This document shows, one piece after another, positions 1-64,000 of a stretch of DNA of 64,000 bases. Positions within the stretch are counted from its first letter, which is position 1. Each line of letters begins with the position of its first letter. The stretch lies in the NCBI GenBank assembly GCA_965243285.1, contig OZ251537.1:1161019-1225018 (forward strand). Reading direction: 5' to 3'. Source of the stretch: Candidatus Poriferihabitaceae bacterium (GTDB lineage Bacteria > Pseudomonadota > Gammaproteobacteria > Arenicellales > Poriferihabitantaceae). A model generated the notes under the pieces. It was not told the DNA's origin and did no database searches. It was given only the letters and a program-made list of their open reading frames with translations. Made by a program: the position numbers and the translations under genes.

Positions 1-1
1 T

Positions 2-682
2 ACGCGCGATACCAAACGCGACCCGTTGCCAGGCAAAAATGATCTGGATGATGTTATCGAAACCCGCCATGCGGAAGTGGGTGGGCATGATGCCACCCAT
101 AAAAATGGCTATACATTCAAGGCAGCGCCTAAAAAATCGATTGCCAGCCCATTTAAATTCACGCGGTTGCGAGAGCTAGTGAGGGTGCGCAATGAAACGA
201 TAAAAATCACCGCCGATATGATGTGTCGCGACCCCGGCATGAGCGGGAAAAATCATCAAATATCACTCAAAGAAGAGCGCTTTGGTTATAATGTAAAAGT
301 TAAAAATCGTAAATTAATTCACCCAGGTGATTTGGTTTTTTCTCGCTTGCACACGCAAAATGGATTGTTTGCTTATAGCGCCGACATTTTTCATGGCACT
401 AGCACGCATTTGGTTTGTAACATTGATGAGACGAAAGTTGATCGCCATTTTTTATTCCATACCCTGGATGGGCTGGTGCCGCATTTGTCAAAAGAAGACA
501 CTACCGGCCGAGAAAATTACAGTGAAGAGGATATTTTGGAATTAAAAATCCCCCTGCCGGCGTTGTCTGAACAACGAAAAATCGTCGCGAATTTAAAGGC
601 GGCGTGTTGCCAATATGTTGCTGCGCAATCGAGAATGGAAAACGCCAAAGCACATTTTTCGCAGTCGATATTAAAACACTGA
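2..682 (+). CDS. 5'-partial ORF ending in an HsdS-like target-recognition domain (restriction-modification specificity module)
   Basis: The frame is open to the window edge. The C-terminal ...ELKIPLPALSEQRKIVANLKAA... plus helical tail matches the conserved TRD/coiled-coil junction of Type I S subunits and Type IIG C-termini. AT-richer than the next gene. Confidence 0.5.
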   Translation, partial: TRDTKRDPLPGKNDLDDVIETRHAEVGGHDATHKNGYTFKAAPKKSIASPFKFTRLRELVRVRNETIKITADMMCRDPGMSGKNHQISLKEERFGYNVKVKNRKLIHPGDLVFSRLHTQNGLFAYSADIFHGTSTHLVCNIDETKVDRHFLFHTLDGLVPHLSKEDTTGRENYSEEDILELKIPLPALSEQRKIVANLKAACCQYVAAQSRMENAKAHFSQSILKH

Positions 683-683
683 C

Positions 684-2822
684 ATGACCATTGACATGAC
701 TGAATCCCCATCCAGCGATACCGTGCAAATCGTGTTCACCCCGTCGGGCAAACGGGGGGCGGTGGCGGTGGGTAAATCGGTGTTGGCGGCGGCGCAGCAG
801 TTGGGGGTGGATTTGGATACGGTGTGCGGCGGGCGGGGGATCTGCGATCGGTGTCAGGTGGACCTAAGCGTCGGCGAGTTTGCGAAATTCAATATTAAAT
901 CCAGGGCGCGGAATTTATCGCCGCCCAGCGCCGCCGAACGGGAGTTTTTTGGGCTCGATAATGCCGCTGGCGACGATGGTGGCGATGCCGCCGATGGCGA
1001 CAATACCGTCGCCATGCCGACGCGGCGCTTGGGTTGCCAAGCCAAATTGTTGGGCGATGCGGTCATCGATATTCCGGCGCAGAGCCAGGCGCATCGACAG
1101 GTGGTGCGCAAGCGCGCCGAAGTGCGCGATATTACGGTCAATGCGGCGGTGCGGCTGTATTATGTGGAAGTGGTGCAGCCGAATATGCACGACCCCAGCG
1201 GCGACTTGCAGCGCTTGTGTGATGCGCTGGAATTTGAGTGGGATTTGAGCGAGTTGGGGTGTGATTTTCATCTGTTGGGCGCGGTGCAGGCGGTGTTGCG
1301 CGCTGGCGAATGGAAGGTGACGGCGGCAGTGCATCATGCCGCCGGCGATGCGCAACAACGCAGCGGCGGGCGCATCATCGCGCTGTGGCCGGGGCTGAAA
1401 AACACGGTATATGGCATGGCGGTGGATGTGGGTTCGACCACCATCGCGGCGCATTTGTGCGATTTAAGCAGCGGCGAAGCGGTGGCCGCCGCCGGGCGGA
1501 TGAACCCGCAAATTCGCTTCGGCGAAGACCTGATGAGCCGCGTCTCCTACGCCATGATGAACCCCGGCGGCGAGGCCGACATGACGCGCGCGGTGCGCGA
1601 CGCGGTGCAAGAATTGATGGCCGAAGTGGCGGCCGCGGCGGCTATCGACATCGCCGATGTACTCGACCTCACGCTGGTGGGCAATCCGGTCATGCACCAC
1701 TTATTGCTGGGCATAAACCCGGTGGAATTGGGCGGCGCGCCGTTCGCCTTAGCCACCGACCAAGCGGTGCGCGGCCTGGCGGCAGACATCGACCTGCACG
1801 CCGCCCCCGGCACGCGCTTTTATCTGCTGCCATGCATCGCCGGGCATGTGGGCGCTGATGCGGCGGCGGTCACGCTCTCCGAAGCGCCCTATGCGCGCCA
1901 GGAGATGACGCTGGTGGTGGATGTGGGCACCAACGCCGAAATCGTGCTGGGTAACGAGCGCACCATGGTGGCTGCCTCCAGTCCCACCGGCCCGGCTTTC
2001 GAGGGCGCGCAAATCAGCGGCGGGCAGCGCGCCGCCCCCGGCGCCATCGAGCGCGTGCGTATCGACCGCGACACATTGGAGCCCAAATTCCGCGTTATCG
2101 GCTGCGAATTATGGTCGGATGAGGCTGGCTTCGCGCAATCCTCGGCCGCGGTGGGTGTCACCGGCATCTGCGGCTCGGGCATCATCGAGGTTATCGCCGA
2201 GTTATACCTCGCCGGGGTGATTAAAGCGGATGGCGTTATCGATGGCGCGCAAGCGAAGCGCAGCGCCCGCGTGCAGCCGGACGCCAAAACCTGGCGCTAT
2301 TTATTGCATGACGGCGGCGGCGATGGTCATGACGGCGGTGGCGTACGCATCGAAATCACGCAAGCCGATGTGCGCGCCATCCAATTAGCCAAAGCGGCGC
2401 TGTATGCCGGCGCCCGCCTGCTGATGGATAAACTCGGCATCGAGGAGGTGGACAGAATCCGCCTCGCCGGCGCCTTCGGCGCCCACATCGATGTGAAATA
2501 CGCCATGGTTTTAGGGATGATTCCGGACTGCCCGCTGGCCCATGTAACCGCCGCTGGCAACGCCGCCGGCGCCGGCGCCATCATCGCCCTGTTGGATCAA
2601 ACCGCCCGCCTGGAAATCGAGGATGTGGTCAAACGCGTACAAAAAATCGAAACCGCCGTCGAGCCAAAATTCCAAGACCACTTTGTAGCGGCCTTAGCCA
2701 TCCCCCACAAAACCGCGCCCTACGACCATCTAAAAAAGGAAGTGACGCTGCCGATGGCGGATGAATCTAACGCGGCGGCCGGTGGCCGCCGCCGCCGAAA
2801 AAGTCGGCGGGAACAAAATTAG
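684..2822 (+). CDS. 2Fe-2S ferredoxin domain fused to an ASKHA/DUF4445 ATPase (corrinoid reductive activase, RACo/RamA-like)
   Basis: N-terminal plant-type ferredoxin pattern (VCGGRGICDRCQV). Sugar-kinase/actin-like phosphate motifs (GMAVDVGSTTIAAHL, VVDVGTNAEIVLG, GICGSGIIE). Neighbour of an MttB-family gene. Confidence 0.75.
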   Translation: MTIDMTESPSSDTVQIVFTPSGKRGAVAVGKSVLAAAQQLGVDLDTVCGGRGICDRCQVDLSVGEFAKFNIKSRARNLSPPSAAEREFFGLDNAAGDDGGDAADGDNTVAMPTRRLGCQAKLLGDAVIDIPAQSQAHRQVVRKRAEVRDITVNAAVRLYYVEVVQPNMHDPSGDLQRLCDALEFEWDLSELGCDFHLLGAVQAVLRAGEWKVTAAVHHAAGDAQQRSGGRIIALWPGLKNTVYGMAVDVGSTTIAAHLCDLSSGEAVAAAGRMNPQIRFGEDLMSRVSYAMMNPGGEADMTRAVRDAVQELMAEVAAAAAIDIADVLDLTLVGNPVMHHLLLGINPVELGGAPFALATDQAVRGLAADIDLHAAPGTRFYLLPCIAGHVGADAAAVTLSEAPYARQEMTLVVDVGTNAEIVLGNERTMVAASSPTGPAFEGAQISGGQRAAPGAIERVRIDRDTLEPKFRVIGCELWSDEAGFAQSSAAVGVTGICGSGIIEVIAELYLAGVIKADGVIDGAQAKRSARVQPDAKTWRYLLHDGGGDGHDGGGVRIEITQADVRAIQLAKAALYAGARLLMDKLGIEEVDRIRLAGAFGAHIDVKYAMVLGMIPDCPLAHVTAAGNAAGAGAIIALLDQTARLEIEDVVKRVQKIETAVEPKFQDHFVAALAIPHKTAPYDHLKKEVTLPMADESNAAAGGRRRRKSRREQN

Positions 2823-2846
2823 CGGGCAGGGTTATCGCGGACAAGT

Positions 2847-3389
2847 TTATCGAGCAAGTTTATCAAAGACCGGATTCATGGAGCGAAAATTTGTGCAGTG
2901 CGATTGTAATTCTCGCGATGCGTGGTCCCAAAATACGACATCTATTTTGAAGCCGTACTCAATCAAACTGTCCACAGCAGGCAGATAGTCGCTATCGCCA
3001 GCGACCAGTATGAAAGAGTCTTTTTCCTGGTCGGCTTCCTTGAACGCGTGCATAAGAATCGCCGCTACGATGCCGGTGTCTATGCCCTTTTCTTTATTGG
3101 AAAAGTTGCGGTCTTTGATGACCGGTTCGAAGCCGGCATTTTTAGCAATCGTCCACAAGGTATCGTTAGGCGGCGGACGCGAGCCAAACAACATGGCGCG
3201 CGTGACCGTCGTATCGCCGTTTGTGACCAAAAAATTATATAATTTGCCGAAATCCAGGCGATATTCGTGGGCGAAAATTTGTCGGCGCGTCGCATCGTCA
3301 ATGTTCAACGCAATGCCGCTTTCCACCGCCGCCACGCGTTGCCCCTCGATGAATACATTCGAGTTATCTACATAAATGAATTTAGCCAT
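2847..3389 (-). CDS. NYN-domain (LabA/limkain-like) predicted RNase
   Basis: MAKFIYVDNSNVFIEG... and ...FILVAGDSDYLPAV... match the NYN acidic-residue pattern. I chose the ATG at 3389 over the longer ORF-track start at 3485. AT-rich. Confidence 0.7.
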   Translation of the reverse strand: MAKFIYVDNSNVFIEGQRVAAVESGIALNIDDATRRQIFAHEYRLDFGKLYNFLVTNGDTTVTRAMLFGSRPPPNDTLWTIAKNAGFEPVIKDRNFSNKEKGIDTGIVAAILMHAFKEADQEKDSFILVAGDSDYLPAVDSLIEYGFKIDVVFWDHASRELQSHCTNFRSMNPVFDKLAR

Positions 3390-3465
3390 GGTCGTATTTT
3401 GGGTCGTACGCTGTGTTGGATGATGTCGGGGCGGCGGGCATGTTAGCAAAAAAATCGCACAACAT

Positions 3466-5010
3466 TCAATAAGCCGAATCCGCAAATGATGCTTTGCGCT
3501 TTGCCATAAATTCGAGCAATGATTCGTCGATGCCCGGGTCTAGCGGCGGCGGGGTGTATTCGGCCAACATTTTTTTCCATATTTTGTGGGCGCGTTGGGC
3601 GGCGTCTTGAGCGCCGTCGGCTTGCCATTGTTCGAAGCTGTTGTTGTCGGCGATGGCGGAGCGGTAGAAGGCGGTTTTGAAATTGTCTTGGGTGTGCTCG
3701 CAACCGAGGAAGTGGGCCCCGGGGCCGACTTCGCGGATAGCGCTTAATGCTTGGCCGTTTTCCGATAGGTCGAAGCCGGCGCTGAACACTTGCATCATGC
3801 CGAGTTGGTCGGCGTCCATGATGAGTTTTTCATAGGAGGAGACGAGGCCGCCTTCCAGCCAGCCGGCGGCGTGCAGCACAAAATTCACCCCGGCGGTGAC
3901 CGTGGGCAGCAAAGTGTTGGCGCTTTCGTACGCCGCTTGCGCGTCGGCGGCTTTGGAGCCGCATAACGAGCCGCCGCTGCGAAAGGGCACGCCGAGGCGT
4001 CGCGCCAAGGAGGCGGCGCCGTTTAGCACCAGCGCCGGCTCCGGCGTGCCGAAGGTGGGAGCGCCGGATTGCATGGAGATGGAGCTGGCGAAGGTGCCGA
4101 AAATCACCGGCGAACCGGGCCGCACCAACTGCGTGAAGGCCATGCCGGCCATGGCCTCGGCGAGGATTTGCGCCAGCGTGCCGGCGGTGGTGACCGGCGA
4201 CATGGCGCCGGCTAAAATAAACGGCGAGATGATGCTGGCTTGATTATGGCGGGCGTATACCTCCGATGCGCCGAGCATGGTTTCGTCGAAGGTCATGGGC
4301 GAATTGGCGTTGATTAAATTCACCAGCACGGTGTTTTCATCGACAAATTGATCGCCGAACAGCAGCTTGCACATGGCCACCGTATCTTCGGCGCGTTCGG
4401 GGTGGGTTACCGAGCCCATGAACGGTTTGTCGCTATATTTAATGTGGCTATACACCATGTCGAAATGGCGCTTGTTGACCGGCAAATCGGTGGGCTCGCA
4501 CACCGTGCCGCCGGAATGATGCAACGCCGGCAACAAATAGGCGAGTTTGACGATATTGCGAAAATCTTCGATGACGGCGTAGCGCCGCCCGCCCTCTAAA
4601 TCACGCACAAAGGGCGGGCCATAAACCGGCGCGAACACCGTGTGCTTGCCGCCTATCATCACGTTGCGCGCCGGGTTGCGGGCCTTTTGCTCGAACATTT
4701 TAGGCGCCGAATGTTGGATGATTTTGCGGCACATGCCGGTGGGGAAACGCACCCGCTCGCCGGTTATGTCGGCCCCGGCCTGGCGGAAGAGTTTGAGCGC
4801 CAGCGGATAGTGAAACTCGATGCCGATTTCCGACAAGATGGTGTCGGCATTTTTTTCGATGAGTGCCAGCCCCTCCTCGCCCAACAATTCATACTCGGGA
4901 ATGGCGCGGGTGATGTAGGCCGGCGCGGCGGCGGTGTCGTCGCCAGCCGCTTGGCGGGCGCGTCGGCCGCCGCGTTTGCGGCCGGCGGTGGGTTCGGTGG
5001 GTGTGGCCAT
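3466..5010 (-). CDS. MttB-superfamily (trimethylamine/glycine-betaine type) corrinoid methyltransferase, non-pyrrolysine
   Basis: Full-length resemblance to the MttB family (IEFHYP..ALKLFRQAGA.., DLPVNKRHFDMVYSHIKYSDKPFMGS). Uninterrupted frame with no in-frame amber codon. Start moved to MATPTEP (ATG at 5010). Confidence 0.85.
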   Translation of the reverse strand: MATPTEPTAGRKRGGRRARQAAGDDTAAAPAYITRAIPEYELLGEEGLALIEKNADTILSEIGIEFHYPLALKLFRQAGADITGERVRFPTGMCRKIIQHSAPKMFEQKARNPARNVMIGGKHTVFAPVYGPPFVRDLEGGRRYAVIEDFRNIVKLAYLLPALHHSGGTVCEPTDLPVNKRHFDMVYSHIKYSDKPFMGSVTHPERAEDTVAMCKLLFGDQFVDENTVLVNLINANSPMTFDETMLGASEVYARHNQASIISPFILAGAMSPVTTAGTLAQILAEAMAGMAFTQLVRPGSPVIFGTFASSISMQSGAPTFGTPEPALVLNGAASLARRLGVPFRSGGSLCGSKAADAQAAYESANTLLPTVTAGVNFVLHAAGWLEGGLVSSYEKLIMDADQLGMMQVFSAGFDLSENGQALSAIREVGPGAHFLGCEHTQDNFKTAFYRSAIADNNSFEQWQADGAQDAAQRAHKIWKKMLAEYTPPPLDPGIDESLLEFMAKRKASFADSAY

Positions 5011-5769
5011 GGCAGTTAATATGATGGGTGAAAACGAGGGCAATAATATAGCGAATAGCGAGCGGCTGTGGGTGGGGCGGGCGGATTTACGCGGGCGGGA
5101 TGGACGCGTCTCGGGCGATGGGCAGCGATAGCCTAAGGCCATGGGCGATGTGAAATGTCGCCTGCTGGCGCCGCGAATGTTGTTATGCGTTGTACCGCAC
5201 TGAGCGGCGACGACAATAAAAACACCAGTTGCGCCAGTGATTTCGGCATGAACGCGAAATCCGGCCACAACCATGACCTTGAGGTAATCCCATGAATATC
5301 CACGGCATTAGTTTTGGAGGAAAACAATCCGCAAGTGGTCGAGCGTATCGGCGCGTGCTATCCGGAGTTTTATACCCTCAATGACAAGTGTTTTTTTAGT
5401 CAGCAGCACGAATATTTCGTCTAAAGCGGCCAGCAGAGTGTGCCTCACTAACGATAAGAAATCAGGCGAGGTGGCCGGCGGGGTGTTTAAACTAAACGGC
5501 GGCCATGCAGGGTTTGCGGACCCGGGGTTATGGGAAGGGCTTGGCGATGATGGCAGACATGAGTCCGCGAAATAAAAATGTGTACCACATTCACACCCTG
5601 CAGATAACGCCTGATGATGGCGGCAGCGTACGGGATGAAAAAATTAGCTGCTATTCCCCTACAGGGTTTCGCTACAAACCCGGTCGATTAAGGATTTGTG
5701 TGGGATTTATCTATCTAAATCTGCACGGTGGGTTTGATTTTTCGCTTTGGCTTTTGCTTTTAACGTTTT

Positions 5770-5835
5770 ACTCCCCCCCTTGCTTCATCTGGGGGAGTCA
5801 AATCAGGCGGCTTTATCGCCTGATTTGGTGGGGGG
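5770..5835 (+). repeat. Two-hairpin core module (class I)
   Basis: ACTCCCCCCC-loop-GGGGGAGT, then CAAATCAGGCG-GCTTTAT-CGCCTGATTTG, then GTGGGGGG. Confidence 0.8.
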
Positions 5836-5954
5836 CTGTTGATGTTGGTCTTTTTGCTTTTGCCTTTAAATCTTTAACCCATCAGCCCAAATGATGGAAA
5901 AGTAAAAACCAACAGCTAAGTCAAAAGCCAAGTCAAAAGCGAAAAGTCAAAAGT

Positions 5955-6026
5955 CCCCCCACCAAATCAGCCCGAGCCTATCGGCTCGGTCAGATTTGAC
6001 TCCCCCCAGATGAAGCGGGGGGGAGT
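5955..6026 (-). repeat. Two-hairpin core module (class I variant with expanded second hairpin)
   Basis: Reverse complement of the module. The second hairpin keeps CAAATC/GATTTG but carries an inserted CCGAGCC-tatc-GGCTCGG stem. Confidence 0.7.
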
Positions 6027-6189
6027 AAAACAAAAGCCAAAGCCAAAGCCAAAATCAAAAACCAAAAATCAAAATCAAAAGCAAAATCCACCGTGCAGAT
6101 TTAGGACTATAAATCCCAAATCAAAAGCAAAGTCCTCAATCAAACAAGCGAATTTAGGTCTATACATCCCTACCCCATCCAACATCCCC

Positions 6190-6220
6190 AAAAAAAAGGG
6201 CGACTCTTTTGAATCGCCCT
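6190..6220 (-). terminator. Rho-independent terminator downstream of the adhesin gene
   Basis: On the minus strand: GGGCGA-ttcaaaagag-TCGCCC followed by T8 (A8 at 6190-6197 on plus), about 30 nt after the stop at 6252. Confidence 0.7.
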
Positions 6221-6251
6221 TAATGTTTGGGGGGGGGGGTAGCAGAATGCG

Positions 6252-9200
6252 TTAAAACTGCAGTTCGCCTTTTAGTAGGATGGTGTGGGCGGCGGCGGGG
6301 GTTTGGCGGCGTTCGCCTACTAGGTTTAAGGTGGCGTGCGAACCGGCATGCGAGGCTGAGCGCCAGTTTATGCCGAGGCGGTGGGCGGTGGTGCTGCCTA
6401 AGCGCATTTCACCATACGGGGTTAGCATGGCGGCGGTGGTTTTTAGCGCTAGGCCGTAGGCGAGGCGGGCTTCCATGCTGGCACGATAATCAGCACTGGC
6501 GGCGGTGGCCGCTGGCGGTAAATCGCGCTGCCAGAGTTGCGCCATGTCGCTTTGCGCCGGCCCGTAGGAGGGGCTCAACTCCAGCGAAAACCCTTGCCCA
6601 TCGGCACCGGCGGCCATGGCGATGCTGCCGCTCGCGCCCCACTCCGAATATTCGCCGGGCATGATGACGGCGTGGATGCGACCATGCGCGCTGTAACGCC
6701 CACCGCTGAAGCGCAAGCCAGCGCCCACTTGGGCCGCGGTCCCGGTTTCGCCATCGCCGCCGTTATAGCGCAGACCGAATTCCACGCTCGGCTCAATCGC
6801 GCCGCCGCCTAAGGCACGCCGACCGCTGGCTTCGAGGCCAAAACGGGCGCGGGTGGTGGCGGTTTGCATGGCGAGGGCGGCGTTGCCTTCCACTTCCAAC
6901 TCGCTGCGGGAGATTTCGCCGCGCAAGCGCAAGGTGGTGGCGGATTGTTGCCAGATTTCGCCGCTGCCGCCGAGCCCTAAGGCGCGCAGGGCTACATCCG
7001 ATTCGACTGCCGCGCCGCCGCTGGGGGTGATTTCCAAATCGCCCTGGCCGTAGCCGATGGTTGCCCATAAATCCACGCCGCCGACTTGCCAGCCGAGATA
7101 GGGATTTACGCTGGTCATGTCCATGCCATGCGCGCCGGCGGCGGCGGCGCGATAGTCGATGTCGCTTTGTAATTTAGAGACGGCGACGCCGAGCAGCAAA
7201 TCATGACGCACGCGGGTATCGACGCCAAGGTGGAAGCCGTATAACTCGCCGCCCCAATCCACGCCGCCGCTATCGCCGGACATTTCGCGGTATTCGCCGC
7301 TGCCCCATAACACCGTGCCGCCAGAGCCGCCGGCGGCGTAACCGGCGGTGGTACCAGCCACGCCATAGCCCCCATGGCCGCCATTTAGGGCGAGGCTGAA
7401 TGAGGTGCCAGCCAACATGGTTTTGGAGTCGCGTTGGTCGGCCGCCTTTGGCTGGCCATGGGCGGCCAGGGCGGCCGCTAGGCTGGTTTGGCCGCCGAGG
7501 GCGAAGCCGTTGCCGCTGCCATTGGCGCGCTCGATGCGGGTGGTGATGGCGGCGGTGGCGCTGGCGGTCATGGCGATGGCGACTTGCGGCAGCAGCACTT
7601 CATTGACGGCGGCCAGGGCGGCGCTGCCGGAGGTGACGGTGACGACGATATCTTCTTCGATGACGTTGGGGGCGGGAGCGGAATCGGTGACCCGGTAAGT
7701 CAGGGTGACGGCGCCTGGCTCGCTCGGCGTGCCGGATAAAATGCGGCTGGTTTCGTCAAAAGACAGCCCGGGCAACACGTTGTTTTCGGCGTTATCTATC
7801 GGCACATTATCCGGCGCTGGCCCCAGCAGGGCGTAGACCACAGCGCCGATGCCGCCGCTGACTTCCGGCAAGGTCGCATCGACCTCCTCATCCACCAAGA
7901 ATTGGTAGCTGAAAAGTGCATCGTCAGCAAACAATAGGTCGGCGACGAAGGGGAAGGCGTAGGCCACGGTCACCCCGCCGTCGGTGGTCGATGGGGTCGC
8001 CGGCGGGCGGGCGGTGTAGGTGAGCGTGGTGGTCACGGACGCCTCCGGCGTGCCGGACAAAACGCGCGTGGCTGGGTCAAAGGACAATCCGGACACCAGT
8101 TCTTCTACCTCGACGGTCAGAGTGGCATCGTCAGGACCCGCCCCGACCAAGGCGTAAACATAATTGCCATTGGGGTCGGCGCGCACCGCCGGCAGCGTTA
8201 TATCGACGCGGTCGCCGAGGGGGAATACAGCGGCAAAAATCTCGCGAAATCGGGCTGGCGAGACCACCTCGCCATCATCATCCACCAACACTTGGTCGAT
8301 GGTAAGGCTGAAAATCGCCGGCTCGGAGGCGTTGCCGTGATTGTCGGTGGCGTGGTAGGTGAGATCGATAGCGGCGGCGGCGGCGCTCGGCGTGCCGCTT
8401 AAAATACGGGCCTCGACGGCAGCGTTGAACGACAGCCCAGGCACGGCCGTCGACAAGGGTTGACCGTTGGTCCCGGTTAGTGAGTACACCACCGAATCGG
8501 TGCTGCTCATCGCCATCGGCAGGGTGAGGCGGGCGATAGCATCGCCTACCGAGTAAGTTTGGTCAGCCAACGGCAAGGCGGCGGCGGCGAAAATCGGGCC
8601 GGTGACGATGGCGGTGAATTCCACCTCGGTGAAATTGGCTGATGGACTCTCGGAATCGGTGGCGCGATAGATGAGCGGGATTTGGGCGATGACGCTGGGC
8701 GTGGCGGTGAGGATGCGGGTGGCGGGATCGAAATCCAGCCAAGCGGGCAAAGCCGGGGCGTTAGGGCTGCCGCCGAGGCCGAACAGGGCATGGAAGCGGG
8801 GCGCGATGCCGCCGCTGGCTTCGGGCAGGGTTTGGGTGCTGGTGGCGCCGGCCGGATAGGTGAATTCGGCGGCTAGGGCCGGCGGCGGGAAGGCCAGCCC
8901 GGGGATCACCGTCACCGCGAAGGTTTGCCGTGCCAAGCCGCCGTCGGCGTCGGTGGCGGTGTATACCAGCGAGGTGGTGGTGTTGTCGGCGACATAGGAC
9001 GGCGTGCCGCTCAAGGTACGCGCCATGGCGCCGCTGGCTATGGGGTTGAAACTCAGCCCGAGCGGCAAGCCGTTATTGGCGGCGGCCGGGTTTTGCCCGG
9101 TTAGGGTGTAGGTGAGGTCCCCGGGCACGGTGCTGTTCGCGGCCGACAAACCTAAGGCGCTGATGGGGCGGCCGGCGGTGTATTGCTGGGGCCCCGGCGT

Positions 9201-11798
9201 CGGGGCGGTGAACACCGGGCCGGCCACGGTGACCATAAACATGAGCGTGGTTGGGTTGCCGAAACTGTCGGTGGCGATGTAGGCGAGCGGTACGGCGGCG
9301 GCCGGGTTGCTCGGCGTGCCGCTTAAGGTGCGGGAATGGGCGGCGAACACCAGCCCGGGCGGCAAATTGGGGGTGGCCGCGGTGCCGCCGACGCCGACTA
9401 AGGCGTATGAGACGCCGGCGCCACGGGCTAAGGGCAGGATGAGCGGCGCGATGGCGGTGCCGGAAGCGAAGGTTTGGTCGCCCGGGGCGGCTTCGAACAC
9501 CGGGCTGGTGATGGCGACCTCAAACATGGCCTCGGCCGCATTGCCGTAACGGTCGGCGGCCGCATAGGTGAGGGTGACGGCGGCGGCGAGGACGCTGGGG
9601 CGACCGCCCAAAGCGCGGGAAGTGGGGTTGAAAATCAGCCCGGGCGGCAAATCATCGCTGGATTCATCGGCATCTTGGCCGCGCAAAGTGTAGGTGAGCG
9701 CGCCGAAGCCGCTCGCCGTCGGCAGCGCTTTGGCGGCGATGGCGAGGCCGATCGGATAGGCTTCATCGGCGATGGGCACATCATCGCCGCCGAACGCCGG
9801 GCCGCCGGTCACAGTGAACACAAAATTGGCGGTGGCGGTAGCGCCGGCGGTGCTGGTGGCGACATAAGTGAGCGTGGCAGCGCCGACCCTTTGCGCCGTG
9901 CCGGTCAGGGTGCGGACGGCGGCGGCGTTATCGAAACTCAACCCGGGCGGTAAATTGGCGCCATTGGCGGTGTCGACCACGCCATCCGCCGCCGTGCCGT
10001 ATAACGCATAGGAGATGATGGCGGAATCGTTGCCGCCATCCATGGCCACACTTAATGTGGCCTCCACCGCAGCACCGACTTGATGCGATATATCGGTCAC
10101 GGCGCCGTCAAAAGTCAGCCCGGTGATGACCACATCGAAACCATGGGTGATGGCATTGCCGAAGGGGTCGGTGGCGGTGTACACCCAAGCGTAGGTGCGG
10201 ATGCCGCTGATGGAGTCGGTGGGCGTGCCGCTCAAAACGCGGCTGGTTGGGTTGAAATTCAGCCCGCCGGGCAAAGCGCCGCCGCCATCGACTAACAAGG
10301 TGTAGCCATTGTTCTCGCCGCCGATGGCGGGCAGCGTCAGGGCCGCGATAGGCACGCCGGTGTTATAGGTTAAATCGGTGTCGGTGGGTAACGGCGGGTT
10401 ATCCTCCGGCGGCTCGGTGAGGAAAGCCGGGCCGGTGATGGTTACCGTGAAATTGCTGGCCACTGAGGCGGCGGCGGCATCGACTCCGGCATCGAACGCG
10501 CCGTACACCAAAACCACATCGCCGGTCATGCGTTGTGGGCGGCCGCTCAGCACGCGGGCGGTGGCATCGAACGCCAAGCCCGGGATGGCGGTGGCTAGGG
10601 GCGTATTGTTTTCCCCGGTTAGGGTGTAGGCCGGCGTGCCGGCGCCGTTGGCGGCACCTAAGGTTAGCGGCGTGATGAGGCCCGGGGCGGCGCCTTGCAC
10701 GGCGTAGGTTTGGTTATCCACGGCGGGCAACTGGCGGCGTACGGCGAGCGTGGCGGTGGCTTGGGCCGCGGCGCTGGTGCTGTTGGTTACGCCGTAGGTC
10801 AACACGCTGGCGGCTTGGGTGGTGGGAGCGCCGGACAGCGTGCGAGTGGCGGCCTCGAAACTCAAGCCGGGCGGCAAATTCGCATCGGCCGGGGTCGCAT
10901 CGGGGCCACGCAAGGTGTAGGTTTGCGTGCCCGTGGCGGCGCCGGTGGCGAGCGGTAAAACTTGGCTGTTTTGTTGCTCGATTCGCCAGTCGAGGTAGGT
11001 GGGCGTGGCCAGGCTTAATGTGCCGGCGTTGGCGTGCACGGTGATGCTGATGTTGTTGGTGCGCTGCGCACCTTCGGTAGTAACTTGATAGGTCGCTGTA
11101 TAGGCGCCGGTGCGCGTCGGCGTGCCGGATACCACCAGCGTGCTGGAATCAAAAGTCAAGCCGGGAATGGCCACATGCAGCGGCTCTTGGGTACGGCTGA
11201 AGCGATTGCTCGGGTCGAAGCCGGTGAATCGCACGGTGATATTGCCGCCGCCGGTGCGCCTCGGCATGGTCAAGGGGATGATAGGGAAACCGCGCACATA
11301 GTTGGTATGGGTGGGCTGCGGGAATGCGAATTCTTCGCGTTGGTCTATGGGGTCGAACCACGAGCGCTCGATGGTTAAGTTAAAATGGGCGGTGACGGAG
11401 ACGCCGGCGGCATTGGTGGCGGTGTAGGTCAGCCGGGTGCGGCCAAATGCGGTGGTGTCGCCATAAATCATGCGCGGCGAGACGGCGCGAAAAGTGACCC
11501 CGGCTGGCAGTTTGAGGTCGGTGGCGTCGGTGGCGGCGTCGTACCCCGGCCCGGTCAAGGTATAGGTCAGGGTGGCCGTATCGGCTTCGTTATTCGATGT
11601 GGCGCGGCTCAAATTACGCCCACTGGTGATGCCGTAATAGTAGAAAACATTGGTTTGCGATAACTGCAAAGTGCCGGCGGCGGCAGCGGCGCCGGTATTG
11701 GCGGCGGAATTCGGAATCGGCTGTTGGGCCGCGGCCGAGGCCGCAAACCCTAATGCCGCGAGGGCGAAAATTAAGAAAAACGCGACGGTTTTTGACAT
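6252..11798 (-). CDS. Giant type Va autotransporter adhesin with cadherin/Ig-like (LPxGLxF..R.LSGTP) repeat passenger
   Basis: Signal peptide MSKTVAFFLIFALAALGFAASAAAQQ after a GGAG. Roughly 17 repeats of the ...YTLTG...LPPGLSF....R.LSGTP....LTY.A.D..GN... unit. C-terminal ~280 aa resembles an autotransporter beta-barrel (WGSGEYREMSG...GFHLGVD...) and ends in ...ELQF. Confidence 0.85.
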   Translation of the reverse strand: MSKTVAFFLIFALAALGFAASAAAQQPIPNSAANTGAAAAAGTLQLSQTNVFYYYGITSGRNLSRATSNNEADTATLTYTLTGPGYDAATDATDLKLPAGVTFRAVSPRMIYGDTTAFGRTRLTYTATNAAGVSVTAHFNLTIERSWFDPIDQREEFAFPQPTHTNYVRGFPIIPLTMPRRTGGGNITVRFTGFDPSNRFSRTQEPLHVAIPGLTFDSSTLVVSGTPTRTGAYTATYQVTTEGAQRTNNISITVHANAGTLSLATPTYLDWRIEQQNSQVLPLATGAATGTQTYTLRGPDATPADANLPPGLSFEAATRTLSGAPTTQAASVLTYGVTNSTSAAAQATATLAVRRQLPAVDNQTYAVQGAAPGLITPLTLGAANGAGTPAYTLTGENNTPLATAIPGLAFDATARVLSGRPQRMTGDVVLVYGAFDAGVDAAAASVASNFTVTITGPAFLTEPPEDNPPLPTDTDLTYNTGVPIAALTLPAIGGENNGYTLLVDGGGALPGGLNFNPTSRVLSGTPTDSISGIRTYAWVYTATDPFGNAITHGFDVVITGLTFDGAVTDISHQVGAAVEATLSVAMDGGNDSAIISYALYGTAADGVVDTANGANLPPGLSFDNAAAVRTLTGTAQRVGAATLTYVATSTAGATATANFVFTVTGGPAFGGDDVPIADEAYPIGLAIAAKALPTASGFGALTYTLRGQDADESSDDLPPGLIFNPTSRALGGRPSVLAAAVTLTYAAADRYGNAAEAMFEVAITSPVFEAAPGDQTFASGTAIAPLILPLARGAGVSYALVGVGGTAATPNLPPGLVFAAHSRTLSGTPSNPAAAVPLAYIATDSFGNPTTLMFMVTVAGPVFTAPTPGPQQYTAGRPISALGLSAANSTVPGDLTYTLTGQNPAAANNGLPLGLSFNPIASGAMARTLSGTPSYVADNTTTSLVYTATDADGGLARQTFAVTVIPGLAFPPPALAAEFTYPAGATSTQTLPEASGGIAPRFHALFGLGGSPNAPALPAWLDFDPATRILTATPSVIAQIPLIYRATDSESPSANFTEVEFTAIVTGPIFAAAALPLADQTYSVGDAIARLTLPMAMSSTDSVVYSLTGTNGQPLSTAVPGLSFNAAVEARILSGTPSAAAAAIDLTYHATDNHGNASEPAIFSLTIDQVLVDDDGEVVSPARFREIFAAVFPLGDRVDITLPAVRADPNGNYVYALVGAGPDDATLTVEVEELVSGLSFDPATRVLSGTPEASVTTTLTYTARPPATPSTTDGGVTVAYAFPFVADLLFADDALFSYQFLVDEEVDATLPEVSGGIGAVVYALLGPAPDNVPIDNAENNVLPGLSFDETSRILSGTPSEPGAVTLTYRVTDSAPAPNVIEEDIVVTVTSGSAALAAVNEVLLPQVAIAMTASATAAITTRIERANGSGNGFALGGQTSLAAALAAHGQPKAADQRDSKTMLAGTSFSLALNGGHGGYGVAGTTAGYAAGGSGGTVLWGSGEYREMSGDSGGVDWGGELYGFHLGVDTRVRHDLLLGVAVSKLQSDIDYRAAAAGAHGMDMTSVNPYLGWQVGGVDLWATIGYGQGDLEITPSGGAAVESDVALRALGLGGSGEIWQQSATTLRLRGEISRSELEVEGNAALAMQTATTRARFGLEASGRRALGGGAIEPSVEFGLRYNGGDGETGTAAQVGAGLRFSGGRYSAHGRIHAVIMPGEYSEWGASGSIAMAAGADGQGFSLELSPSYGPAQSDMAQLWQRDLPPAATAASADYRASMEARLAYGLALKTTAAMLTPYGEMRLGSTTAHRLGINWRSASHAGSHATLNLVGERRQTPAAAHTILLKGELQF

Positions 11799-12025
11799 GG
11801 GGGAGGGCTCCGTATGAGGTGAAAGAATGTCGGTGCTCGGTCGAGCGGAATAGGGCGGCGGCGTTGAAAAATCGGCCGTAAACGCTACTAGAAAATGGGC
11901 TGGAATGTAAGCTGAAATATAGGCTGAAAAAATGACGCTTGCCCAGGTTGGTTTACTAATATGGTGGGGTTTATAGTCATAAAATCCCATTATTAGGGTG
12001 CTATTTTGAGGTATTGATTTTGATC

Positions 12026-12102
<77 letters not shown>

Positions 12103-12113
12103 ATTAATGCTTT

Positions 12114-12178
12114 GCTCCACCCTATCTTTTTAGGGGGGAGCCAAAACTGGCGGCTTCATTGCCAGTTTTGGTGGGGGG
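12114..12178 (+). repeat. Two-hairpin core module (class II)
   Basis: GCTCCACC-loop-GGGGGGAGC, then CAAAACTGGCG-GCTTCAT-TGCCAGTTTTG (one G:T pair), then GTGGGGGG. Confidence 0.8.
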
Positions 12179-12400
12179 TGCGTTTGATTTTGATTTTGAT
12201 TTTCGCCTTTGATTTTGATTTTCGCCTTTGATTTTGATTTTCGCCTTTGATTTTGATTTTTCGCTTTTCGCTTTTCGCTTTTCGCTTTTGACTTGGCTGT
12301 TGGCTTGATTTTGACTTGGCTGTTGGCTTTTACTTTTCCCCTAATTTGGGCTGATGGGTTGAAGATTTAAAGGCAACAGCAAAAAGACCAACCTCAACAG

Positions 12401-12465
12401 CCCCCCACCAAATCAGGCGATAAAGCCGCCTGATTTGACTCCCCCAGAAAAAGCTAAGGTGGAGT
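12401..12465 (-). repeat. Two-hairpin core module (class I)
   Basis: Reverse complement reads ACTCCACC..GGGGGAGT CAAATCAGGCG GCTTTAT CGCCTGATTTG GTGGGGGG. Confidence 0.8.
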
Positions 12466-12685
12466 AAAACGTTAAAAGCCAAAAGCCAAAAGCCAAAAGC
12501 CAAAGCGAAAAGCCAAAGCGAAAAGCCAAAGCGAAAAGCCAAAAGCCAAAGCGAAAAGCCAAAGCCAAAGCCAAAGCGAAAGCCAAAGCCAAAGCAAAAA
12601 TCAAACCCAACCTCCCTAAATCAGCCGCTGACCTCAAAAAACGCCAACCGAACTGCAGATTTAGGACTATAAACCCCTAAAATAT

Positions 12686-13028
12686 TTTGGCGGCACCGCG
12701 TCGCTGGCGCCGAACTTTTTCTACACCGCGGATTTGGGCGTCCACTGGCGCTACGGCCTCGGCGTCGCTTCGCCATACGGCTTGAGCGCCGACTATCGCG
12801 CCGCTTGGGTGGGGCGCTATCGCGCCATCAAATCCGCGCTGAAAAGCGTGGAAATCAACCCCGCCGTGGCGGACCAGCGCGGCGCTCAGCCTCGGCGTCG
12901 GCATCACTTGGCTGCACGCTAACGCCGAACTCAGCCACGCGCTGTACATTCCCGTGTCACAAACCGACTCCGTGGACGCCAGCGCCACCGCCATCTTCGC
13001 CCTGCGCCTGCGCCTCGACCTCGATTAG
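12686..13028 (+). pseudogene. Remnant of a FadL/OmpP1-family outer-membrane transporter (5'-truncated, frameshifted, internally deleted)
   Basis: ...NFFYTADLGVHWRYGLGVASPYGLSADYRAAWVGRYRAIKSALKSVEINPAVA... is FadL-like. The frame then shifts to ...LSLGVGITWLHANAEL.... Only ~110 codons remain, and the fragment begins exactly at the edge of repeat element B. Confidence 0.5.
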
Positions 13029-13199
13029 GCGAGTGCGTTGCCCTCGGCGGCTAAGGTGGGGTATCATCGGCGGCGCATTTTTAAGCGCTGGCGGGCGGTG
13101 GTCACGGCGCGTTTATAGCAAAGTTCAAGGGTATGAGAGCGGTCGGTTTGAATCGACCGGTGGCGGCTTTTTGGTTTCACAACACATCGGGGGCCTGCG

Positions 13200-14102
<903 letters not shown>

Positions 14103-14183
14103 CCGCCATTCACCCGCCATTCGTTTGAATACATTTTCCCTGGAATTCACCCCATAGAATTCGCCCTAAATCGGAGTGCCATC

Positions 14184-14576
14184 ATGCTAACCAACATCCT
14201 GTTAGTCGTACATTTAATCGTCGCCGTCGCCATCGTCATTCTCACCCTGCTGCAGCAAGGCAAGGGCTCGGATATGGGCGCCGCGTTCGGCGGCGGCTCA
14301 TCGCAATCGCTATTCGGCGCGCGCGGCTCGTCCAACTTCTTGAGCCGCGCCACCTCCACTTTGGTCACGGTGTTTTTTGTCAGCAGTTTAACCCTGGCCT
14401 ATTTGTATAACGGCCAGCGCGCCGCCAGCACCATCACCACGCCTTCGGTGGTGGATGCGGCGCCGGCCGCTAACGGCGATGCCGACGCGGTGCCGCTGGC
14501 GCCGGATTCCGCGGAATCCATCGCCGACCCCGCCGCCCCCGATGTGCCGGCGGCGCCGGCGGCGCCCACCGAATAA
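14184..14576 (+). CDS. secG: Preprotein translocase subunit SecG
   Basis: LLQQGKGSDMGAAFGGGSSQSLFGARG signature. Canonical position between tpiA and tRNA-Leu. Confidence 0.9.
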   Translation: MLTNILLVVHLIVAVAIVILTLLQQGKGSDMGAAFGGGSSQSLFGARGSSNFLSRATSTLVTVFFVSSLTLAYLYNGQRAASTITTPSVVDAAPAANGDADAVPLAPDSAESIADPAAPDVPAAPAAPTE

Positions 14577-14599
14577 TCGCCCGCAATCAATCCGTTTTA

Positions 14600-14686
14600 G
14601 CCGAAGTGGTGGAACTGGTAGACACGCTGTCTTGAGGGGGCAGTGGAGGAAACTCCGTGCGGGTTCGAGTCCCGCCTTCGGCACCA
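14600..14686 (+). tRNA. tRNA-Leu (anticodon GAG), class II with long variable arm, CCA encoded
   Basis: Acceptor GCCGAAG/CTTCGGC. Anticodon stem CUGUC/GGCAG with loop UUGAGGG. T arm GGGTTCGAGTCCC. Terminal ACCA. Confidence 0.95.
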
Positions 14687-14916
14687 TCATTCCATGGGGC
14701 GGTTTAGTTTGGGGGGGAATCTCCGGGTTTAATCCATGATTCATTCCCCGAATATGGTTTTCCGCCCTATCCTCGCCATCCCCAAACCCGCGCCGCCGGC
14801 CCCCTCATGCCGACGTCCATCGCAGCCGCCCGGCGCTGATATACTGCGCCGCTACCGCGCCAAATTCAGGTCGCAAATTCCCACGCCAATTCACACCGCC
14901 GGGGGGCGAAAACGCC

Positions 14917-15366
14917 ATGCAAACACTATGTCGATGGGTCGGGGCGCTGTGCCCCTACGGGGATTTGGCCGGGCGCGTGGGGCTGGCGGCGATTTTTCTA
15001 TACGGCGGCGTCGGTAAACTCGGCGGCTATCTCGCCGGCAGCCTCGGCACCCAAGGTTATATGGAAATCCACGGCGTGCCGGGCGCGTTATTGCCGGCCG
15101 TCATCGCCCTGGAAATCATCGGCGGCGTAGCACTCATCATCGGCTGGCAAACGCGGTGGTGCGCCTTGGCGCTGGCCGGGTTTACGGCGCTGGCGGCGTT
15201 GCTGTTTCACGCCGACTTCGACCACGACATGCAACAGATTTTATTTTTGAAAAACGCCGCCATCGCCGGCGGCTTGTTGGTGTTATGCCGCGCCGGCGCC
15301 GGGCCATTTAGCCTAGACCACCGCCGCCAAAAAAACCGCGCGCCAGGTTCATCACCATGCGCATAA
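14917..15366 (+). CDS. DoxX-family membrane protein
   Basis: Four predicted TM helices. The ...AAIFLYGGVGKL... and ...HADFDHDMQQILFLKNAAIAGGLL... pattern is typical of DoxX. Confidence 0.7.
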   Translation: MQTLCRWVGALCPYGDLAGRVGLAAIFLYGGVGKLGGYLAGSLGTQGYMEIHGVPGALLPAVIALEIIGGVALIIGWQTRWCALALAGFTALAALLFHADFDHDMQQILFLKNAAIAGGLLVLCRAGAGPFSLDHRRQKNRAPGSSPCA

Positions 15367-15465
15367 ACATGCGCATGGTGATGTATATGTATATGTATAT
15401 GCGCATCAAGTATATGTTCATCAAGCGGCCGCTAGTCGTCCGATAATTCTCCCCCATCGACCGCC

Positions 15466-15822
15466 ATGCTAAACAACTACTTCCCGATATTGATGTTTAT
15501 CGCGGTCGGGTTTTGCATCGGCGTCATCGCCATCGGCGCCGGCGCGGCATTAGCGCCCAGCAAACCGTACGCCGACAAACTATCCCCGTATGAATGCGGC
15601 TTCGAAGCGTTCGAGGATTCGCGCATGAAATTCGATGTTCGCTACTATCTGGTGGCGATCCTATTCATTATTTTCGATCTCGAAATCGCCTTTCTTTTTC
15701 CCTGGGCCATCGTGCTGGATAAAATCGGCGCCTTCGGCTTCTGGGCCATGATGATTTTTCTCGCCGTGCTGGTGGTGGGCTTCATCTACGAATGGAAAAA
15801 AGGCGCCCTCGAATGGGAGTGA
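15466..15822 (+). CDS. nuoA: NADH-quinone oxidoreductase subunit A
   Basis: [35 protein letters not shown] signature. Confidence 0.95.
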
Positions 15823-15828
15823 TAAAAA

Positions 15829-16383
15829 ATGGCGCTTGAAGGCACCCTGCGCGAAGGCTTCGCCACCGCGAAATTAGACGAACTCATCAACTGGGCGCGC
15901 ACCGGCTCGATGTGGCCCATGTCGTTCGGGCTGGCGTGTTGCGCCGTGGAGATGATGCAAGCCGGCGCGGCGCGCTACGACCTCGACCGCTTCGGCATCT
16001 TATTCCGCCCCAGCCCACGGCAGTCTGATGTGATGATCGTCGCCGGCACCTTAACCAACAAAATGGCCCCGGCGCTGCGGCGGGTGTATGACCAAATGCC
16101 CGAGCCGCGCTGGGTTATCTCCATGGGCTCGTGCGCCAACGGCGGCGGTTATTACCATTATTCCTACTCCGTGGTGCGCGGCTGCGACCGCATCGTGCCG
16201 GTGGATGTGTATGTGCCCGGCTGCCCGCCCACCGCCGAAGCGCTGATTTACGGCATCTTGCAACTACAAAAAAAAATCAAACAAACCAACACCATCGCCC
16301 GCCTCGATACCCCCCGCGCAGCGCCCAGTGAATCACCCATAGACGCGCTTATCGATGCGCCGATGGAAACTCCATCCACCTAA
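15829..16383 (+). CDS. nuoB: NADH-quinone oxidoreductase subunit B
   Basis: [16 protein letters not shown]...[14 protein letters not shown]...VPGCPP. Low-complexity C-terminal tail. Confidence 0.95.
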
Positions 16384-16393
16384 CGCCCAGTCT

Positions 16394-17077
16394 ATGACCG
16401 ACCAAGCCCAACTCATCGCCGGGTTGCCGGATTTGCTTGGCGAGGCGTTGCTCTCGCAAACGCTGAAATTGGGTGAAGTCACCTGCGAAATCGCCGCGAC
16501 ACGCATCTTAGAGGTCGGCAAAAAACTGCGCGACGATAAGCGCATGCGGTTTGAATCGCTGCTCGATTTATGCGGCGTCGATTATGCCGATTGGGGCGGC
16601 GTCGGCGAAACCCATCCGAGCCCGCCGGCCAGCCCGCCGCCTGACCAACACCCGCTCCACCCCCACGGCAGCCGCTTTGCGGTGGTCTATCACCTGCTAT
16701 CGCTGCAGCATAATCTGCGCCTGCGGTTGCGGGTATGCCTGGATGAGGACAATCCGGCGGTGCATTCGGTGGCCACAATATGGCCGTCGGCCGATTGGTA
16801 TGAGCGCGAGGCCTTCGACCTATTCGGCATTATTTTTCATGGCCACCCGGATTTGCGCCGCCTGCTCACCGACTATGGCTTCATCGGCCACCCGTTCCGC
16901 AAGGATTTCCCCTTAAGCGGCGAGGTGGAAATGCGCTATGACGAAGCACGCGGCCGCGTCGTCTATCAGCCGGTCACCATCGAGCCGCGCACCTTAGTGC
17001 CGCGCACCATCGGCAAAGATTCGCCGGTTGATAATTTGCCTGAGGGTTTGCCGGATAATTTGCCGGATGCAAGCTAG
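16394..17077 (+). CDS. nuoC: NADH-quinone oxidoreductase subunit C
   Basis: ...[51 protein letters not shown]. Start taken at MTDQAQL (16394). Separate from nuoD. Confidence 0.9.
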
Positions 17078-17230
17078 TGAATCTTCATAATCTGACTGAT
17101 AACTTGATTGCTCGATTCATAAACGCGATAGATGAATCAATATCGAAACAAAACATAAATCGATATATGAATGACAACTATATAAATAACAAATACATGA
17201 ACAACACCATGCATCCGCCGGCGCATCCCC

Positions 17231-18502
17231 ATGGCTGAAATTCGCAACTACACCATGAATTTCGGGCCGCAACACCCGGCCGCGCACGGCGTATTGCGCG
17301 TGATCATGGAGATGGACGGCGAGGTGATCGAACGCTGCGACCCGCACATCGGCCTGCTGCACCGCGCCACCGAAAAACTCGCCGAATCCAAACCCTATAA
17401 CCAAAATATCGGTTATATGGATCGCCTCGATTATGTTTCCATGATGTGCAACGAGCACGCCTATGTGCTCGCCATCGAAAAACTACTCGGCATCACGGCG
17501 CCGGTGCGGGCGCAATATATCCGCGTGATGTTCGATGAGATCACGCGCATTCTCAACCACTGCTTGTGGCTGGGCGCGCATGCCTTGGATGTGGGCGCGA
17601 TGACGGTGTTTCTGTATTGCTTTCGCGAGCGCGAAGATTTGATGGACTGCTATGAGGCGGTCAGCGGGGCGCGCATGCACGCCACCTATTACCGCCCCGG
17701 CGGCGTCTATCGCGACTTGCCCGACGCCATGCCGAAGTACGACATCACCCGCCGCCATGACGCCGATGAAACCCGCGCCCGCAACGCAGACCGCGACGGC
17801 TCGCTGCTGGATTTTATCGAGGCCTTCACGGCGCGCTTCCCCGGCTATGTGGATGAATACGAAACCCTGTTGAGCGACAACCGCATCTGGAAGCAGCGCA
17901 CCGTGGATATCGGCGTGGTCAGCGCGCAGCGCGCCAAGGCGTTAGGATTTACCGGCCCCATGCTGCGCGGCTGCGGGGTGGAGTGGGATTTGCGCCGCAA
18001 GCAGCCGTACGCGGTGTATGACGACCTCGATTTCGCCATCCCCGTCGGCGCCAATGGCGATTGCTATGACCGCTACTTGGTGCGCGTCGAAGAGATGCGC
18101 CAATCCAACCGCATCATCCGCCAGTGCGTCGATTGGCTGCGCGCCGACGCCCAAAAAGCCGGCGGCCCCGGGCCGGTGATGACCGCCGACGGCAAACTGG
18201 CGCCGCCCTCGCGCGAGCGCATGAAGGGCGACATGGAGGCGCTGATTCACCACTTCAAATTATTCACCGAGGGCTACTGCATCCCGGCCGGCGAAGCCTA
18301 TGCCGCCATCGAACACCCCAAGGGCGAATTCGGCATCTACCTGGTCTCAGACGGCGCCAACAAACCCTATCGTTGCAAAATTCGCGCCCCCGGCTTTGCC
18401 CACCTGGCGGCTTTGAACGAAATGTCCCAAGGCCATATGTTAGCCGACATGGTCGCCATCATCGGCTCGCAAGACATCGTCTTCGGGGAGATCGATCGGT
18501 GA
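17231..18502 (+). CDS. nuoD: NADH-quinone oxidoreductase subunit D
   Basis: [14 protein letters not shown]...[14 protein letters not shown]...ends [10 protein letters not shown]. Confidence 0.95.
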
Positions 18503-19533
18503 CTGCGAAAGCCATGGCGGTAGACGATGCGCCAGCCCGGGCAGCTCGGGCAACTCGGGCCGCGCAAGCAGCGCACTCCGCGCCGGCCTTGGCCCATTCG
18601 CATACCTCCATCATCGCGCGCGCTACGGCTAAACCGAATTTACCGTGCACAAACCGCGTGCAATGCGCCGATGTTTTGCAATCCTTGCGTGAAATAAAAA
18701 CCGACGCCAGGTTTGATTTAGTCATCGCCGACCCGCCGTATAACATCGGCAAAGATTTTGGCAATGCTAGCGACCGCCAAGAATTGTCGGCGTATTTGAA
18801 ATGGAGTGATGACTGGATTGGTGAGTGTTTGCGCTTGGTGAAGCCATGCGCGCCGGTGTATATCTATGGTTTTGCCGAGGTGTTGGCGCACATTGCGGTG
18901 CGCTACGCAATCGAAAATCAACGCTGGTTGGCGTGGCATTACACCAATAAAACGGTGCCGACCTCAAAATTTTGGCAACGCAGTCACGAGTCAATCTTGT
19001 GTTTGTGGCGCGGCAAACGCCCCACCCTTAATGTGGATGCAGTGCGCGAGGATTACACCGCTGGCTTTCTAAATGGTCCCGCCGGCAAGCCGCGCAAAGA
19101 TTCCAATTGCCGCTATGGCCGTAAGGGGAAAAAGACGGTGTATAACGCGCATCCCAACGGCGCCTTGCCGCGCGATGTCATCAAAGTACCGGCCTTGGCC
19201 GGCCGGGCCGGCTATGCCGAGCGGTGGTTTTATGGTAAGACCTGCCAGACGCTATGTTCGCCGAAGGAAAACAGCGCGCATGAGGCCCATGAAATCGTAC
19301 AACACCCCACCCAAAAACCAGCCGCGCTAACGCAAAAACTCATCGCCGCCGCTGATGCGCAAAGCCCCGCCGTGCTAATCCCCTTCGCCGGCTCGGGTTC
19401 GGAGTGCGTGGTAGCGCAAAAAATGGGCGCGGATTTTCATGCGGTGGAGGTCAATCCTGACTATGCGTTATTGGCGAATAGTTGGTTGGATGCGGGCCGC
19501 CCATCAATGTTGTTCCCGGTGAAAGGACACTGA
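18499..19533 (+). CDS. Beta-class (N6A/N4C) DNA methyltransferase, cassette 1
   Basis: Motif IV DPPYN, HPTQKP, and motif I FAGSGSE (order IV then I, so beta class). Candidate starts are GTG 18499 (GTGA overlap with the nuoD stop) or ATG 18514. The ORF-track extension back to 18124 lies inside nuoD and is rejected. Confidence 0.85.
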
Positions 19534-19534
19534 T

Positions 19535-21730
19535 ATGTCTATAACCGAAAGCGAATCTGTTGTTGCAATTGATATTCAGTTAACCGCTTGCGGGTGGCAA
19601 TTAGACCCTCGCCAGCTTGATCGCAACGTTTTCAAACAAAGGGCGCGCACTGCCGAGCAAAATAAAGCACTCGGTGGCAAGCACCCAGACTATGTGCTTT
19701 ATGCTTATAACGAATCAAATAAACCTACGCTGGTTATTGAAGCCAAAAAACCCGGCAAATCAATGTCGGAAGCGCTGAAGCAGGGGATTAATCGATACGC
19801 TAAGAAAATTAATGCGCCTATTGTAATCGCATCAGATGGGTGGCGTGTCAAAACTTGGCATATAGGGCGTAGGGAACCGTTATTTATTGATGGCCGTGAA
19901 GTGGATGAATTGTTCAGCCCTGAGATGACAAAGGAATTTGTCAAAAATAATAATTTCAGCAGCCTCTCCGAGGATGTGGCATTAGATCAATATGCACTAA
20001 TCGCCAAATTCAAAAAAGCCAATAGCATATTAAAAACCGAGGGACTTTCCGCTGGTATAGAAAGATTCTCGGAATTTGCAAATTTGATGTTCTTAAAACT
20101 CCTAATTGAGGGGGGGGCGGATATTGCGGGATTTTCATGGGCGGATATTGAGGCTAAACAAGGTGTAACTCTGACAAATGCGATAAAAACCATGTTCAGG
20201 GAATTGCGCCGGGAATATTGCAACTTGTTTGAACAGACGAAGGTGCAAAACCCCAAAAATATGGAGCGATTAATTGAACTGCTTTCCTTCCGCCTATCCT
20301 CAGTTAAGCACGACATCAAAGGCCTTGCTTTTGAGCATTTTATACATTCATACACAAGAGGAACAAAAAATGATTTGGGGCAGTATTTCACCCCGCGTCA
20401 CATTGTCAGGATGATGGTGCATTTTTTGAGACCTCAAATCGGTGAAAAAATCTACGACCCCTTCTGTGGCACCGGGGGGATGTTGATTGAATGTTTTCGA
20501 TATATTAGTCAACATATAGAAAGTGATGACGATAAGAAAATACTTAAAGAAAAGACCGTGTTCGGCCGGGACAATTCAAGCGTGGCGAGAATCGCCATGA
20601 TGAACATGATTATGTTCGGCGACGGGCATTCCAATATCACTCAAGGCAACTCGTACGCCATGCTTGGCGAAGCCAAACGCAAATACGATATTGTTATCAC
20701 CAACATTCCATTCTCACAAGAGACAGATTGTTACGAAGGTTACCCGGTGATGCCGTCTGGCGTTAAAAATGGCGACAGCATCGGGGTTCAACATAGTCTT
20801 GAAAGTTTAAAGGATACAAAATCCGCGCGAGCCGCTATCATTGTTCCCATCGGCTTTCTCTATAAGGAACAACTGGCGCAAGAGCGCAAACACATTTTTA
20901 AACACTGGACAATAGAAAGGATTGTGGAATTATCCCCAAAATGTTTCCAGCCCTATACAGAACAACAAACAGCGGCGCTGGTGATTAGCCGGAAAAAACC
21001 CATTGCCGTCTACCCCTACTACCGCGTGAAAAACGATGGATATAGCCAAGATGGATACCGCGTCGCCTTGCCCGGGGAGAACGATATAGACAAAGCAATG
21101 GATGATATTGGCGCAACAGAAAAGCCTATTGCAAACGACTATCCCTCGCCATTTAAAACCATCAATTTATTGATTCGGAAAAACGAATTCAGGCTTGGCG
21201 ACATCGCAAAGATCACAAGCGGGGCGGGGAATATATCTCCGAAAACCAAAATCATCGATGTGATTGGCGGTGTCCACTCAATTCTAATGGTTGCCGATCT
21301 CGCCAAAGCCCACATCGATTACTGCCTGGATGAAAGTATCTACAAACTAACAGAGCGCGCAGTCAGAGATAAAAAACCGTATCTATTTAAGGAAAATACG
21401 ACCATCATTCCAGTGACCGGCAAGGCATCGCTAAAAAATCACCGAGCGTTATTGGGGGCTCCCGCATACGCCACCAGCACCCTTGCCGGTATTGAGGTGG
21501 ATGAAAACAGCATGCATCCTTTCTGCATTTTTAATTTCTTTCTCAACTTTGATATTGAACGAGTGACTTATGACTTGGGCTACCCTGGCATAAGTGTCCG
21601 CATGCTTATGGAAATTGGCATCACCAATTACACTGACAAACAAACGAAAGACATCATCCATCGCGTGGGTTATGTCGTACAATTAAGCAAGGAATTAAAA
21701 ATCAAACGCAGAGAAATAGAATTAGGTTAA
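19535..21730 (+). CDS. Single-chain restriction-modification-specificity enzyme (Type IIG-like: PD-ExK nuclease + HsdM-like N6A methylase + HsdS-like TRD)
   Basis: N-terminal HPDYVLY...LVIEAKK (D..ExK). Middle GQYFTPRHIV, DPFCGTGGML (motif I) and ITNIPFS (NPPF variant). C-terminal FRLGDIAKITSG... TRD. Starts 1 nt after the methylase stop. AT-rich. Confidence 0.8.
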   Translation: MSITESESVVAIDIQLTACGWQLDPRQLDRNVFKQRARTAEQNKALGGKHPDYVLYAYNESNKPTLVIEAKKPGKSMSEALKQGINRYAKKINAPIVIASDGWRVKTWHIGRREPLFIDGREVDELFSPEMTKEFVKNNNFSSLSEDVALDQYALIAKFKKANSILKTEGLSAGIERFSEFANLMFLKLLIEGGADIAGFSWADIEAKQGVTLTNAIKTMFRELRREYCNLFEQTKVQNPKNMERLIELLSFRLSSVKHDIKGLAFEHFIHSYTRGTKNDLGQYFTPRHIVRMMVHFLRPQIGEKIYDPFCGTGGMLIECFRYISQHIESDDDKKILKEKTVFGRDNSSVARIAMMNMIMFGDGHSNITQGNSYAMLGEAKRKYDIVITNIPFSQETDCYEGYPVMPSGVKNGDSIGVQHSLESLKDTKSARAAIIVPIGFLYKEQLAQERKHIFKHWTIERIVELSPKCFQPYTEQQTAALVISRKKPIAVYPYYRVKNDGYSQDGYRVALPGENDIDKAMDDIGATEKPIANDYPSPFKTINLLIRKNEFRLGDIAKITSGAGNISPKTKIIDVIGGVHSILMVADLAKAHIDYCLDESIYKLTERAVRDKKPYLFKENTTIIPVTGKASLKNHRALLGAPAYATSTLAGIEVDENSMHPFCIFNFFLNFDIERVTYDLGYPGISVRMLMEIGITNYTDKQTKDIIHRVGYVVQLSKELKIKRREIELG

Positions 21731-21737
21731 TTCCAAT

Positions 21738-22268
21738 ATGCCGTTTGATGCTCGACAATCTCTAACTTACTTTGCCATGTTTACCATTCAATCACCACCG
21801 CATCTTTCCACCGCCGCGCTAGTCGAAATCGAGCGCGAGGCCGCCAAATACCCGCCGCAGCAGCGGCAGTCGGCGTTGTTAGCGGCGTTGCGCATCGCCC
21901 AAGATGAGCATGGTTGGCTGAGCGGCGCGTTGCTCGAATTGGTGACCGACATCATCGGCGTGCCGGCGGTGCGCGCTTACGAGGTGGCCACTTTTTATTC
22001 GATGTACGACACCAAGCCGGTGGGCAAGCACAAAATCTGCGTGTGCACCAATATCTCTTGCATGCTGCGCGGTTGCGATGAAATCGTCGACCACTTGCGA
22101 AAAAAACTCGGCGTTGAATTCGGCGAGAGCACCGCCGACGGCAAATTCACCCTCAAGGAAGTGGAGTGTCTGGCGGCCTGCGCCGGGGCGCCGATGATGC
22201 AAGTGGACCGCGATTATTTCGAGAACCTAACCCCGCGCCGCGTCGATGAAATTTTGGACGCGCTGTAA
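21738..22268 (+). CDS. nuoE: NADH-quinone oxidoreductase subunit E
   Basis: KYPPQQRQSALLAALRIAQDEHGWLS and the 2Fe-2S cysteines (CTNISCMLRGC...ECLAACAGAPMM). An alternative start at ATG 21777 is equally plausible. Confidence 0.9.
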   Translation: MPFDARQSLTYFAMFTIQSPPHLSTAALVEIEREAAKYPPQQRQSALLAALRIAQDEHGWLSGALLELVTDIIGVPAVRAYEVATFYSMYDTKPVGKHKICVCTNISCMLRGCDEIVDHLRKKLGVEFGESTADGKFTLKEVECLAACAGAPMMQVDRDYFENLTPRRVDEILDAL

Positions 22269-22356
22269 TGCCGAGCACGATCACATCGGCTGAGCAAATC
22301 GGCTATCACATCACCGAACAAACCGTCGACCAAACCCGAGCGCCATCGCACCGCAC

Positions 22357-23649
22357 ATGAGTGACCCCGCCCTCGCCACCTTGCGCGCCTGTCGCGATGT
22401 GTGCCTGCCCAGCGCGCACGATAACTGCTGGACTTTGGCCGCCTATCGCCGCGCCGGCGGCTACCAGGCACTCGAGAAAATATTGCGCGACGGCGTACAC
22501 CCAGCGGTCATCATCGATACCCTGAAAATTTCCAATCTACGCGGACGCGGCGGCGCCGGTTTCCCGCCGGGCATCAAATGGCGCTTCATGCCGCGCGCCG
22601 CGCCGGGGCAAAAATACCTGGTATGCAACTCCGACGAAGGCGAGCCCGGCACCTGCAAAGACCGCGACATTCTGCGCTACAACCCGCACGCCCTCATCGA
22701 GGGCATGGTCATCGGCGGCTATGCCATGGGCGCCACGGTCGGTTATAACTACATCCGCGGCGAATTCTGGGAGCCTTATCAGCGCATGGAAGCCGCCTTG
22801 GCGGAAGCCCGCGCGGCCGGTTTATTGGGCGAAAACTTATTCGATTCCGGGTTTGATTTTGAGTTGCACAACCACTTAGGCGCCGGCGCCTACATCTGCG
22901 GCGAAGAAACCGCCTTGTTAGAATCCCTCGAGGGCAAAAAGGGGCTGCCGCGCTTCAAACCGCCGTTCCCCGCGGCCTTTGGCTTATACGGCAAGCCGAC
23001 CACCATCAACAACACCGAAACCTTCGCCTCGGTGCCGGCCATCATGCGCGGCGACGGGCAGTGGATGAAGGGCGAATGGTTCCGCGGCCTCGGCGTGGAA
23101 AATGCCGGCGGCGTAAAAATCTTCTCGGTCACCGGCCATGTGGAAAAACCCGGCAACTACGAGATCAACATGGGCACGCCGTTTAGCGAATTATTAAGCA
23201 TGGCCGGCGGCGTATGGAAAGGGCGGCGCTTAAAGGCGGTGATTCCCGGCGGTTCGTCGGTGCCGGTGCTACCGGCCGACATCATCATGGCCGCCACCAT
23301 GGATTACGACTCGCTGTCAAAACTCGGCTCGGCGGTGGGCGCCGGCTCGGTCATCGTCATGGACGAAACTACCGATATGCCGGCGGTGTTAGAGCGCCTG
23401 GCGTACTTTTATTTCGAGGAATCATGCGGCCAATGCACGCCGTGCCGCGAAGGCACCGGCTGGCTATACCGCATTTTGCGGCGGGTAAATGCCGGCGATG
23501 CCACCGCCAAAGATTTAGACACCTTGTTGCAAGTCGCCAACCGCATCGAAGGCCGCACCATCTGCGCCTTAGGCGACGCCGCCGCCTGGCCGGTGCAGAG
23601 TTTTCTCAAGCATTTTCGACCTGAGTTTGAAGCCAAAATAAAATCATGA
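22357..23649 (+). CDS. nuoF: NADH-quinone oxidoreductase subunit F
   Basis: [27 protein letters not shown] and [12 protein letters not shown] motifs. Confidence 0.95.
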
Positions 23650-23777
23650 TCGCCGCTATCAAACGCAACAACGAATTTTCGATTCTACGCGCATGGTTAT
23701 CTAATTTCAGCGTCGGGTTGGTGTTGTTAGGGTTTGCCGTGTTTCTATTCACCATCTCTACGAGGTTTCCAAAATGA
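23646..23777 (+). CDS. Hypothetical 43-aa single-TM peptide (not in the ORF track)
   Basis: ATG overlaps the nuoF stop (ATGA). Translation is [43 protein letters not shown]. Its stop overlaps the next ATG (ATGA). Confidence 0.35.
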
Positions 23778-23962
23778 ACAATTTTATCGACCAATTTATT
23801 GAAGGGGCGACCACGCCGCATGTCATCGTGGTGTTTGTGATTTCGGCTGTTTTATGTACCCTTTATATGCTTATATCCGAAGGCCCCGCGGCCCATGAAA
23901 AACGCCTGCGAGAGGAGAAAGAACGCGAAGACGAAGCCAAACCATCTGCGCATATTTCGTAA
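23774..23962 (+). CDS. Hypothetical 62-aa single-TM protein with charged tail
   Basis: One hydrophobic helix (HVIVVFVISAVLCTLYMLI), then EKRLREEKEREDEAK. Coupled to the preceding mini-ORF. Confidence 0.4.
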   Translation: MNNFIDQFIEGATTPHVIVVFVISAVLCTLYMLISEGPAAHEKRLREEKEREDEAKPSAHIS

Positions 23963-24098
23963 CCGGATGTTACTATGAAAGTCGATGATTTAAAAATTAA
24001 ACACGCTATTCAACTGTAATGTTGAAGTGCAGTGAGATGATTTTTTCACAAATTTATTGAGGGCTTTTCAAGCCCGGTTTTCAAACACTGATTCTCAC

Positions 24099-24248
24099 AT
24101 GCCAGATGATATCGAACTAAAAAAATACTTTAATGAAACCATGTTGAAAAATAATAAATCTTACGCTGGGGCATTGTTTGGAAAAGCCAAAGACATTTTA
24201 GCGATGAATAAACCGATGAAAAACCTGTCAAGTAATCCGCTCAAATAA
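24099..24248 (+). CDS. Hypothetical 49-aa hydrophilic peptide
   Basis: ATG-initiated part of ORF 24057-24248. Very AT-rich with no recognisable motif. Weak call. Confidence 0.2.
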   Translation: MPDDIELKKYFNETMLKNNKSYAGALFGKAKDILAMNKPMKNLSSNPLK

Positions 24249-24271
24249 ACGACGGTACTTTTTAAACCACC

Positions 24272-27070
24272 ATGACTTCCCTCAGCCTCGAAATAGACGG
24301 ATGCCACATTCCGGCCGAGGCCGGGGAGATGTTAATCGCGGCCACTGACCGCGCCGCGATCTATATTCCGCGGTTTTGTTATCACCCGGCGCTATCCATC
24401 GCGGCTAATTGCCGTATGTGTTTGGTGGAGGTGGAGGGCGCGCCTAAGCCGTTGCCGGCTTGTGCTACGCCGGTGGTCGCTGGCATGAAAGTGTTCACGC
24501 GCTCGGCACAGGCGCGCGAGGCGCAGCGCGGCACTCTCGAATTTTTGCTCATCAACCACCCGCTGGACTGCCCGGTGTGCGACCAAGGCGGCGAGTGCCC
24601 GTTGCAAGACCAAGCCATGGAATACGGCAGCGATGATTCGCGCTTTGGCGAGCGCAAGCGCGCCGTCGCCAGCCATGACATCGGGCCGCTGGTGGCCACC
24701 GAAATGACGCGCTGCATCCACTGCACGCGATGCGTGCGCTTTGGCGAGGAAATCGCCGGGGTGATGGAAATGGGCATGCCAGGGCGCGGAGAACACGCCC
24801 ACATCGGCACCTTTCTCAACCGCTCGGTGGATTCGGAAGTCTCCGGCAACATGATCGACCTGTGTCCGGTGGGGGCGCTGACCTCGAAGCCCTATCGTTT
24901 TGCGGCGCGCACTTGGGAGCTGCGCGACCATCGCGGCATTAGCCCGCATGATTGCGTCGGCGCCAACCTCAAAATCCAAACCTTGCGCGGGCAGGTCGAG
25001 CGCGTGTTGCCGCGCGAGCGCCCCGAGGTGAATCAATGCTGGTTAGCGGATCGCGAGCGCTATAGTTACCAAGCGGTCAACAGCGCGCAGCGCCTCAGCG
25101 CGCCCATGCTGAAAGACCGCGAACACTGGCGGCCGGCCGCGTGGGAGGAGGCATTGCGCTACGCCTGCGACGGCATCGGGCGCATCGTCGAGCACAGTGG
25201 CGGTGAGCAGTTCGCGGCGCTGGCGGGGCCGGCCGCCACCTTGCAGGAATACTACCTGCTGGCGAAATTGACGCGCGCCTTGGGCAGCCATCATGTCGAC
25301 CATCGCGCTACGCAACAAGATTTTCGCGATGATCGGTGGGCGGCGAGTTTTCCGGCCTCGGAATTGCCCATCGACCACTTCGGCAACCTCAAAGCGGCCT
25401 TGCTGCTTGGCGCCAACATCCGCAAGGAGCAGCCGTTGTTAGCGCTGCGATTACGCGCTGCGGTGCATGCCGCCGGCGGCGTTTATGCGCGCGGCGACCA
25501 GCCGGCAGCCCGCATCAGCAGCGTAAACCCCCTCGCCTATCCGCAAAATTTCACCCAGCAAAACGCCCTGGCAGTGGGCGCTGATTTGCCGGCCGCCTTG
25601 GCCGCCGTGGCCGCGGCCATCGCGCGCCTGGCTGAGGTCGACCTGCCGGACGACATCGCGCAGTGGGTCGAGGTCGAGAATCCCGCCAATTCGGCCGCCA
25701 ATTCCGCCCAAAAAGCCGCGCCGACCGGAAATCCCGCCGCTAATCTGGTTGCAGATTCCCTCGCAAATTCGGCCGATAAATCCGCCAAAAATATCGCCGC
25801 GCCGGCCGAAAATGCTGTCGATAAATCCACCCAAAATTCCGCCGGAAATGATGAAATTTCCACCACCGCCGACCACGCCATCGCCACCGCTGCCATAGCG
25901 CAAGATTTATGGACCGCGCGCGCCGATGGCGTGCTGATTCTCGGCGCCATCGCGCAGCAACATGCGGAGGCCAGCGTCATCAAAACCATGGCGCGGTGGA
26001 TTTGCCGCATCACCGACAGCCGCTTAGCGATTTTGCCGCCCGGCAACGGCGCCGCGGCCTGGCTGGCCGGCTGCGTGCCGCATCGCGCCGCCGGCGGTCG
26101 CGCCGCCCAACTGCCGGCGGCGCAATGCGGCCTCGATGCGGCCGCCATGTTCGCGCAGCCGCGCCGCGCCTACCTGTTGTTGGGCAGCGATCCGGCCTTA
26201 GACAGCACCGACGGCCAGCGCGCCAGCGAGGCCTTAGCCGGCGCCGATTTCGTAGTCTGCATCACCGCCTATAAAGATGATGATGCGGCGCGCTATGCCG
26301 ATGTATTGTTGCCCATGGCAGCGTTCACCGAAACCGCCGGCGACTTCGTCAATTGCGAAGGTCGGCTGCAGCACGCCGAGGCCGCCGCGGTGCCGTTGGG
26401 CGAGGCCCGCCCGGCGTGGAAAATTCTGCGGGTGCTGGCGAATTTCCTCGACCGGCCGGGTTTCGAGCAAGTATCTCTTGCTCAAGTGAGCGCGGAAATC
26501 GAACGCGCTGGGGTGCGCCCGGCGCGGCTGCAATCCCAGGTGACTCAGTCCCAGGCCTTCCACTCCGAAGCCGGCGATGCCGACGGCGCGCATGCCGGCG
26601 CGGCGGCGCTCGATGCGAAAATCCCCCCGCCGCGCCCCGCATCTACCGTCGGCCACGCCACGCGCTTGCTCGATATGCCCATGTATCGCGGCGACCAAAC
26701 CGTGCGCCACGCGGCCGCCCTGCAGCGCACCGCCGACTGCCCGCCGCCGGCGGCGCACATGAGCCGCGCCACTATCGACCGCCTCGGCCTGCGCGCCGGC
26801 GCGCCGGTGGTGGTGCGCCAAACGGCCATCCCAGACCGTCATGTTCGCCTGCCGTTGCGCGTCGATGAGCGCGTGCCGCAGGGCAGCGTCTATGTGCCGG
26901 CGGGGTTTGCGCGCACCGCGCCCCTCGGCGGCGGCGGCCGCGTCACGGTGACGGCGGCGCAGACTTCCGAACCCGAGGACGGCGACGCCCCGCTGGCGGA
27001 CATCACCGTCGCCAAAAACGCCGCCACCAAACGCCATCCACAGCGCCCGGTCGCGGCGAAAACAACATAA
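24272..27070 (+). CDS. nuoG: NADH-quinone oxidoreductase subunit G
   Basis: N-terminal 2Fe-2S/4Fe-4S cysteine clusters (CRMCLVEV, HPLDCPVCDQGGEC, CIHCTRCVRF, CPVGAL). Contains a long low-complexity insertion. Confidence 0.95.
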   Translation: MTSLSLEIDGCHIPAEAGEMLIAATDRAAIYIPRFCYHPALSIAANCRMCLVEVEGAPKPLPACATPVVAGMKVFTRSAQAREAQRGTLEFLLINHPLDCPVCDQGGECPLQDQAMEYGSDDSRFGERKRAVASHDIGPLVATEMTRCIHCTRCVRFGEEIAGVMEMGMPGRGEHAHIGTFLNRSVDSEVSGNMIDLCPVGALTSKPYRFAARTWELRDHRGISPHDCVGANLKIQTLRGQVERVLPRERPEVNQCWLADRERYSYQAVNSAQRLSAPMLKDREHWRPAAWEEALRYACDGIGRIVEHSGGEQFAALAGPAATLQEYYLLAKLTRALGSHHVDHRATQQDFRDDRWAASFPASELPIDHFGNLKAALLLGANIRKEQPLLALRLRAAVHAAGGVYARGDQPAARISSVNPLAYPQNFTQQNALAVGADLPAALAAVAAAIARLAEVDLPDDIAQWVEVENPANSAANSAQKAAPTGNPAANLVADSLANSADKSAKNIAAPAENAVDKSTQNSAGNDEISTTADHAIATAAIAQDLWTARADGVLILGAIAQQHAEASVIKTMARWICRITDSRLAILPPGNGAAAWLAGCVPHRAAGGRAAQLPAAQCGLDAAAMFAQPRRAYLLLGSDPALDSTDGQRASEALAGADFVVCITAYKDDDAARYADVLLPMAAFTETAGDFVNCEGRLQHAEAAAVPLGEARPAWKILRVLANFLDRPGFEQVSLAQVSAEIERAGVRPARLQSQVTQSQAFHSEAGDADGAHAGAAALDAKIPPPRPASTVGHATRLLDMPMYRGDQTVRHAAALQRTADCPPPAAHMSRATIDRLGLRAGAPVVVRQTAIPDRHVRLPLRVDERVPQGSVYVPAGFARTAPLGGGGRVTVTAAQTSEPEDGDAPLADITVAKNAATKRHPQRPVAAKTT

Positions 27071-27106
27071 TCCACACCACATGAGCGACAGCATGATCGA
27101 CGCCGC

Positions 27107-28156
27107 ATGATCGAAACCTTGTTTTTCAACCTCACCGCGTGGCTGCCGCACAACGCGCAAATCGCGCTGTGGACGCTGGCCAAAATCGCCGCCATTTTGG
27201 CGCCGCTCATGCTGTGCGTGGCCTATTTCACCTTCGCCGAGCGCAAGTTGATCGGCTATATGCAAATCCGCGTCGGCCCCAATCGCGTCGGCCCCCGGGG
27301 TTGGCTGCAGCCCATCGCCGACGCCCTCAAACTGATGATGAAGGAGATCATCATCCCCCATCGCGCCAACAAAATCTTGTTTTTGATGGCGCCGCCGCTG
27401 GCGCTGGCCCCGGCGTTAGCGGCGTGGGCCGTGGTGCCGTTCAGCGATTCATTAGTACTGGCGGACATCGACGCCAGCCTGCTGTATGTGTTGGCGCTCA
27501 CTTCCATGGGGGTATACGGGGTTATCGTCGCCGGCTGGGCGTCGAATTCCAAATACGCGTTTTTGGGCGCCATGCGCTCGGCGGCGCAGATAGTGGCGTA
27601 TGAAATCGCCATGGGGTTCGCCTTGGTGGGCGTGCTGATGGTGGCCGGCAGTTTGAATTTGCGCGACATCGTGTTGAGCCAATCCGGCAATTTGCTGCAC
27701 TGGCACTGGCTGCCGTTGCTGCCGTTATTTTTGGTTTATTTCATCTCCGGCGTAGCGGAAACCAATCGCTCGCCGTTCGATGTCGCCGAGGGCGAATCGG
27801 AAATCGTCGCCGGTTTTCATGTGGAATATTCCGGCATGGCCTTTGCGGTCTTCTTTTTGGCCGAATACGCCAACATGCTGTTGATCGCGGCGCTTACGGT
27901 ATTGCTGTTCCTCGGCGGCTGGCTGCCACCGTTCGAGACCGTGTATTTCACTTGGGTTCCGCCGGTGATGTGGTTCGGCCTCAAAACCTCGCTGGTGGCG
28001 TTTTTCTTTCTGTGGTTTCGCGCCACCTTTCCGCGCTATCGCTATGACCAAATCATGCGCCTCGGCTGGAAGGTGCTGATTCCCATCACCTTGGTGTGGA
28101 TAGTGGTCATCGGCATTGCTAAATTTCATACCCCATTCGGCGGCTTTTTTTCGTGA
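27107..28156 (+). CDS. nuoH: NADH-quinone oxidoreductase subunit H
   Basis: [23 protein letters not shown]...[26 protein letters not shown]. Confidence 0.95.
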
Positions 28157-28161
28157 CTTAC

Positions 28162-28245
28162 GAGGCTGATTTTGAGGCCGATTTTGGTGCCGATTTTGGT
28201 GCCGATTTTGATGATGGGTTTGAGGCCGATTTTGGTAATTCTGTT
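28162..28245. repeat. Seven tandem 12-nt units (consensus GRKGCCGATTTT) in the nuoH-nuoI spacer
   Basis: gaggctgatttt gaggccgatttt ggtgccgatttt ggtgccgatttt gatgatgggttt gaggccgatttt ggtaattctgtt. Confidence 0.9.
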
Positions 28246-28273
28246 GCGCGACTAATTTTTTAGGAACCCCCTC

Positions 28274-28765
28274 ATGTACATAGACTTCAAACAACTCTAC
28301 AAAACCTTCACCCTCAAGGAATTGCGGCGCGGCATGTGGCTCACCGGGCGGCGGCTATTCAGCCGCAAAATCACCCTCATGTACCCACTGGAAAAAACGC
28401 CGAAATCGCCGCGCTTCCGCGGCCTGCACGCCTTGCGCCGCTACGCCAACGGCGAGGAACGCTGCATCGCGTGCAAATTGTGCGAGGCGGTCTGCCCGGC
28501 GCTCGCCATCACCATCGACTCCGAAGAACGCGCCGACGGCACGCGCCGCACCACGCGCTACGACATCGACTTGTTCAAGTGTGTGTATTGCGGTTTCTGC
28601 GAGGAAGCCTGCCCGGTGGATGCCATCGTCATGACCGACATCCACGAATTCCACATGGATGAAAATCATCAACGCATCATCGACAAATCGCGCCTGCTCG
28701 CCATCGGCGATAAATACGAACCGCAAATCGCCGCGGCGCGCCAGCAAGACGCGCCTTATCGCTGA
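28274..28765 (+). CDS. nuoI: NADH-quinone oxidoreductase subunit I
   Basis: Two 4Fe-4S motifs: [12 protein letters not shown] and [12 protein letters not shown]. Confidence 0.95.
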
Positions 28766-29784
28766 TGGCGATCGCCACGGCCGCCTGCGCGTCGCGCCCG
28801 ACTCAAAGCAAAGCGAGAGCGCCGCGCAACCGCACCTTGCATTGCGACGCAGCGGAGGCCGCAGCACTCGGCGCGCGCCTCACTACGCTGACGGCGCCGG
28901 TCGGCAGCCATGCCATCGACGCCATCGACGGCAAAATTATTCATCAAGATATTTTCGCCGCGGCGCAGTATTTGCCGGCCGCGTTCGTCGATTTGTTGAT
29001 TATCGACCCGCCGTATAACTTAACCAAAAATTACCACGGGCAACGGTTTTTGGAGAAAGAAAAACCCGAGTATGCCGCGTGGTTCGAAAGCATGCTGCGC
29101 TCGGTGATGCACACCCTAAAGCCCAACGCGTCGTTGTATGTGTGCGCCGATTGGCGAACATCCATTATCATCGCGCCGCTGCTGGAAAAATATTTCCAAG
29201 TAAAAAATCGCATCACCTGGGAACGCGAAAAAGGCCGCGGCGCCAAACTCAACTGGAAAAATAATTTAGAAGACATTTGGTTTTGCGTAACCGGCAACGC
29301 GTATTTTTTCAATGTGGATGCGGTTAAACTCAAAAGAAAAGTGCTGGCTCCTTATCGCCACAACGGCTTGCCCAAAGATTGGCGCATCGAGCGCGATGGC
29401 AACTATCGCTTGACCCATCCGTCCAATATTTGGACCGACATCTCCATTCCGTTCTGGTCGATGCCGGAAAACACCGACCACCCAACGCAAAAGCCGGAGA
29501 AATTGTTAGCTAAATTAATCTTAGCCAGCAGCCGGCCGGGAGATATGGTGTTCGACCCCTTCGCCGGCAGCGGCAGCACCGCCGTGACCGCGAAAAAATT
29601 ACGCCGCCGCTTTGTGTGCGTGGAACTCAACCGCGAATATTGCTGCTGGGGACAGAAGCGTTTGCAACAAACCTCGCCGGATGACCCCATACAAGGCTAC
29701 GCCAATAATGTGTTTTTGGAGAGGAACACGGCGCACAACCTCAAACATAAAAGCGCCGCATCCACGCAAAAAAAATTGTTATGA
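28765..29784 (+). CDS. Beta-class (N6A/N4C) DNA methyltransferase, cassette 2
   Basis: IIDPPYN, HPTQKP, DPFAGSGST. The only in-frame ATG shares its A with the nuoI TGA (TGATG). Confidence 0.85.
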   Translation: MAIATAACASRPTQSKARAPRNRTLHCDAAEAAALGARLTTLTAPVGSHAIDAIDGKIIHQDIFAAAQYLPAAFVDLLIIDPPYNLTKNYHGQRFLEKEKPEYAAWFESMLRSVMHTLKPNASLYVCADWRTSIIIAPLLEKYFQVKNRITWEREKGRGAKLNWKNNLEDIWFCVTGNAYFFNVDAVKLKRKVLAPYRHNGLPKDWRIERDGNYRLTHPSNIWTDISIPFWSMPENTDHPTQKPEKLLAKLILASSRPGDMVFDPFAGSGSTAVTAKKLRRRFVCVELNREYCCWGQKRLQQTSPDDPIQGYANNVFLERNTAHNLKHKSAASTQKKLL

Positions 29785-30449
29785 AATCCTCTTTTTTCTA
29801 CGGCGCTCGCAGCGCCGAAGCCGCGGCAAAAATACAGGCCGCCAGCAACACTGAACCAACTTTTCTTTCCGCCATAACTGCCCACAGCCCGCGCGCGGTG
29901 GGCGATGCTACGCAATCGCTGGTGGAGAAAAAATTTGAGTCCATCATCGGCGATTGGTGTGCTGAATATTCATCATCATTCGCGCGCCGAGCAATGGCCG
30001 ATTTGGGTTTGAGGATAAGCCAAGATTTTTATTGCATAGTTGATGTGAAAACCCATCGACTTGACACTACATTCAACATGCCTGCGCTCGTTTCGGTCAA
30101 GCGATTAGCGCGTTTTTATGAAGATGACATGAATGTATTTTCTATTCTCATGATCAAGTACGAAATAATTGATAACCGCATGCAAGTTAATGAAGTTATT
30201 TTTCTGCCTATAGAGTTTTTGGATTGGAGTTGTCTCACAGTAGGGGCGCTTGGGTGGGGGCAAATACAAATCGCCAATTCCAACAACATTGTTATTCGTC
30301 ACGGTCAATCTAGAAAAACCTGGATGCTTTCTTTGTGTGATGTATTGCAAGAATTTTACCCAAAAGAAATTTTGAAAATCACCGAGCGAGTAAATGAATT
30401 CAACAAAGTTAAATCGTATTGGCATAACAAGCCCGACCTTTGGACTTGA
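29781..30449 (+). CDS. Putative Type II restriction endonuclease, cassette 2
   Basis: ATGA overlap with the methylase stop. Possible PD-(D/E)xK core (...ADL...CIVDVKTH...). AT-rich. No other recognisable family. Confidence 0.55.
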   Translation: MKSSFFYGARSAEAAAKIQAASNTEPTFLSAITAHSPRAVGDATQSLVEKKFESIIGDWCAEYSSSFARRAMADLGLRISQDFYCIVDVKTHRLDTTFNMPALVSVKRLARFYEDDMNVFSILMIKYEIIDNRMQVNEVIFLPIEFLDWSCLTVGALGWGQIQIANSNNIVIRHGQSRKTWMLSLCDVLQEFYPKEILKITERVNEFNKVKSYWHNKPDLWT

Positions 30450-30461
30450 TGCGCAAATCAC

Positions 30462-30932
30462 ATGCGCGCTTGCAATCCCCGCCCACCACAAACCACCAAA
30501 GCCATGTCAACCTCCCCCACCTCCCCCACCCAATATCTTATTCGCGCTGATGGCGATTCCATCGTGAGTTATTTGTATTATGTGACCGACCCCTACCATG
30601 AGCATGATATTGAGTACTGCTGGGGCACGCATCACACCTATGGGTTTTTATACGCCAGCGAAGCCGAAGCGGCGGCCGATTTAGCCGGCCTGCCGCAACA
30701 CGCGCACCCGAAAGTGATTACCTATGAGCAAGCGGCGGCCGAACACATCGGCGAGGCAGCTAATTTTCCATTCAACATAAAATCCATGCTCACTGACGAA
30801 GAACATGCCGAACGCGTGCGTCGCGATATCAGCGGCGAACCCGACCCCGAGGATGAAGATTATGACTATGACGGGGATTTTGAAGAACCCTATGAGGAAG
30901 ACCTCACCCGCCAGAAAAGTTTTTTGGATTAA
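30462..30932 (+). CDS. Hypothetical protein with strongly acidic C-terminus
   Basis: The tail ...GEPDPEDEDYDYDGDFEEPYEEDL... follows the R gene. The start could also be MSTSPTSP at 30504. Confidence 0.45.
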   Translation: MRACNPRPPQTTKAMSTSPTSPTQYLIRADGDSIVSYLYYVTDPYHEHDIEYCWGTHHTYGFLYASEAEAAADLAGLPQHAHPKVITYEQAAAEHIGEAANFPFNIKSMLTDEEHAERVRRDISGEPDPEDEDYDYDGDFEEPYEEDLTRQKSFLD

Positions 30933-31042
30933 TATTGTGTTGGGTTACTATTGTTTCGATGAACTTATCAACCCCTCTACCATCATGTTATTAAACCTGG
31001 TCTACATTAATCGGCGCTAACCACACCCCACTCTAATCTTCC

Positions 31043-31663
31043 ATGACCTTCTTCGAATTCACCTTTTATTTTTTCGCCGGCGCCTTGGTGTTTGCCGCCG
31101 CCATGGTGGTCACGGTGCGCAATCCGGTCAAGGCGGCGCTATTTTTGGTGCTGGCGTTTTTCAGCGCCGCATGCGTATGGCTCACCCTGCAGGCGGAATT
31201 CCTCGCCATCGTGTTGGTGTTGGTTTATGTCGGCGCGGTGATGGTGTTATTTTTATTCGTGGTGATGATGTTAGACACCAACCTGGCCGAATTGCGCGCC
31301 GGCTTCACCCGCTACCTGCCGGTGGGCAGCGTGGTGGCCACGCTGCTGGTGTTAGAAATCGTGATGGTGTTAGTGCGCTCGTTTTCGCCAGCGCGCTTCG
31401 CCGCCCCGCCGCCCATCGCCGCCGACCACAGCAACACCCGCGAACTCGGCGAGCAACTCTACACCACCTATATTTACCCGTTTGAAATCGCCGCCATCAT
31501 CTTGTTAGTGGCCATCATCGCCGCCATCGCCTTGACCATGCGCCCGCGCGCCGACAGCAAACGCATAGACCCCGGCGCCCAAGTCCGCACCCGCCGCGAA
31601 GAGCGCGTGCGCTTGGTCAATATGGCCTCCGCCAACCGCGCGAAAAAACGCCCGCGCCGCTGA
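31043..31663 (+). CDS. nuoJ: NADH-quinone oxidoreductase subunit J
   Basis: ...VRNPVKAALFLVLAFFSAACVWLTLQAEFLAIVLVLVYVGAVMVLFLFVVMML... Confidence 0.95.
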   Translation: MTFFEFTFYFFAGALVFAAAMVVTVRNPVKAALFLVLAFFSAACVWLTLQAEFLAIVLVLVYVGAVMVLFLFVVMMLDTNLAELRAGFTRYLPVGSVVATLLVLEIVMVLVRSFSPARFAAPPPIAADHSNTRELGEQLYTTYIYPFEIAAIILLVAIIAAIALTMRPRADSKRIDPGAQVRTRREERVRLVNMASANRAKKRPRR

Positions 31664-31820
31664 TTTGTGCGGCTGACTTGTAGCCAATCTGCAGCCAACT
31701 CGCCACTAATTCGCCGCTGATTTATATCGCAATTTATGTCGCTAATCGCCGTTAATTTGTGCCGCTAATCCATTGCCAACTCGTCGCTAATCCCGCCGTC
31801 AACTCGCGCCCCGCCCACCC

Positions 31821-32126
31821 ATGATTCCTCTGTCTTATTATCTCGCCCTCGGCGCGGCGCTGTTCGCCATCAGCGTGGTGGGGATTTTTCTCAACCGCAA
31901 AAATGTGGTCATCTTATTGATGTCGCTGGAGTTGCTGCTGTTAGCGGTGAATATGAATTTCGTCGCCTTCTCGCATTTTTTAGCCGACCCGGCCGGGCAA
32001 ATATTTGTGTTTTTTATCCTAACCGTGGCCGCCGCCGAAGCCGCCATCGGCCTCGCCATCCTCATCGTGCTATTCCGCAGCCGCCGCACCATCAATGTGG
32101 AAGAACTCGATTCGCTTAAAGGGTAA
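31821..32126 (+). CDS. nuoK: NADH-quinone oxidoreductase subunit K
   Basis: ...[18 protein letters not shown]...[23 protein letters not shown]... Confidence 0.95.
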
Positions 32127-32128
32127 TG
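32089..32128 (+). repeat. Direct repeat copy 1 (nuoK 3' end, att-like)
   Basis: CCATCAATGTGGAAGAACTCGATTCG is identical (26/26) to 37293-37318. The similarity continues through the stop codon with 2 mismatches and a 1-nt indel. Confidence 0.9.
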
Positions 32129-32136
32129 GAGTGGTC

Positions 32137-33465
32137 GTGAAACCGCCTGTGAAGTCGCCCCTAAAATCGCCTGTGGCATTGCCTATGGTGGCGACAAACA
32201 CGCCGCGCATCGTCAAGTTTTCCGGCGGGCGTTCTTCCGGTATGATGTTGATGGAATTGTTGCAAGGCGGGAAACTCGAGCCGAAGCGTGGCGATGTCAT
32301 CGTGTTTAACAACACTTCTGCGGAACACCCCGCCACCTATGAGTTCACCCGCCGCATGAAATCATTAGCCGAGGAAAAATATAACATTCCATTTTTTTGG
32401 GTCGAATATCAAACCTATGAAGACGCCGGCAAGCACGGCTGGCAGCGCTTGCCGAGCTATCGGTTGGTGAACCATACGCCGTATAGCAAAAAAAATATTC
32501 ATGGCTATCGCCGCAAAGGCGAAGTGTTTGAGGAATTAATTTCCGCGTCCGGTTATCTGCCGAACATGCAACGCCGCACCTGCACCCACGCATTAAAAAT
32601 CTTCATCACCAATTCATTTTTGGCGGATTGGCTGGCGCAAAAAAGCGGCATCGAGCGCATGGGCCATTTTGGAGACGCATCCAGACTCACCGATGCAACA
32701 CTTATCGAAGCGCATCAAAAAAATGGCGGTGGCGTGCCGCCAAATATACTAATCAAGAAACGGCAATTCGCCCGTGGGATGCCATTCATCCGCCCGGCGG
32801 CGATGTGGCAAGATTTCACCGCTGCGCGCTTGTGTTTTCGCAATAATGAAATCAAACACTGCGTGAGTGGCCGCAAAGGGCGGCTATTTGGCACTCGCGC
32901 TATTTCCTATGTTTCCTATCTCGGCATTCGCAAAGATGAAGAGATTCGCATGGTCAAAATACAAGATAGAATACACGCCGCCGCCACCGCCCGTGGCGGC
33001 TCTATGTTCGGCCAGCCGCCGGGTGAACAAGTGTTAGCGCCCCTGGTCGATAACAAAACAACCAAACTGCAGGTGGCAGAATACTGGCGCCGCCAACCCT
33101 TTAATTTGCGCCTGCCCGAGAGCGGCGACTTCTCCAACTGCGTATACTGCCCACTCAAGGGCAAAACCAAATTACTACAAATCGCCAAACAAGAATCAAG
33201 CGGCAAAATAAACGCCCGTGGCACCCCCGCATCTATCAACTGGTGGGTAAAAATGGAACAAAAATATAGCCGCAATTTGGTGGATGAAAAACGCACAGTC
33301 AAATCATCGAATAAAATCAAGTACATCGGGTTTTTCGGCGCCTCCCAGAAGCACGTTTACGCTGGCATCAAAAAACAAACCCAAAAGACCAACTCGCCGA
33401 CCGATGCATTAAAAGCCGAGTTTTTAGAAGATGAAAATTACATTCCATGCAACTGCACGGATTGA
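32137..33465 (+). CDS. PP-loop ATP pyrophosphatase of the PAPS-reductase/DndC-like family
   Basis: KFSGGRSSG (PP-loop SGGxxS), ...RRTCTHALKI..., YLGIRKDEEIRM, APLVD...VAEYW, and the C-terminal cysteines CVYCPLKG / CNC. Start chosen at GTG 32137 (GGAG 5 nt upstream). ATG 32185 and ATG 32095 (inside nuoK) are alternatives. Confidence 0.75.
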   Translation: MKPPVKSPLKSPVALPMVATNTPRIVKFSGGRSSGMMLMELLQGGKLEPKRGDVIVFNNTSAEHPATYEFTRRMKSLAEEKYNIPFFWVEYQTYEDAGKHGWQRLPSYRLVNHTPYSKKNIHGYRRKGEVFEELISASGYLPNMQRRTCTHALKIFITNSFLADWLAQKSGIERMGHFGDASRLTDATLIEAHQKNGGGVPPNILIKKRQFARGMPFIRPAAMWQDFTAARLCFRNNEIKHCVSGRKGRLFGTRAISYVSYLGIRKDEEIRMVKIQDRIHAAATARGGSMFGQPPGEQVLAPLVDNKTTKLQVAEYWRRQPFNLRLPESGDFSNCVYCPLKGKTKLLQIAKQESSGKINARGTPASINWWVKMEQKYSRNLVDEKRTVKSSNKIKYIGFFGASQKHVYAGIKKQTQKTNSPTDALKAEFLEDENYIPCNCTD

Positions 33466-33513
33466 TTTTTATCCTGATCACCCCACCCAACGACCCACAT
33501 CACAACTTAAATC

Positions 33514-35397
33514 ATGTCAGTACTATATTTTAGATTAGGCCCAATGGACGGTTTCACTGCTATGGATTCTGCCGATAAAAAAGGGGGGTTTGCCACCCCG
33601 ATTCGCGAGTTGTTGCAAAACAGTATAGACGCCGTCCGTGAAACCGGTGAAAAGTCATGCAAAATCAACATCTATCTTGAAAATATTGCCACAGATAGAA
33701 TTCCCCACCTAGATGAGTACAAAAAAGTACTGCAACAAGCCATAACAACAGCGAAAAACCGTAGCGAAACTAATGACGATGGAAGTTTTAACGCCAGTAC
33801 GGCGCAACAAGTGGAGGCCATAAAAGGTGCGCTGGCTAACAAAGAACAACCCATGTTGCTTTTTTCCGATAACGGCGTCGGTATGCCGCCCAACCGCCTA
33901 AACGCCATGTTTTTACGTGGCGTGAGCATCAAGCGCGATGAAGGGTCGGTCGGCTCTAGGGGTGTTGGGCATTTATCAAGCTATGCACTATCTGCGTTGC
34001 GTTATGTTTTATATGCCACCAAATATATAGACAACGGCCGTACACAAACGCTGTTCACGGGTTCGCCGATTTTGGCTGGCCATAAAGATGAATTTGGCTT
34101 CGACCGAGGTAAGCAAGGGTGCATCCTCCGTAATAAACCTGAAGAAGAAAAGTCACCTGAATTTAACTACCCTGCCACCACCCCGTCTGGCATGGAATTT
34201 ATCGCCGACAAAATACAGTCGTTAGACCACGGTACTTTGGTATGCATATTGGGGCTAAATAATGCGTGGGATGAAGATGCCGAATACGTCATCGTCAGCA
34301 ACTATTTCCATGCCATCAAGTACGCCGGCTTAGATGTGACTATCCATAAAGATCACGACAGTAAAACCATATCTTGCACCGATATCGATAAATTGGTGGC
34401 GGGCCGTAAAGATCAACCCAACAAGCAAGGAGATGCAATATTGTCTGGCAAAGCCGTACATCAAGCTTGGCTGGCAGTTAAGGAAGACAAAAACCGTCAC
34501 GAAATTATCTTAGATGACCACAATAAGGTAGACGTTTTCATAAAAACAGACTCCGATGCGGACACCACCATTGTTTTGGTCCGCAGTGGCATGGTTGTCG
34601 CTCGCCATGATTGCATGTTGTCAAATCACATGATGCAATTACGAAACAATACTAAATTCGAGCCGTTCACTGCGGTTATCAATGTTACCGTCCATGATGC
34701 GAAACCGTTGTTTGAGTTGGTAAAAGGATCTGAAAGCGCCTATCACAATAAACTGGAAGCATCCGAGATTAGCAAAGTCAAGAAAAATGAATTAAGAGGT
34801 TTGCTGAAAGATCTCAGCGAGAAAATTAAACTACATTTAGTTCCTGTTAATCGCAAATCTTTTGATTTTCCGATGTTTCGGGTACACAACCGCGAGCAGG
34901 CGCACACCACCGGCACCGGTAGTGGTGCGGGGCAAAGCATCATTGCCACGCCCACTCGTCGACCGCGTGACCCTCGACATGGTCAGCGCACCAAACAAAA
35001 AACTTCAGGGCGTCTGGTGCCGACTATCCCGAACCGCAATTTATCAGTTAAAGCCGCTTCTCGATATACTGACATCGGCGATAAATGGATTGTTCGTTTG
35101 AATGTCACGATGCCCGCCGACAAAAAATCTAACGACGATGTTTATCTGTTTTTCTCATTGAACGAAGACACCGACGGTGCATCAAATCTAACCCCTTTGT
35201 CTCTTGGGAAAGTCACAGTGAATAGCAAAGACATGGGGAAAATCGCCCCAGCAACGCCCCTTGAACTAACTGGTTTGCATGCAGGCCAACTCACCGAAAT
35301 CGAAGCTGAAGTGATGAAGCCCGCAGGCATTGGCAATATGAAAACCGCCCTGATGTCAACTTTTCGCTTAAAAAAACGCGAACTCAAAAAGGTGTGA
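33514..35397 (+). CDS. GHKL (Bergerat-fold, MORC/Hsp90/MutL-like) ATPase with large uncharacterised C-terminal region
   Basis: N box IRELLQNSIDA, G1 box FSDNGVGM, G2 box GSVGSRGVGHLS. Confidence 0.75.
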   Translation: MSVLYFRLGPMDGFTAMDSADKKGGFATPIRELLQNSIDAVRETGEKSCKINIYLENIATDRIPHLDEYKKVLQQAITTAKNRSETNDDGSFNASTAQQVEAIKGALANKEQPMLLFSDNGVGMPPNRLNAMFLRGVSIKRDEGSVGSRGVGHLSSYALSALRYVLYATKYIDNGRTQTLFTGSPILAGHKDEFGFDRGKQGCILRNKPEEEKSPEFNYPATTPSGMEFIADKIQSLDHGTLVCILGLNNAWDEDAEYVIVSNYFHAIKYAGLDVTIHKDHDSKTISCTDIDKLVAGRKDQPNKQGDAILSGKAVHQAWLAVKEDKNRHEIILDDHNKVDVFIKTDSDADTTIVLVRSGMVVARHDCMLSNHMMQLRNNTKFEPFTAVINVTVHDAKPLFELVKGSESAYHNKLEASEISKVKKNELRGLLKDLSEKIKLHLVPVNRKSFDFPMFRVHNREQAHTTGTGSGAGQSIIATPTRRPRDPRHGQRTKQKTSGRLVPTIPNRNLSVKAASRYTDIGDKWIVRLNVTMPADKKSNDDVYLFFSLNEDTDGASNLTPLSLGKVTVNSKDMGKIAPATPLELTGLHAGQLTEIEAEVMKPAGIGNMKTALMSTFRLKKRELKKV

Positions 35398-35401
35398 GAC
35401 C

Positions 35402-36286
35402 ATGTCCGAGAAACTAATTTTAGATTTCCCCGTCCTGAATATCGACAGCGGCGATTTTAATGAATGTGTAAATTATAAAGTCACCGCCGTGCGAGACGAT
35501 AAAAATATTAACATAACGCACACGTTAAGCGGCGCATCTTTCATACAAAATTTGGTAAAAGATAAGCGCGCAGTTTTTTCGGTTCTATTGGTTTATCAAA
35601 ATAGCTCAGAGCGGCAGATATGTCTATGCAAAAATTTTGAACTCGCCGGCGATTCGATAATCGCCATCCAAACCATACCGTTGAAATTTTCCTATGCGCC
35701 GAAAATAAAGCCGAGCATCGTGCTAAAGGAGTCACAAACTATCGTAGTAGACTACGCTGCGGGCTTGACCGGTTTTTGGCAACATGGTGAGCGTTTTGAT
35801 GTTCCCGCATTGGCGCGCCTCGCTGTCGGCGAGGTGTTGCAATTTTCGGACGGCGGCTTATCGTCATTAATGAGGATCGAACTCGATACAAACTTGTCCG
35901 AAGGCGAAATGAAAACTATCGTTTATGAGCAAGCCGGCGAAGGCGACATACCGGTGACTTTGCTCTGCGGGGAAGGCGTGTTTTCGCATCTACAATCAGT
36001 CACAGGAAAAAAACCACCCACCAACCCCGTCGAAGCCGCACGCTCCGCCATCATTACCCAAGCACTATGCGCAGTGTATGCCTACATGTACAAACTATCC
36101 GCCAAAGAACAAAAATCATCCACCGAGGAAAAATCGGGCGGCGTGTTAAATGCTCACTTGGATAGCATGATTGAAAAAAATCCGTCTTTGAATTGGAATA
36201 ATGAAAATTTTGACCCGAGTTGGGCGGCCACCGTGATGAATCCTTATGCGGTGCGTGCTATCGCCATGGAGATGAACAATGATTGA
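35402..36286 (+). CDS. Hypothetical protein (cassette gene 3, no recognisable motif)
   Basis: Starts 4 nt after the GHKL gene stop. 294 aa. Codon usage resembles its neighbours. Confidence 0.6.
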   Translation: MSEKLILDFPVLNIDSGDFNECVNYKVTAVRDDKNINITHTLSGASFIQNLVKDKRAVFSVLLVYQNSSERQICLCKNFELAGDSIIAIQTIPLKFSYAPKIKPSIVLKESQTIVVDYAAGLTGFWQHGERFDVPALARLAVGEVLQFSDGGLSSLMRIELDTNLSEGEMKTIVYEQAGEGDIPVTLLCGEGVFSHLQSVTGKKPPTNPVEAARSAIITQALCAVYAYMYKLSAKEQKSSTEEKSGGVLNAHLDSMIEKNPSLNWNNENFDPSWAATVMNPYAVRAIAMEMNND

Positions 36287-37268
36287 GTATCAAAAATTTG
36301 ACGAGGCGAAGTGGTTGGCTTTTGGCAAAAGGTTATTACCCACTGTCGCCAAACTAAACTTATCCAGTGAGCAAGTAGAGTTTTTGGAGGCATGTCGAGA
36401 TGGTCAAGCGGCTTTTTTGGATTATTTGGACACCCATTTTCTCTATGAAAAAGGGGCTGTCGTTGGCCAAAAAGTTGTGCCTTTTCGGTACAAATTCAGT
36501 GAAAATGAATTTTTCCTGATCAGCACCAAAGATACCCAAAAAATTATCTGGGATGGCTTCAAGGCGGTGGATGAGGAAACCAAATTTTCATGCGGATTTT
36601 GGGGCTATATCATCGTAGAAATGCTGAAAAACGGTGCCATCGAAAAACCCAGCGATTTAGCATCCACCAAAAACATGACTGGGCATGCGCACATAGATGA
36701 TGCACTCGCCGGCACCCCGAAAAATGTAGACGACTGCGTTAGAAGAATTTTACGCTCCATGTGCAATTCGAAAGCAAGGGGGCATCGAATTATTTTCTAT
36801 GATTTTCCTTTGGGGAGAACTTATTGGCGATGGCATTGGGCGCATAAGATGGCTGGGTATGAAATGCCCGTGGATGAGTTATCTGCGCATGGACTGTCCA
36901 TACATGATAAGAGCGCTGATATTAACTTAGATTTTGCACAAGTGTTGGCGGCATTGGATATGTCTAATTATCGAGTATTTGCTGAAAAAATGCATACCGG
37001 AAGAAGTTTTATCAGCGCCCCGAACATCCTCGGTGGGCTGTTACTATTTTTGGCGCATTCTGATAAGTCGAATAAGGTTAACAACATCGGCATCATCATC
37101 GACCGATTGGCTTATTTGAGTTCATGGAAGGCTATCGAGTTGCAATCGCCGGCCGATAATCAACTCGAGATAGAAGCCATCGCCGACAACCTCGCCGCCC
37201 ATCCGCCCACCAAACAGCCCATCAAACCCGCCACCGAACAATCCGCCGCCGGCTCCACCCGACCCTAG
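36279..37268 (+). CDS. Hypothetical protein (cassette gene 4, no recognisable motif)
   Basis: 8-nt overlap with gene 3 (ATGATTGA). 329 aa. Pro/Ala-rich tail. Confidence 0.6.
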   Translation: MIEYQKFDEAKWLAFGKRLLPTVAKLNLSSEQVEFLEACRDGQAAFLDYLDTHFLYEKGAVVGQKVVPFRYKFSENEFFLISTKDTQKIIWDGFKAVDEETKFSCGFWGYIIVEMLKNGAIEKPSDLASTKNMTGHAHIDDALAGTPKNVDDCVRRILRSMCNSKARGHRIIFYDFPLGRTYWRWHWAHKMAGYEMPVDELSAHGLSIHDKSADINLDFAQVLAALDMSNYRVFAEKMHTGRSFISAPNILGGLLLFLAHSDKSNKVNNIGIIIDRLAYLSSWKAIELQSPADNQLEIEAIADNLAAHPPTKQPIKPATEQSAAGSTRP

Positions 37269-37292
37269 CCTCGTCGCCCTATTCCCAGCCGC

Positions 37293-37331
37293 CCATCAAT
37301 GTGGAAGAACTCGATTCGTTGAAGGGTGATG
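37293..37331 (+). repeat. Direct repeat copy 2 (displaced nuoK 3' end)
   Basis: Encodes ..INVEELDS.. as nuoK does. A 1-nt deletion puts the homologous stop (TGA versus TAA) out of frame. Confidence 0.9.
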
Positions 37332-37350
37332 TTGATTTTCTCTCCGCTCC

Positions 37351-37419
37351 GCTTTCGCTTTTCGCTGCTACGCTTCACCCTCCCCGCTTAACCTGGATAA
37401 ATTAAGTCAAAACTGACTT
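37351..37419 (+). repeat. Decayed copy of the class II two-hairpin module
   Basis: cgcttttcgctgctacgcttcaccctccccgctta...aagtcaaaactgactt aligns with 47853-47910 of copy C (cgcttttcgctgttacgctttactccccccgcttta...gagtcaaaactggcgg). Confidence 0.55.
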
Positions 37420-37714
37420 ATTCCGACCAGCGCGCTTAAACCTCGCATGGATTTCCCTAAATCCTTAGTCCATCACCCCAAAACAAACCCCCCATAAATC
37501 CCCCATAAACCCACGCAAACACGCCATTCCACCTAAAATTCCCCTCAATCACCCAAAATTTCCCTCCCAACCCTCATAAAAGTGCATAATCCGCCGCCGC
37601 AAACTCCCGAGCCACCACGGACGCCGCCAGCGGCAAATTCGGCTGGGTGATAATGATGTATCAAAACACCCGCAACGAAAAAGGGCCAGAATCATCCCCG
37701 CTGATGATGTCTAT

Positions 37715-37773
37715 TGTCAATTAATCGACATCTTTATCGCCGTCCGTTGACAAGCAAACGGGGAGTGTATAAT
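37715..37773 (+). promoter_or_regulatory. Sigma70-like promoter with upstream near-palindrome for R-M cassette 3
   Basis: TTGACA (37747-37752) and TATAAT (37768-37773) with a 15-nt spacer, 37 nt before ATG 37811. The near-palindrome TGTCAATT/AATCGACA at 37715-37730 shares the TTGACA half-site. Confidence 0.45.
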
Positions 37774-37810
37774 ATTAAAACTTCGCCTAAACAAACAACC
37801 AATTCCCACA

Positions 37811-38776
37811 ATGAACAATCCCGACTTAAACGAGTCAAGTGCTGAAGACTCCAGCAACCACGTTCCAGCGAAACACAGTTTTGCGGTGCGTAGCGGCAAA
37901 AAAGTGTATGAAGGATTCAACGCAGAACGCAAGGTTCGCAACCGCAAAGCGAAAGAGCAAAAGCGTTTGGGCTATGAGGCGTTTAGCAAAGATTTTCCGA
38001 ATGAAAATCATCCACTGCCGCAAAAATTCACCGACAAAATTATCACCGGCGATAGTGCGCAAGTATTAAAAAAACTGCCCGCCAATTGCATTGACTTAGT
38101 GATGACTTCGCCGCCGTATAATTTCGGCTTAGACTATAGCGAACATGTTGACACCGATACTTGGCATGCTTATTTTGATAAACTTTTCTTGGTATTTGCT
38201 GAGTGCATTCGTGTCGTAAAACATGGCGGGCGAATCATCGTTAATGTCTCGCCACTATTTTCAGATTACATTCCCACGCATCATTTTGTTAGCAAGTTTT
38301 TTATTGATCAAGGGTTGATTTGGAAAGGTGAAATTTTGTGGGAAAAAAATAACTACAACTGTAAATACACCGCTTGGGGCAGTTGGAAAAGCCCGTCCAG
38401 CCCATACCTTAAATACACATGGGAATTCTTAGAAATTTTTTGCAAGGGTGATTTAAAGAAACCCGGCGAGCGTGCCAACATCGACATTACCGATGATGAG
38501 TTTAAAAAGTGGGTGAATGCCAAATGGTCGATTGCCCCCGAACACAAAATGAAAAAATACGGTCACCCGGCCATGTTTCCAGAGAAATTGGTGATGCAAG
38601 CGTTGAAATTGTTTAGTTTTCAAGGCGACATTGTGCTGGACCCTTTCAATGGAGCAGGCACAACGACTTCGGTTGCGCATCAATTCCAACGGAAATATCT
38701 TGGCATCGATACATCATCTGAGTATTGCAAAATCGCTGAAAACAGAATTATCGATAACGGAGGAATTTTTAAATGA
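37811..38776 (+). CDS. Beta-class DNA methyltransferase (SPPY motif; N4-cytosine or N6-adenine), cassette 3
   Basis: MTSPPYN, HPAMFPEKL, DPFNGAGTT. Long basic N-terminal extension. Confidence 0.85.
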   Translation: MNNPDLNESSAEDSSNHVPAKHSFAVRSGKKVYEGFNAERKVRNRKAKEQKRLGYEAFSKDFPNENHPLPQKFTDKIITGDSAQVLKKLPANCIDLVMTSPPYNFGLDYSEHVDTDTWHAYFDKLFLVFAECIRVVKHGGRIIVNVSPLFSDYIPTHHFVSKFFIDQGLIWKGEILWEKNNYNCKYTAWGSWKSPSSPYLKYTWEFLEIFCKGDLKKPGERANIDITDDEFKKWVNAKWSIAPEHKMKKYGHPAMFPEKLVMQALKLFSFQGDIVLDPFNGAGTTTSVAHQFQRKYLGIDTSSEYCKIAENRIIDNGGIFK

Positions 38777-39477
38777 ACACAGAACAAGAATTGCGCGAAA
38801 TTATCGGCGAATACAACACCGTTGTTAAAGTCGTTGATAAGGATGCCAAAGAAAGCGAAGACCATGCGTACGGCGGTTTTGTTCGTGAGGTAAAAGGAAA
38901 ACTACAGGAGCACATCACCGAATCGCTTATTATGGCTGCGTGGAATTCTGTAGGTGGCGACCCAGAGGTGTTAGAAATTAACAGCAAAAAAATATCCATC
39001 CCTATTAAGGAAGAATACCTTGACCGAATCGAAGATGACGAAGTTAAGAAGCATATCGCCCAAAATATAGATAACTATATTTACAAATTATCAGTTGATA
39101 AGCATGTTTTTGTCAACGGTGAATTTGTCATTGGCATTGAATGCAAGGCATTTACGGAAAACGCCATGATCAAAAGAATTTTGCTCGATTTTGATTTGCT
39201 AAAAACCCAGTATCCGAATTTATTATGCTATTTATTTCAATTAGAAAGTCAACTTGGCGGCGATTACAGAAAATTAACTAAACCAATTTTTGGCAGTCAC
39301 TCAACGCGAACTTTGCAATCATATTTTTCATGCGACTTAACTATTGTTACGCTGCTTGAAGGCGAGAGAGATATTGAACGGGCAATTCATAAGCCTGGGT
39401 GTTTTAAGGAATTGAACCTAGAGGTATTGCAAGATACAGTACATATTCTCGCCAAAGACATGCGGCAATTTTCGTAA
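38773..39477 (+). CDS. Putative Type II restriction endonuclease, cassette 3
   Basis: ATGA overlap with the methylase stop. Candidate PD-ExK core (SVDKHVF...VIGIECKA). AT-rich. Confidence 0.6.
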   Translation: MNTEQELREIIGEYNTVVKVVDKDAKESEDHAYGGFVREVKGKLQEHITESLIMAAWNSVGGDPEVLEINSKKISIPIKEEYLDRIEDDEVKKHIAQNIDNYIYKLSVDKHVFVNGEFVIGIECKAFTENAMIKRILLDFDLLKTQYPNLLCYLFQLESQLGGDYRKLTKPIFGSHSTRTLQSYFSCDLTIVTLLEGERDIERAIHKPGCFKELNLEVLQDTVHILAKDMRQFS

Positions 39478-39627
39478 GGATTATGCTTAAAGTATATCCA
39501 CCCAATGCAAATCAAGCAGTCACTGCATCCATCCGTTGCAAAACCGGCGATAAAGCCCCGTGCAGTAAAATGCACCGGGTGGAGTCATTAATACACCAAC
39601 GGAAAGTGCTCATTTTCGGTCACCACC

Positions 39628-39661
39628 GCCCCGCCTCGTCCATTCGGGCGGGGCTTTTTTT
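39628..39661 (+). terminator. Rho-independent terminator just upstream of nuoL
   Basis: GCCCCGCC-loop-GGCGGGGC followed by T7, 36 nt before the nuoL ATG. Confidence 0.75.
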
Positions 39662-39697
39662 GCTTAAAATCCCCCCCCAAACCTCCACCCCATCCCC

Positions 39698-41659
39698 ATG
39701 AAAACCATCTACCTCGCCATCCCCCTCATCTGCCTAGTCTCTTCCATACTCATCGGACTGTTTGGGCGGCGGATGGGGCGTGTTGGGGCGCATTCTATCG
39801 CCATCGCCGGGGTGGCGGCGGCGTTTGTGTTATCGCTGGTGGTGTATGTGGATGTGCGCGCTGGCAATTATTTCAATGATGTGATTTATACCTGGGCGGT
39901 GAGCGACAATGTGCCGCTGAATATCGGTTTTTTGATCGACCAACTCAGCGCCATGATGATGGTGGTGGTCACTTTCGTGTCGTTGATGGTGCACATCTAC
40001 ACCATCGGCTATATGGCTGGCGACCCCGGCTATCAGCGTTTTTTTTGCTACATCTCGCTGTTTACTTTCGCCATGTTGATGTTGGTGATGGCGAACAATT
40101 TTATGCAGTTGTTTTTCGGCTGGGAGGCGGTGGGTTTAATTTCATACCTATTAATTGGTTTTTGGTATGAACGCGACAGCGCTATTTTTGCCAACCTCAA
40201 AGCATTTTTAGTCAACCGCGTGGGTGATTTTGGCTTCCTGCTCGGCATCGCCGCGGTCATGGCATTATTCGGCTCGCTGGATTACGCCGCGGTGTTCGCC
40301 GGCGCCGACGGCATGCGCGAGCAGACCGTCGCCACCCCGTTCGGCGAGTGGAAGTGGATCACCATCATCTGCCTATTGTTATTCGTCGGCGCCATGGGCA
40401 AATCGGCGCAAGCGCCGTTGCATGTATGGCTGCCGGATTCCATGGAGGGACCCACCCCCATCTCGGCGCTGATTCACGCCGCCACCATGGTCACCGCCGG
40501 CATCTATATGGTGGCGCGTATGTCGCCGTTGTTCGAGTTATCGGAGACGGCTTTATCGGCGGTGCTCATCATCGGCGCCACTACCGCCATGCTCATGGGG
40601 TTGGTGGGCTTAGTGCAAAACGACATCAAGCGCGTGGTGGCGTATTCCACCTTATCGCAGTTGGGCTATATGACCGTGGCGTTAGGCGCATCGGCCTATC
40701 AGGTGGCGATTTTTCATCTCGGCACGCACGCCTTTTTCAAGGCGTTGCTGTTCCTCGCCGCCGGCTCGGTCATCATCGCCATGCATCATGAGCAAGACAT
40801 GCGAAAAATGGGCGGGCTTAAATCGCTGATGCCGGTCACTTATATAACCGCCGCCGTCGGCTCCTTGGCGCTGGCCGGCATCCCCCCCTTCGCCGGCTTT
40901 TTCTCCAAAGACGCCATCATCGAAGCCACCCGCCACAGCGCCATCTGGGGCGCCGGTTATGCCTATGTCATGGTGCTACTCGGCGTATTCGTCACCGCCT
41001 TATATGCATTTCGATTATTGTTTATGACCTTCCACGGCAAAAATCGCTCGGCGCCGCACATCCGCCGCCAGTTGCGCGAACCACCGGGCGTGGTCACCTG
41101 GCCGCTGGTGGCGCTGGCCATCCCCTCGCTGTTGGTCGGCGGAATGTTTTTCGAAGCCGTTATCGATGGCAGTTTTTTCGGCGATGCAATTCGCGTCGCC
41201 CCGCAGCATGATGTGATGGCGCAACTCGCCGCCGTAAACCCAGACAAACATGGCATAGCGTTGATCTTCGCCACCTTACTGCACAGCGTATTAGCGCCGC
41301 CGCTGTGGTTGGCGGCCGCTGGCATCGGCTGCGCCTGGTATGGCTATTGCAAGAGTCCGGCCTGGCCGGGGCGCGTAAAAACCGCCTCCGGGCCACTCTA
41401 TCACCTGCTGAAAAACAAGTATGGATTCGACGCCCTGTACCAAGTGCTATTCGCGCGCGGCTCGGTGGCGCTCGGGCACTTTTTATCGGCGCGTATCGAT
41501 GGCGGCATGGTGGATGGCTTCATCGTAAACGGCACGGCGCGCGCGGTGGGGCTATGCGCCGGCGCCATGCGCACCATCCAAACCGGTCTCACCTATCACT
41601 ACGCATTCGTGATGATCGTTGGCCTGTTTTGTATGATCACCTATTTCGTGTGGTGGTAG
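39698..41659 (+). CDS. nuoL: NADH-quinone oxidoreductase subunit L
   Basis: ...FFGWEAVGLISYLLIGFW...GKSAQAPLHVWLPDSMEGPTPISALIHAATMVTAG... Confidence 0.95.
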   Translation: MKTIYLAIPLICLVSSILIGLFGRRMGRVGAHSIAIAGVAAAFVLSLVVYVDVRAGNYFNDVIYTWAVSDNVPLNIGFLIDQLSAMMMVVVTFVSLMVHIYTIGYMAGDPGYQRFFCYISLFTFAMLMLVMANNFMQLFFGWEAVGLISYLLIGFWYERDSAIFANLKAFLVNRVGDFGFLLGIAAVMALFGSLDYAAVFAGADGMREQTVATPFGEWKWITIICLLLFVGAMGKSAQAPLHVWLPDSMEGPTPISALIHAATMVTAGIYMVARMSPLFELSETALSAVLIIGATTAMLMGLVGLVQNDIKRVVAYSTLSQLGYMTVALGASAYQVAIFHLGTHAFFKALLFLAAGSVIIAMHHEQDMRKMGGLKSLMPVTYITAAVGSLALAGIPPFAGFFSKDAIIEATRHSAIWGAGYAYVMVLLGVFVTALYAFRLLFMTFHGKNRSAPHIRRQLREPPGVVTWPLVALAIPSLLVGGMFFEAVIDGSFFGDAIRVAPQHDVMAQLAAVNPDKHGIALIFATLLHSVLAPPLWLAAAGIGCAWYGYCKSPAWPGRVKTASGPLYHLLKNKYGFDALYQVLFARGSVALGHFLSARIDGGMVDGFIVNGTARAVGLCAGAMRTIQTGLTYHYAFVMIVGLFCMITYFVWW

Positions 41660-41663
41660 CGGT

Positions 41664-43157
41664 ATGGAAAATCATCTGCTCAGCGCGTTAATTTGGTTGC
41701 CGGTTATCGCCGGCGCGGTGATTCTCGGCCTCGGCGGACGCGGGCCGACGGGTCAGCACGCCGCCGTGGCGAAAAATCTCGCGCTCGGTTTTTCTATCGC
41801 GATTTTTTTGCTGAGCGTGCCGTTATATGCGCGCTTCGATGCCGCCACCGCCGCCATGCAATTCACCGAGCGTGCAAGTTGGGTGCCGGCCTTCAACATC
41901 CACTACGCGCTTGGCGTAGACGGCATCTCCATGCCGCTCATCTTGCTGACCACGCTGATGACGGTGGTGGTCATCATCGCCGGCCGCCGCGCCATCACCC
42001 AACGAGTGGCGCATTACATGGCGGCATTTTTGATTATGGAAGGGTTGATGATCGGCGTGTTCGCGGCGCTCGATGCGGTGCTGTTTTATCTCTTTTGGGA
42101 ATCCATGTTGATCCCCATGTTCTTAATCATCGGCATATGGGGCGGGCCGAATCGCATCTACGCCACCATCAAATTTTTCCTCTACACCCTGTTAGGCTCG
42201 CTGCTGATGTTGGTCGCCCTGCTGTACTTACGCCACGCCAGCGGCGGCAGTTTCAGCATTTTGGATTATCACGCCCTACCGCTGGATCTAGCGGCGCAAA
42301 CCCTAATCTTCTTCGCCTTCTTCGCCGCCTTCGCAGTCAAGGTGCCCATGTTTCCGGTGCACACTTGGCTGCCCGATGCGCATGTGGAGGCGCCCACCGG
42401 CGGCTCGGTCATCCTCGCCGCCATCATGCTGAAAATGGGCGGCTACGGCTTCCTGCGTTTCAGCCTGCCCATCACCCCGGACGCCAGCCGCGATTTAGCC
42501 TGGCTGATGATCGCGCTGTCCTTAGTCGCGGTGGTGTATATCGCGTTAGTGGCCTTAGCGCAGCGCGACATGAAAAAACTTATCGCCTATTCATCCATCT
42601 CGCACATGGGCTTCGTCACCCTCGGCTTGTTCGTGTTCAACGCCCATGGCGCCGAGGGCGCGATGATGCAGATGATCTCGCACGGCTTCATTTCCGCGGC
42701 GTTGTTTTTGTGCGTCGGCGTCTTGTACGACCGCATGCACTCGCGCATGTTGGATAGCTACGGCGGCATCGCCAAACCCATGCCGGTGTTCGCCGCCTTC
42801 ATGGTGTTATTCGCCATGGCGAATTCCGGGCTGCCCGGCACCTCGGGTTTTGTCGGTGAATTTTTAGTCATCCTCGGCGCCTTCCAATTCGATGCCTGGG
42901 TGGCCGCCGCCGCCGCCCTCACCCTAATTTTCGGCGCCGCCTACACCTTGTGGATGGTCAAGCGCGTCATCTACGGCAAAACGCCATCCGATGAAGTGGC
43001 CGCCTTGCCCGATTTAAGCGCGCGCGAAGTCACCTTCATGTCCATGTTGGCCGCCATGGTGTTGTTAGTCGGTATCTGGCCGAACCCCATACTCGAAGTC
43101 ATGCACGCCACTATCGATAACCTCTTAGCGCATGTCGCGCTCAGCAAATTGCCGTAA
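41664..43157 (+). CDS. nuoM: NADH-quinone oxidoreductase subunit M
   Basis: ...FAVKVPMFPVHTWLPDAHVEAPTGGSVILAAIMLKMGGYGFLRF... Confidence 0.95.
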   Translation: MENHLLSALIWLPVIAGAVILGLGGRGPTGQHAAVAKNLALGFSIAIFLLSVPLYARFDAATAAMQFTERASWVPAFNIHYALGVDGISMPLILLTTLMTVVVIIAGRRAITQRVAHYMAAFLIMEGLMIGVFAALDAVLFYLFWESMLIPMFLIIGIWGGPNRIYATIKFFLYTLLGSLLMLVALLYLRHASGGSFSILDYHALPLDLAAQTLIFFAFFAAFAVKVPMFPVHTWLPDAHVEAPTGGSVILAAIMLKMGGYGFLRFSLPITPDASRDLAWLMIALSLVAVVYIALVALAQRDMKKLIAYSSISHMGFVTLGLFVFNAHGAEGAMMQMISHGFISAALFLCVGVLYDRMHSRMLDSYGGIAKPMPVFAAFMVLFAMANSGLPGTSGFVGEFLVILGAFQFDAWVAAAAALTLIFGAAYTLWMVKRVIYGKTPSDEVAALPDLSAREVTFMSMLAAMVLLVGIWPNPILEVMHATIDNLLAHVALSKLP

Positions 43158-43210
43158 ATCCGCGCTGTAATTTACGCTGCTAGTTAACATGGTCACCCGC
43201 CAACATACCT

Positions 43211-43403
43211 ATATATGTATGTTTATATTTATATCGATATCGATATCGATATCGATGTTGATATGTTATCGATAATGTATCGATGATATATCGATGTTGA
43301 TGTTGATGTCGATGTCGATGTTTATGTCGATATTGATATTTATATCGATGACAATGCCCATATCGATATTGATATCGATATAAATATCGACAACTTTGAT
43401 TTA
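43211..43403. repeat. AT-rich hexamer-periodic microsatellite built of ATCGAT/GATATC-type palindromes (nuoM-nuoN spacer)
   Basis: ...tatcgatatcgatatcgatatcgatgttgatatgttatcgataatgtatcgatgatatatcgatgttgatgttgatgtcgatgtcgatg... Confidence 0.9.
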
Positions 43404-43441
43404 ATCCCGCGCCACAACCCAACCCGCCGCGCAAAACTGCC

Positions 43442-44932
43442 ATGACTTACGCCTCCCTGAACGCCATCGCCGCGCTGCCGGAGATATTCCTCGCCATAGC
43501 GGCCTGCGGCATTCTCGTCATCGGCGTATACGCCAAGCGCGAGTACGGCGGCGCCCTCGGCTGCTGGCTCGGCGTCGCGGCGTTGTTGTGCACCGCAGCC
43601 CTCGCCCATAGCGGCTTATCGGCCGCCCTGTCCATACCGCTGGCGGCGTCGCCGGCCGCCGACCACGCCGCCTTCAACAACATGTTCATCGGCGACCCGA
43701 TGGCGAAATTGCTGAACATCGCGGTGTGCCTATTATCCGCCGCGGCCTTCCTATACAGCCGCCGCTACAACCATGACCGCGGCATTTTCACCTGCGAATA
43801 TTATGTGCTCGGCTTGTTTGCGGTGCTCGGCATGATGGTGATGTCATCCGCCAACCACTTGCTAACCCTATACCTCGGGCTGGAATTAATGTCGCTATGC
43901 CTATACGCGATGATCGCCTATTACCGCGATGACAAATTAGCCTCCGAAGCGGCCATGAAATATTTCGTGCTCGGCGCCTTAGCCTCGAGCATTTTGTTAT
44001 ATGGCATGTCGTTGTTATATGGATTGGTCGGCTCGCTGGAGTTATCCGCCATCGCCGCCGCCGTGGGCGCGCAACAAGATAACGCGGCACTGATTTTGGC
44101 GGTGGTCTTCATCGTCGTGGCGCTCGCATTCAAATTAGGCGCGGCACCGTTTCACATGTGGGCGCCGGATGTATACCACGGTGCCCCCACCTCCACCACC
44201 GCGTTTTTAAGCGCGGCGCCAAAAATCGCCGCCTTCGCGTTAGCCATGCGCCTGCTCGCCGGCGGCCTCGAAGAGTTGCACGCCATGTGGCAACCCATGT
44301 TGATCATCCTCGCGCTACTGTCGGTGACGGTCGGCAACATCATCGCCATCGCGCAAACCAACCTCAAGCGCATGCTGGCGTATTCCACCATCTCGCACAT
44401 GGGTTTTTTCCTATTCGGCATGGCCAGCGGCGGCGCCCACGGCTATAGCGCCGCGTTATTTTATGTATTGGTATACGCGTTGATGAGCCTCGGCGCCTTC
44501 GGCGTTATTTTGTGCTTGGCACGCGCCGATTTTGAAGCCGAAAATTTGGTCGACCTCACCGGCCTGAGCAAGAGCCGCCCGTGGCTGGCGTTATTGATGT
44601 TGATTCTCATGTTATCCATGGCCGGCATCCCCCCCACGGCCGGCTTTTTCGCCAAACTCAGCGTCATCCAGGCCTTGGTGCGCGCCGAATTGGTGTGGGT
44701 GGCGGTGGCCGCCGTGTTGTTAGCGGTGGTCGGCGCTTTTTATTACCTGCGCATCATCAAGTTGATATATTTCGATGCCCCGCCGGACGACGCCGCCGAC
44801 CCCCCCTTAAACGCCCCGCTGGACATGAAACTGTTGCTGTCATGCAACGCCTTCATCATCGTCGCCATCCTGCCGTGGATAAGCGGCTTAATCGCCATGT
44901 GCAATGAGGTTATCTTGCGCTTCGCGGTGTAA
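43442..44932 (+). CDS. nuoN: NADH-quinone oxidoreductase subunit N
   Basis: ...AFKLGAAPFHMWAPDVYHGAPTSTTAFLSAAPKIAAF... Confidence 0.95.
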   Translation: MTYASLNAIAALPEIFLAIAACGILVIGVYAKREYGGALGCWLGVAALLCTAALAHSGLSAALSIPLAASPAADHAAFNNMFIGDPMAKLLNIAVCLLSAAAFLYSRRYNHDRGIFTCEYYVLGLFAVLGMMVMSSANHLLTLYLGLELMSLCLYAMIAYYRDDKLASEAAMKYFVLGALASSILLYGMSLLYGLVGSLELSAIAAAVGAQQDNAALILAVVFIVVALAFKLGAAPFHMWAPDVYHGAPTSTTAFLSAAPKIAAFALAMRLLAGGLEELHAMWQPMLIILALLSVTVGNIIAIAQTNLKRMLAYSTISHMGFFLFGMASGGAHGYSAALFYVLVYALMSLGAFGVILCLARADFEAENLVDLTGLSKSRPWLALLMLILMLSMAGIPPTAGFFAKLSVIQALVRAELVWVAVAAVLLAVVGAFYYLRIIKLIYFDAPPDDAADPPLNAPLDMKLLLSCNAFIIVAILPWISGLIAMCNEVILRFAV

Positions 44933-45002
44933 CTTAAGTGCTGGTTTTTCGGCGCTGCTAATTTTTTCGCATGGCCGGTTTTGGCGGCGTTAGTTTTTTA
45001 AT

Positions 45003-45148
45003 GGGAATTATATACTTGTTGACCCAAGCCTTATTTCACGCCGATTTTATAGCGTTGCGTGAAGTATGTTTAGGTTAGGGTTTTTATGAGGTTTTTGGGG
45101 TAATGCAAGCGGTTTTTTTATTGTTGGGTCAACAACCATATAATTCCC
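45003..45148. mobile_element. 146-bp MITE with 25-bp terminal inverted repeats and 8-bp target-site duplication
   Basis: The left TIR is GGGAATTATATACTTGTTGACCCAA (45003-45027). The right TIR (45124-45148) has reverse complement GGGAATTATATGGTTGTTGACCCAA, a 23/25 match. TTTTTAAT is found on both flanks (44995-45002 and 45149-45156). No ORF inside. Confidence 0.85.
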
Positions 45149-45272
45149 TTTTTAATACCGCTAATTTTCCGCGCAACATTTTCGATACCGGAATTTTTCG
45201 CGCTGGTTTTTCGATGCCGCTGGTTTTCGACGCTGCTGAGTTTCTCGCCCGCTATTTTTCCGCTTGCCGCTC

Positions 45273-46508
45273 ATGAAAAAATTAAACATCGGGTTATTGT
45301 TCGGCGGCCGTTCTTGCGAACATGAAATATCGGTCATCTCGGCGCGCTCGATTCTGCACGCCATCGACCGCGCGAAATACCGCGTAACTTTAATCGCCAT
45401 CGATAAATCCGGTCGCTGGTATCTGGCTGATGATTTCGAGCAAGTGGTGCGCGAGGGTGTGGTCGATCCGTCGGCGGCCGCCACCCCCATCACCCTCGCC
45501 CTGCACAAAAACGGTAATTTATCCGCCGTCGGCGCGTTCACGCCCTCCACCGCCGTGCCAATCCCCGCCGTCGATGTGTTGTTCCCGGCCTTGCACGGCA
45601 CCTTCGGCGAAGACGGCGCCATCCAAGGGGTGTTCGAAATGGCCGGCATTCCCTATGTCGGTTGCGGCGTGGCGGCCTCGGCCTTAGCCATGGACAAAGC
45701 CCTGGCGAAAAAAATATTCGCCGCCGCCGCCATCCCCCAAGCCGCGCACCTCGTCATCTCCGCCGCCCAATGGCGCAGCGCGCCAGATGACGCCATCGCG
45801 CGCAGCGAAGCCCAACTCGGCTATCCGTTGTTCGTAAAACCGGCCGCGCTCGGCTCCAGCGTCGGCATCTCCAAAGCGCATGACCGCCGCCAACTCCGCG
45901 CCGCCATCACCTGCGCGCTGCGTTATGACAACAAAATCATCATCGAAGAATCTATGGAAAACTGCGCCGAAGTGGAATGCGCAGTACTCGGCAACGCCGG
46001 CGGCCATAACTCGGCCAATAACTCGGCCAATAACTCGGCCAATAACTCGGCCAATAACTCGGTCACCGACTCGGCCAATGACTCGGCCCATGACTCGGCC
46101 CACAACCCAGCCGCCGCCCGCGCCTCGGTGGTCGGCGAAATCATCCCCGGCGCCGAATTCTACGACTACACCACCAAATATCTAGACGACAAAACCGAAT
46201 TAGCCATCCCCGCCAACATCCCCCCCGCCGCCGCCGACCGCGTCCGCCAATTAGCCATCCAAGCATTCACCGAAATCGACGGCGCCGGCCTAGCCCGCGT
46301 GGATTTTTTCGTAAACCGCGCCACCGCCGAAGTAACTTTGAACGAAGTCAACACCCTGCCCGGCTTCACCCCCATCAGCATGTACCCCCGCCTATGGGCC
46401 GCCACCGGCATCCCCTACCCCGAACTAATAGACCACCTGATTCAACTAGCCCTACAAACCCACCACGCCAAAACCACATTACAACGCGCCATAGAATCGC
46501 CGGTGTAG
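45273..46508 (+). CDS. ddl: D-alanine--D-alanine ligase
   Basis: MKKLNIGLLFGGRSCEHEISVISA...LHGTFGEDGAIQG...NEVNTLPGFT. Start taken at ATG 45273. Confidence 0.9.
   Translation: MKKLNIGLLFGGRSCEHEISVISARSILHAIDRAKYRVTLIAIDKSGRWYLADDFEQVVREGVVDPSAAATPITLALHKNGNLSAVGAFTPSTAVPIPAVDVLFPALHGTFGEDGAIQGVFEMAGIPYVGCGVAASALAMDKALAKKIFAAAAIPQAAHLVISAAQWRSAPDDAIARSEAQLGYPLFVKPAALGSSVGISKAHDRRQLRAAITCALRYDNKIIIEESMENCAEVECAVLGNAGGHNSANNSANNSANNSANNSVTDSANDSAHDSAHNPAAARASVVGEIIPGAEFYDYTTKYLDDKTELAIPANIPPAAADRVRQLAIQAFTEIDGAGLARVDFFVNRATAEVTLNEVNTLPGFTPISMYPRLWAATGIPYPELIDHLIQLALQTHHAKTTLQRAIESPV
46008..46103 (+). repeat. In-frame 12-nt tandem repeat inside ddl (8 units, AACTCGGCCAAT consensus)
   Basis: 4 perfect plus 4 degenerate units encode NSANNSANNSANNSANNSVTDSANDSAHDSAH. 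Confidence 0.95.
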
Positions 46509-46578
46509 TGCTCAGTACCACCGAAAATAAAGTGATAGTATCTTGTAATCAATAATCAAATTTTTGAGGAAGCACAAC

Positions 46579-46939
46579 ATGAGTGATGAATTTGGGGGGC
46601 CATGGACTGTTCAGAAGTTAAATATTCTGGAAAAATATTTTAGATAGAGTGTTCGGCAACACTGAATGGAATCATTTTTATGAAAATATTTCGCAGCAAA
46701 ATTTATTTGGATGTTCTGGGAAAAAACGCCCCTCCGGATCTAAACAAATTGTCGACTTGTACAAAATAAACTTGGAAAAACTTTTTGGACGAAGGTTTAT
46801 GAAAAATTCAAAAAATGCTCCTTTGTTTGAGTTTATTTTTTGCGTAGGCAGTCCAAGTGATGCTGCTATAAGACTTGCCAAAGATATCGCTACACGCACC
46901 ATCATAAACTCAACCGAGCATCTCATCGATGGCAAATAA
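46579..46939 (+). pseudogene. Degraded three-Cys-motif partner protein (TcmP-like) gene
   Basis: GAGGA-N8-ATG gives MSDEFGGPWTVQKLNILEKYFR and then a stop. A +1-shifted frame continues to ...LFEFIFCVGSPSDAAIRLAKDI.... About 120 codons remain in total, and the end overlaps the DUF5131 start as in intact pairs. The family assignment is from memory. Confidence 0.4.
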
Positions 46940-47744
46940 CTCAACCATCGAATGGACTGACCACACCTTCAATCCATGGTGGGGGTGCGTTAAGGTTTCC
47001 CATGCGTGTAAACATTGTTATGCGCAAACTTTCGACCATCGGTTGGGCGGTGCGCATTGGGGAGCGCGGTCACCGCGGCGGTTTTTTGGCGAGCAACATT
47101 GGGGCGCGCCGTTGCGGTGGCAGATTCAAGCGCAGCGCCAGGGGGTGCGAAAAAAAGTATTTTGCGCCTCCATGGCGGATGTGTTCGAGCGCCGCGGGGA
47201 TTTAAATCCGCATCGCGAGCGCTTGTGGGGATTGATCGAGCAAACGCCGGATTTGGATTGGCTGCTGCTCACCAAACGCCCGCAAAATATTGGCACCTAT
47301 GCGCCGTGGAAAACACGCTGGCCGCGCAATGTGTGGTTAGGCACCACAGTGGAAAATCAAAAATGGGCTAATCAGCGCATCCCGTTGCTACTCAAATTCC
47401 CCGCCACCATCCGCTTTTTATCTTGCGAGCCGCTGTTGGGGGCGGTGGATTTAAGTCCGTGGATAGCCGACCTCGGCTGGGTTATCGCCGGCGGTGAATC
47501 CGGCCACCAGGCGCGCCCGACAAATCCGCTTTGGCTGAAATCATTGGCTACGCTGTGCCAAACCACCGCCACGCCCTTTCATTTTAAGCAGTGGGGGCAT
47601 TGGGCGCCGGCGGCAACGGCGCGCCTCGCCGGCCGAAAAAACCCGCGCCGCCACGACACCGGCGCCGAAACCTTGTTAGCGGTGGGCAAAGCCGCCGCCG
47701 GCCGGGAATTAGACGGCCGATATTGGGACCAAGCACCCGCATAG
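46929..47744 (+). CDS. DUF5131 / phage Gp37-Gp68 family protein
   Basis: MANNSTIEWTDHTFNPWWGCVKVSHACKHCYA... three-Cys N-terminus, plus ...FLSCEPLLG..DL...WVIAGGESG.... Confidence 0.8.
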   Translation: MANNSTIEWTDHTFNPWWGCVKVSHACKHCYAQTFDHRLGGAHWGARSPRRFFGEQHWGAPLRWQIQAQRQGVRKKVFCASMADVFERRGDLNPHRERLWGLIEQTPDLDWLLLTKRPQNIGTYAPWKTRWPRNVWLGTTVENQKWANQRIPLLLKFPATIRFLSCEPLLGAVDLSPWIADLGWVIAGGESGHQARPTNPLWLKSLATLCQTTATPFHFKQWGHWAPAATARLAGRKNPRRHDTGAETLLAVGKAAAGRELDGRYWDQAPA

Positions 47745-47793
47745 GCGCCCACCGCCAGCGTGCTCGATTGTATAAATCGCGAGCGGTTTATTT

Positions 47794-48209
47794 GGCATTT
47801 ATATACCTAAATGCACAGTTTGATTGTTGCTTTTTCGCTTTTTGCTTTTCGCTTTTCGCTGTTACGCTTTACTCCCCCCGCTTTATCTTGCGGGGGAGTC
47901 AAAACTGGCGGCTTCATCGCCAGTTTTGGTGGGGGGTACTTTTGATTTTGATTTTGACTTTGCTTTTCGCTTTTCGCTTTTGATTTTCGCTTTTGATTCC
48001 ACTTCCCTTCCGCCTTCCGCCTTCCGCCTTCTCCTTATAAATTTCCCCCATCAACCGCAAAGGTAAAAATCAACAGCCAACATCAACCGCCAAAGCCAAA
48101 ACAAAAATCAACACCAAAAACCAAAAATCAAAACCAAAATCAAAGACAAAATCAAAGACAAACAACACCCAAACCGCAGATTTAGATACACCAGCCGCAC
48201 ATAAATCCC
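47794..48209. repeat. Nested-palindromic intergenic element, copy C (single module)
   Basis: Left end GGCATTTATATACCTAAATGCACAG, right end CCGCAGATTTAGATAC...ATAAATCCC. T/G-rich then A/C-rich microsatellites, and (CCGCCTT)3. Confidence 0.75.
47871..47936 (+). repeat. Two-hairpin core module (class II)
   Basis: ACTCCCCCC-gctttatcttgc-GGGGGAGT CAAAACTGGCG GCTTCAT CGCCAGTTTTG GTGGGGGG. Confidence 0.8.
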
Positions 48210-48403
48210 ATAAAAACCACCGCAACATCCGCCGCTTAATACATCGCCAAATCTATCGCATGATGAGCGCTGAATTTGCCCGATGATGCATACTTTTAGA
48301 TCTAACCATGCGTAAACAAAGGCAACACCCCGGCGCGCAATCCGTCGCGTTTATGCACTAAACATCCATCACCCGCACCGCTTCCGCCCATCACCCCCAC
48401 ACT

Positions 48404-49288
48404 ATGCGCACGCAACGCTGGGCTAACCCGACCCTCCAAGGCATCATCATGTTGGTGGTGGCGACGTTGTTTTTCGCCTCCCAAGACGCCATCACCAAGC
48501 ACTTGGTGCAAACCCTGGCGGCCTCGCAGATCGTCGCGGTGCGGTTTTTCTTTTTCGCGTTGTTTGCGTTGTGGTATGTCGGGCGACGGGTCGGCGTGCG
48601 GACGGCGTTTCGCTCGCGGCGGACTGGCTTGCAAGTGTTGCGCGGGCTGTTGGTGTCCGGCGAAATCATCATTTTCGCTTATGCCATCCAATTTCTCGGG
48701 TTGGCGGAGATGCACGCCCTTTTTGCCTGCTTTCCCTTGCTGGTCACCGCGCTATCCATGCCAATTTTGGGGGAATCCGTGGGCTGGCGGCGCTGGCTGG
48801 CGGTGTTTTTCGGCTTTCTCGGCACGCTCATCATCCTGCGCCCGGGCGATGAAGTGTTTCAACCAGCGGCCGCCATCGCCCTGCTCGCGGCCGCCATGTT
48901 CGCCCTCTACAACCTGCTAACGCGCCAAGTTTCCCGCCACGATTCCTTCGAAACCTCGCTACTATATGTCGGCGTCATCGGCTTCCTCGGCGCCGTACTC
49001 ATCGCGCCGTTCTACTGGCGCCCGGTCGCCGCCGCCGACGCCATGTGGCTGCTGGTCATCAGCGTCACCTCCATCATCGGCCACTTGCTGCTCATCAAGG
49101 CGCTGCAATTAGTGCCGGCGGTTATCCTGCAACCGTTCAATTACTTCCTGCTGGTGTGGGCGATCATCCTCGCCTTTTTGCTATACGGCGAAGTGCTGTC
49201 GCCGGCCTCCCTGCTCGGCGCCGCGCTGGTGGTCGCCAGCGGCATTTTCATCGCCCGCCGCGAATATCAACTCACCCGCCGCCCATAA
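48404..49288 (+). CDS. DMT-superfamily (EamA-type) permease
   Basis: Ten predicted TM helices in two EamA-like halves. Confidence 0.75.
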   Translation: MRTQRWANPTLQGIIMLVVATLFFASQDAITKHLVQTLAASQIVAVRFFFFALFALWYVGRRVGVRTAFRSRRTGLQVLRGLLVSGEIIIFAYAIQFLGLAEMHALFACFPLLVTALSMPILGESVGWRRWLAVFFGFLGTLIILRPGDEVFQPAAAIALLAAAMFALYNLLTRQVSRHDSFETSLLYVGVIGFLGAVLIAPFYWRPVAAADAMWLLVISVTSIIGHLLLIKALQLVPAVILQPFNYFLLVWAIILAFLLYGEVLSPASLLGAALVVASGIFIARREYQLTRRP

Positions 49289-49558
49289 TGTAACCGCCTT
49301 ATGGTCGCCATCGCGCCGCCCCGCCAGCGGGGATAAGATTTAGGCATAACCCGGCCAGCATGGCCGTTTTGACGGCCATGGATTAAAGGCGAGGTCGCCG
49401 CCATTCGATTTATCGGGCGATTATCGAGTGATTATCAAATGGCTCGCCAGCGGTAATTTAATTCATACTATGTGAATTTAAATACAACGTGGCGATGTTT
49501 GGGTCGGCGCGCGCCATCGACATGCCATCCGGCGGGCTGATTTATTCGCCAGTCGCCC

Positions 49559-50545
49559 TCATAAAAACCCAGCACCCGCATGATCACTAAACGCATTGGC
49601 ATCGCGAATATATTTCATCAGCGTGGTGGTGCTGGTGTGGCGGGTGACGGCCATGATTTTATCCAGCCGGGCGTGGTGGGCGGCCGCGCTGGTGACGAAA
49701 CCGGCGCGCAAAGAATGCGCGGAAAACTCTTTAGGATTCAGCCCGATGGCGGCCGCATAGCGCTTGACCAAGCGCGGGATGTCGCTGTGGTGCAATGGAT
49801 TGCCGGTGAGTTTGCCATCACGCCGCAGTGATTGAAACAAGTGCCCGGCGTGGCGGCCGCGCGCCCCGAGCCAGCGCTCCAACCGCGCCACCGGTTGAAT
49901 GCCGGTGCCGAAAGGCACGGCGACGCGTTGCCCGGCGCCGGCTTGGTCGGTCTTGGAGCGCCGCACATGCACGATGATGCCGAGTGCCTCGCCGCCGCCG
50001 CGCGTCCATTCGATATCGCCCATCTGCAAGCCGCACAGCTCCGAGCGCCGCAGTGCCGCCGCAAACCCCAACGCCAACATCGCCGCATCGCGCATGCCAA
50101 TGGGCGTGTTCGGACACAACGCCAAAATCGCCGCCAACTGATCTTCGCGCAACGCATGCACCTGCCGCTGCCGCGTGCCGCGCAAACGCGCCAAGCCCTT
50201 GAACACTGCAGTCACCTCCGGGTGATGGGTGGGCGAGGCGCGATTCGCATCCGCAAACGCGCGCCGAATCGCGCAGCGCCACAACATCAGCGTGCCAAAC
50301 GCCAACGGTTTATTGGTGGCCACCCGCCGCCGACCAGCCACCGACACAAAAAAATCCCGCACTTCGGTAGGCGTCGCCCGCATGGCCACAATGCCATGCC
50401 GCCCACACCACCCCTCGAACTCGGCCCAACCTTCAGCATAAGCCCGCCGCGTGTTATCGGCCATAGCCGCGGCGTACAAACGCTCAGTAAAATTATCTTC
50501 GATGGATGGGGAGGGTGTGTGAGCAGCTGGAGTATAAGTGGTCAT
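49559..50545 (-). CDS. Tyrosine recombinase / phage-type integrase
   Basis: N-terminal SAM-like core-binding region (NTRRAYAEGWAEFEGWC). Catalytic R (ALRRSEL), HSLRAG, and Y in TLMKYIRD. Confidence 0.85.
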   Translation of the reverse strand: MTTYTPAAHTPSPSIEDNFTERLYAAAMADNTRRAYAEGWAEFEGWCGRHGIVAMRATPTEVRDFFVSVAGRRRVATNKPLAFGTLMLWRCAIRRAFADANRASPTHHPEVTAVFKGLARLRGTRQRQVHALREDQLAAILALCPNTPIGMRDAAMLALGFAAALRRSELCGLQMGDIEWTRGGGEALGIIVHVRRSKTDQAGAGQRVAVPFGTGIQPVARLERWLGARGRHAGHLFQSLRRDGKLTGNPLHHSDIPRLVKRYAAAIGLNPKEFSAHSLRAGFVTSAAAHHARLDKIMAVTRHTSTTTLMKYIRDANAFSDHAGAGFL

Positions 50546-50603
50546 GTAGACTCTCCTAAATGGATTGATTTAAGGGAGAACAATGTAACCGCTGTTGGTT
50601 TGA

Positions 50604-50972
50604 CTGATTGGTATCGGTAAATCCATTTATCGAGGAATAATCACAGGTTTCAACGAGGCATTTATCATCGATAATGAAACCAAAAATGCACTAATTGCCG
50701 AAGACTCGCGCTCCGGCGACATCTTAAAGCCGATTTTGCGCGGCAAAGACATCAAACGTTATCGAGTGCAATGGGCGGAGTTGTGGGTGATTGATTCACA
50801 CAACGGGTACAGCGTTGTTCCGCCCATCAATATTGATGACTATCCAGCCATCAAAAAGCATTTAGATAAATTTTATCCAGCCATAGAAAAACGATTGGAT
50901 AAAGGCATAACGCCGTACAATTTACGCTCGTGTGCTTACCAAGCAGAGTTTATGCGCGATAAGATCGTATAA
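50604..50972 (+). pseudogene. Fragment of an Eco57I/PglX-type Type IIG methylase C-terminal (TaqI_C-like) specificity domain
   Basis: ...GKSIYRGIITGFNEAFIIDNETKNALIAED...ILKPILRGKDIKRY...TPYNLRSCAYQAEF..DKIV. There is no upstream catalytic part, and the frame is closed at 50601 and 50970. Confidence 0.6.
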
Positions 50973-51958
50973 GCGAAGCGGTCGTCGATAAAAGGGTTGT
51001 GGCGGCTGGCGGCGTGAGCGGCGTAGCGCTGCCAGTTTTGCTTCAAGCGCTTCGGGCATAACACCAATACGCGTTCGTTGCGGTCTTCGAAATATTTTAT
51101 CGCCGCTAATGCAGTCCATGTTTTTCCTAAGCCGACGCTGTCGGCGAGGATGCAGCCGCGATGTTTTAGCAGGCGGTTGATGATGTTGACCGCGCCTTGT
51201 TTTTGGAATGCGTACAGCGCCTTCCAGATAGCGGTTTGGTGCAGGTCTTTGCTGAACTGGTCGACGCCATCGTCGTACTCGATGCGTTGTCGTTCGAAAA
51301 TATGAAACAGCGTTTTGTAGTAAATGAATTGCGGCGAGCAGGGTGCGCCGAGGCGTTCGAGGGCGGCTAACACTGCCGGCTTGGCATCTTCTGTGAGCGT
51401 TTGGTCATTCCATAAATCATCGAACCACTGACGTAATTCGGCGCGCTCGGCGGGGTTGCGCACCTCAATATTCAATTCGATGTTGGGTGCCGCGCCCCAC
51501 CCCAAGCCGCGTTTGGTGAAATTGGAACTGCCGATGATGGCGCTGTCGGCGGCGCTGGCGCTATCAGCCGGTTGCACGCAATATAATTTTCCGTGTAGGA
51601 ATCCGGCTTGGGTGATGGCGCGGATTTCTACTTTTTGTTTTATCCATTGTGCGCAGGCTTCGGCTAAGGGTTTTTGGGTTAGCGTTTGGGCGAGTTCGAT
51701 GCCGTTGTCGTCGGTTAGGCGAAAAAATTTGAACGCGCTAGTGGTCGGGTCAACCTCGCCGATGGCCAGTGGGTCGCCGTATAAAAAACGCACGGCGCTT
51801 ATCGATTCTAACGCGGCGCGCAATTCGCCGAAGGCATAAATGGTAAACCACGCCGACACTATGGAGAGCGTCGCATTCGGCGTGATGTGTTCGCGCAGCG
51901 CTTCGCCCACCTTGCGGCTTCGGTTGTCGATGACTACGGGGGTAGCGGATTCATGCAT
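50936..51958 (-). pseudogene. N-terminal fragment of a PLD-nuclease + SNF2-helicase fusion protein
   Basis: PLD HKD-like region (GKLYCV...IIGSSNFTKRGLG), then helicase motif I (ILADSVGLGKTWTA..VLVLCPKRL). It stops after ~340 aa, before motifs II-VI. Confidence 0.6.
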
Positions 51959-52329
51959 GGGGGGGCTTGGGGGGGTTTGGGGATGGGGAGTCGGTTGGGG
52001 CTTGGGCTACTGGTCGCTGACATTCAGCGCCGGCGATTGTAACTTGCCCCTCATGGCGACTGCTTATCCGCTTGCATGATTTCCATCGCCGCCGCCGACT
52101 CGACCTAGCCCAGTCGCCAAACCATCGCCACCCCGCCGCCAGGCAACATTAGGAAATTATCGACCTAAATCCGCAGGTTGGATTGGCGTTTTCCTGATGC
52201 GGATGGGGGGTTATTTGGCGGCCGCCATCGCCCCGGCCAAATCATCCCCAGCCCGACAATTCTTATGGGATTTATATATCTAAATCTGCACGATGGGTTT
52301 GGCTTTTGGCTTTTGGCTTTTAACGTTTT

Positions 52330-52395
52330 ACTCCACCTTAGCTTTTTCAGGGGGGAGTCAAATCAGGCGGTTTTATCGTCTGATTTGGTGGGGGG
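52330..52395 (+). repeat. Two-hairpin core module (class I)
   Basis: ACTCCACC..GGGGGGAGT CAAATCAGGCG GTTTTAT CGTCTGATTTG (one G:T pair) GTGGGGGG. Confidence 0.8.
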
Positions 52396-52570
52396 CTGTT
52401 GATGTTGGTCTTTTTGCTTTTGCCTTTAAATCTTCAACTCATTAGACCAAATGAGGGGCAAGTAAAAATCAAAAGCGAAGTCAAAAGCCAAGTCAAAAGC
52501 CAAGTCAAAAGCCAAGTCAAAAGCGAAAAGCCAAGTCAAAAGCTAACATCAAAAGCTAACATCAAAAGCA

Positions 52571-52635
52571 CCCCCCACCAAAACTGGCGATGTAGCCGCC
52601 AGTTTTGGTTCCCCCCTAAAAAGATAGGGTGGAGC
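52571..52635 (-). repeat. Two-hairpin core module (class II)
   Basis: Reverse complement reads GCTCCACC..GGGGGGAAC CAAAACTGGCG GCTACAT CGCCAGTTTTG GTGGGGGG. Confidence 0.8.
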
Positions 52636-52643
52636 GAAGCCTT

Positions 52644-52675
<32 letters not shown>

Positions 52676-52965
52676 AAGCAACAGCAAAAGCAAAAATCAA
52701 ACGCAGCCGCCCTAAATCAATCGCTGACCTCAAAATCGCCAATCGAACTGCAGATTTAGGACTATAAATTCCATTCTCATCCATAACTCCCCTTTGGGGA
52801 ATAAGCCAAATCTGACCGAGATGGCTTGCGAGGGCTGATTTGGCCGGGCGGTTGATGTGGATGAACCAAACTAGCTGGCCGGTTTAGGTATAAATCCCCA
52901 CAATTAGCTAATCCACCCTAATCCAGGCGGATTTAGGCGGGTAATTGCCCGGCATTAAACCCCCC

Positions 52966-55900
52966 TCAAAACCGCGCTTCGCCCTTGAACACTATGGCAG
53001 AGGCGGCGCCGGTGGTGTGGTCGCGGTGTTCGCCCAATAGGTTGAAGGTAAGAAGGGAGTCATCCGGCCGCCATTGGATGCCGATGCGGTGGCTGGGGGT
53101 TTCGCCGATGGTGAATTCGCTATACGGGGTGAGCAGGCCGGGGTGGCGGCGTAGGGATAAGCCGTAGCCGAAGCGGGCCTCGAGGCGGGCGCGATAATCG
53201 GCGCTGGCTGGCTCAGCGGCGGCATTGCCGGCGGCGCTGTCGGCGGCGCTACTGACGCTGGCGGCTGGCAGGGCGCGCCATAGTTGTTGCACGCTGCTGC
53301 CTGAGTCGCCGTAGCCGGAGGTCAGTCTCATGGATAAACCTTGCCCGTCGGCGCCGGGTTGCAGCCCCAAACTGCCTTGGATGCCCCATTCGCGGTAGTT
53401 GCCGTCGGTGCCGAGTAGGGCGCGCACGCGACCGTGGGCCGCGAGGTGGGCGGCGCGATTGTGGTAGCGCAGGCCGGCGCCGAATTCGGTGAGGGTGCCG
53501 CGACCGCCGGCGCCGCCGCTGTGGTGGAGGCCGATTTCCAGCGCTGGGGCGATACTGCCGCTGGCGACGGCGATGGTTTGGCTTGCCTCCACCGCCAGGC
53601 GTACGCGCGAGGTCTGCACTACTTGCGCGGCGATGGCGTCATCGGCGGCGACTTCAAGCCGGCTGCTGCTGGCTTCGCCCTTGAGGCGCAAATTCAGCGC
53701 CCGCTCGGGCCACAAATCGCCGCCGAGGCCGAGGCTGATACTGCGCATGTCGAGGCGGTTGGACACTCGCGCTTGGCCGGCTGGCGTGGTCTCCACCTCG
53801 CCCTCGCCTAACCCCACCAACGCCCATAAATCCACCGCCGCGACGCGCCAGCCGAGATAGGGGTGCACGCTGGTCATGTCGATGGTCTGCGCGCCATCGC
53901 CTAAGCCGGCGCCGCCGTCGGTGTAATCCACGGCGCTGCGCAATTGCGATACCGAGGCCCCGGCCCGCACGCCATCACGCACCCTGGCATCGGCGCCCAA
54001 GTGGAAGCCGCGCAAGGTGCCGCGATAGTTCACGGCGGCGCTTTGGCCGGACATTTCGCGATATTCGCCGCGCCCCCACAGCGCGATGGCTGACGCGCCG
54101 CCGTCGGCGTCGTTTTTCCCCGACCATGAAAAGGCCGACCCGGCCAACATTTTGCGGGAGTCGAAATCCTCCGCCGTGGCGCTGGCGCCGTGCCTCGCCA
54201 GCAACCCGGCCATGCTGCTTTGCCCGCCGATGGCGAATTGCGCGCCGCCGCCGGCCTCGGCCAGACGCGTGGTGACGGCGGTGATGGCGCTATCGGCGAT
54301 GACGCGCGCCGCCTCCGGCAGGAGGATTTTATTGATGGCGGCGGCGGTGGCGGTGGCGGCTTCGGCGGTGGTGGTCACCTCAAAATTCGCGCTCGCCATA
54401 TTGCCGTATTGGTCGGCGGCTGCGTAGGTCAGCATCGCCTGCACATTGCGCGCGCTCGGCGTGCCGCTCAATATTCGGTTGCTGGCATCGAAAGACAGCC
54501 CCGGCACGGCGCCGCCCACCGCCGCATTCCCCGGCCCGGTTAATGTGTAGAGGTAGGCAAGCCCGTCGACAGCGCTGGCGGTCGGCAGCGTCAGCGGGTC
54601 GATGGCCACATCCACCGGGTAGTAGGTGCTCGCCGGCAATTGCGCCAGTTGCTCGGTGGTGAACGCCGGTCCGTTTACGGTGATGTCGATAGTGCCGATG
54701 ATGGTCAAGCCGCCGTTTGCGGCGGCCGCGAATCCGGCGCCAGCGGCGGCGAACCCAGCGGTAGATGCGCCAGCGCCACCAGCGGCGGGGCCGGCGCGAT
54801 AGGTCAACCTGATGCTGCCGGCCTTATCCAACATGCCGGACAAACGGCGATCGGCGGCATCGAAAACCAATCGGTTGTCGTCGCTGGGCTCGAAAATCAG
54901 CGCCGCATCGGCCTCGCTCAAATCGGTGCCGTTCGGCCCGGTCAAGGAGTATTCGATGTCACCGCCGCCGGTGGCTAGCGGCAGCGTCAGCGCGACCATC
55001 TGGCCGGGGGTGTATGCGGTCGCCTCGGCGGACGGCAAGTCCTCCGAAAACCCGCGCCTGATAAGCACCGAGAACATGGCGGTGGCGGTGGCGCCGTGGG
55101 CGTCGGTGGCAACATAGGTCAGCGTCACAGCGGCCTCCATGGCGGCGGCGGGCGTGCCGCTCAATACTCGATTGGCGGCATCGAACATCAGCCCGGCCAA
55201 CACGCTGTCCACTTCCGCCCCCTCGGCCGTTAATGTGTAATCCGGCGCGCCGCTGGCGATGGGCAAGGTCAGCGGCGGGTCGATTGATCCGCCGGCGACA
55301 TAGGTTTGGTTGGCCAATGGCAAATCGGCGGCGAACACCGGCGCCGCGACGATGGTTAGGGTGAATATCGCCGAGATGCTGCTCATGGAATCGGCGGCGG
55401 TGTAGGTGAGGCGGGCGACGGCGCTTTGCGGGGTGCCGGAAAGCACGCGGCTGCGGGCCTCGAAGGCCAAGCCGGGCGGCAAATTGGGCGCCGCGACGGT
55501 GCCGCCGGGGCCGAACAAGGTATAACTCAAAATGCCGACATTGCCGCTGGCGGCCGGCAAGGTGAGGTCGATGATGGCCACCCCGGCCGGGTAATTTTTA
55601 TCCTCGAGCGGGGCGCCGGCGAACACCAACTCGGTGACATCAATATCGAACTGCGCCTCGAAAACATTGCCGTAGCGGTCGGTGATGGTGTAAAGCACGG
55701 CGGTGACGCCTTCCGCCTGCGGGCGGCCGGACAGCACGCGCTCGGCGGCATCGAATGCCAGCCCGGCCGGCAGTTTGAGGTCGTCCGGGGCGGCGGCGGC
55801 GTAACCCGGCCCGGTCAGGGCGTAGGTCAGCGGCAATGCTGCGGATGCCGCCGGCGGCAAGGTTTGCGGCGCCGACTGCCCCACCGACAGGCGCAAATCC

Positions 55901-58900
55901 GGCAGCGCCGCCAGTTGCGGGCCGGTGATGAGGATGGAGAAATTAAGCGTCACTTCGCCCTCGGGGTTGCCGGCGTCGGTGGCCACTTCGGCCACGCTGT
56001 AGACCACATTGACGCCCTCGGCGGTTCGCGGCGTGCCGGATAAAATCAGAGTGTCATCATCGAAGGTAAGCCCCGGGACGGCGTCGCCGATGGCCTCCAG
56101 ATTCGCCCCGAGCAACCGGTAATACGGGCTGCCGCCGCCGCTGGCGGTGGGCAAGGTGTGGGTGATGGTATCCCCAGCGGCAAAAGTCAACTCGAAACCG
56201 GCGCTCACCGGCTGCCCGTCGGCATCCACGAACACCCGCCCCACCGAGACGCGAAAAGTCAAATCGGCGGCGTTGCCACCGTCGTCGGTGGCGGTGTAGA
56301 CCAGCGCTGCGGCTTGCACCGCCCGCGTCGGCGTGCCACGCAGAATGCGTTGCCCATCGGCGTTGAATGCCAGCCCCGGCAACACCGCCGCTAATGCCTC
56401 GCCGCTCTCGCCGAGCAGCGTGTAATCCAGCGTGGCGTAGCCGGATTCCGCCATCGGCAGCGTCAGCGGGGCGATTTGGCCGCCCACTGGGTAATTTTGA
56501 GGCATTTCCGCCAGCGTTCGGTCGGCGGTGGTGAATGCCGGGCCGGTGATGGTGACGGTGAACATGGCGGTGGCATTAGCGGCGGCGCCGGGCTCGGTCA
56601 CCGAGTAAGTCAGGGTGATTGCCGCCGCCGAGGTGGTGGGGGTGCCGCTTAATACTCGGTTCGATGGGTCGAAATTCAGGCCGGCGGGCAGTTTTAGGTC
56701 GGCCGGGGCGTCGGTGGCATCGTAGCCGGGGCCGGTCAGGGTATAAATCAGCCCGGTGTAATCGAATTCCGCCGTCGGCAAGGTCAGCGGCGGGTCGATT
56801 AATCCGCCGGCCGGGTAGATTTGAGCGGTCTCGGCCAGCGTTTGGTCGGCGGTGGTGAATCTCGGGCCGGTGATGGTGACGGTGAACATGGCGGTGGCAT
56901 TAGCGGCGGCGCCGGGCTCGGTCACCGAGTAAGTCAGGGTGACTGCCGCCGCCGAGGTGGTGGGGGTGCCGCTCAAAACGCGGTTCGATGGGTCGAAATT
57001 CAGGCCGGCGGGCAGTTTTAGGTCGGCCGGGGTGGCGGTGGCATCGTAGCCGGGGCCGGTCAGGGTATAAATCAGCCCGGTGTAATCGAATTCCGCCGTC
57101 GGCAAGGTCAGCGGCGGGTCGATTAATCCGCCGGCCGGGTAGATTTGGGCGGTCTCGGCCAGCGTTCGGTCGGCGGTGGTGAACCTCGGGCCGGTGATGG
57201 TGACGGCGAACATGGCGGTGGCGTTAGCGGCGGCGCCGGGCTCGGTCACCGAGTAAGTCAGGGTGACTGCCGCCGCCGAGGTGGTGGGGGTGCCGCTTAA
57301 TACTCGGTTCGATGGGTCGAAATTCAGGCCGGCGGGGAGTTTTAGGTCGGCCGGGGTGGCGGTGGCATCGTAGCCCGGGCCAGTCAAGGCATAAATCAGC
57401 CCGGTGTAATCGAATTCCGCCGCCGGCAAGGTTAGCGGCGGGTCGATTAATCCGCCGGCCGGATAGATTTGAGCGGTTTCCGCCAGCGTTTGGTCGGCGG
57501 CGGTGAATGCCGGGCCGGTGATGGTGACGGCGAACATGGCGGTGGCGTTAGCGGCGGCGCCGGGCTCGGTCACCGAGTAAGTCAGGGTGATTGCCGCCGC
57601 CGAGGTGGTGGGGGTGCCGCTCAAAACGCGGTTCGATGGGTCGAATGCCAGGCCGGCGGGCAGTTTTAGGTCGGCCGGGGTGGCGGTGGCATCGTAGCCC
57701 GGGCCAGTCAAGGCATAAATCAGCCCGACATAATCGAATTCCGCCGCCGGCAAGGTCAGCGGCGGGTCGATTAATCCGCCGGCCGGGTAGATTTGGGCGG
57801 TCTCCGCCAGCGTTCGGTCGGCGGTGGTGAATCTCGGTCCGGTGATGGTGACGGCGAACATGGCGGTGGCATTAGCGGCGGCGCTGGGCTCGGTCACCGA
57901 GTAAGTCAGGGTGACTGCCGCCGCCGAGGTGGTGGGGGTGCCGCTTAATACTCGGTTCGATGGGTCGAAATTCAGGCCGGCGGGGAGTTTTAGGTCGGCC
58001 GGGGTGGCGGTGGCATCGTAGCCCGGGCCAGTCAGGGTATAAATCAGCCCGGTGTAATCGAATTCCGCCGTCGGCAAGGTCAGCGGCGGGTCGATTAATC
58101 CGCCGGCGGGATAGATTTGGGCGGTCTCGGCCAGCGTTTGGTCGGCGGTGGTGAATCTCGGTCCGGTGATGGTTACATCGAACATGGCCACGGTCGCATT
58201 GCCGCCGGCGTCGGTGGCGGTGTAGGTGAGCATCATTTCCGCCGCCGAGGTGGTGGGCGAGCCGCTCAACACGCGGTTGTCGACATCGAAAACCAGTCCG
58301 ATGGGGAGTTTTAGGTCGGGCTGGTCGGCGGGGGCGGTGTAGCCCGGCCCGGTCAGGGTGTAATCCAGCGTGGCATAGCCAGATTCCGCCTCCGGCAAGG
58401 TCAGCGGCGGGTCGATGGCACCGCCGGCGGCATAGGTTTGGTCGGTCTCCGCTAACGCCAAATTCTCGGCGGTAAACATGGGGCCGGTTACGGTGAGGGT
58501 GAACATCGTCATCGCCGTGTTGCCGCCGGCGGTGGCGGTGTAGGTGAGCAAGGTCGCCGCCGCCGCCGTCGGCGTGCCGCTTAACTGCCGATTCGAGGGG
58601 GTGAAAACCAGCCCGGCGGGTAGTTTCAGGTCGGTCGGGTCGGATTCATCGAAATTCGGGCCGGTCAGTCGGTAGACGGCGGCGCCGCTACCGCCGCCGG
58701 TGGCGGGCGGCAGGTCGATGGCGGCGAGCGCCATGCCGGCCGGGTGAGCCGGCGGAGTGGGGATGACGGCCAGGGCTAAGGTGGGGTTGACGCGCACGCT
58801 AAAAGTCGCCGACGAGGTGGCGTTGGCGTCTTGGATGGAGTAGGTGAGTTCGGTGGTGGCCACAGTGGTCGGCACGCCGCTCAATTCTCGGTCGGCTTCG

Positions 58901-61900
58901 GTGAAAACCAGCCCGGCCGGCAGTTTGCGGTCGCTGGCATCGCCGCCGGGACCCACTAGGCTATAGGTCACATCGCCTGTGCTGCCGGCGGCCACTAGCG
59001 GCAAGGTCAAGGGTTCAATTTCCACTTGCAGGGTGTAGGTCTGCTCGGCGGTCGGCACTTCGGTGGCGAAAGTGGGCCCGGTGATGGCGATATCGAACAT
59101 GGCCGATGTCGTATTGCCGCCGGCGTCGGCGGCGGTGTAGGTCAGGGCGATGGCGGCGAGGGGGTAGCGTGGCGTGCCGCTCAATACGCGGTTTTGGGCG
59201 TCGAAATTCAGGCCGATGGGGAGTTTTAGGTCGGCCGGGGTGGATTCATTGAAATTCGGGCCGGTCAGGGTGTAATCCAGCGAATCATAGCCAGATTCCG
59301 CTTCCGGCAAGGTCAGCGGCGGGTCGATTAAGCCGCCGGCCGGGTAGGTTTGGGCGGTCTCGGCCAGGGTTCGATTGGCGGTGGTGAAATTCGGGCCGGT
59401 GATGGTTACGGTGAACATCGCCGTCACGGTGTTATCGCCGGCGTCGGTGGCGGTGTAAGTGAGCGTGATGGGCGTGACCGTCGCCTCGCCGCTCGGCGTG
59501 CCGCTTAATTCTCGGTTATCGGCATCGAAATCCAGCCCGGCCGGCAGTTTTAGGTCGGACGGGGCGTCGGTGGCGTTATAGCCAGGCCCGGTCAGGGTGT
59601 AATCCAGCGAATCATAGCCAGATTCCGCTTCCGGCAAGGTCAGCGGCGGGTCGATTAAGCCGCCGGCCGGGTAATTTCGTGCCATTTCCGCCAGCATTCG
59701 GTCGGCATCGGCGAACATCGGGCCGGTGATGGTTACATCGAACATCGCCACCACCGAGTTGCCGCCGGCATCGACGGCGGTGTAAATCAGCGTCATCTCC
59801 CCGGCCTCGCCGCTCGGCGTGCCGCTTAATTCTCGGTTGTCGGCATCGAACATCAGCCCGGCCGGCAGTTTTAGGTCGGCCGGGGCGGCGGCGTCGTAAC
59901 CGGGCCCGGTCAGGGTGTATTCCAGCGTGGCGTAGCCAGATTCCGCCTCCGGCAAGATCAGCGGCGGGTCGATTTCGCCGCCGGCCGGGTAATTTCGTGC
60001 CATTTCCGCCAGCATTCGGTCGGCATCGGCGAACATCGGACCGGTGATGGTCACATCGAACATCGCCACCGCCGAATTAGCGCCGCCGCCTTGGGCGGTG
60101 TAAATCAGCGTGATGGGCGTGGCGGCGGCGGTGGGCGTGCCGCTCAATACTCGGTCGTCAGCATCGAAATCCAGCCCGGCGGGGAGTTTTAGGTCGGCCG
60201 GGTCGGTGGCGGCGTCATAGCCCGGCCCGGTCAGCGTATAAACCAGCGAGGCATAGCCGAATTCCACCGCCGGTAAGGTCAACGGGGCGATTAATCCGCC
60301 GGCCGGGTAGATTTTATCCACCAGCAGCGCCAGGTCGGCGACGGTGAAGGCGAGGGCGGCGATGGTGATGGGAAATTCCGCCGTCACCGAGTTGCCGCCG
60401 GCATCGGTGGCGGTATAGGTGAGGTTCATGGCCGCCATGGGCGTGCTCGGTGTGCCGCTCAATGTTCGGCTGGCGGGGTTGAATTCCAGCCCGGCGGGCA
60501 GTTTTAGGTCGATGGGGTCATCGGTGGCGACATAGCCCGGCCCGGTCAGGGTGTAATCCAGGGAAGCATAGCCAGATTCCGCCGCCGGCAAGGTCAGCGG
60601 CGGGTCGATTTCGCCGCCGGCCGGGTAAATTCGTGCCGTCTCGGCCAGCGTTCGATTGTCGGCGGTGAACATGGGGCCGGTTACGGTGAGGGTGAACATC
60701 GTCATCGCCGTGTTGCCGCCGGCGGTGGCGGTGTAGGTGAGCAAGGTCGCCGCCGCCGTCGTCGGCGTGCCGGTCAACTGCCGATTCGATGGGGTGAAAA
60801 CCAGCCCGGCGGGTAGTTTCAGGTCGGACGGGTCGGATTCTTCGAAATCAGGCCCGGTCAGGCGGTAGATGGCATCGTCGCTATCGCCGCCGGTGGCGGT
60901 CGGCAGGATGATGGCGGCGAGCGCCATGCCAGCCGGGTGGTCGGGCGGGTTGGCGATGGCGGCTATGGATAAGGATGAATTGACCCGAACGCTGAAGGTC
61001 ACCGATGAGATGGCGTTGTCGTCCTCGGCGCTGTAGGTGAGTTCGGTGGTGGCCACAGTGGTCGGCACGCCGCTCAATTCTCGGTCGGCTTCGGTGAAAA
61101 CCAGCCCGGCCGGCAGTTTGCGGTCGGTGGCATCGCCGCCGGGGCCGACTAGGCTATAGGTCACATCGCCTACGCTGCTGCCGGCGGCGACTTCCGGCAA
61201 GGTCAGGGTGTCAATTTCTACTTGCAGGGTGTAAGTCCGCCCGGCCAACGGCACATCGGCGGCGGCGAAAGTGGGGCCGGTGATGGCGATATCGAACATG
61301 GCCGATGTCGTATTGCCGGCGGCGTCGGCGGCGGTGTAGGTCAGGGCGATGGCGGCGAGGGGATAGAGCGGCGTGCCGCCCAATACGCGGTTTTGGGCGT
61401 CGAAATTCAGGCCGATGGGGAGTTTTAGGTCGGCCGGGGCGTCGGCGGCGTTATAACCAGGCCCGGTCAGGGTGTAATCCAGCGAATCATAGCCAGATTC
61501 CGCCTCCGGCAAGATCAGCGGCGGGTCGATTAAGCCGCCGGCCGGGTAATTTCGTGCCATTTCCGCCAGGGTTCGATTGGCGGTGGTGAAATTTGGGCCG
61601 GTGATGGTTACGGTGAACATCGCCGTCACGGTGTTATCGCCGGCGTCGGTGGCGGTGTAGGTGAGCGTGATGGGCGTGACCGTCGCCTCGCCGCTCGGCG
61701 TGCCGCTTAATTCTCGGTTATCGGCATCGAAATCCAGCCCGGCCGGCAGTTTTAGGTCGGACGGGGCGGCGGCGTTATAACCGGGGCCGGTCAGGGTGTA
61801 ATCCAGCGAATCATAGCCAGATTCCGCTTCCGGCAAGGTCAGCGGCGGGTCGATTAAGCCGCCGGCCGGGTAATTTCGTGCCATTTCCGCCAGCATTCGG

Positions 61901-64000
61901 TCGGCATCGGCGAACATCGGGCCGGTGATGGTTACATCGAACATCGCCACCACCGAGTTGCCGCCGGCATCGACGGCGGTGTAAATCAGCGTCATCTCCC
62001 CGGCCTCGCCGCTCGGCGTGCCGCTTAATTCTCGGTTGTCGGCATCGAACATCAGCCCGGCCGGCAGTTTTAGGTCGGACGGGGCGTCGGTGGCGTTATA
62101 GCCAGGCCCGGTCAGGGTGTAATCCAGCGAATCATAGCCAGATTCCGCTTCCGGCAAGGTCAGCGGCGGGTTGATTAAGCCGCCGGCCGGGTAATTTCGT
62201 GCCATTTCCGCCAGCATTCGGTCGGCATCGGCGAACATCGGGCCGGTGATGGTTACATCGAACATCGCCGCCGCCGAGTTGCCGCCGGCGTCGGCGGCGG
62301 TGTAGGTCAGCGTCATCTCCCCGGCCTCGCCGCTCGGCGTGCCGCTCAATACTCGCTCGTCAGCATCGAAATCCAGCCCGGCGGGGAGTTTTAGGTCGGT
62401 GGGGTCGGTGGTGGCGTTATAGCCCGGCCCGGTCAGCGTATAAACCAGCGAGGCATAGCCGAATTCCACCGTAGGTAAGGTCAACGGGGCGATTAATCCG
62501 CCGGCCGGGTAGATTTTATCCACCAGCAGCGCCAGGTCGGCGACGGTGAAGGCGAGGGCGGCGATGGTGATGGGAAATTCCGCCGTCACCGAGTTGCCGC
62601 CGGCATCGGTGGCGGTATAGGTGAGGTTCATGGCCGCCATGGGCGTGCTCGGTGTGCCGCTCAATGTTCGGCTGGCGGGGTTGAATTCCAGCCCGGCGGG
62701 CAGTTTTAGGTCGATGGGGTCATCGGTGGCGACATAGCCCGGCCCGGTCAGGGTGTAATCCAGGGAAGCATAGCCAGATTCCGCCGCCGGCAAGATCAGC
62801 GGCGGGTCGATTTCGCCGCCGGCCGGGTAAATTCGTGCCGTCTCGGCCAGCGTTCGATTGTCGGCGGTGAACATGGGGCCGGTTACGGTGAGGGTGAACA
62901 TCGTCATCGCCGTGTTGCCGCCGGCGGTGGCGGTGTAGGTGAGCAAGGTCGCCGCCGCCGCCGTCGGCGTGCCGGTCAACTGCCGATTCGATGGGGTGAA
63001 AACCAGCCCGGCGGGTAGTTTCAGGTCGGACGGGTCGGTGGCGGCATCGAAATCAGGCCCGGTCAGGCGGTAGATGGCATCGTCGCTATCGCCGCCGGTG
63101 GCGGTCGGCAGGATGATGGCGGCGAGCGCCATGCCAGCCGGGTGGTCGGGCGGGTTGGCGATGGCGGCGATGGATAAGGATGAATTGACCCGAACGCTGA
63201 AGGTCACCGATGAGGTGGCGTTGTCGTCCTCGGCGCTGTAGGTGAGTTCGGTGGTGGCCACAGTGGTCGGCACGCCGCTCAATTCTCGGTCGGCTTCGGT
63301 GAAAACCAGCCCGGCCGGCAGTTTGCGGTCGGTGGCATCGCCGCCGGGGCCGACTAGGCTATAGGTCACATCGCCTACGCTACTGCCGGCGGCGACTTCC
63401 GGCAAGGTCAGGGTGTCAATTTCCACTTGCAGGGTGTAAGTCCGCCCGGCCAACGGCACATCGGCGGCGGCGAAAGTCGGGCCGGTGATGGCGATATCGA
63501 ACATGGCCGATGTCGTATTGCCGGCGGCGTCGGCGGCGGTGTAGGTCAGGGCGATGGCGGCGAGGGGGTAGCGTGGCGTGCCGCTCAATACGCGGTTTTG
63601 GGCGTCGAAATTCAGGCCGATGGGGAGTTTTAGGTCGTCCGGGGCGTCGGTGGCGTTATAGCCCGGCCCGGTCAGGGTGTAATGCAGCGAAGCATAGCCA
63701 GATTCCGCCGCCGGCAAGGTCAGCGGCGGGTCGATTAATCCGCCGGCGGGGTAGGTTTGGGCGGTCTCGGCCAGCGTTCGATTGGCGGTGGTGAAATCAG
63801 GGCCGGTGATGGTTACGGTGAACATCGCCGTCACGGTGTTATCGCCGGCGTCGGTGGCGGTGTAGGTCAGCGTGGTCACCCCGGCCTCGCCGCTCGGCGT
63901 GCCGCCCAATACTCGCTCGTCAGCATCGAAATCCAGCCCGGCCGGCAGTTTCAGGTCGGACGGGGCGTCGGTGGCGTTATAGCCCGGCCCGGTCAGGGTG
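52966..64000 (-). CDS. Giant autotransporter adhesin, 5'-partial (over 3600 aa within the window)
   Basis: Same domain grammar as 6252-11798 (..YTLTGPGY....DLKLPAGL.F....R.LSGTP..). C-terminal barrel ends ...FKGEARF. The frame stays open and repeat-like to the window end. Confidence 0.85.
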   Translation of the reverse strand, partial: TLTGPGYNATDAPSDLKLPAGLDFDADERVLGGTPSGEAGVTTLTYTATDAGDNTVTAMFTVTITGPDFTTANRTLAETAQTYPAGGLIDPPLTLPAAESGYASLHYTLTGPGYNATDAPDDLKLPIGLNFDAQNRVLSGTPRYPLAAIALTYTAADAAGNTTSAMFDIAITGPTFAAADVPLAGRTYTLQVEIDTLTLPEVAAGSSVGDVTYSLVGPGGDATDRKLPAGLVFTEADRELSGVPTTVATTELTYSAEDDNATSSVTFSVRVNSSLSIAAIANPPDHPAGMALAAIILPTATGGDSDDAIYRLTGPDFDAATDPSDLKLPAGLVFTPSNRQLTGTPTAAAATLLTYTATAGGNTAMTMFTLTVTGPMFTADNRTLAETARIYPAGGEIDPPLILPAAESGYASLDYTLTGPGYVATDDPIDLKLPAGLEFNPASRTLSGTPSTPMAAMNLTYTATDAGGNSVTAEFPITIAALAFTVADLALLVDKIYPAGGLIAPLTLPTVEFGYASLVYTLTGPGYNATTDPTDLKLPAGLDFDADERVLSGTPSGEAGEMTLTYTAADAGGNSAAAMFDVTITGPMFADADRMLAEMARNYPAGGLINPPLTLPEAESGYDSLDYTLTGPGYNATDAPSDLKLPAGLMFDADNRELSGTPSGEAGEMTLIYTAVDAGGNSVVAMFDVTITGPMFADADRMLAEMARNYPAGGLIDPPLTLPEAESGYDSLDYTLTGPGYNAAAPSDLKLPAGLDFDADNRELSGTPSGEATVTPITLTYTATDAGDNTVTAMFTVTITGPNFTTANRTLAEMARNYPAGGLIDPPLILPEAESGYDSLDYTLTGPGYNAADAPADLKLPIGLNFDAQNRVLGGTPLYPLAAIALTYTAADAAGNTTSAMFDIAITGPTFAAADVPLAGRTYTLQVEIDTLTLPEVAAGSSVGDVTYSLVGPGGDATDRKLPAGLVFTEADRELSGVPTTVATTELTYSAEDDNAISSVTFSVRVNSSLSIAAIANPPDHPAGMALAAIILPTATGGDSDDAIYRLTGPDFEESDPSDLKLPAGLVFTPSNRQLTGTPTTAAATLLTYTATAGGNTAMTMFTLTVTGPMFTADNRTLAETARIYPAGGEIDPPLTLPAAESGYASLDYTLTGPGYVATDDPIDLKLPAGLEFNPASRTLSGTPSTPMAAMNLTYTATDAGGNSVTAEFPITIAALAFTVADLALLVDKIYPAGGLIAPLTLPAVEFGYASLVYTLTGPGYDAATDPADLKLPAGLDFDADDRVLSGTPTAAATPITLIYTAQGGGANSAVAMFDVTITGPMFADADRMLAEMARNYPAGGEIDPPLILPEAESGYATLEYTLTGPGYDAAAPADLKLPAGLMFDADNRELSGTPSGEAGEMTLIYTAVDAGGNSVVAMFDVTITGPMFADADRMLAEMARNYPAGGLIDPPLTLPEAESGYDSLDYTLTGPGYNATDAPSDLKLPAGLDFDADNRELSGTPSGEATVTPITLTYTATDAGDNTVTAMFTVTITGPNFTTANRTLAETAQTYPAGGLIDPPLTLPEAESGYDSLDYTLTGPNFNESTPADLKLPIGLNFDAQNRVLSGTPRYPLAAIALTYTAADAGGNTTSAMFDIAITGPTFATEVPTAEQTYTLQVEIEPLTLPLVAAGSTGDVTYSLVGPGGDASDRKLPAGLVFTEADRELSGVPTTVATTELTYSIQDANATSSATFSVRVNPTLALAVIPTPPAHPAGMALAAIDLPPATGGGSGAAVYRLTGPNFDESDPTDLKLPAGLVFTPSNRQLSGTPTAAAATLLTYTATAGGNTAMTMFTLTVTGPMFTAENLALAETDQTYAAGGAIDPPLTLPEAESGYATLDYTLTGPGYTAPADQPDLKLPIGLVFDVDNRVLSGSPTTSAAEMMLTYTATDAGGNATVAMFDVTITGPRFTTADQTLAETAQIYPAGGLIDPPLTLPTAEFDYTGLIYTLTGPGYDATATPADLKLPAGLNFDPSNRVLSGTPTTSAAAVTLTYSVTEPSAAANATAMFAVTITGPRFTTADRTLAETAQIYPAGGLIDPPLTLPAAEFDYVGLIYALTGPGYDATATPADLKLPAGLAFDPSNRVLSGTPTTSAAAITLTYSVTEPGAAANATAMFAVTITGPAFTAADQTLAETAQIYPAGGLIDPPLTLPAAEFDYTGLIYALTGPGYDATATPADLKLPAGLNFDPSNRVLSGTPTTSAAAVTLTYSVTEPGAAANATAMFAVTITGPRFTTADRTLAETAQIYPAGGLIDPPLTLPTAEFDYTGLIYTLTGPGYDATATPADLKLPAGLNFDPSNRVLSGTPTTSAAAVTLTYSVTEPGAAANATAMFTVTITGPRFTTADQTLAETAQIYPAGGLIDPPLTLPTAEFDYTGLIYTLTGPGYDATDAPADLKLPAGLNFDPSNRVLSGTPTTSAAAITLTYSVTEPGAAANATAMFTVTITGPAFTTADRTLAEMPQNYPVGGQIAPLTLPMAESGYATLDYTLLGESGEALAAVLPGLAFNADGQRILRGTPTRAVQAAALVYTATDDGGNAADLTFRVSVGRVFVDADGQPVSAGFELTFAAGDTITHTLPTASGGGSPYYRLLGANLEAIGDAVPGLTFDDDTLILSGTPRTAEGVNVVYSVAEVATDAGNPEGEVTLNFSILITGPQLAALPDLRLSVGQSAPQTLPPAASAALPLTYALTGPGYAAAAPDDLKLPAGLAFDAAERVLSGRPQAEGVTAVLYTITDRYGNVFEAQFDIDVTELVFAGAPLEDKNYPAGVAIIDLTLPAASGNVGILSYTLFGPGGTVAAPNLPPGLAFEARSRVLSGTPQSAVARLTYTAADSMSSISAIFTLTIVAAPVFAADLPLANQTYVAGGSIDPPLTLPIASGAPDYTLTAEGAEVDSVLAGLMFDAANRVLSGTPAAAMEAAVTLTYVATDAHGATATAMFSVLIRRGFSEDLPSAEATAYTPGQMVALTLPLATGGGDIEYSLTGPNGTDLSEADAALIFEPSDDNRLVFDAADRRLSGMLDKAGSIRLTYRAGPAAGGAGASTAGFAAAGAGFAAAANGGLTIIGTIDITVNGPAFTTEQLAQLPASTYYPVDVAIDPLTLPTASAVDGLAYLYTLTGPGNAAVGGAVPGLSFDASNRILSGTPSARNVQAMLTYAAADQYGNMASANFEVTTTAEAATATAAAINKILLPEAARVIADSAITAVTTRLAEAGGGAQFAIGGQSSMAGLLARHGASATAEDFDSRKMLAGSAFSWSGKNDADGGASAIALWGRGEYREMSGQSAAVNYRGTLRGFHLGADARVRDGVRAGASVSQLRSAVDYTDGGAGLGDGAQTIDMTSVHPYLGWRVAAVDLWALVGLGEGEVETTPAGQARVSNRLDMRSISLGLGGDLWPERALNLRLKGEASSSRLEVAADDAIAAQVVQTSRVRLAVEASQTIAVASGSIAPALEIGLHHSGGAGGRGTLTEFGAGLRYHNRAAHLAAHGRVRALLGTDGNYREWGIQGSLGLQPGADGQGLSMRLTSGYGDSGSSVQQLWRALPAASVSSAADSAAGNAAAEPASADYRARLEARFGYGLSLRRHPGLLTPYSEFTIGETPSHRIGIQWRPDDSLLTFNLLGEHRDHTTGAASAIVFKGEARF
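56500..58180 (-). repeat. About 5-6 near-identical 324-nt (108-aa) tandem domain repeats inside the adhesin gene (approximate bounds)
   Basis: The protein shows repeated ...FTTADRTLAETAQIYPAGGLIDPPLTLP.AEFDY.GLIY.LTGPGYDATATPADLKLPAGLNFDPSNRVLSGTPTTSAAA.TLTYSVTEPGAAANATAMF.VTITGP. Shadow ORFs recur at 56988/57312/57960 (offsets 324 and 648). Confidence 0.85.
58990..64000 (-). repeat. ~2.2-kb (about 7-domain) tandem super-repeat, at least 2 full periods, continuing beyond the window (approximate bounds)
   Basis: Near-identical shadow ORFs at 59026, 61222 and 63427 (offsets 2196 and 2205) and at 61305/63510. Long protein blocks repeat almost verbatim. Confidence 0.85.

Follow-up and report, generated by a model that had tools for sequence, protein, structure and literature searches.

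Palindromic intergenic elements with microsatellite arms in a gammaproteobacterial genome: a possible family of foldback-type MITEs

This study reports a family of palindromic, non-coding repeat elements, four copies of which (E1–E4; 416–712 bp) were confirmed in the 64-kb window, that is, in the whole stretch of DNA that was analysed. The best explanation, which we hold to be probable on balance but by no means secure, is that the copies form a foldback-type MITE family which is lineage-specific and non-autonomous, depends on an unseen transposase acting in trans and has arms grown by slippage. This reading is supported by the fact that the copies are discrete, gene-free units bounded by a common terminal repeat (T), 81–87% identical to each other, placed in unrelated flanks and in one case nested. 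In blastn comparisons, E2 is 81% identical to E4 over 443 nt (E = 1e-124), E1 is 86.6% identical to E4 over 254 nt (E = 1.5e-83) and E1 is 86% identical to E2 over 235 nt, which is far beyond chance and bears out the four related loci of the original prediction made from the same DNA. The conserved cores described there were also recovered, both as a 19-nt motif, GGGGGAGTCAAAWCWGGCG, which has seven matches in the window against 0.09 expected, and as the structured module H, which is present in seven copies. Every copy lies between genes, with a GC content of 0.42–0.44 compared with 0.58–0.62 in the flanks, and the open reading frames overlapping the elements contain no significant Pfam family, in agreement with the claim that no plausible protein is encoded.

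Alignment of the copies, which had been proposed as the way to define ends and target sites, showed that homology stops at T, and the ends were placed by this stop together with the GGRNTTTAT termini (Table 1). All four loci stand, although several boundaries moved: E1 ends at 6117 and not at 6170, the interval 6148–6170 being an outer T-like motif that is probably the end of an older copy; E2 starts at 11966 instead of 12004; and the supposed single copy at 52164–52772 is an inner copy, E4, plus the left end of an older shell. The motif at 52927–52945, thought to be solitary, is the right end of this shell, whereas the fragment at 49333–49352 is indeed a solo T-like motif. A fifth, degenerate fragment (37353–37389) was absent from the earlier list. 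The sequence CTGCAG, which had been assigned to the terminal motifs in general, is found at the right ends of E2 and E4 only; E1 has GTGCAG/CTGCAC and E3 has CCGCAG.

The copies share the plan T-(X)-M-H-C-M-H'(-)-M-(X)-T(-), with E1, E3 and E4 oriented one way and E2 the opposite way. An inner inversion suspected between E2 (12056–12497) and E4 was withdrawn, as E2 turned out to be an entire element in reverse, and the ends that match are both of the long type (T + X). T is a 25-nt hairpin-forming terminal inverted repeat with the consensus GGGATTTAT-N4-CTAAATCTGCA (in full, TTGGGATTTATATACCTAAATCTGCA), in which GATTTA and TAAATC form a small hairpin. Among 12 aligned variants CTAAA is invariant and GG nearly so, and the stem of the E3 repeat is preserved through a change from G-C to C-G. 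E1, E3 and E4 have T at either end, and E2 has it on the right, its left end having diverged. The optional 45-nt module X contributes a further inverted copy of CTGATTTAG. All three of T, X and H contain the half-site YAAATCNG/CNGATTTR, and 19 of its 46 occurrences in the window fall inside the elements, which make up 3.7% of the sequence. T-like motifs in the window are restricted to the element loci, the site at 49330 and the fragment near 37.5 kb.

Table 1. Positions of the elements, their modules and related features in the window.
Feature	Position	Strand	Details
E1, complete copy	5702..6117	+	416 bp
E1, T	5702-5726		short T/G-rich arm next
E1, H(a)	5761-5839		
E1, centre C	~5839-5917		then A/C-rich arrays
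E1, H(c)	5951-6035	-	
E1, arrays	6027-6090		
E1, T(-)	6093-6117		
T-like motif outside right end of E1	6148..6170	-	GGGATGTATAGACCTAAATTCGC
E2, complete copy	11966..12677	-	712 bp, reversed relative to E1 and E4
E2, diverged T'/X' end	11966-12013		
E2, (TTGCTG)12.8	12026-12102		
E2, H(b)	12105-12182		
E2, arrays	12183-12329		
E2, C(-)	~12318-12400		
E2, H(a)(-)	12397-12474		
E2, (AAAGCC/AAAAGCC)n	12474-12610		
E2, X	12611-12652		
E2, T(-)	12653-12677		
Degenerate fragment	37353..37389	+	33/37 bases equal to E3 array/H junction
T-like repeats after this fragment	near 37494-37510		GGGATTTAT/GGGTTTAT
Sister 146-bp MITE	45003..45148		23-nt TIR GGGAATTATAT..TTGTTGACCC
E3, single-H copy	47794..48209	+	416 bp
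E3, T	47794-47818		compensated stem GCATTTA/TAAATGC; arrays next
E3, H	47862-47940		
E3, arrays	47939-47998		
E3, (CCTTCCG)3.7	48006-48031		
E3, A/C-rich arrays	48065-48167		
E3, T(-)	48175-48209		loop with 11-nt insertion
Solitary T-like motif	49330..49354	-	GGGTTATGCCTAAATCTTATCCC on minus strand
Decayed older shell enclosing E4	52152..52950	+	T-like ends and H-like module
Shell, T-like	52152-52176		
Shell, degenerate hairpin region	52184-52258		
E4, putative 8-bp target-site duplication, left	52259..52266		ATTCTTAT, read from sequence
E4, inner copy	52267..52772	+	506 bp
E4, T	52267-52291		(TTTGGCT)3.4 next
E4, H(a)	52321-52399		
E4, C	~52396-52475		
E4, arrays	52469-52569		
E4, H(b)(-)	52567-52644		
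E4, (AACAGC)8.3	52644-52693		
E4, X	52694-52747		
E4, T(-)	52748-52772		
E4, putative target-site duplication, right	52773..52780		ATTCTCAT, 7/8 bases equal to left
Shell, H(c)-like	52766-52854		16.5 bits
Shell, T-like	52881-52899		
Shell, T-like	52926-52950		

The arms (M) consist of T/G-rich hexa- and heptamer arrays in the 5' half and of their complements in the 3' half, as originally described. The T+G content is 0.56–0.73 in the 5' half and 0.23–0.31 in the 3' half, and Tandem Repeats Finder recovers arrays such as (TTGCTG)12.8 at 100% identity and 18 units of AAAAGCC. The period is 6–7 (also 12–13 and 19) in both arms, and units and lengths vary by arm and copy; for example, the array between GGGTTTGA and TTTTAACG is about 25 nt long in E1 and E4 and about 137 nt long at the equivalent position in E2. 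Short-period tandem repeats occupy 23.5 bases per kb in the window, compared with 1.9–7.1 in four relatives, and over half of the tandem-repeat bases of the window fall within the elements. The microsatellite stuffing is not peculiar to the elements: tandem repeats also occur in the nuoH–nuoI and nuoN–ddl spacers, in 285 nt of inserted DNA with (ATATCG)n that separates nuoM from nuoN, two genes that overlap in the relatives, and in the interior of ddl as an in-frame array of 8.4 units of 12 nt. Since arrays are also found outside the elements, slippage would be a general trait of this genome, with the arms as one of its substrates and with arrays that would vary in length.

The single-strand folds of the four copies are long foldbacks (z versus shuffles of -16.6, -8.3, -9.0 and -3.7), so that the nested-palindromic nature ascribed to the elements holds, with a complementarity between the arms of 70–87%, i.e. 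imperfect. The 78-nt core H comprises a pair of adjacent hairpins and, after them, GTGGGGGG. With a covariance model, seven strong copies of H (71–98 bits) and one decayed copy were detected, and H is confined to the elements in the window. When the seven copies are aligned, pairing in the two-hairpin structure amounts to 97.6% and four pairs are changed on both sides (A-U/G-C, U-A/A-U, A-U/U-A and G-C/C-G), with a covariation score that is reached by none of 500 shuffles and slid controls that fall to 33–56% pairing; with only seven related copies, this covariation represents about three or four events. The single-sided changes show no G-U excess (two G-U against three non-pairs). E2 and E4 carry two H subtypes apiece, CAAATCAGGCG and CAAAACTGGCG, and because the subtypes differ within an element, the local hairpins pair well (11 of 11 positions, or 10 of 11 with one G-U), whereas the arm-to-arm pairing is mismatched there. 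This pattern suggests either that the local hairpins are under constraint or that they template repair. The asymmetric centre C, of about 78 nt, sets the orientation of the element, and a hairpin in C, checked by eye, is not consistently kept across copies.

The arrangement of the copies suggests that E1–E4 have been mobile. Their flanks are unrelated, except for the paralogous 3' ends of giant genes beside E1 and E4, and E4 lies within the decayed older shell, immediately flanked by a putative 8-bp target-site duplication with seven of eight bases equal. No duplication was found in the flanks of E1, E2 and E3. The window also contains a sister 146-bp MITE, the termini of which (GGGAATTATATA) equal those of E4 (GGGATTTATATA) at 11 of 12 bases and which is flanked by a perfect 8-bp target duplication, TTTTTAAT, at 44995–45002 and 45149–45156. 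This MITE lies in the nuoN–ddl spacer, which in four relatives is 15–40 nt long and empty.

The family looks lineage-specific. The NuoM of the host is 79% identical to that of Candidatus Spongiihabitans, which places the host among sponge-associated gammaproteobacteria, and four relatives with 82–84% identical NuoM (86 kb in total) contain neither H nor T and show no blast similarity. The GTDB genomes, a collection that does not include the host genome, gave ten single matches to the H core pattern in unrelated phyla, which were treated as chance. Viral contigs gave 45 single chance matches to a 16-base T pattern and none to a gapped H pattern, and metagenome contigs gave six single matches to a 20-base T pattern, none of them with H, arrays or a second end; these three scans are exact pattern matches, which diverged relatives may escape. 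E1 and E4 have no blastn match among plasmids and phages, and at the Rfam gathering score no family is found for the elements, one tRNA alone passing in the window. Neither a transposase nor an insertion sequence (IS) with matching ends occurs in the 64-kb window. The elements thus match no catalogued family in any of these collections, as had been predicted, but the accompanying statement that they do not fit a MITE description was too strong, since they have discrete 25-nt TIR ends, are AT-rich, intergenic, non-coding and hairpin-forming, and in one copy are flanked by an 8-bp duplication.

In the proposed mechanism, the GG...TTAT termini would be recognized by a DDE-type transposase whose gene would lie in another part of the 2.8-Mb genome; the reiterated YAAATCNG/CNGATTTR half-sites of T, X and H may serve this enzyme as well. 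The cut-out element would be pasted into AT-rich intergenic DNA, with 8 bp of the target being duplicated. The arm arrays would be secondary, short proto-repeats having been extended by replication slippage in a slippage-prone genome, and the conserved local hairpins may be required for mobilization, as protein-binding or cruciform features; alternatively, if the element is transcribed, they might act as RNA hairpins that end or stabilize neighbouring transcripts. Several observations count against a MITE: the flanking duplication is found in one of four copies and is 7/8 there, the window contains no transposase and no IS with matching ends, the matching placement of E1 and E4 may be due to ancestry or to function and not to insertion, the compensatory changes in H are not needed by simple cut-and-paste, and the 506- and 712-bp copies exceed the usual MITE length, an excess that in E4 and E2 is attributable to array expansion.

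The hairpins themselves may suggest a mosaic like the REP, REPIN and BIME sequences of gammaproteobacteria, the REPIN concept reportedly going back to Bertels and Rainey in 2011. Here T and the H hairpins would be the true units, recognized as single-stranded DNA by an HUH enzyme (RAYT or IS200-IS605-type), and the large elements would be inverted hairpin units clustered together with linker motifs. Both T, with 25 nt, and the two hairpins of H fall within the REP size range and occur in inverted pairs, their stems are compensated both in H, with the pairing and double changes described above, and in the T of E3, and the optional X and solo T-like motifs recall BIMEs, as do the mosaic with linkers and the lineage-specific sequence. 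HUH transposition of the IS200/IS605 type is, however, not expected to give an 8-bp flanking duplication. Moreover, wholes of 400–700 bp with ends in common have been copied, T-like motifs and H are confined to the element loci (T-like motifs also at 49330 and the 37.5-kb fragment) with few dispersed singletons and nothing like a swarm of solitary units across the window, and the 64-kb window contains no Y1/RAYT transposase. The main REP superfamilies are defined by a GTAG or CGTC tetranucleotide tag (PMC3733652), and neither tag nor its complement is conserved in the T or H consensus. We regard this mosaic as possible but unlikely.

A similarly low probability is given to the explanation that the elements are immobile functional palindromes, i.e. 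cis-acting 3' hairpins, bidirectional terminators or 'contingency' spacers that tune giant genes, spread by segmental duplication and kept alike by gene conversion. Three of the four copies have a giant He_PIG/autotransporter-like gene next to them. E1 is located just past the intrinsic terminator (6196–6221) of the gene at 6252–11990, which encodes a 1912-residue He_PIG/autotransporter-like product. For the same gene, a promoter-like site (11945–11916) lies about 20 nt downstream of the end of E2, and the likely true start (signal peptide at about 11798) about 170 nt downstream of it. The E4 shell starts 16 nt past the stop codon of a second giant gene (52966–63909+), and E1 and E4 have equal position and orientation downstream of paralogous genes. 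The perfect (TTGCTG)12.8 tract upstream of an adhesin-like gene recalls the 7-bp repeats that precede the Haemophilus hmw genes, and the conserved local hairpins of H would also suit such a role. Against this, the gene ends beside E1 and E4 are 68.5% identical in DNA and 44% in protein compared with 86.6% for the elements, and at the two loci the stretch from stop codon to element consists of unrelated DNA. E3 and the 37.3-kb fragment lie away from such genes, promoter and terminator scans show no enrichment of such sites within the elements, the canonical terminator of the gene at 6252–11990 is its own and lies outside E1, E4 is nested with a flanking duplication, and the relatives are without elements. 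In the same region, a fadL-like gene (12688–13236) thought to be truncated by E2 was dropped, the open reading frame having no Pfam family or homologue.

Rather improbable is a bolder version, an undescribed bacterial foldback family in which the microsatellite arms would be hypermutable, the double-hairpin cores and YAAATCNG would be recognition modules, and copies would have been co-opted as tunable regulatory cassettes on the 5' and 3' sides of giant adhesin-like genes. Structured ncRNA genes, i.e. long hairpin RNAs with conserved sub-hairpins, would account for the very stable folds and the compensatory changes of H, but the single-sided changes in H lack a G-U excess, the arm length and unit differences between copies are hard to fit to one RNA fold, and no promoter or terminator signal was found. 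In E-value mode Rfam offers E1 and E2 only plant miRNA-precursor models far below the gathering score (50.9 versus 230 bits and 26.7 versus 144 bits), and we consider this explanation very unlikely.

It is still less credible that the elements are invertible or integrative substrates of the tyrosine recombinase encoded at 49559–50545, with T (GATTTA-N6-TAAATC) as its core site. The gene lies 1.3–1.7 kb from E3 and E4 and beside the solo T-like motif, and the short palindrome of T has a 6-nt spacer; however, the arms of T are just 6 bp, the protein falls far below the XerC/XerD and integron-integrase cut-offs and is encoded in a decayed island beside a truncated PLD/SNF2 gene, E1 and E2 are more than 37 kb distant, the 8-bp duplications indicate transposition, and the inversion between E2 and E4 vanishes once E2 is read as a whole reversed element with long (T + X) ends. 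Finally, palindromes and microsatellites are error-prone in assembly and the window apparently comes from a metagenome-assembled 2.79-Mb contig, but an assembly artefact is extremely improbable, as artefactual foldbacks would be near-perfect and usually at contig ends, whereas here four copies have imperfect arms, a common modular plan, distinct array units and intact unrelated flanks, accompanied by decayed older copies.

If the foldback-type MITE reading is true, bacterial miniature transposons can adopt the eukaryote-type foldback form, with long inverted arms of variable short tandem repeats, and the host would be a clean example of a slippage-prone symbiont genome inflating its mobile DNA. 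Such elements would then be hotspots of rearrangement and assembly error in long-read symbiont genomes, and their array lengths could act as strain markers. That they sit beside giant adhesin-like genes would hint at a link with variable expression of proteins for host interaction.

Among known systems, pneumococcal BOX is a modular element with a 45-bp internal repeat module and predicted hairpins. The present elements resemble BOX in their modularity, conserved ends, variable internal repeats, predicted stable hairpins and location near genes, and differ in having 6–7-nt microsatellites in place of the 45-bp module and a double-hairpin core, in belonging to another clade and in sharing no sequence similarity with it. 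Prokaryotic MITEs are recognized by TIRs of about 4–30 bp at discrete ends, flanking direct repeats, the lack of a transposase, a length typically below 500 bp, AT-rich intergenic stem-loops and a cognate IS acting in trans (PMC10969869). The present elements have TIR ends, no genes, AT-richness, intergenic sites and a hairpin fold, and the duplication is found in part (7/8 in E4, 8/8 in the 146-bp element and none in E1–E3). As in Correia, ERIC, Coxiella QMITE1/2 and Chunjie (PMC10969869), they are non-coding, intergenic and AT-richer, with a TIR of about 25 nt, variable size and decay, stable stem-loop folds and a direct repeat in the youngest-looking copy; unlike them, nearly the whole element is a foldback, with hexa- and heptamer arms, internal double hairpins with compensatory changes, a length of up to 712 bp and no known parent IS. 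The combination of nested copies with tandem repeats or microsatellites appears to be undescribed in prokaryotic MITEs, as a 2024 review of these makes no mention of such features (PMC10969869).

In the present elements, tandem arrays are found in both arms, and the arms are complementary overall. The eukaryotic Foldback transposons, such as Drosophila FB and Galileo, likewise have arms of short tandem sub-repeats that vary in number from copy to copy and from one arm to the other. Both have long inverted arms and a short asymmetric centre, and many Foldback copies are also non-autonomous; the eukaryotic elements are, however, kilobase-sized and tied to transposase superfamilies, whereas those described here measure 0.4–0.7 kb and reside in a bacterium. 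Judged by architecture, the eukaryotic Foldback transposon is the nearest analogue of this family, as a resemblance and not as a membership.

The spacer between nuoN, in the complex I (nuo) operon, and ddl, the D-Ala-D-Ala ligase gene, is T-rich and repetitive, is 330 nt long in the host and houses a 146-bp MITE, whereas it spans only 15–40 nt in four relatives, the NuoM of which is 82–84% identical to that of the host.

Coordinates of the MITE and its target duplication in the nuoN–ddl spacer
Feature	Position	Details
146-bp MITE	45003–45148	23-nt terminal inverted repeat, GGGAATTATAT..TTGTTGACCC
8-bp target duplication of the MITE	44995–45002 and 45149–45156	perfect, TTTTTAAT

Tandem repeats were also observed elsewhere in the window. 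A 285-nt insert containing (ATATCG)n lies between nuoM and nuoN (43158–43441); these genes overlap (ATGA) in all four relatives and are set apart by the insert in the host. Both reading frames are unbroken. Diverged copies of the original nuoM–nuoN junction border the insert; the left-hand copy reads CAAATTGCCGTAA and the right-hand one CAAAACTGCCATGA. T/G-rich 12-nt repeats (GAGGCCGATTTT / GGTGCCGATTTT) are present in the nuoH–nuoI spacer (28162–28236), which is about 30 nt long in one relative (L011). Within ddl itself, an in-frame 12-nt tandem array (CGGCCAATAACT, 8.4 copies) is present at 46001–46100; the ddl genes of the relatives do not contain the array, their alignments are interrupted at 46002–46103, and the host Ddl comprises 414 amino acids compared with 385–393 in the relatives.

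E2, a complete copy of the foldback-type palindromic element family, is separated from the likely start of tpiA by about 670 nt of GC-rich sequence (12679–13350). As the only ORFs in this interval, including that at 12688–13236, which gave no match, are without homologues, the interval may be a gene remnant.

On the minus strand, 6252–11990 and 52966–64000 each encode a giant He_PIG Ig-domain protein, the C-terminus of which is autotransporter-like. In the second, a 321–324-nt unit is repeated in tandem about 20 times, and five or six of these copies, at 56510–58449, are around 91% identical. An MttB-family methyltransferase gene (3466–5274), close to a RACo-type corrinoid activase gene (684–2822), contains a sub-threshold Rfam match to PYLIS_3, a pyrrolysine insertion element (3867–3965, minus strand; 32.4 versus 38 bits).

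A decayed island (49559–51958) encodes a tyrosine recombinase of the phage type and a PLD/SNF2 anti-phage-type protein, of which only the N-terminal 340 amino acids are present, whereas full-length homologues comprise about 900. The island also includes an AT-rich spacer, in which a 33-nt sequence is tandemly repeated (50841–50903). The nuo operon is broken up by islands (18124–21730, 28765–30449 and 32095–39477) that code for unknown proteins as well as for DNA methylases and a type I R-M-like methylase; the island 3′ of nuoI, with an N6_N4 methylase and an unknown ORF, is also common to the relatives.

Follow-up and report, generated by a model that had tools for sequence, protein, structure and literature searches.

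The window analysed here, a 64-kb stretch of DNA from a GC-rich proteobacterium, carries MttB/RACo genes, an autotransporter gene (6252-11990), a tpiA-secG-tRNA-Leu-nuo cluster and a gene for a 3647-aa repeat protein (52966-63909); an integrase gene is also present. Dispersed among them are eight modules of one family, all intergenic, whose unit is 52-72 nt long and consists of two hairpins and a G-tail. Seven of these copies had been described in a first-pass annotation, each reading (A/G)CTCC, a loop, GGAG(T/C), an 11-bp hairpin and a tail; direct reading of the window bore out both their coordinates and their sequence. A covariance model (R1), built from 34 distinct ungapped copies of other genomes and with no window copy used, finds all seven of these clean copies at E-values of 1.6e-15 to 2e-6.

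The modules are arranged mostly as inverted pairs within four composite elements, termed A to D. The left arm of element A holds the plus-strand copy at 5770-5835, which comprises hairpin 1 ACTCCCCC, hairpin 2 in the form ATCAG and the tail GTGGGGGG (R1 score 52.3 bits, E = 1.6e-15; DNA fold z -5.4), and its right arm holds the minus-strand copy at 5955-6026 (25.1-44.4 bits). In element B, the left arm carries the plus-strand copy at 12114-12178, of the GCTCC type with hairpin 2 in the form AACTG (46.7 bits, E = 1.2e-13; fold z -5.7), and the right arm the minus-strand copy at 12401-12465 (42.2 bits). Element C has a single module on the plus strand at 47871-47936 (51.7 bits). Element D contains a plus-strand copy at 52330-52395 in its left arm (40.4 bits) and a minus-strand copy at 52571-52635 in its right arm (39.3 bits); the latter reads GCTCC...GGAAC and thus has a C.A mismatch in stem 1, of a type tolerated only on the other strand. 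The eighth copy, at 52786-52850 on the plus strand, is decayed and lies outside element D (11.9 bits, E = 0.05). When folded as single-stranded DNA, each copy forms two adjacent hairpins on both strands, with z-scores of -5.4 to -7.6. A strict pattern of hairpin 2 plus tail has four matches in the window against 0.00 expected, and the 12-mer TTTGGTGGGGGG with at most one mismatch has ten against 0.55.

Hairpin 2 of the window copies is an 11-bp stem with an enlarged loop, GCTTTAT, GCTTCAT or GATA. Its two forms, CAAATCAGGCG/CGCCTGATTTG and CAAAACTGGCG/CGCCAGTTTTG, are real and differ by two flipped base pairs; equally real is the alternation of stem 1 between ACTCC/GGAGT and GCTCC/GGAGC, an A:T/G:C swap at the foot of hairpin 1. 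The copy at 5955-6026 does have the extra stem that had been taken for an inserted palindrome, but this stem is a third form of hairpin 2 (CAAATCTGACCGAG...), 16 bp long with two mismatches, and it recurs in the eighth copy. The copy at 12114 is 95% identical to the reverse complement of that at 52571, and the reverse complement of the copy at 12401, together with its centre, is 91% identical to the copy at 52330 with its centre (52330-52457). Within the window, the two hairpin-2 forms correspond to the two arms of a single heterodimer, each arm type being clonal, so that about two compensated events are visible from the window alone.

Composite elements around the window modules

The composites are AT-rich mosaics of 400-700 bp, with a GC content of 0.42-0.44 against 0.57 for the window. 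Their arms are laid out as tandem repeats of 6-7 nt, a module and further repeats, and the modules face each other tail-to-tail. Element A (5702-6117; GC 0.44) is a long imperfect palindrome, in which an inverted end (5702-5722), short tandem repeats, a module, a centre (5836-5897), repeats, the inverted module, repeats and the second inverted end (6097-6117) follow one another. Element B extends over about 11966-12677, and its degenerate left end abuts the start codon of the autotransporter gene (11990). It contains two arrays, a perfect (TTGCTG)x12.8 at 12026-12102, 36 nt upstream of that start codon, and (AAAAGCC)n at 12474-12610. Compared with element D, the interior of B has the opposite orientation. 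Element C (about 47796-48211), with its one module, tandem repeats and degenerate inverted ends, sits between two unrelated genes, DUF5131 and EamA. Element D (52267-52772) is bounded by 21-nt inverted ends at 52267-52287 and 52752-52772. A conserved centre adjoins one module in A, B (12337-12400) and D (52396-52457); element C is without it.

The 21-nt end motif AGATTTAGGNCTATAAATCCC has six matches in the window against 0.00 expected; it bounds A and D on both sides and also occurs alone at 6150-6170. Direct reading of the flanks of element D gave ATTCTTAT and ATTCTCAT, which agree at seven of eight positions and may represent an 8-bp target duplication, and inspection of the flanks of A, B and C revealed none. 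The composite arms are 88-95% identical between loci, and the number of tandem copies varies between homologous arms (3.4 versus 18; 8.3 versus 12.8). Elements A, B and D flank the autotransporter and 3647-aa repeat protein genes. The terminator of the autotransporter gene is at 6185-6225, apart from the modules. We rejected the modules themselves as intrinsic terminators, as their tail is a G-run and a terminator scan of 11900-12800 finds none at the modules. Long "miRNA precursor" matches from Rfam, including one to element A, were likewise discarded as spurious; they reflect the long inverted repeats.

The module family in other genomes

We scanned one genome per species with the pattern GGAGYCAAAN{15,45}TTTGGTGGGGGG and obtained at least 66 loci. 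Among the matches listed, these come from a gammaproteobacterial MAG from a sea cave, Pseudohongiellaceae, Rickettsiales MAGs, an "Azospirillum" MAG, Hyphomicrobiales and other alphaproteobacterial MAGs. Over the window and the loci among the matches listed, R1 yields at least 152 matches, and one MAG alone has at least 74 modules on at least 31 loci, including at least 23 identical 52-mers. The core in other genomes reads (A/G)CTCCCCCC-TTG(A/C)-GGGGGAG(C/T), then a C...G hairpin and GTGGGGGG. Across alpha- and gammaproteobacterial MAGs, hairpin 1 (CTCCCCC/GGGGGAG) and the tail hardly vary. Hairpin 2 follows hairpin 1 directly and precedes the tail; it is closed by a C:G pair, and its inner sequence is free but paired.

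Neighbouring modules are inverted in 56 of 58 pairs among the matches listed, 33 tail-to-tail and 23 head-to-head. The tail-to-tail pairs occur in the window, in alphaproteobacterial MAGs and, in small number, in the sea-cave MAG, and the head-to-head pairs in the sea-cave MAG only, again among the matches listed; some head-to-head spacers measure 7-19 nt. Partners with a long and a short hairpin 2 occur together in pairs. The flanks of doublets in the other genomes among the matches listed contain neither direct repeats nor the 21-nt ends of the window, and in intragenic copies palindromy stops at the module heads. All-against-all clustering of the ORFs at the loci among the matches listed found no gene consistently linked to the modules; shared neighbours were limited to a DUF2748 gene beside doublets in two MAGs and to the MutS cases described below. 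The clean intergenic cases comprise 10 convergent, 14 co-directional and 6 divergent settings, which, coming from a crude ORF caller, are not reliable statistics. In the other genomes among the matches listed, the family is without tandem repeats and without a link to surface genes. A phage-borne family was rejected, the scan of viral contigs having given one chance match inside a gene start; a BLAST search of plasmids with a doublet gave no match, and a search of the literature for literal sequence strings of hairpin 1 found none.

In alphaproteobacterial MAGs, several protein genes contain a doublet in frame, namely those for MutS (two MAGs), UvrD, GlyS, class I LysS and BamA, translation being inferred from the open frames. 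Alignment of one such MutS (locus L039) with E. coli MutS covers residues 23-632 and 681-936; the insert of residues 633-680 spans the doublet and falls between residues 603 and 606 of the E. coli protein. The alignments of UvrD and GlyS are also interrupted at their inserts. Both MutS inserts occupy the same loop, but they are read in different frames and the order of their long and short modules is swapped; they therefore arose independently or through an inversion. A module is open in two of its three frames, and this accounts for the recurrence of the peptides SPL(A/E)GE..VGG and PPLRGSQ..GGG. A profile search with the doublet-encoded peptide retrieved only five short hypothetical ORFs and was uninformative.

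Selection on structure, proposed earlier from the window copies, is strongly supported, mainly by other genomes. In the 34 ungapped copies of R1, each of the five inner pairs of hairpin 2 occurs as three to four Watson-Crick types, with no single-sided changes. Among the 111 distinct copies from alpha- and gammaproteobacterial MAGs in the matches listed, pairing is kept in 95.5% of cells, and double changes affect 12 of 17 pairs and 350 cells in all; each inner pair takes three to five pair types across genomes, and single-sided changes are almost absent. In these 111 copies, none of 500 shuffles reached the observed covariation, and sliding the partners lowered pairing to 41-68%. Some copies have exchanged even the CAAA/TTTG foot of hairpin 2 for CGAAAAA, CGGCAGC or CAGAGGC, and the closing C:G pair alone is constant. 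The strong covariation evidence comes from the other genomes. The alternative in which structure is under no selection, and the two forms are merely clonal subfamilies of an incidentally palindromic repeat, finds support in the window, where the forms are clonal arm types and about two compensated events are seen, and fails for the family as a whole: given the double changes with hardly any single-sided ones, the several types per inner pair and the collapse of both controls, it is extremely improbable.

Whalefall-1 and the mirror-repeat tail

At the gathering score, an Rfam scan of the window returned only a tRNA and no Whalefall-1, and Whalefall-1 (RF01762) searched against 5600-6300 gave no match at E <= 10. 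RF01762 is nevertheless the only recurrent full-length Rfam match of the family: it hits 19 modules of window type at 18.8-28.8 bits, below its gathering score of 37. In a Rickettsiales MAG (locus L048), both modules of a head-to-head doublet score above that threshold, at 45.0 and 41.4 bits, and this Whalefall-1 doublet lies 1.5 kb from a doublet of window type, so that one MAG holds both types. In the reverse direction, a model built from the published Whalefall seeds (R2) matches 85 modules of window type; in the window itself it matches the copy at 5955-6026 only (16 bits, E = 0.028). The published seeds are head-to-head pairs of two partner types, and copies of the Whalefall-1 type are mostly head-to-head, with two tail-to-tail pairs included.

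Weinberg et al. 2010 (PMC2864571) presented Whalefall-1 as an sRNA that comprises two hairpins and a purine-rich tail, is followed by no conserved gene and was found in whale-fall metagenomes only. Both families have a pyrimidine/purine hairpin first, a variable one adjacent to it and a purine-rich tail last. They differ in hairpin 1, which is CTCCCCC/GGGGGAG in the window type and TCTCCCC/GGGGAGA or TCCCTCC/GGAGGGA in Whalefall-1, and in the tail, GTGGGGGG versus AGAGGGAGGAC. Furthermore, the window modules lack the CA linker, and their 11-bp hairpin 2 has the enlarged loops given above, whereas the second hairpin of Whalefall-1 is often CUUG-capped. The present copies also differ in coming from proteobacterial MAGs and in behaving as repeated DNA. 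These matches and the common architecture show that the window-type family is homologous to Whalefall-1.

There is a further regularity. In seven types of hairpin 1, the purine arm is mirrored by the tail, which covaries with that arm. In the window type, the arm GGGGGAG goes with the tail GTGGGGG; in the L048/wf1 type, GGAGAGG with GGTGAGG; in Whalefall type I, GGGGAGA with AGAGGGA; and in Whalefall type II, GGAGGGA with AGGGTGA or AGGGAGA. The arms GGAGAGA, AGAGAGA and AGGGAGA were added by a degenerate scan of metagenomes. Over 16 distinct arm/tail combinations, arm and tail agree at position 3 in every one and at position 5 in 14, and the A:T pairs are faced by T as well as by A. Mirror agreement totals 94 of 112; shuffled tails give 81.2 +/- 3.1, and none of 10,000 shuffles reaches the observed total. 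These statistics draw on few independent events among related sequences, and position 7 usually disagrees. The mirror register at offset 0 alone exceeds the shuffles (z 4.1). We rejected an alternative Watson-Crick helix in which the tail would pair with the 5' arm of hairpin 1, since none of its registers gives covariation.

In an antiparallel purine-motif triple helix, the third strand obeys just such mirror symmetry, G facing G:C and either T or A facing A:T. Designed intramolecular DNA triplexes have the strand order pyrimidine arm, loop, purine arm, connector and G/T strand; Radhakrishnan and Patel reportedly described purine.purine.pyrimidine examples in 1993. The modules resemble such designs, and the mirror repeats of H-DNA, in their strand order and in a last strand that mirrors the purine arm with T or A opposite A:T; they differ in that the connector is a whole hairpin, and the support here is sequence covariation only. 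We tentatively suggest that the module may form an intramolecular purine-motif triple helix, a possible though doubtful structure that would serve for recognition of folded single-stranded DNA in a selfish superfamily including Whalefall-1, which would then not be an sRNA. In such a structure, the 3' G/T tail would fold back antiparallel onto the purine arm of hairpin 1 to give G*G:C, T*A:T and A*A:T triples, and hairpin 2 would act as a clamp or connector. The mirror-repeat covariation thereby provides a concrete, testable structural model and, if it is true, the module would be, to our knowledge, an unusual natural purine-motif triple helix with a biological role.

Favoured DNA-level folding, rival readings and proposed spread

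It had been left between RNA and single-stranded DNA recognised by a hairpin-binding protein which of the two is under selection. The selected structure stands, and Watson-Crick pairing, inverted doublets, in-frame inserts and GNA triloops favour DNA over RNA. Both G:T pairs that had been cited for a strand-specific fold, 52367:52379 and 12152:12160, are real and lie on the named strand. Among 1812 cells in the matches listed, however, 1715 are Watson-Crick, 16 are G:T or T:G and 11 are A:C or C:A. With wobble pairs rare and not strand-biased, the strand argument does not generalise, and DNA-level folding is favoured. C-GNA-G triloops account for 31 of 111 distinct hairpin-2 loops and dominate in gammaproteobacterial copies; a triloop of the d(GCGAAGC) type is an unusually stable DNA mini-hairpin. 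CTTG-type loops are found only in some alphaproteobacterial copies, of the short type.

The module might instead be an RNA, either non-coding and structured or acting in cis, for instance as a stabiliser of a 3' UTR or as a processing site; the RNA fold of one strand would then be under selection. This is how Rfam reads Whalefall-1, a motif graded "RNA: Y", a certain RNA, by Weinberg et al. 2010 (PMC2864571), and transcription is common among REPs, which can function at the RNA level (PMC3733652). The strong covariation, the asymmetry of a module with its tail on one side only, the window G:T pairs, the CTTG-type loops of short-type copies and a weak bias in stem 1 alone (T:G in 8 cells versus C:A in 1, which fits any single-stranded reading, RNA included) speak for it too. 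Against it, G:U would make up 0.9% of cells and be no commoner than A:C, any transcript of an inverted pair would hold one sense and one antisense copy, and head-to-head spacers of 7-19 nt are too short for promoters. Doublets in either arrangement also stand in frame, as judged from open frames, in MutS, UvrD, GlyS and LysS, the neighbouring gene is not conserved, there is no U-run terminator, and the autotransporter gene has its true terminator elsewhere. A purine-motif triplex is unexpected for RNA, which, should the triplex be real, would be a further objection. Kept hairpins, inverted pairs and in-frame copies in essential genes elsewhere make the modules look like selfish DNA and not like a working RNA. 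We therefore lean to DNA-level folding and consider an RNA element less likely, indeed unlikely; indirect evidence from these sequences argues against the modules being transcribed small RNAs.

Two other readings concern the window elements. The composite of 400-700 bp might move as a whole, as a MITE whose 21-nt terminal inverted repeats are acted on by a DDE transposase from a gene elsewhere, with the modules as passengers; or the modules might be double-stranded or cruciform sites recruited by the host, BIME-like sites for IHF, gyrase or nucleoid proteins, or together with the tandem repeats phase-variation switches of surface genes. A MITE would account for the recurrent ends on both sides of A and D, the candidate duplication at D, the near-identity of arms between loci and the low GC content, and the composites are like Correia/NEMIS-type MITEs in length, AT-richness, terminal inverted repeats and this one possible 8-bp duplication. 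They are unlike them in holding two-hairpin doublets and expandable tandem repeats, in having no known parent insertion sequence, and in a duplication at one of four elements. The solitary end motif, the arrangement of B, whose interior and end segment stand in the opposite relative orientation to those of D, and the lack of a transposase or RAYT among the window genes scanned with Pfam (ORFs outside the nuo operon) also tell against a MITE. Since doublets of the other genomes among the matches listed are without these ends, such a unit would explain local spread only and not the module family, and we regard it as possible but not probable. Host sites or switches would fit the position of A, B and D beside the two giant genes, the array just upstream of the autotransporter start, the differing repeat numbers of homologous arms and the retention of Watson-Crick pairs alone, as expected of cruciforms. 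Element C, however, lies between unrelated genes, the family elsewhere has neither tandem repeats nor a surface-gene link, and intragenic copies cannot be such regulatory sites; we judge this reading to be quite unlikely.

In their behaviour, the modules match REP elements, which form head-to-head or tail-to-tail heterodimers with spacers of 20-100 bp and whose intragenic copies are concentrated in repair and tRNA-synthetase genes (Di Nocera et al. 2013, PMC3733652). According to the same source, RPE-4 and RPE-6 are REPs, and REPs of the CGTC superfamily are without a dedicated transposase. The modules share with REP/BIME/REPIN repeats their high-copy, dispersed palindromes, their head-to-head or tail-to-tail dimers, often heterodimers, with spacers of 13-100 nt, their mosaic association with other motifs and the occasional in-frame copy in DNA-repair and tRNA-synthetase genes. 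In contrast to a REP, which is a single palindrome of 20-40 bp, a module has 52-72 nt, two hairpins and a G-tail; it has no GTAG/CGTC tag, its hairpin flanks being GGAG(C/T)|C...G|GTGGGGGG; hairpin 1 and tail are almost identical across alpha- and gammaproteobacterial MAGs; and no RAYT was found in the roughly 0.5 Mb searched. RPEs are similar as palindromic repeats standing in frame in housekeeping genes and translated as extra peptide loops (PMC3733652), as is predicted for the modules; they were compared by description only, and differ in being AT-rich where the modules are GC-rich, occur beyond Rickettsia and are intergenic in the window. Integron attC sites likewise combine a conserved structure with free stem sequence, which in attC reflects recognition of folded single-stranded DNA, but the modules have two hairpins plus a tail and neither R/L boxes nor a cassette context. 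Without the GTAG/CGTC tag and with a two-hairpin unit, the family is not a member of those REP superfamilies; it belongs with repeats of the REP/BIME/RPE kind and is a relative of Whalefall-1.

We thus propose that the module of about 65 nt is probably one arm of a REP/BIME-like palindromic DNA repeat that has spread as non-autonomous selfish DNA, its mobility being inferred from distribution only, as neither an empty site nor a presence/absence polymorphism was seen. Spread would pass through a stage of folded single-stranded DNA, in which a putative trans-acting protein recognises the folded unit. Only copies with foldable hairpins would be propagated or kept, giving rise to the compensatory changes. 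Hairpin 1 and the tail would be the sequence-specific recognition part, possibly locked as a triple helix, and hairpin 2 a structural spacer. The high pairing in old, diverged copies could also mean that each copy has a host function. A phmmer search of about 0.5 Mb with IS200 TnpA and E. coli RAYT queries gave no Y1-like ORF, in a sample far too small to exclude one. The near-invariance of hairpin 1 and tail across alpha- and gammaproteobacteria implies a conserved or horizontally shared protein partner.

On this proposal, what Rfam has carried for 15 years as an orphan sRNA from the environment would be reinterpreted as a branch of a REP/RPE-like DNA repeat superfamily, present in proteobacterial assemblies of cultured-genome quality. 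The in-frame doublets constitute a second, GC-rich case of palindromic repeats in repair and translation genes, and extend the puzzle of the Rickettsia RPE to other lineages. In the window, the module pairs are embedded in larger AT-rich mosaics with expandable 6-7 nt tandem repeats and 21-nt inverted ends of their own, and a MITE-like composite may carry the doublets as well. In this genome, the elements are markers of hypervariable mosaic DNA beside giant surface-protein genes.

Related modules in other genomes

In two different alphaproteobacterial MAGs, homologues of a DUF2748 gene lie directly downstream of a module doublet, with doublet and gene together at 1864-3195 of locus L048, from a Rickettsiales MAG, and at 433-1713 of locus L050. 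The doublet upstream of the DUF2748 gene either stems from an ancient insertion that has been conserved or marks a preferred site. In some modules, hairpin 2 is interrupted by 40-50 nt that are unrelated in sequence (231-316 of L050, and 235-319 and 1337-1420 of two further loci, L057 and L061, respectively). Given that hairpin 1, the foot and the tail are kept intact in these modules, hairpin 2 tolerates large insertions.

Borders, centers and arrays of the mosaic elements

The 21-nt motif AGATTTAGGNCTATAAATCCC, itself a small hairpin (GATTTA..TAAATC) distinct from the modules, borders the mosaic elements and is found solo too, with sites at 5702-5722, 6097-6117, 6150-6170, 12657-12677, 52267-52287 and 52752-52772; weaker resemblances to it are seen at 52880-52900 and 52925-52950. 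A small hairpin also lies within the conserved center of the elements, at 5877-5897 in element A and 52437-52457 in element D, and its two versions differ by compensated changes (CCATCA/TGATGG versus CTCATT/AATGAG).

In element B, a perfect (TTGCTG)x12.8 array (12026-12102) is located 36 nt upstream of the start codon, at 11990, of the minus-strand autotransporter gene, which encodes a product of 1912 aa. The homologous arm of element D has 8.3 copies (52644-52693), and the (AAAAGCC)n arm comprises about 18 copies in element B versus 3.4 in element D. Slippage at these arrays could lead to expression variation. On the 3' side of the autotransporter stop codon, there is a canonical intrinsic terminator on the minus strand (6185-6240; GGGCGA...TCGCCC, then T8), and approximately eleven consecutive G (C in the coding strand) stand in front of it. 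Similar TGGGGGGGCT repeats are present at 51958-51982.

Neighboring genes and repeats

Two ORFs without a Pfam match lie on either side of a gene for an N6/N4 DNA methylase (37811-38776). All three apparently reside within the NADH dehydrogenase operon, and the whole region (36279-39477) looks like an inserted restriction-modification-type cassette. Directly downstream are three antiporter-like nuo subunit genes (39698-44932), two of which (41664-43157 and 43442-44932) are separated by a gap occupied by a degenerate, AT-rich array of hexamers (ATATCG x27; 43231-43390). Within the Ddl (D-Ala-D-Ala ligase) gene at 45264-46508, a 12-bp unit is repeated in tandem and in frame (CGGCCAATAACT x8.4; 45999-46100), yielding the peptide ...NSANNSANNSANNSANNSVTDSANDSAHDSAH...; the Pfam C-terminal domain match of Ddl falls into two separate stretches.

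Between elements C and D, a minus-strand phage-type integrase gene (49559-50545) adjoins a 340-aa ORF with PLD-nuclease and truncated SNF2/ResIII helicase matches, and this region (49559-51958) may be an island remnant. The 3647-aa ORF at 52966-63909 consists mostly of about 20 tandem repeats of 321-324 bp, spanning 56510-63067, six of which are 91% identical.

Follow-up and report, generated by a model that had tools for sequence, protein, structure and literature searches.

Restriction-modification and defence-like cassettes at gene junctions of the complex I (nuo) operon in a sponge-associated gammaproteobacterium

In a sponge-associated gammaproteobacterium assigned to Candidatus Poriferihabitaceae/Arenicellales, the nuo operon encoding respiratory complex I spans 29,464 bp, whereas about 45 related complete nuo operons are mostly 14.1-14.9 kb long with a maximum of 17.8 kb. 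The locus was analysed within a stretch of 64,000 nucleotides, denoted here the window. All 14 genes, nuoA to nuoN, were found intact on the + strand and in A to N order, with nuoC and nuoD separate; Pfam matches lay far above the curated cut-offs, and full-length coverage of the Nuo proteins and the gene order were confirmed by tblastn against about 80 relatives. The length of the operon is doubled because restriction-modification (R-M) and other defence-like cassettes occupy the gene boundaries. Inserts at four junctions total 13,705 bp and their long ORFs all lie on the + strand, co-oriented with nuo (Table 1). The original prediction, that a complete and normally compact operon carries about 14 kb of co-oriented inserts at four junctions, is thereby upheld, with junction coordinates agreeing within a few bases.

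The insert genes show GC3 values of 0.39-0.67 compared with 0.70-0.81 for the nuo genes, and low-GC tiles, counted in this same window only, make up 25 of 58 in the nuo span versus 10 of 70 in the 34 kb of flanking DNA (Fisher p = 3e-4). Elsewhere in the window there are further low-GC genes of defence or mobility type, encoding a Type I S subunit (26-682), an NYN protein (its gene overlaps mttB), DUF5131, an integrase and a PLD-SNF2 fragment. Within the inserts there are three beta-class N4/N6 DNA methylases (Pfam E 6e-28 to 3e-40).

Table 1. Positions of nuo genes, junction intervals and inserted features in the window
Feature	Position	Strand	Description and matches
nuoA-nuoD block	15466..18502	+	Pfam E 1e-29 to 8e-117; GC3 0.71-0.80
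nuoA	15466-15822	+	Oxidored_q4
nuoB	15829-16383	+	Oxidored_q6
nuoC	16355-17077	+	Complex1_30kDa
nuoD	17231-18502	+	Complex1_49kDa
D/E interval	18503-21737		3235 bp
M1	18514..19533	+	beta-class N6-adenine DNA methylase; N6_N4_Mtase 5.9e-28; PADLOC MTase_II 1e-38; DPPY, FAGSGS
RM1	19535..21730	+	731-aa nuclease-methylase fusion; N6_Mtase 1.3e-37, HSDR_N 4.2e-07, HSDR_N_2 6e-06
nuoE	21738-22268	+	2Fe-2S_thioredx 5e-54
nuoF	22357-23649	+	Complex1_51K, NADH_4Fe-4S, SLBB
F/G interval	23650-24271		622 bp
F/G insert	23646..24248	+	three small ORFs (six-frame translation); GC 0.405
F/G ORF, 43 aa	23646-23777	+	ATGA overlap with nuoF stop; one predicted TM helix
F/G ORF, 62 aa	23774-23962	+	ATGA overlap; TM helix
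F/G ORF, 63 aa	24057-24248	+	
nuoG	24272-27070	+	932 aa; Pfam; aligned against relatives
nuoH	27107-28156	+	Pfam
nuoI	28274-28765	+	Pfam
I/J interval	28766-31042		2277 bp
M2	28765..29784	+	N6-adenine DNA methylase; N6_N4_Mtase 2.7e-40; DPPY, FAGSGS
R2	29781-30449	+	putative restriction nuclease; ATGA overlap with M2; weak HincII-like match
I/J gene 3	30462-30932	+	156-aa acidic protein
nuoJ	31043-31663	+	Oxidored_q3 2.5e-41
nuoK	31821-32126	+	Oxidored_q2 2.8e-29
K/L interval	32127-39697		7571 bp
Cassette a, module k1-k4	32185..37268	+	four genes
k1	32185-33465 (ORF opens 32095)	+	PAPS-reductase-like PP-loop ATPase; SGGRSS motif; phrog_424 PAPS reductase 1e-28
k2	33514-35397	+	GHKL ATPase with transducer domain; PADLOC PDC-M33A 3.4e-18
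k3	35402-36286	+	no assigned family
k4	36279-37268	+	all-alpha protein, no assigned family
nuoK'	37270..37331	+	displaced copy of last ~65 nt of nuoK, directly 3' of k4 stop
Cassette b leader	37332..37810	+	non-coding
M3	37811-38776	+	N4-cytosine-type methylase; N6_N4_Mtase 1.1e-37; SPPY, FNGAGT
R3	38773-39477	+	restriction endonuclease; ATGA overlap with M3; PADLOC REase_II PDLC03499 1.7e-94
Hairpin	39628..39661	+	intrinsic-terminator-like; GCCCCGCC...GGCGGGGC then T7; 37 nt upstream of nuoL ATG
nuoL	39698-41659	+	nuoL-N: Proton_antipo_M 1e-80 to 5e-82, Proton_antipo_N; GC3 0.75-0.80
nuoM	41664-43157	+	as for nuoL
nuoN	43442-44932	+	as for nuoL

At the D/E junction the likely start of M1 is the ATG at 18514, with the nuoD stop 11 nt before it, and RM1 ends 7 nt before nuoE. 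RM1 unites an HSDR_N nuclease domain of the PD-(D/E)xK type (30.4 bits, cut-off 25.1), a gamma-class N6_Mtase domain and a further region at the C terminus; it carries the motifs PD..EAK, DPFCGTGG and NIPF, has a GC3 of 0.48, and is matched in PADLOC by MTase_I (2e-49) and mad2 (8e-32). The occurrence of such a fusion beside a separate methylase resembles Type IIG or Eco57I-style arrangements.

At I/J, the ATG of M2 and the stop codon of nuoI share one base (TGATG), and M2 orthologs lie directly 3' of nuoI in two related loci, L010 (68.5%) and L081 (72%), with a dN/dS of 0.13 relative to the latter; L-numbers denote nuo or homologous loci of related genomes throughout. R2 shows a sub-threshold HincII-like match (Pfam 3e-3, 17.3 bits against a cut-off of 23.7; PADLOC REase_II 8e-3), and from its position and a D..DVK motif we infer that it is a restriction nuclease. 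Its start is retained in L010 (78%) and only a 38-aa C-terminal remnant persists in L081. The acidic protein encoded downstream yielded no match in Pfam or PHROG profile searches. For the three F/G ORFs no match was found in Pfam, PADLOC or PHROG, nor any similarity to the relatives' loci compared, and the junction is compact in L081, L001 and L002. No repeats were found flanking the D/E, F/G and I/J cassettes.

The longest insert, at K/L, contains two cassettes, the first of which is a four-gene module, k1-k4, corresponding to the PP-loop/GHKL cassette of the original prediction. It shares features with PDC-M33, Dnd/Ssp and BREX type 4 systems: k2 matches PDC-M33A over model positions 36-406 of 627, and k1 has weak local matches to SspD (36 residues, 1.5e-5) and BrxP. 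Weak local hits aside, no PADLOC model fits k1, k3 or k4. An identity with PDC-M33 was rejected, since k2 alone matches a PDC-M33 model, with k1, k3 and k4 giving no PDC match in PADLOC even at E <= 10; we found no mention of PDC-M33 in the literature. A Dnd/Ssp phosphorothioation system was also rejected, there being no cysteine desulfurase or DndD/SspC-type (SMC-like) ATPase, and k2 being of the GHKL type, and PglZ, BrxC and BrxL are absent beside k1-k4. An AF2 model of k2 (pLDDT 81.5) matched Topo VI-B, MORC and GyrB in Foldseek (E 1e-9 to 1e-6), the k4 model (pLDDT 89) had no PDB match, and relatives of k3 fall into only 67 clusters among 1.84 billion representatives.

The module occupies K/L in L081, L086, L087-89 and L123 as it does in the window, that is, in at least five genomes, and it occurs outside nuo in L082-85 and L124, where its neighbours are IS elements and unrelated genes. 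The K/L copies in L081, L086, L087/88 and L123 share end sequences and a flanking 24-bp duplication of the nuoL start (codons 1-8), which is present in L123 and L086 and degraded in L081 and L087; the end sequences of copies outside nuo differ. Such a duplication could equally indicate a transposition-like or site-specific event. Between L086 and L081 the module is 85-92% identical and NuoI, NuoJ and NuoK just 73-85%, and in L086 a remnant of its own nuoL start adjoins the imported copy; on these comparisons the L086 module clearly came laterally from another nuo operon. The module shows dN/dS values of 0.08-0.19 and dS ratios congruent with nuoH. Judged by their divergence, it and M2 are long residents that co-diverged with nuo over dS > 1 under purifying selection, and the idea that low GC signifies recent arrival was rejected for both.

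Cassette b, a Type II R-M pair, has the lowest GC3 among the inserts (0.39-0.47) and is the youngest cassette. M3-R3 is absent from L081, L087 and L088. Over 1477 bp its nucleotide sequence is 73% identical to that of an M-R pair located outside nuo (L090), and homologs are annotated as 'restriction endonuclease' in their source records. No donor with the order nuoK-[M3-R3]-nuoL was detected, the best R3 relative being 71% identical and all 33 examined contexts of R3 relatives lying outside nuo. The cassette is preceded by nuoK', which is similar to the end of nuoK over about 65 nt with an exact 26-nt match (32089-32114 = 37293-37318, E 9e-10). It reads GATTCGTTGAAGGG, the same as nuoK of L087/L088, and the window's own nuoK reads GATTCGCTTAAAGGG, which suggests that nuoK' may be flank DNA imported along with cassette b. 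The leader contains a promoter-like site (TTGACA-17-TAATAT, 37747-37775, 10/12 matches), such sites being no more numerous in the overall scan than in shuffles, and a short dispersed repeat (37353-37389) with a second copy at 47847-47883 (89% over 37 nt). The hairpin before nuoL has nine pairs, seven of them G-C, with an RNA folding energy of -23.4 kcal/mol (z = -3.3), and it places in question the transcription of nuoA-N as a single unit. A 72-aa ORF at 39483-39701, which overlaps the hairpin and has no matches, is probably not a gene.

With regard to the predicted gene content, three systems pairing methylase and restriction functions had been proposed; the methylases with the RM1 nuclease domain and R3 bear this out for D/E and cassette b, and at I/J R2 is a putative nuclease beside M2. 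Defence-like content, proposed for all four junctions, holds for D/E, I/J and K/L, and at F/G, with its three small ORFs, no defence cassette is recognisable.

Comparison with relatives revealed considerable turnover at these junctions. In the clade comprising the window, L081, L010, L002, L001 and L003, all six carry inserts at nuo junctions, with differing contents, and in other sponge-symbiont relatives (L004-L009, L012-L019) nuo is fully compact. The I/J site exhibits at least five different contents, namely M2-R2 (window, L081, L010), a methylase-Mrr fusion (L001, L003), several methylases (L086), a 209-aa protein of unassigned family (L087/88) and a lysozyme (L028), and it is empty in L002 and others. 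Two or three contents occur at D/E, with M1 and RM1 in the window versus an Eco57I-family methylase in L001 and L011, and two at K/L. The cassettes fit precisely between the stop codon of one gene and the start codon of the following one, and the corresponding empty sites in close relatives are often clean overlapping TGATG or ATGA gene junctions; among the compared genomes, identity of the flanking Nuo proteins is 65-99%. Co-orientation with nuo extends to every one of the five cassettes in the window and to about 15 independent inserts of the relatives; were orientation random, the probability would be 0.03 for the former and about 3e-5 for the latter. Pfam detected no integrase, transposase or recombinase domains in cassette genes of the window or of the relatives' loci.

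The occurrence of unrelated contents and empty sites at the same junctions in close relatives, together with movement from nuo operon to nuo operon, supports the original description of foreign cassettes in nuo, the majority of them DNA methylase or R-M genes, which are neither uniform among relatives nor host-like in GC3; as recent landings, M2 and k1-k4 do not qualify, given their age. That embedding would guarantee transcription, as also proposed, is made less certain by the youngest cassette, which has a promoter-like site of its own and a strong terminator hairpin before nuoL. Difficulty of clean loss, likewise proposed, is weakened by the perfect empty K/L and I/J sites in clade members and by the decay of the I/J nuclease in L081.

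Our favoured explanation, which we consider probable, is that in this lineage of sponge symbionts the nuo operon comprises several sites resembling minimal mobile elements, at which cassettes are gained, swapped and lost between conserved genes. The exchanged cassettes, which lack mobility genes of their own, would for the most part be R-M systems and solitary methylases, joined by a single uncharacterised module of four defence-like genes. They would pass between relatives by recombination in which the conserved nuo genes provide homology arms, at times on a single side, and such one-sided recombination would account for the displaced 65-nt nuoK end preceding cassette b. No recombination tracts were seen in the flanking nuo genes, and NuoK of L086 is not L081-like, so that any such tracts must be very short. 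Survivors would be limited to co-oriented cassettes lacking strong polarity because others would cripple complex I; the strong terminator before nuoL sits badly with this idea. Most cassettes would be transcribed from the nuo promoter, several may be translationally coupled, and their persistence could reflect both a defence benefit and R-M addiction.

Perhaps nuo is not special, the genomes of sponge symbionts being so saturated with R-M and defence genes that a similar picture would emerge from any long operon rich in junctions and the landing strip would be an ascertainment effect. We consider this possible but doubtful: sponge symbionts are reported to be enriched in R-M systems (PMC5649159), and other low-GC defence or mobile genes lie elsewhere in the window, but low-GC DNA is threefold denser in the nuo span than in the window flanks, unrelated cassettes reuse identical junctions, the K/L module passed from one nuo operon to another, and many sponge-symbiont relatives have the compact operons noted above. 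It is less likely again that the cassettes, or at least the K/L module, owe their position to a site-specific or transposition-like mechanism that recognises the nuoK/nuoL boundary rather than to flank recombination. The shared nuoL-start duplication and end sequences in five assemblies, and the use of the identical site after lateral transfer into L086, are in its favour, but neither the module nor the genes beside it encode a recombinase, transposase or integrase domain, its end sequences are not kept outside nuo, and the adjoining nuoL-start copies in L086 fit imported donor flank DNA.

That some inserts, especially the four-gene module or the solitary methylases, now serve complex I as domesticated accessory genes strikes us as improbable, despite long co-residence, congruent divergence, strong purifying selection and tight start/stop overlaps with nuo genes, and despite the nuo cluster of Rhodobacter capsulatus, which is reported to have urf genes, including urf7, one of the urfs being a putative methyltransferase (PMC9036352). 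The module also occurs away from nuo, close relatives with an intact nuo lack it, and a PAPS-reductase-like PP-loop protein, a MORC/Topo VI-B-like GHKL protein and DNA methylases are typical of DNA-directed defence or modification. Least credible of all is that the junctions are assembly chimeras. The source genome is metagenome-derived, but the window proteins all derive from a single 2,793,270-bp contig, reading frames are intact with a start/stop overlap at every junction, and the nuoI-M2 and nuoK-k1..k4-nuoL adjacencies recur identically in independent assemblies of other samples (L010, L081, L086-L089, L123).

Classical defence hotspots lie between operons, often near tRNA genes or integrases. 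As in defence islands, several defence-type systems are gathered here in a small region bounded by core genes, with contents turning over between relatives, but they are distributed among several junctions within a transcription unit, always in the sense orientation. In Paracoccus nqo and Rhodobacter capsulatus nuo the URFs are conserved host genes of small size; they too lie between complex I genes in the same orientation and, by their description, differ from the window inserts, which are R-M and defence cassettes of deviant composition.

Minimal mobile elements (Saunders and Snyder 2002; Snyder et al. 2007) are defined, in PMC3082526, as lacking mobility genes and incorporated through homologous recombination of their flanks, and the Neisseria pheS/pheT site with its Type II R-M system is an example given there. 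As in those elements, two conserved genes bracket each nuo site and whole-gene cassettes, often R-M, vary between genomes and lack mobility genes. The nuo operon differs in having several sites in series in one 14-gene respiratory operon, in that species-level metagenome genomes were compared rather than strains of a naturally transformable species, and in that some cassettes are ancient and flank recombination is deduced from flank fragments. Kobayashi and co-workers described R-M systems as selfish mobile units that insert into operon-like clusters, with long target duplications (~100 bp) and allelic substitution (PMC2993543). The nuo cassettes resemble these in the insertion of R-M systems between operon genes, the direct repeats of target sequence that flank the K/L module, the swapping of one R-M system for another at I/J and D/E, and the decay of R before M in L081, and differ in the 24-bp length of the duplication, the presence of five cassettes in one operon and the non-R-M nature of one of them. 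There is existing precedent in R-M insertion into operon-like clusters and in minimal mobile elements (PMC2993543; PMC3082526).

A more far-reaching interpretation, to which we attach only tentative belief, is that an essential respiratory operon acts across the clade as a platform on which defence cassettes are exchanged at multiple sites, moving from nuo to nuo via nuo homology arms. On that interpretation the cassettes would be constitutive and hard to delete because the nuo promoter would drive them by way of coupled start/stop junctions, and the module of PP-loop and MORC-like GHKL proteins, one component of which has an unmatched fold, may represent a novel system for DNA-directed defence or modification, of very long residence in the operon.

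All 14 complex I genes were identified in the window in the canonical order nuoA, B, C, D, E, F, G, H, I, J, K, L, M, N, their Pfam scores far exceed the curated cut-offs, and they align full-length with orthologs from about 80 related loci. Four inter-gene junctions are enlarged, by a total of 13,705 bp, and the long open reading frames (ORFs) of the four inserts all lie on the forward strand (Table). GC3 ranges from 0.70 to 0.81 for the nuo genes and from 0.39 to 0.67 for the inserted genes. It follows that the coordinates and gene count of the original prediction are correct. When looked up in protein clusters, the window proteins were singletons, all from one 2,793,270-bp contig. The only RNA match in an Rfam scan was the tRNA-Leu upstream of nuoA, and the inserts carry no intron or riboswitch.

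Table. Features of the nuo operon, its inserts and the flanking regions of the window
Feature	Position	Strand	Remarks
Type I R-M specificity subunit	26-682		window's left edge; low-GC
NYN-domain gene	2847-3485	-	overlaps the end of mttB; low-GC
Giant gene	6252-11990	-	1912 aa; He_PIG/HYR Ig-like repeats, C-terminal autotransporter beta-domain
nuoA-nuoN	15466-44932	+	upstream: tpiA, secG, tRNA-Leu, DoxX gene; downstream: ddl
D/E junction			3235 bp added
D/E gene 1 (M1)	18514-19533	+	beta-class adenine methylase
D/E gene 2 (RM1)		+	731 aa; HSDR_N PD-(D/E)xK nuclease domain, gamma-class N6 methylase domain, C-terminal region
F/G junction			622 bp added; three small ORFs of 43, 62 and 63 aa
nuoG	24272-27070	+	932 aa
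nuoH/nuoI spacer	28157-28273		six copies of a 12-nt unit
I/J junction			2277 bp added
I/J gene 1 (M2)		+	methylase; ATG and nuoI stop share one base
I/J gene 2 (R2)		+	222 aa; HincII-like similarity below threshold
I/J gene 3		+	156-aa acidic protein, no assigned function
K/L junction			7571 bp added
K/L unit 1, k1			PAPS-reductase-like PP-loop ATPase; SGGRSS motif; phrog_424 1e-28
K/L unit 1, k2			GHKL ATPase; predicted structure and PADLOC match
K/L unit 1, k3 and k4	35402-37268		k3, 294 aa, no assigned function; k4, 329 aa, all-alpha in predicted structure
nuoK'	37270-37331		copy of ~65 nt from the nuoK 3' end
Dispersed repeat	37353-37389; 47847-47883		89% over 37 nt
Promoter-like site	37747-37775		10/12 matches
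K/L unit 2 (M3-R3)			classical Type II pair: SPPY-type methylase and endonuclease; PADLOC REase_II 1.7e-94
Terminator-like hairpin	39628-39661		-23.4 kcal/mol, z = -3.3
nuoM/nuoN spacer	43158-43441		284 bp, GC 0.37
DUF5131 gene	46929-47744		after ddl; low-GC
Tyrosine integrase	49559-50545	-	low-GC
Truncated PLD-SNF2 protein	50936-51958	-	low-GC
Giant gene	52966-63909	-	3647 aa; He_PIG/HYR Ig-like repeats, C-terminal autotransporter beta-domain

Repetitive sequence also occurs within the operon. NuoG is longer than its counterparts of about 800 aa at the related loci L081 and L001 and carries low-complexity in-frame insertions, one near 467-540 with about 70 residues of repeats rich in NSA/KSA and another of 10 residues near 401-410, together with a C-terminal extension of 30 residues; its DNA contains 38-nt imperfect repeats, and within the gene the region around 25670-25890 stands out. 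The nuoM/nuoN spacer, which measures 0-70 bp in relatives, consists in the window of about 27 copies of the 6-nt unit ATATCG, yielding ATCGAT/GATATC-like palindromes that also score as long imperfect inverted repeats, and the nuoH/nuoI spacer is filled by the repeated unit GAGGCCGATTTT.

Sponge-associated Gammaproteobacteria known from metagenome assemblies, with the labels Candidatus Poriferihabitaceae, Arenicellales or Ca. Spongiihabitans, have the nuo operons closest to that of the window. Complete operons from about 45 relatives mostly measure 14.1-14.9 kb from nuoA to nuoN, whereas that of the window, at 29,464 bp, is by far the largest. A NuoF+H+I tree groups the window with L081, L010, L002, L001 and L003 at a mutual identity of about 85%; all six members of this clade carry nuo inserts, and the sister clades of sponge symbionts have compact operons, with the exception of L011. 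The contents vary: an Eco57I-family methylase at D/E in L001 and L011, a methylase-Mrr fusion at I/J in L001 and L003, a glyoxalase and cytochrome b561 at B/C in L002, a phage lysozyme at I/J in L028, a Phage_VG64 protein at H/I in L055, a PD-(D/E)xK protein at J/K in L068, and NOV_C and NgoFVII-like genes upstream of nuoF in L081. The I/J junction alone shows five unrelated contents, as well as empty sites, across the relatives. Comparison with the nearest nuo loci, proposed with the original prediction, yielded clean empty alleles in close relatives, in which the upstream stop overlaps the downstream start, for example CGCTGATG at D/E and GGATGAAA at K/L. The inserts of relatives are also co-oriented with nuo, apart from one gene. 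Taken together, these sequence comparisons indicate that recurrent, co-oriented colonisation of nuo junctions in this lineage is real.

The exceptional gene lies in the 4.8-kb I/J insert of L086 (1166-5954), which carries several pieces of N4/N6 methylases together with C5 methylase pieces and one gene in antisense orientation, the sole case observed in a nuo insert; because contig coverage is 2x, its split genes may be sequencing errors. L002, the closest relative by NuoH, has 318-384 bp of GC-rich sequence between nuoD and nuoE (4442-4825) with no convincing gene, which may mark the former site of a cassette since lost. A 13-nt similarity that the window and L001 share beyond the nuoD stop was judged too short for interpretation.

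Most of the window's cassettes encode restriction-modification (R-M) or related functions, and motif reading found the catalytic motifs intact in every insert methylase and nuclease. The D/E pair resembles bifunctional Type IIG enzymes with a companion methylase, and the 222-aa I/J protein is a putative nuclease. Membrane peptides are predicted for the first two F/G ORFs, each of which has a start that overlaps the stop before it, and the F/G insert gave no protein-family, PHROG, tblastx or blastn matches. The k2 model (pLDDT 81.5) matches the ATPase-transducer regions of Topo VI-B, MORC and GyrB (E 1e-9 to 1e-6), and k2 is also matched by the PADLOC candidate model PDC-M33A; no mention of PDC-M33 was found in the literature. 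The families of k3 and k4 (homologs P0249-P0343) are rare: k3 accounts for 67 related clusters out of 1.84 billion representatives, and the 96 relatives of k4 include several from Bathymodiolus gill symbionts and one from a Nitrospira. The confident k4 model (pLDDT 89) matches no solved structure in the PDB. The four-gene module k1-k4 occurs in sponge and mussel symbionts; the PADLOC models place it in neither Dnd/Ssp nor BREX, nor in any complete PADLOC system. Pfam domains of the window cassettes include no integrase or transposase in any gene.

The cassettes differ in age. Orthologs of the I/J methylase lie immediately 3' of nuoI in L010 (68.5% aa identity) and L081 (72%). In L081 (7532-7645) the methylase is intact and all that is left of the partner nuclease is a 38-residue C-terminal fragment directly adjoining nuoJ, an R-M pair in transition to a solitary methylase; nuclease loss is the usual path of decay for R-M units. 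In the database, the top five k2 relatives (54-58% identity) are all located in the nuoK/nuoL interval (L081, L086, L087-L089, L123), and those at or below 49% identity have unrelated gene neighbourhoods, with IS elements adjacent in some (L082-L085, L124). Nei-Gojobori dN/dS values are 0.08-0.19 for k1-k4 and 0.13 for the I/J methylase, and the ratio dS(L081-L088)/dS(window-L081) is 0.42 for nuoH against 0.35-0.53 for k1-k3. These low dN/dS values, and dS ratios similar to that of nuoH, argue that the I/J methylase and the four-gene module co-diverged with the operon and were kept by selection. The low GC of these units is not a mark of recent arrival, because their GC3 is low in L081 and L088 as well. 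The D/E unit, the F/G ORFs and M3-R3 are absent from the relatives examined and appear specific to the window's lineage. The dS of flanking genes was also considered as a signal of recombination and rejected as uninformative, because the low dS of nuoI and nuoJ is gene-specific, occurring in all pairs whether or not a cassette is shared.

Some insight into cassette entry came from the K/L junction. In L123 and L086 the nuo-resident module has the first 24 nt of nuoL (ATGAAAAAYATCTAYCTSGCRATT) on both sides; L081 and L087 retain a degraded left copy, and the sequences just within both module ends are conserved among the nuo-resident assemblies. L086 represents a different nuo lineage, with NuoI/J/K 73-85% identical to those of L081, but for k1 and k2 its identity to L081 is 92% and 85%, closer than the L081-L088 pair although the Nuo proteins of L088 are 90-99% identical to L081. 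Moreover, in L086 the imported nuoL-start copy is directly preceded by ACACGCGGATGAACA, which looks like a native K/L spacer and nuoL start. This conflict of identities, and the imported nuoL start beside the resident one, show that the module moved laterally from nuo operon to nuo operon, at the same junction, carrying donor junction sequence.

A search around each cassette at seed 10 gave nothing convincing, with no direct or inverted repeats detected around those at D/E, F/G and I/J, and nuoK' surfaced only with a targeted short-word BLAST. It lies directly 3' of the k4 stop, has a 26-nt exact match to nuoK (E 9e-10), matches other clade members where it departs from the resident nuoK end, and is followed by a 480-nt leader, M3-R3 and nuoL. 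The simplest reading is that M3-R3 was imported with nuo flanks: it would have been brought in on DNA of a relative in which it already lay downstream of nuoK, by homologous crossover within nuoL and an illegitimate join at the k4 end. A donor with M3-R3 at a K/L site was not found among the R3 relatives examined. The best of these is 71% identical, the P0140 methylase-nuclease pair has a non-nuo context, and no nuo genes lie near 32 metagenome relatives of R3 at or below 60% identity; outside the coding region the M3-R3 flanks have no match to the closest sequenced relative. The M3-R3 leader also contains one copy of a dispersed repeat (TTTCGCTTTTCGCTGYTACGCTT...), whose second copy lies downstream of the DUF5131 gene and is followed by hairpins.

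Stop/start overlaps at nuoF/43-aa ORF, nuoI/M2, M2/R2, k3/k4 and M3/R3 are compatible with translational coupling within a polycistronic mRNA. Matches resembling promoters and terminators were not commoner than in shuffled sequence, with the exception of one hairpin, 37 nt 5' of the nuoL start, in which about eight consecutive G-C pairs are followed by seven T. Because this terminator-like hairpin follows M3-R3 and a promoter-like site precedes it, the youngest cassette may be a self-contained transcription unit, as the signals suggest, and it could be polar on nuoLMN. The nuoL, M and N genes are intact, with host-like codon usage, and may be expressed by read-through, from a downstream promoter or at a reduced level. 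The 25 nt upstream of nuoJ, nuoK, nuoL, nuoN and M3 hold C/A-rich tracts (e.g. CCCCCCAAACCTCCACCCCATCCCC before nuoL), and these starts have no Shine-Dalgarno-like purine run.

GC values below 0.52 were found for 25 of 58 500-bp tiles within the nuo span against 10 of 70 outside (Fisher p = 3e-4), where the flanks amount to only 34 kb and include the two giant genes. The five low-GC defence or mobile genes outside nuo are each oriented as their host neighbour. Near the giant genes lie those for a trimethylamine methyltransferase (MttB) and its corrinoid activator RACo. Sponge symbionts have been reported to be rich in defence and mobile genes (PMC5649159). The original prediction viewed the operon as a landing strip for defence cassettes, and its core, recurrent co-oriented colonisation, is borne out by the comparative data. 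The image fits less well in that some cassettes are old and under selection, the youngest cassette has its own signals including a terminator, close relatives retain clean empty alleles and the general phenomenon has precedents; nor do these data establish that nuo is favoured over other operons.

R-M systems can enter operon-like gene clusters, insert with target duplication and replace each other (PMC2993543). The closest concept to the nuo junctions is the minimal mobile element, described as a site between a conserved gene pair where whole-gene cassettes vary by strain and enter by homologous recombination, exemplified by the Neisseria pheS/pheT site with a Type II R-M system (PMC3082526). 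The nuo junctions share conserved flanks, alternative cassettes and a lack of mobility genes with such elements, and a fourth feature, incorporation by recombination through the flanks, is supported only indirectly, by the junction sequences. They differ from these precedents in that several sites are distributed along one essential respiratory operon, the inserts are in the sense orientation apart from the L086 gene, the pattern is clade-wide in uncultured symbionts, and some passengers are very long resident, one being an uncharacterised four-gene module. A looser parallel is provided by the unidentified reading frames interspersed in alphaproteobacterial nuo/nqo clusters. The literature search returned no paper that connects nuo operons with R-M systems and sponge symbionts.

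If confirmed, these results would mean that gene boundaries in a core conserved operon can serve as stable exchange sites for defence genes, with cassette mobility supplied by conserved neighbours rather than by integrases. Searches for defence systems limited to inter-operon islands would overlook such systems. The rare, conserved module k1-k4 is put forward as an experimental candidate. For operon biology, the question arises as to how a 14-gene transcript that is essential can accommodate 14 kb of passengers, an apparent terminator among them, and, for symbiont genome evolution, the finding bears on the sharing of immunity genes among uncultured sponge symbionts.

Follow-up and report, generated by a model that had tools for sequence, protein, structure and literature searches.

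A duplicated nuoK end flanks a four-gene defence-type cassette within a complex I operon

The genes nuoK and nuoL are adjacent in 78 of 79 species-representative relatives, with a gap of 6-197 nt. In the window (the whole 64-kb stretch of DNA that was analysed) nuoL is displaced 7.5 kb from nuoK, and a second copy of the nuoK 3' end lies between them. How did the intervening genes enter the operon, and is the repeated gene end a trace of their entry? The preliminary description of this locus proposed an att-like duplication of about 40 nt, of the kind left by elements that integrate into a gene's 3' end while supplying a replacement end. The features concerned are the following.

31821..32126, + strand: nuoK (NADH-quinone oxidoreductase subunit K), intact, 101 aa, stop TAA (Pfam Oxidored_q2, E=2.8e-29)
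32063..32128, + strand: repeat copy 1, the last 21 nuoK codons, the stop and the overlapping ATG
32126..32184, + strand: leader from nuoK to cassette gene 1, with a mini-ORF and a tandem repeat
32185..33465, + strand: cassette gene 1, PP-loop / PAPS-reductase-like (PHROG 424, E=5.6e-29)
33514..35397, + strand: cassette gene 2, GHKL-type ATPase (PADLOC candidate PDC-M33A, E=3.4e-18)
35402..36286, + strand: cassette gene 3, conserved protein, present in all cassette copies
36279..37268, + strand: cassette gene 4, conserved protein with a C-terminal extension specific to the window
37269..37331, + strand: repeat copy 2, decayed nuoK-tail relic with 3 indels in its secure part and a TGA overlapping ATG at its end
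37332..37810, + strand: C/A-rich non-coding spacer, 3' of the relic
37811..39477, + strand: RM2, a Type II restriction-modification unit outside the repeats, 3' of the relic
37811-38776, + strand: RM2 N6/N4 methyltransferase (Pfam N6_N4_Mtase, 1.1e-37; PADLOC MTase_II, 3e-65)
38773-39477, + strand: RM2 restriction endonuclease (PADLOC REase_II, 1.7e-94)
39633..39664, + strand: terminator-like hairpin and T-run, 35 nt 5' of nuoL
39698..41659, + strand: nuoL (Pfam Proton_antipo_M, 1.3e-80)

The 26-nt exact core of the repeat, CCATCAATGTGGAAGAACTCGATTCG, occurs twice in the 64-kb window (32089-32114 and 37293-37318), and no third match was found there even with 3 mismatches allowed. Homology is secure over 32063-32128 versus 37269-37331 (8 difference events in 65 columns; at least 63 nt). 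It probably begins at 32037 in copy 1 and at about 37241 in copy 2, the latter within cassette gene 4, which would give a repeat of about 92 nt with 74 matches, 10 mismatches and 7 gap events. The duplication is real, but the length of about 40 nt first proposed was too short. Its description was otherwise accurate: 3' of the 26 identical nucleotides, copy 2 has two substitutions and a 1-nt deletion relative to copy 1, and its TGA is out of frame. On this alignment the nuoK tail in copy 2 is a relic with a shifted frame. The relic is placed directly 3' of the gene 4 stop, or even inside the gene 4 3' end; the last ~20 codons of gene 4 form an extension unique to the window, and the final codons read through former nuoK sequence. 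Neither an Rfam match nor a terminator-like site was found in 37269-37331. As had been noted before, none of the other cassette boundaries in the window carries a comparable duplication.

Chance resemblance or an assembly artefact is a most improbable source of the two copies. At the left end of the extended alignment ~25 nt are GC-rich and of low complexity, which would suit it, and by a hand tally they add about +1 to the score. However, none of 100 shuffles contained a second 26-mer match (0 matches expected), and the local alignment score of the two copies was 81, against a shuffle maximum of 26-29. This explanation was rejected on the shuffle counts and the alignment score. Furthermore, the relic lies exactly at the cassette boundary, and analogous relics are found in independent assemblies.

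The GC content of the cassette, which the two repeat copies bracket exactly, is 45-52%, compared with 57-65% for the nuo genes, and judged by composition the cassette is foreign to the operon. It is a conserved unit in which a PAPS-reductase-like gene and a GHKL ATPase gene are joined by two genes for predicted proteins without assigned family. Gene 1 has weak similarity to PADLOC SspD (1.5e-5) and BrxP (5.6e-4); its start at 32185 agrees with the homologues (MVATNTPRIVKFSGG versus MNAPHIVKFSGG), and its frame is open upstream to 32095. Gene 2 has 139 homologues and a weak Pfam HATPase_c_3 match. Between nuoK and gene 1 the leader holds a mini-ORF of 4 codons (ATG GAG TGG TCG TGA), the stop of which overlaps the GTG at 32137. 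A tandem repeat with a 12-nt period (32137-32175, Tandem Repeats Finder) follows and forms the window's left junction. The leader may provide a translational coupling chain. At the other side a strong promoter-like site (TTGACA ... TATAAT, 37747-37776) stands directly 5' of the RM2 methyltransferase. Pfam and PADLOC searches detected no R or M gene homologues in the unit bracketed by the repeats. The cassette was not found in phage, viral-contig or plasmid collections, and literature searches returned no paper on PDC-M33 or a PAPS-reductase plus GHKL system, nor on defence genes within nuo operons.

Searches with Pfam, PHROGs, NCBIfam and PADLOC detected no integrase or transposase in the window's cassette, and no recombinase was found in or next to about 25 homologous cassettes, in agreement with the earlier remark that the cassette carries none. 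Within the window, the 64 kb of this 2.79-Mb genome that the integrase and 26-mer searches covered, there is no integrase or transposase within 12 kb of the cassette. The ORF at 49559-50545, previously singled out as the sole tyrosine recombinase of the window, is generic and Xer-like, and lies ~12 kb away in a different neighbourhood; no other large ORF encodes a recombinase. Genes 3 and 4 were rejected as hidden recombinases, with no signal in Pfam, PHROG, NCBIfam, PADLOC or PDB even at lenient thresholds; for gene 3 these databases gave no match of any kind. Single-sequence AlphaFold models of genes 3 and 4 were unusable (pLDDT 38 and 35), and the two genes may have a novel recombination function. 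No exact match to the 26-mer was found in metagenome or viral contigs. The only tRNA in the window is a distant tRNA-Leu (14600-14686), and there is no tRNA target at the insertion.

Two established kinds of element were also rejected. A DDE transposon or insertion sequence does not agree with a repeat of 63-92 nt, with the lack of an inverted repeat bracketing the cassette, or with the lack of a transposase. An integron gene cassette was dismissed on the absence of an adjacent integrase, of an attC-like inverted repeat at the cassette ends and of an Rfam match.

Relatives provide the empty state of the slot. In L089 and L090 a single nuoK tail overlaps nuoL by 4 nt (ATGA) and no second copy is present; L089 is the closest genome (NuoL 82%), and both belong to other species, their nuoK DNA being ~82% identical to that of the window. 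The preliminary description had called for relatives with an empty nuoK-nuoL site, and had noted that two copies in a relative without the cassette would uncouple the duplication from the insertion. Such relatives exist and have one nuoK tail abutting nuoL, and thus the duplication is tied to the cassette insertion. The proteins of the window's lineage were all singletons at 90% identity in a cluster look-up. Neither a same-species empty site nor a donor was found for this lineage, and the insertion event is therefore not directly reconstructable.

The four-gene cassette also lies between nuoK and nuoL in L081, L082, L084, L085 and L087, and in L088, a short contig, only its boundaries are visible. 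These sister-lineage cassettes are bounded by their own lineage's nuoL head, a repeat of 15-24 nt that has its first nucleotide at the ATG; both copies match the lineage, and in L088 the repeat is perfect over 24 nt. It has no sequence in common with the 26-mer, and the sister loci do not share the window's cassette ends. The window itself was searched for a nuoL-head relic of the sister type, and nothing significant was found. In another slot, L082 has stacked methyltransferase units with a nuoI-tail relic of 59-63 nt between them; this relic is still intact as an alternative allele. Across all loci of the clade these three, nuoK tail, nuoL head and nuoI tail, are the only junction duplications, and a search for repeats around the distant copies of the cassette, in marine loci L092-L099 and after serS in L083, found none. 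The occupied L081 and the empty L090 were obtained from one sample; right up to both junctions, their flanks have a mean identity of ~97-98% (94-100% by 200-nt block), and the two carry non-homologous cassettes in the nuoI-nuoJ slot. L081 and L082 are 92% identical in gene 1 and 85% in gene 2, compared with 73-85% in the nuo proteins; the window and L081 are 57-73% identical in the cassette and 75-89% in the nuo proteins (NuoK 89% at the amino acid level). On these identities the phylogeny of the cassette disagrees with that of the nuo genes.

Integrase-borne islands and prophages enter a gene or tRNA at its 3' end and restore it, and CIMEs are their integrase-less derivatives. The locus is like them in its flanking direct repeats, one of which completes the gene while the other is the displaced end, and in the stacking of new units upstream of older ones with repeat copies in between. 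A non-autonomous element of this kind is a possible but doubtful explanation. A tyrosine or serine integrase encoded elsewhere would have acted on the 26-nt core as the identity block of attL and attR, and the element would have supplied the nuoK end. The perfect core between diverged flanks, which is somewhat non-random (P about 0.004-0.11), would suit such an element, as would the incongruent cassette phylogeny. So would the sister cassettes, with their identical position, precisely bounded lineage-matched repeat and clean empty site. However, about 25 cassette copies have no integrase in or next to them, and the sole recombinase of the window is the distant Xer-like one. Unlike in islands and CIMEs, the core is not shared with the sister cassettes, the gene ends differ by lineage and slot, and homology is degenerate on both sides of the core. 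A third target, the nuoI tail, is used by different cargo, and three dedicated integrase specificities would therefore be needed. The variable repeat length (15-24, 59-63 and 63-92 nt), the unlike cassette ends and the unmatched 26-mer also argue against it. After recombination inside the core, NuoK would not regain the wild-type end but would be longer by 27 aa at its C-terminus. The att-like interpretation of the repeat as a product of site-specific integration is not supported, in view of the recombinase-free copies, the differing sister repeats and the nuoI-tail relic elsewhere.

The allele states of the two nuoK ends bear on the proposed replacement end. The live end, CTT AAA GGG TAA, is unlike that of all relatives, these last 12 nt being the unusual part. 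The relic keeps an ancestral-type end, TGA then ATG, with a TTG AAG allele as in L084, and has TCC where live nuoK has GCC; relative-type states are found at both of its ends and window-type states in its centre. This pattern, in a comparison of fewer than 20 informative nucleotides, would fit a replacement nuoK end, and the ancestral-type relic end would also be expected of an integrase-dependent element. Integration at the gene's 3' end with a replacement end, as first suggested, is supported in part: the duplication accompanies the insertion, and the relic end may be the one that was replaced; the searches gave no support for a site-specific recombinase.

It is unlikely that the duplication is unrelated to the entry of the cassette, as a prior tandem duplication or gene-conversion patch at nuoK/nuoL or as a relic that arrived with RM2. 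The relic does stand where the four-gene cassette meets RM2, and these are independent units; L082 shows the stacking of tail-plus-cassette units, and the match of the relic end to the L084 allele is also compatible with this explanation. However, the empty sites have no pre-existing junction duplication, and RM2 homologues are found outside nuo operons, with no likeness to the spacer or to RM2 at the nuo loci of the clade. The relic abuts and overwrites the gene 4 end, which physically ties it to the four-gene cassette. The RM2-borne variant involves a donor in which RM2 came after nuoK. RM2 was rejected as an allele of a nuoK-adjacent slot elsewhere: its homologous unit in L091 lies in a non-nuo context, between a PALP-enzyme gene and mutM.

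[quoted passage not shown] The upstream copy completes the working nuoK and was probably imported, and the downstream copy would be the displaced earlier end, now decaying, left between the new cassette and the resident RM2. The probable order is RM2 first and the four-gene cassette second. In the most likely route, DNA arriving from a related genome would have recombined, with homology in nuoK as the anchor of one end and an illegitimate joint inside the recipient nuoK tail at the other; alternatively, a homologous single crossover may have occurred in the 26-nt identical stretch. We infer this enzymology. The three different targets with their variable repeat lengths suggest a general recombinase-independent process. 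Against such a route, exactly a perfect 26-nt core amid diverged flanks would be predicted of an att core, and the lineage-matched nuoL-head repeat that starts at the ATG would also suit a site-specific system.

For restriction-modification units, insertion with long target duplication was reportedly described by Nobusato et al. in 2000 (Gene 259:99). In the Kobayashi group's definition this class has direct repeats of >30 bp and variable length, no mobility genes, an insert of <20 kb, one repeat copy in the empty genome, and R and M gene homologues in the insert (Furuta, Abe and Kobayashi 2010, PMC2853133). In one published example the repeat overlaps a gene 3' end (PMC2853133). The locus here is alike in its compact defence-type unit (~5.1 kb between the repeats), in a direct repeat of ~63 to ~92 nt, far longer than transposon target duplications, and in variable repeat length. 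It is also alike in the absence of an integrase or transposase, in the deviant GC of the insert, in the single copy in a related empty genome and in the overlap with the 3' end of the neighbouring gene. It differs in that the bracketed cargo is PAPS-reductase-like, GHKL ATPase and two further genes, and not restriction-modification. The site lies inside an essential co-transcribed operon with co-oriented cargo, the repeat leaves an essential gene in frame, and the window's empty-site comparison is only with other species. The published class is defined for restriction-modification units, which speaks against assigning this locus to it; since R and M genes are absent from the bracketed unit, the feature works like the class but falls outside its definition.

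In integration hotspots and defence islands, cargo is exchanged by homologous recombination in flanking core genes. The slots described here are alike in being fixed between core genes, with non-homologous defence cargo in near-identical strains (L081/L090) and no mobility genes. Unlike in those hotspots, the slots are junctions in one operon (nuoD/E, I/J and K/L) whose genes normally overlap or abut, the cargo runs in the operon's direction and is apparently coupled to its expression, and gene-end relics mark the junctions.

If the insertion took the route that we favour, long-target-duplication insertion, or something like it, would not be limited to restriction-modification genes. Another defence-type module would have been brought into the middle of an essential respiratory operon with the operon unbroken. 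Together with the sister loci, the window shows an unusual genome architecture: complex I operon junctions act as exchangeable slots for defence genes, with cargo that differs between strains ~97-98% identical in the flanks. The occupied and empty pair L081/L090 and the relics offer concrete material on the mechanism, and also on why an essential operon is favoured; read-through expression and protection against deletion are possible reasons. With little confidence we consider that the nuo operon junctions may form a dedicated platform for defence cassettes in a clade of sponge-symbiont-like Gammaproteobacteria. If so, defence units that lack a promoter or are self-contained would enter nuoD/E, nuoI/J and nuoK/L, form stacks there and be exchanged among near-identical strains, by a recombinase-free mechanism or a trans-acting enzyme that duplicates the head or tail of the adjoining gene. 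The essential genes would be kept intact and the cargo coupled to operon expression, with gene-end relics analogous to the cassette boundaries in an integron.

The nuo operon lies on the + strand of the window and is broken up by foreign, co-oriented gene units in the following order:

nuoB, nuoC, nuoD (+ strand)
two methyltransferase-type genes (+ strand)
nuoE-nuoF-nuoG-nuoH-nuoI (+ strand)
RM1, a restriction-modification unit (+ strand)
nuoJ, nuoK (+ strand)
the four-gene cassette, g1 to g4 (+ strand)
RM2, a second restriction-modification unit (+ strand)
nuoL, nuoM, nuoN (+ strand)

A 26-mer, CCATCAATGTGGAAGAACTCGATTCG, is found at 32089-32114, where it lies within the last nuoK codons, and again at 37293-37318, 24 nt past the g4 stop codon. 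The preliminary description of 26 identical nucleotides followed by a 1-nt deletion and two substitutions in the second copy was confirmed when the sequence was checked at these coordinates. The duplication itself also stood, but not its reported length of about 40 nt. Secure homology extends over 63-66 nt (32063-32128 versus 37269-37331, with 8 difference events over 65 columns), and its start probably lies further upstream, at 32037 versus 37241 (74 matches, 10 mismatches and 7 gap events). No further match to the 26-mer with up to 3 mismatches occurs in the window. Chance or artefact can hardly explain the repeat, because the 26-mer was matched in none of 100 shuffles and the local alignment of the two copies scored 81, with shuffled sequences reaching 26-29 at most.

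Copy 1 is just the nuoK end. Copy 2 is frameshifted, covers the last ~21-30 nuoK codons including the stop codon (TGA) and the overlapping ATG, and has no Rfam match and no terminator signal; it is a non-functional scar, referred to here as the relic. A C-terminal extension of g4 of about 20 residues, specific to the window, runs into the relic, which consequently adjoins the cassette and has overwritten part of its end. Recombination inside the perfect core would delete the cassette but give NuoK a 27-residue extension.

We looked at relatives with empty nuoK-nuoL sites. No relatives of the source genome (2.79-Mb contig) were found at 90% protein identity. Among 80 species representatives, 79 keep nuoL on the fetched contig, the nuoK-nuoL gap is 6-197 nt in 78 of these 79, and none carries the cassette. 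The empty sites belong to the closest NuoL relatives, L089 (a circular 2.77-Mb genome, NuoL 82% identical) and L090, in both of which an ATGA overlap joins nuoK to nuoL and the second nuoK-tail copy is absent. Since these cassette-free relatives hold a single nuoK tail, two copies without a cassette were not what was found, and the proposed tie between duplication and insertion holds. We consider it improbable that the duplication is unrelated to the entry of this cassette.

The closest cassette homologues (g2 55-58% and g1 about 73% identical to the window) are also located between nuoK and nuoL, in the sister loci L081, L082, L084, L085 and L087; L088, a short contig, retains only the cassette and its boundaries. 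The sister loci have no nuoK-tail relic. Their nuoK stop codon is followed by a copy of the same lineage's nuoL head, giving a 15-24-nt direct repeat, and this left copy opens a conserved 15-codon leader ORF (e.g. MKNIYLAIYRIIMSR, then stop) that ends just before g1. The repeats and cassette boundaries of these loci are:

L081: nuoL-head repeat ATGAAAAATATCTAC; boundaries 8594-8760 and 13639-13693
L082: nuoL-head repeat ATGAAAAATATCTACCTCGCGAT; boundary 6926-7069
L084: nuoL-head repeat ATGAAACACATCTAT; boundaries 1542-1595 and 6690-6746
L088: perfect 24-nt nuoL-head match on both sides; boundaries 1-130 and 5030-5108

The occupied L081 and the empty L090 come from one sample (ENA ERZ28747376) and constitute a natural occupied/empty pair as well as an allele-swap pair. 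Their nuoK and nuoL are 98.0% and 97.4% identical in DNA, 200-nt blocks are 94-100% identical up to both junctions, and their nuoI-nuoJ slots hold non-homologous methyltransferase cassettes. Between L081 and L082, g1 (92%) and g2 (85%) compare with 73-85% identity for the nuo proteins, while between the window and L081 the cassette is 57-73% identical versus 75-89% for the nuo proteins. Thus, the cassette and host phylogenies disagree, indicating that the cassette has been exchanged among lineages at the nuoK-nuoL slot.

A third case was found in the nuoI-nuoJ slot of L082, which reads MTase-a, a 59-63-nt relic of the nuoI tail, a second, diverged MTase start and a C5-MTase unit:

L082 1105-1230 versus 2710-2823: nuoI-tail duplication

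This relic is an intact alternative allele that is still encoded and, like that of the window, represents the tail of the upstream gene between two stacked units. The C5-MTase unit, the third unit of L082, is homologous (74%) to the L090 slot allele. When the head and tail of every nuo gene in seven loci were scanned, no junction duplications beyond these three (nuoK tail, nuoL head and nuoI tail) emerged.

An integrase supplied in trans and acting on att-like sites was weighed as the origin of the repeat. A perfect core with diverged flanks on either side departs mildly from random expectation (P about 0.004-0.11, according to the treatment of indels), the repeat of the sister lineages begins precisely at the ATG and is host-matched in each lineage, and g3 and g4 match no known family, all of which would suit such an enzyme. 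However, none of the cassette copies contains a recombinase or transposase. The recombinase gene at 49559-50545, the only one among the large ORFs of the window, is a generic Xer-like gene in a different neighbourhood. Furthermore, the three duplicated gene ends differ, as do repeat lengths (15-24, 59-63 and 63-92 nt) and cargo, and cassette ends are not conserved; several dedicated integrases would be needed, and these features argue for a general process instead. We therefore regard the integrase as unlikely and lean towards a recombinase-independent insertion scar. The earlier interpretation is supported in part, as an insertion by-product that may have brought a replacement 3' end, but its att-like site-specific integration is not supported.

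For such a scar, incoming DNA of a related genome would anchor by homology in nuoK and then undergo illegitimate joining within the nuoK tail of the recipient, so that the donor tail would become the live nuoK end and the recipient tail the relic. In a variant of this route, a single homologous crossover would occur in the 26-nt identical stretch. In a panel alignment both relic ends carry relative-type states: GAA TCC (GCC in the live gene) and TCG TTG AAG GG-TGA, the L084 allele minus 1 nt, with TGA then ATG. The relic centre shares window-specific synonymous states (CTA, AGC, AAT GTG and CTC), and the live nuoK ends in 12 nt (CTT AAA GGG TAA) unlike those of any relative. This pattern is consistent with the proposed anchoring and joining, and it supports, on few sites, the idea of a replacement end.

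The cassette encodes a PP-loop/PAPS-reductase-like protein (g1; PHROG 424, E=5.6e-29, with weak SspD and BrxP matches) and a GHKL ATPase (g2; PADLOC candidate PDC-M33A, E=3.4e-18), while g3 and g4 are conserved yet gave no detectable family or solved relative in Pfam, NCBIfam, PHROG and PDB searches. All recovered homologous loci (L081-L088 and L092-L108) keep the g1-g4 order. In the distant marine copies (L092-L099) an extra conserved gene of ~77 aa, MESKEDKFKRLANARVNNAIKQL..., lies upstream of g1 (e.g. L093 739-972, L095 325-561) and is missing from the nuo-embedded copies. GC content is 45-52% in the cassette (43-48% between the 3' part of g1 and the end of g4) versus 57-65% in the nuo genes. 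It is probably an uncharacterised DNA-modification or defence module; a literature search found no paper on it, and it was absent from the phage, viral-contig and plasmid records searched. No convincing promoter of its own was found. The nuoK TAA overlaps an ATG that opens a 4-codon mini-ORF, whose TGA overlaps the GTG at 32137, and from this arrangement the cassette is probably expressed by read-through and translational coupling.

RM2 (37811-39477) follows the relic on its downstream side. Directly before its methyltransferase gene is a promoter-like site close to the sigma-70 consensus (TTGACA ... TATAAT, 37747-37776), so that RM2 has the look of a self-contained transcription unit within the operon. 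A strong intrinsic-terminator-like hairpin with a T7 run (39633-39664) is also found inside the operon, 35 nt upstream of nuoL; the annotated 72-aa ORF overlapping it (39483-39701) is probably spurious. A related M+R pair is present in L091 at an unrelated location, and one relative of the RM2 endonuclease is annotated 'Candidatus Spongiihabitans sp.'

No junction duplications were detected at the other two occupied slots of the window. The nuoD/nuoE slot (18503-21737) holds an N6/N4-type MTase and a 731-aa protein resembling Type I MTases and MAD2. The nuoI/nuoJ slot (28765-30932) holds an MTase, also present in L089 and L081 (72-74% DNA identity), a HincII-like candidate REase and a 156-aa protein without assigned function. 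Spacers between the window nuo genes are packed with short tandem repeats, with periods mostly of 6, 12, 15 or 24 nt (e.g. GAGGCCGATTTT x6 and ATATCG x27), whereas the same genes overlap or abut in relatives:

17030-17206: spacer tandem array
27062-27114: spacer tandem array
28162-28236: spacer tandem array
32137-32175: spacer tandem array, the g1 leader
43231-43390: spacer tandem array
45155-45247: spacer tandem array

The window nuoG (24272-27070) encodes 932 aa versus 804-829 aa in relatives and contains a stretch of very high GC content (26500-26999, 75%); it is preceded by a 620-nt nuoF-nuoG gap of low GC (23650-24271). The long nuoG and this gap may be further insertions or remnants. Elsewhere, the window carries an MttB-family methyltransferase and two giant He_PIG/HYR-domain autotransporters (3466-5274, 6252-11990 and 52966-63909). 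Taken with the Spongiihabitans annotation, these genes point to a gammaproteobacterium of sponge-symbiont type as the source.

[quoted passage not shown] In one published case the repeat overlaps the 3' end of a gene, and double-strand breakage has been suggested as the mechanism (PMC2853133). Unlike that class, the window scar has non-RM cargo and lies inside an essential operon; it is another instance of a known insertion-scar type in this new setting. The broader and more interesting lead is that nuo junctions in this clade may act as slots in which defence genes are exchanged.
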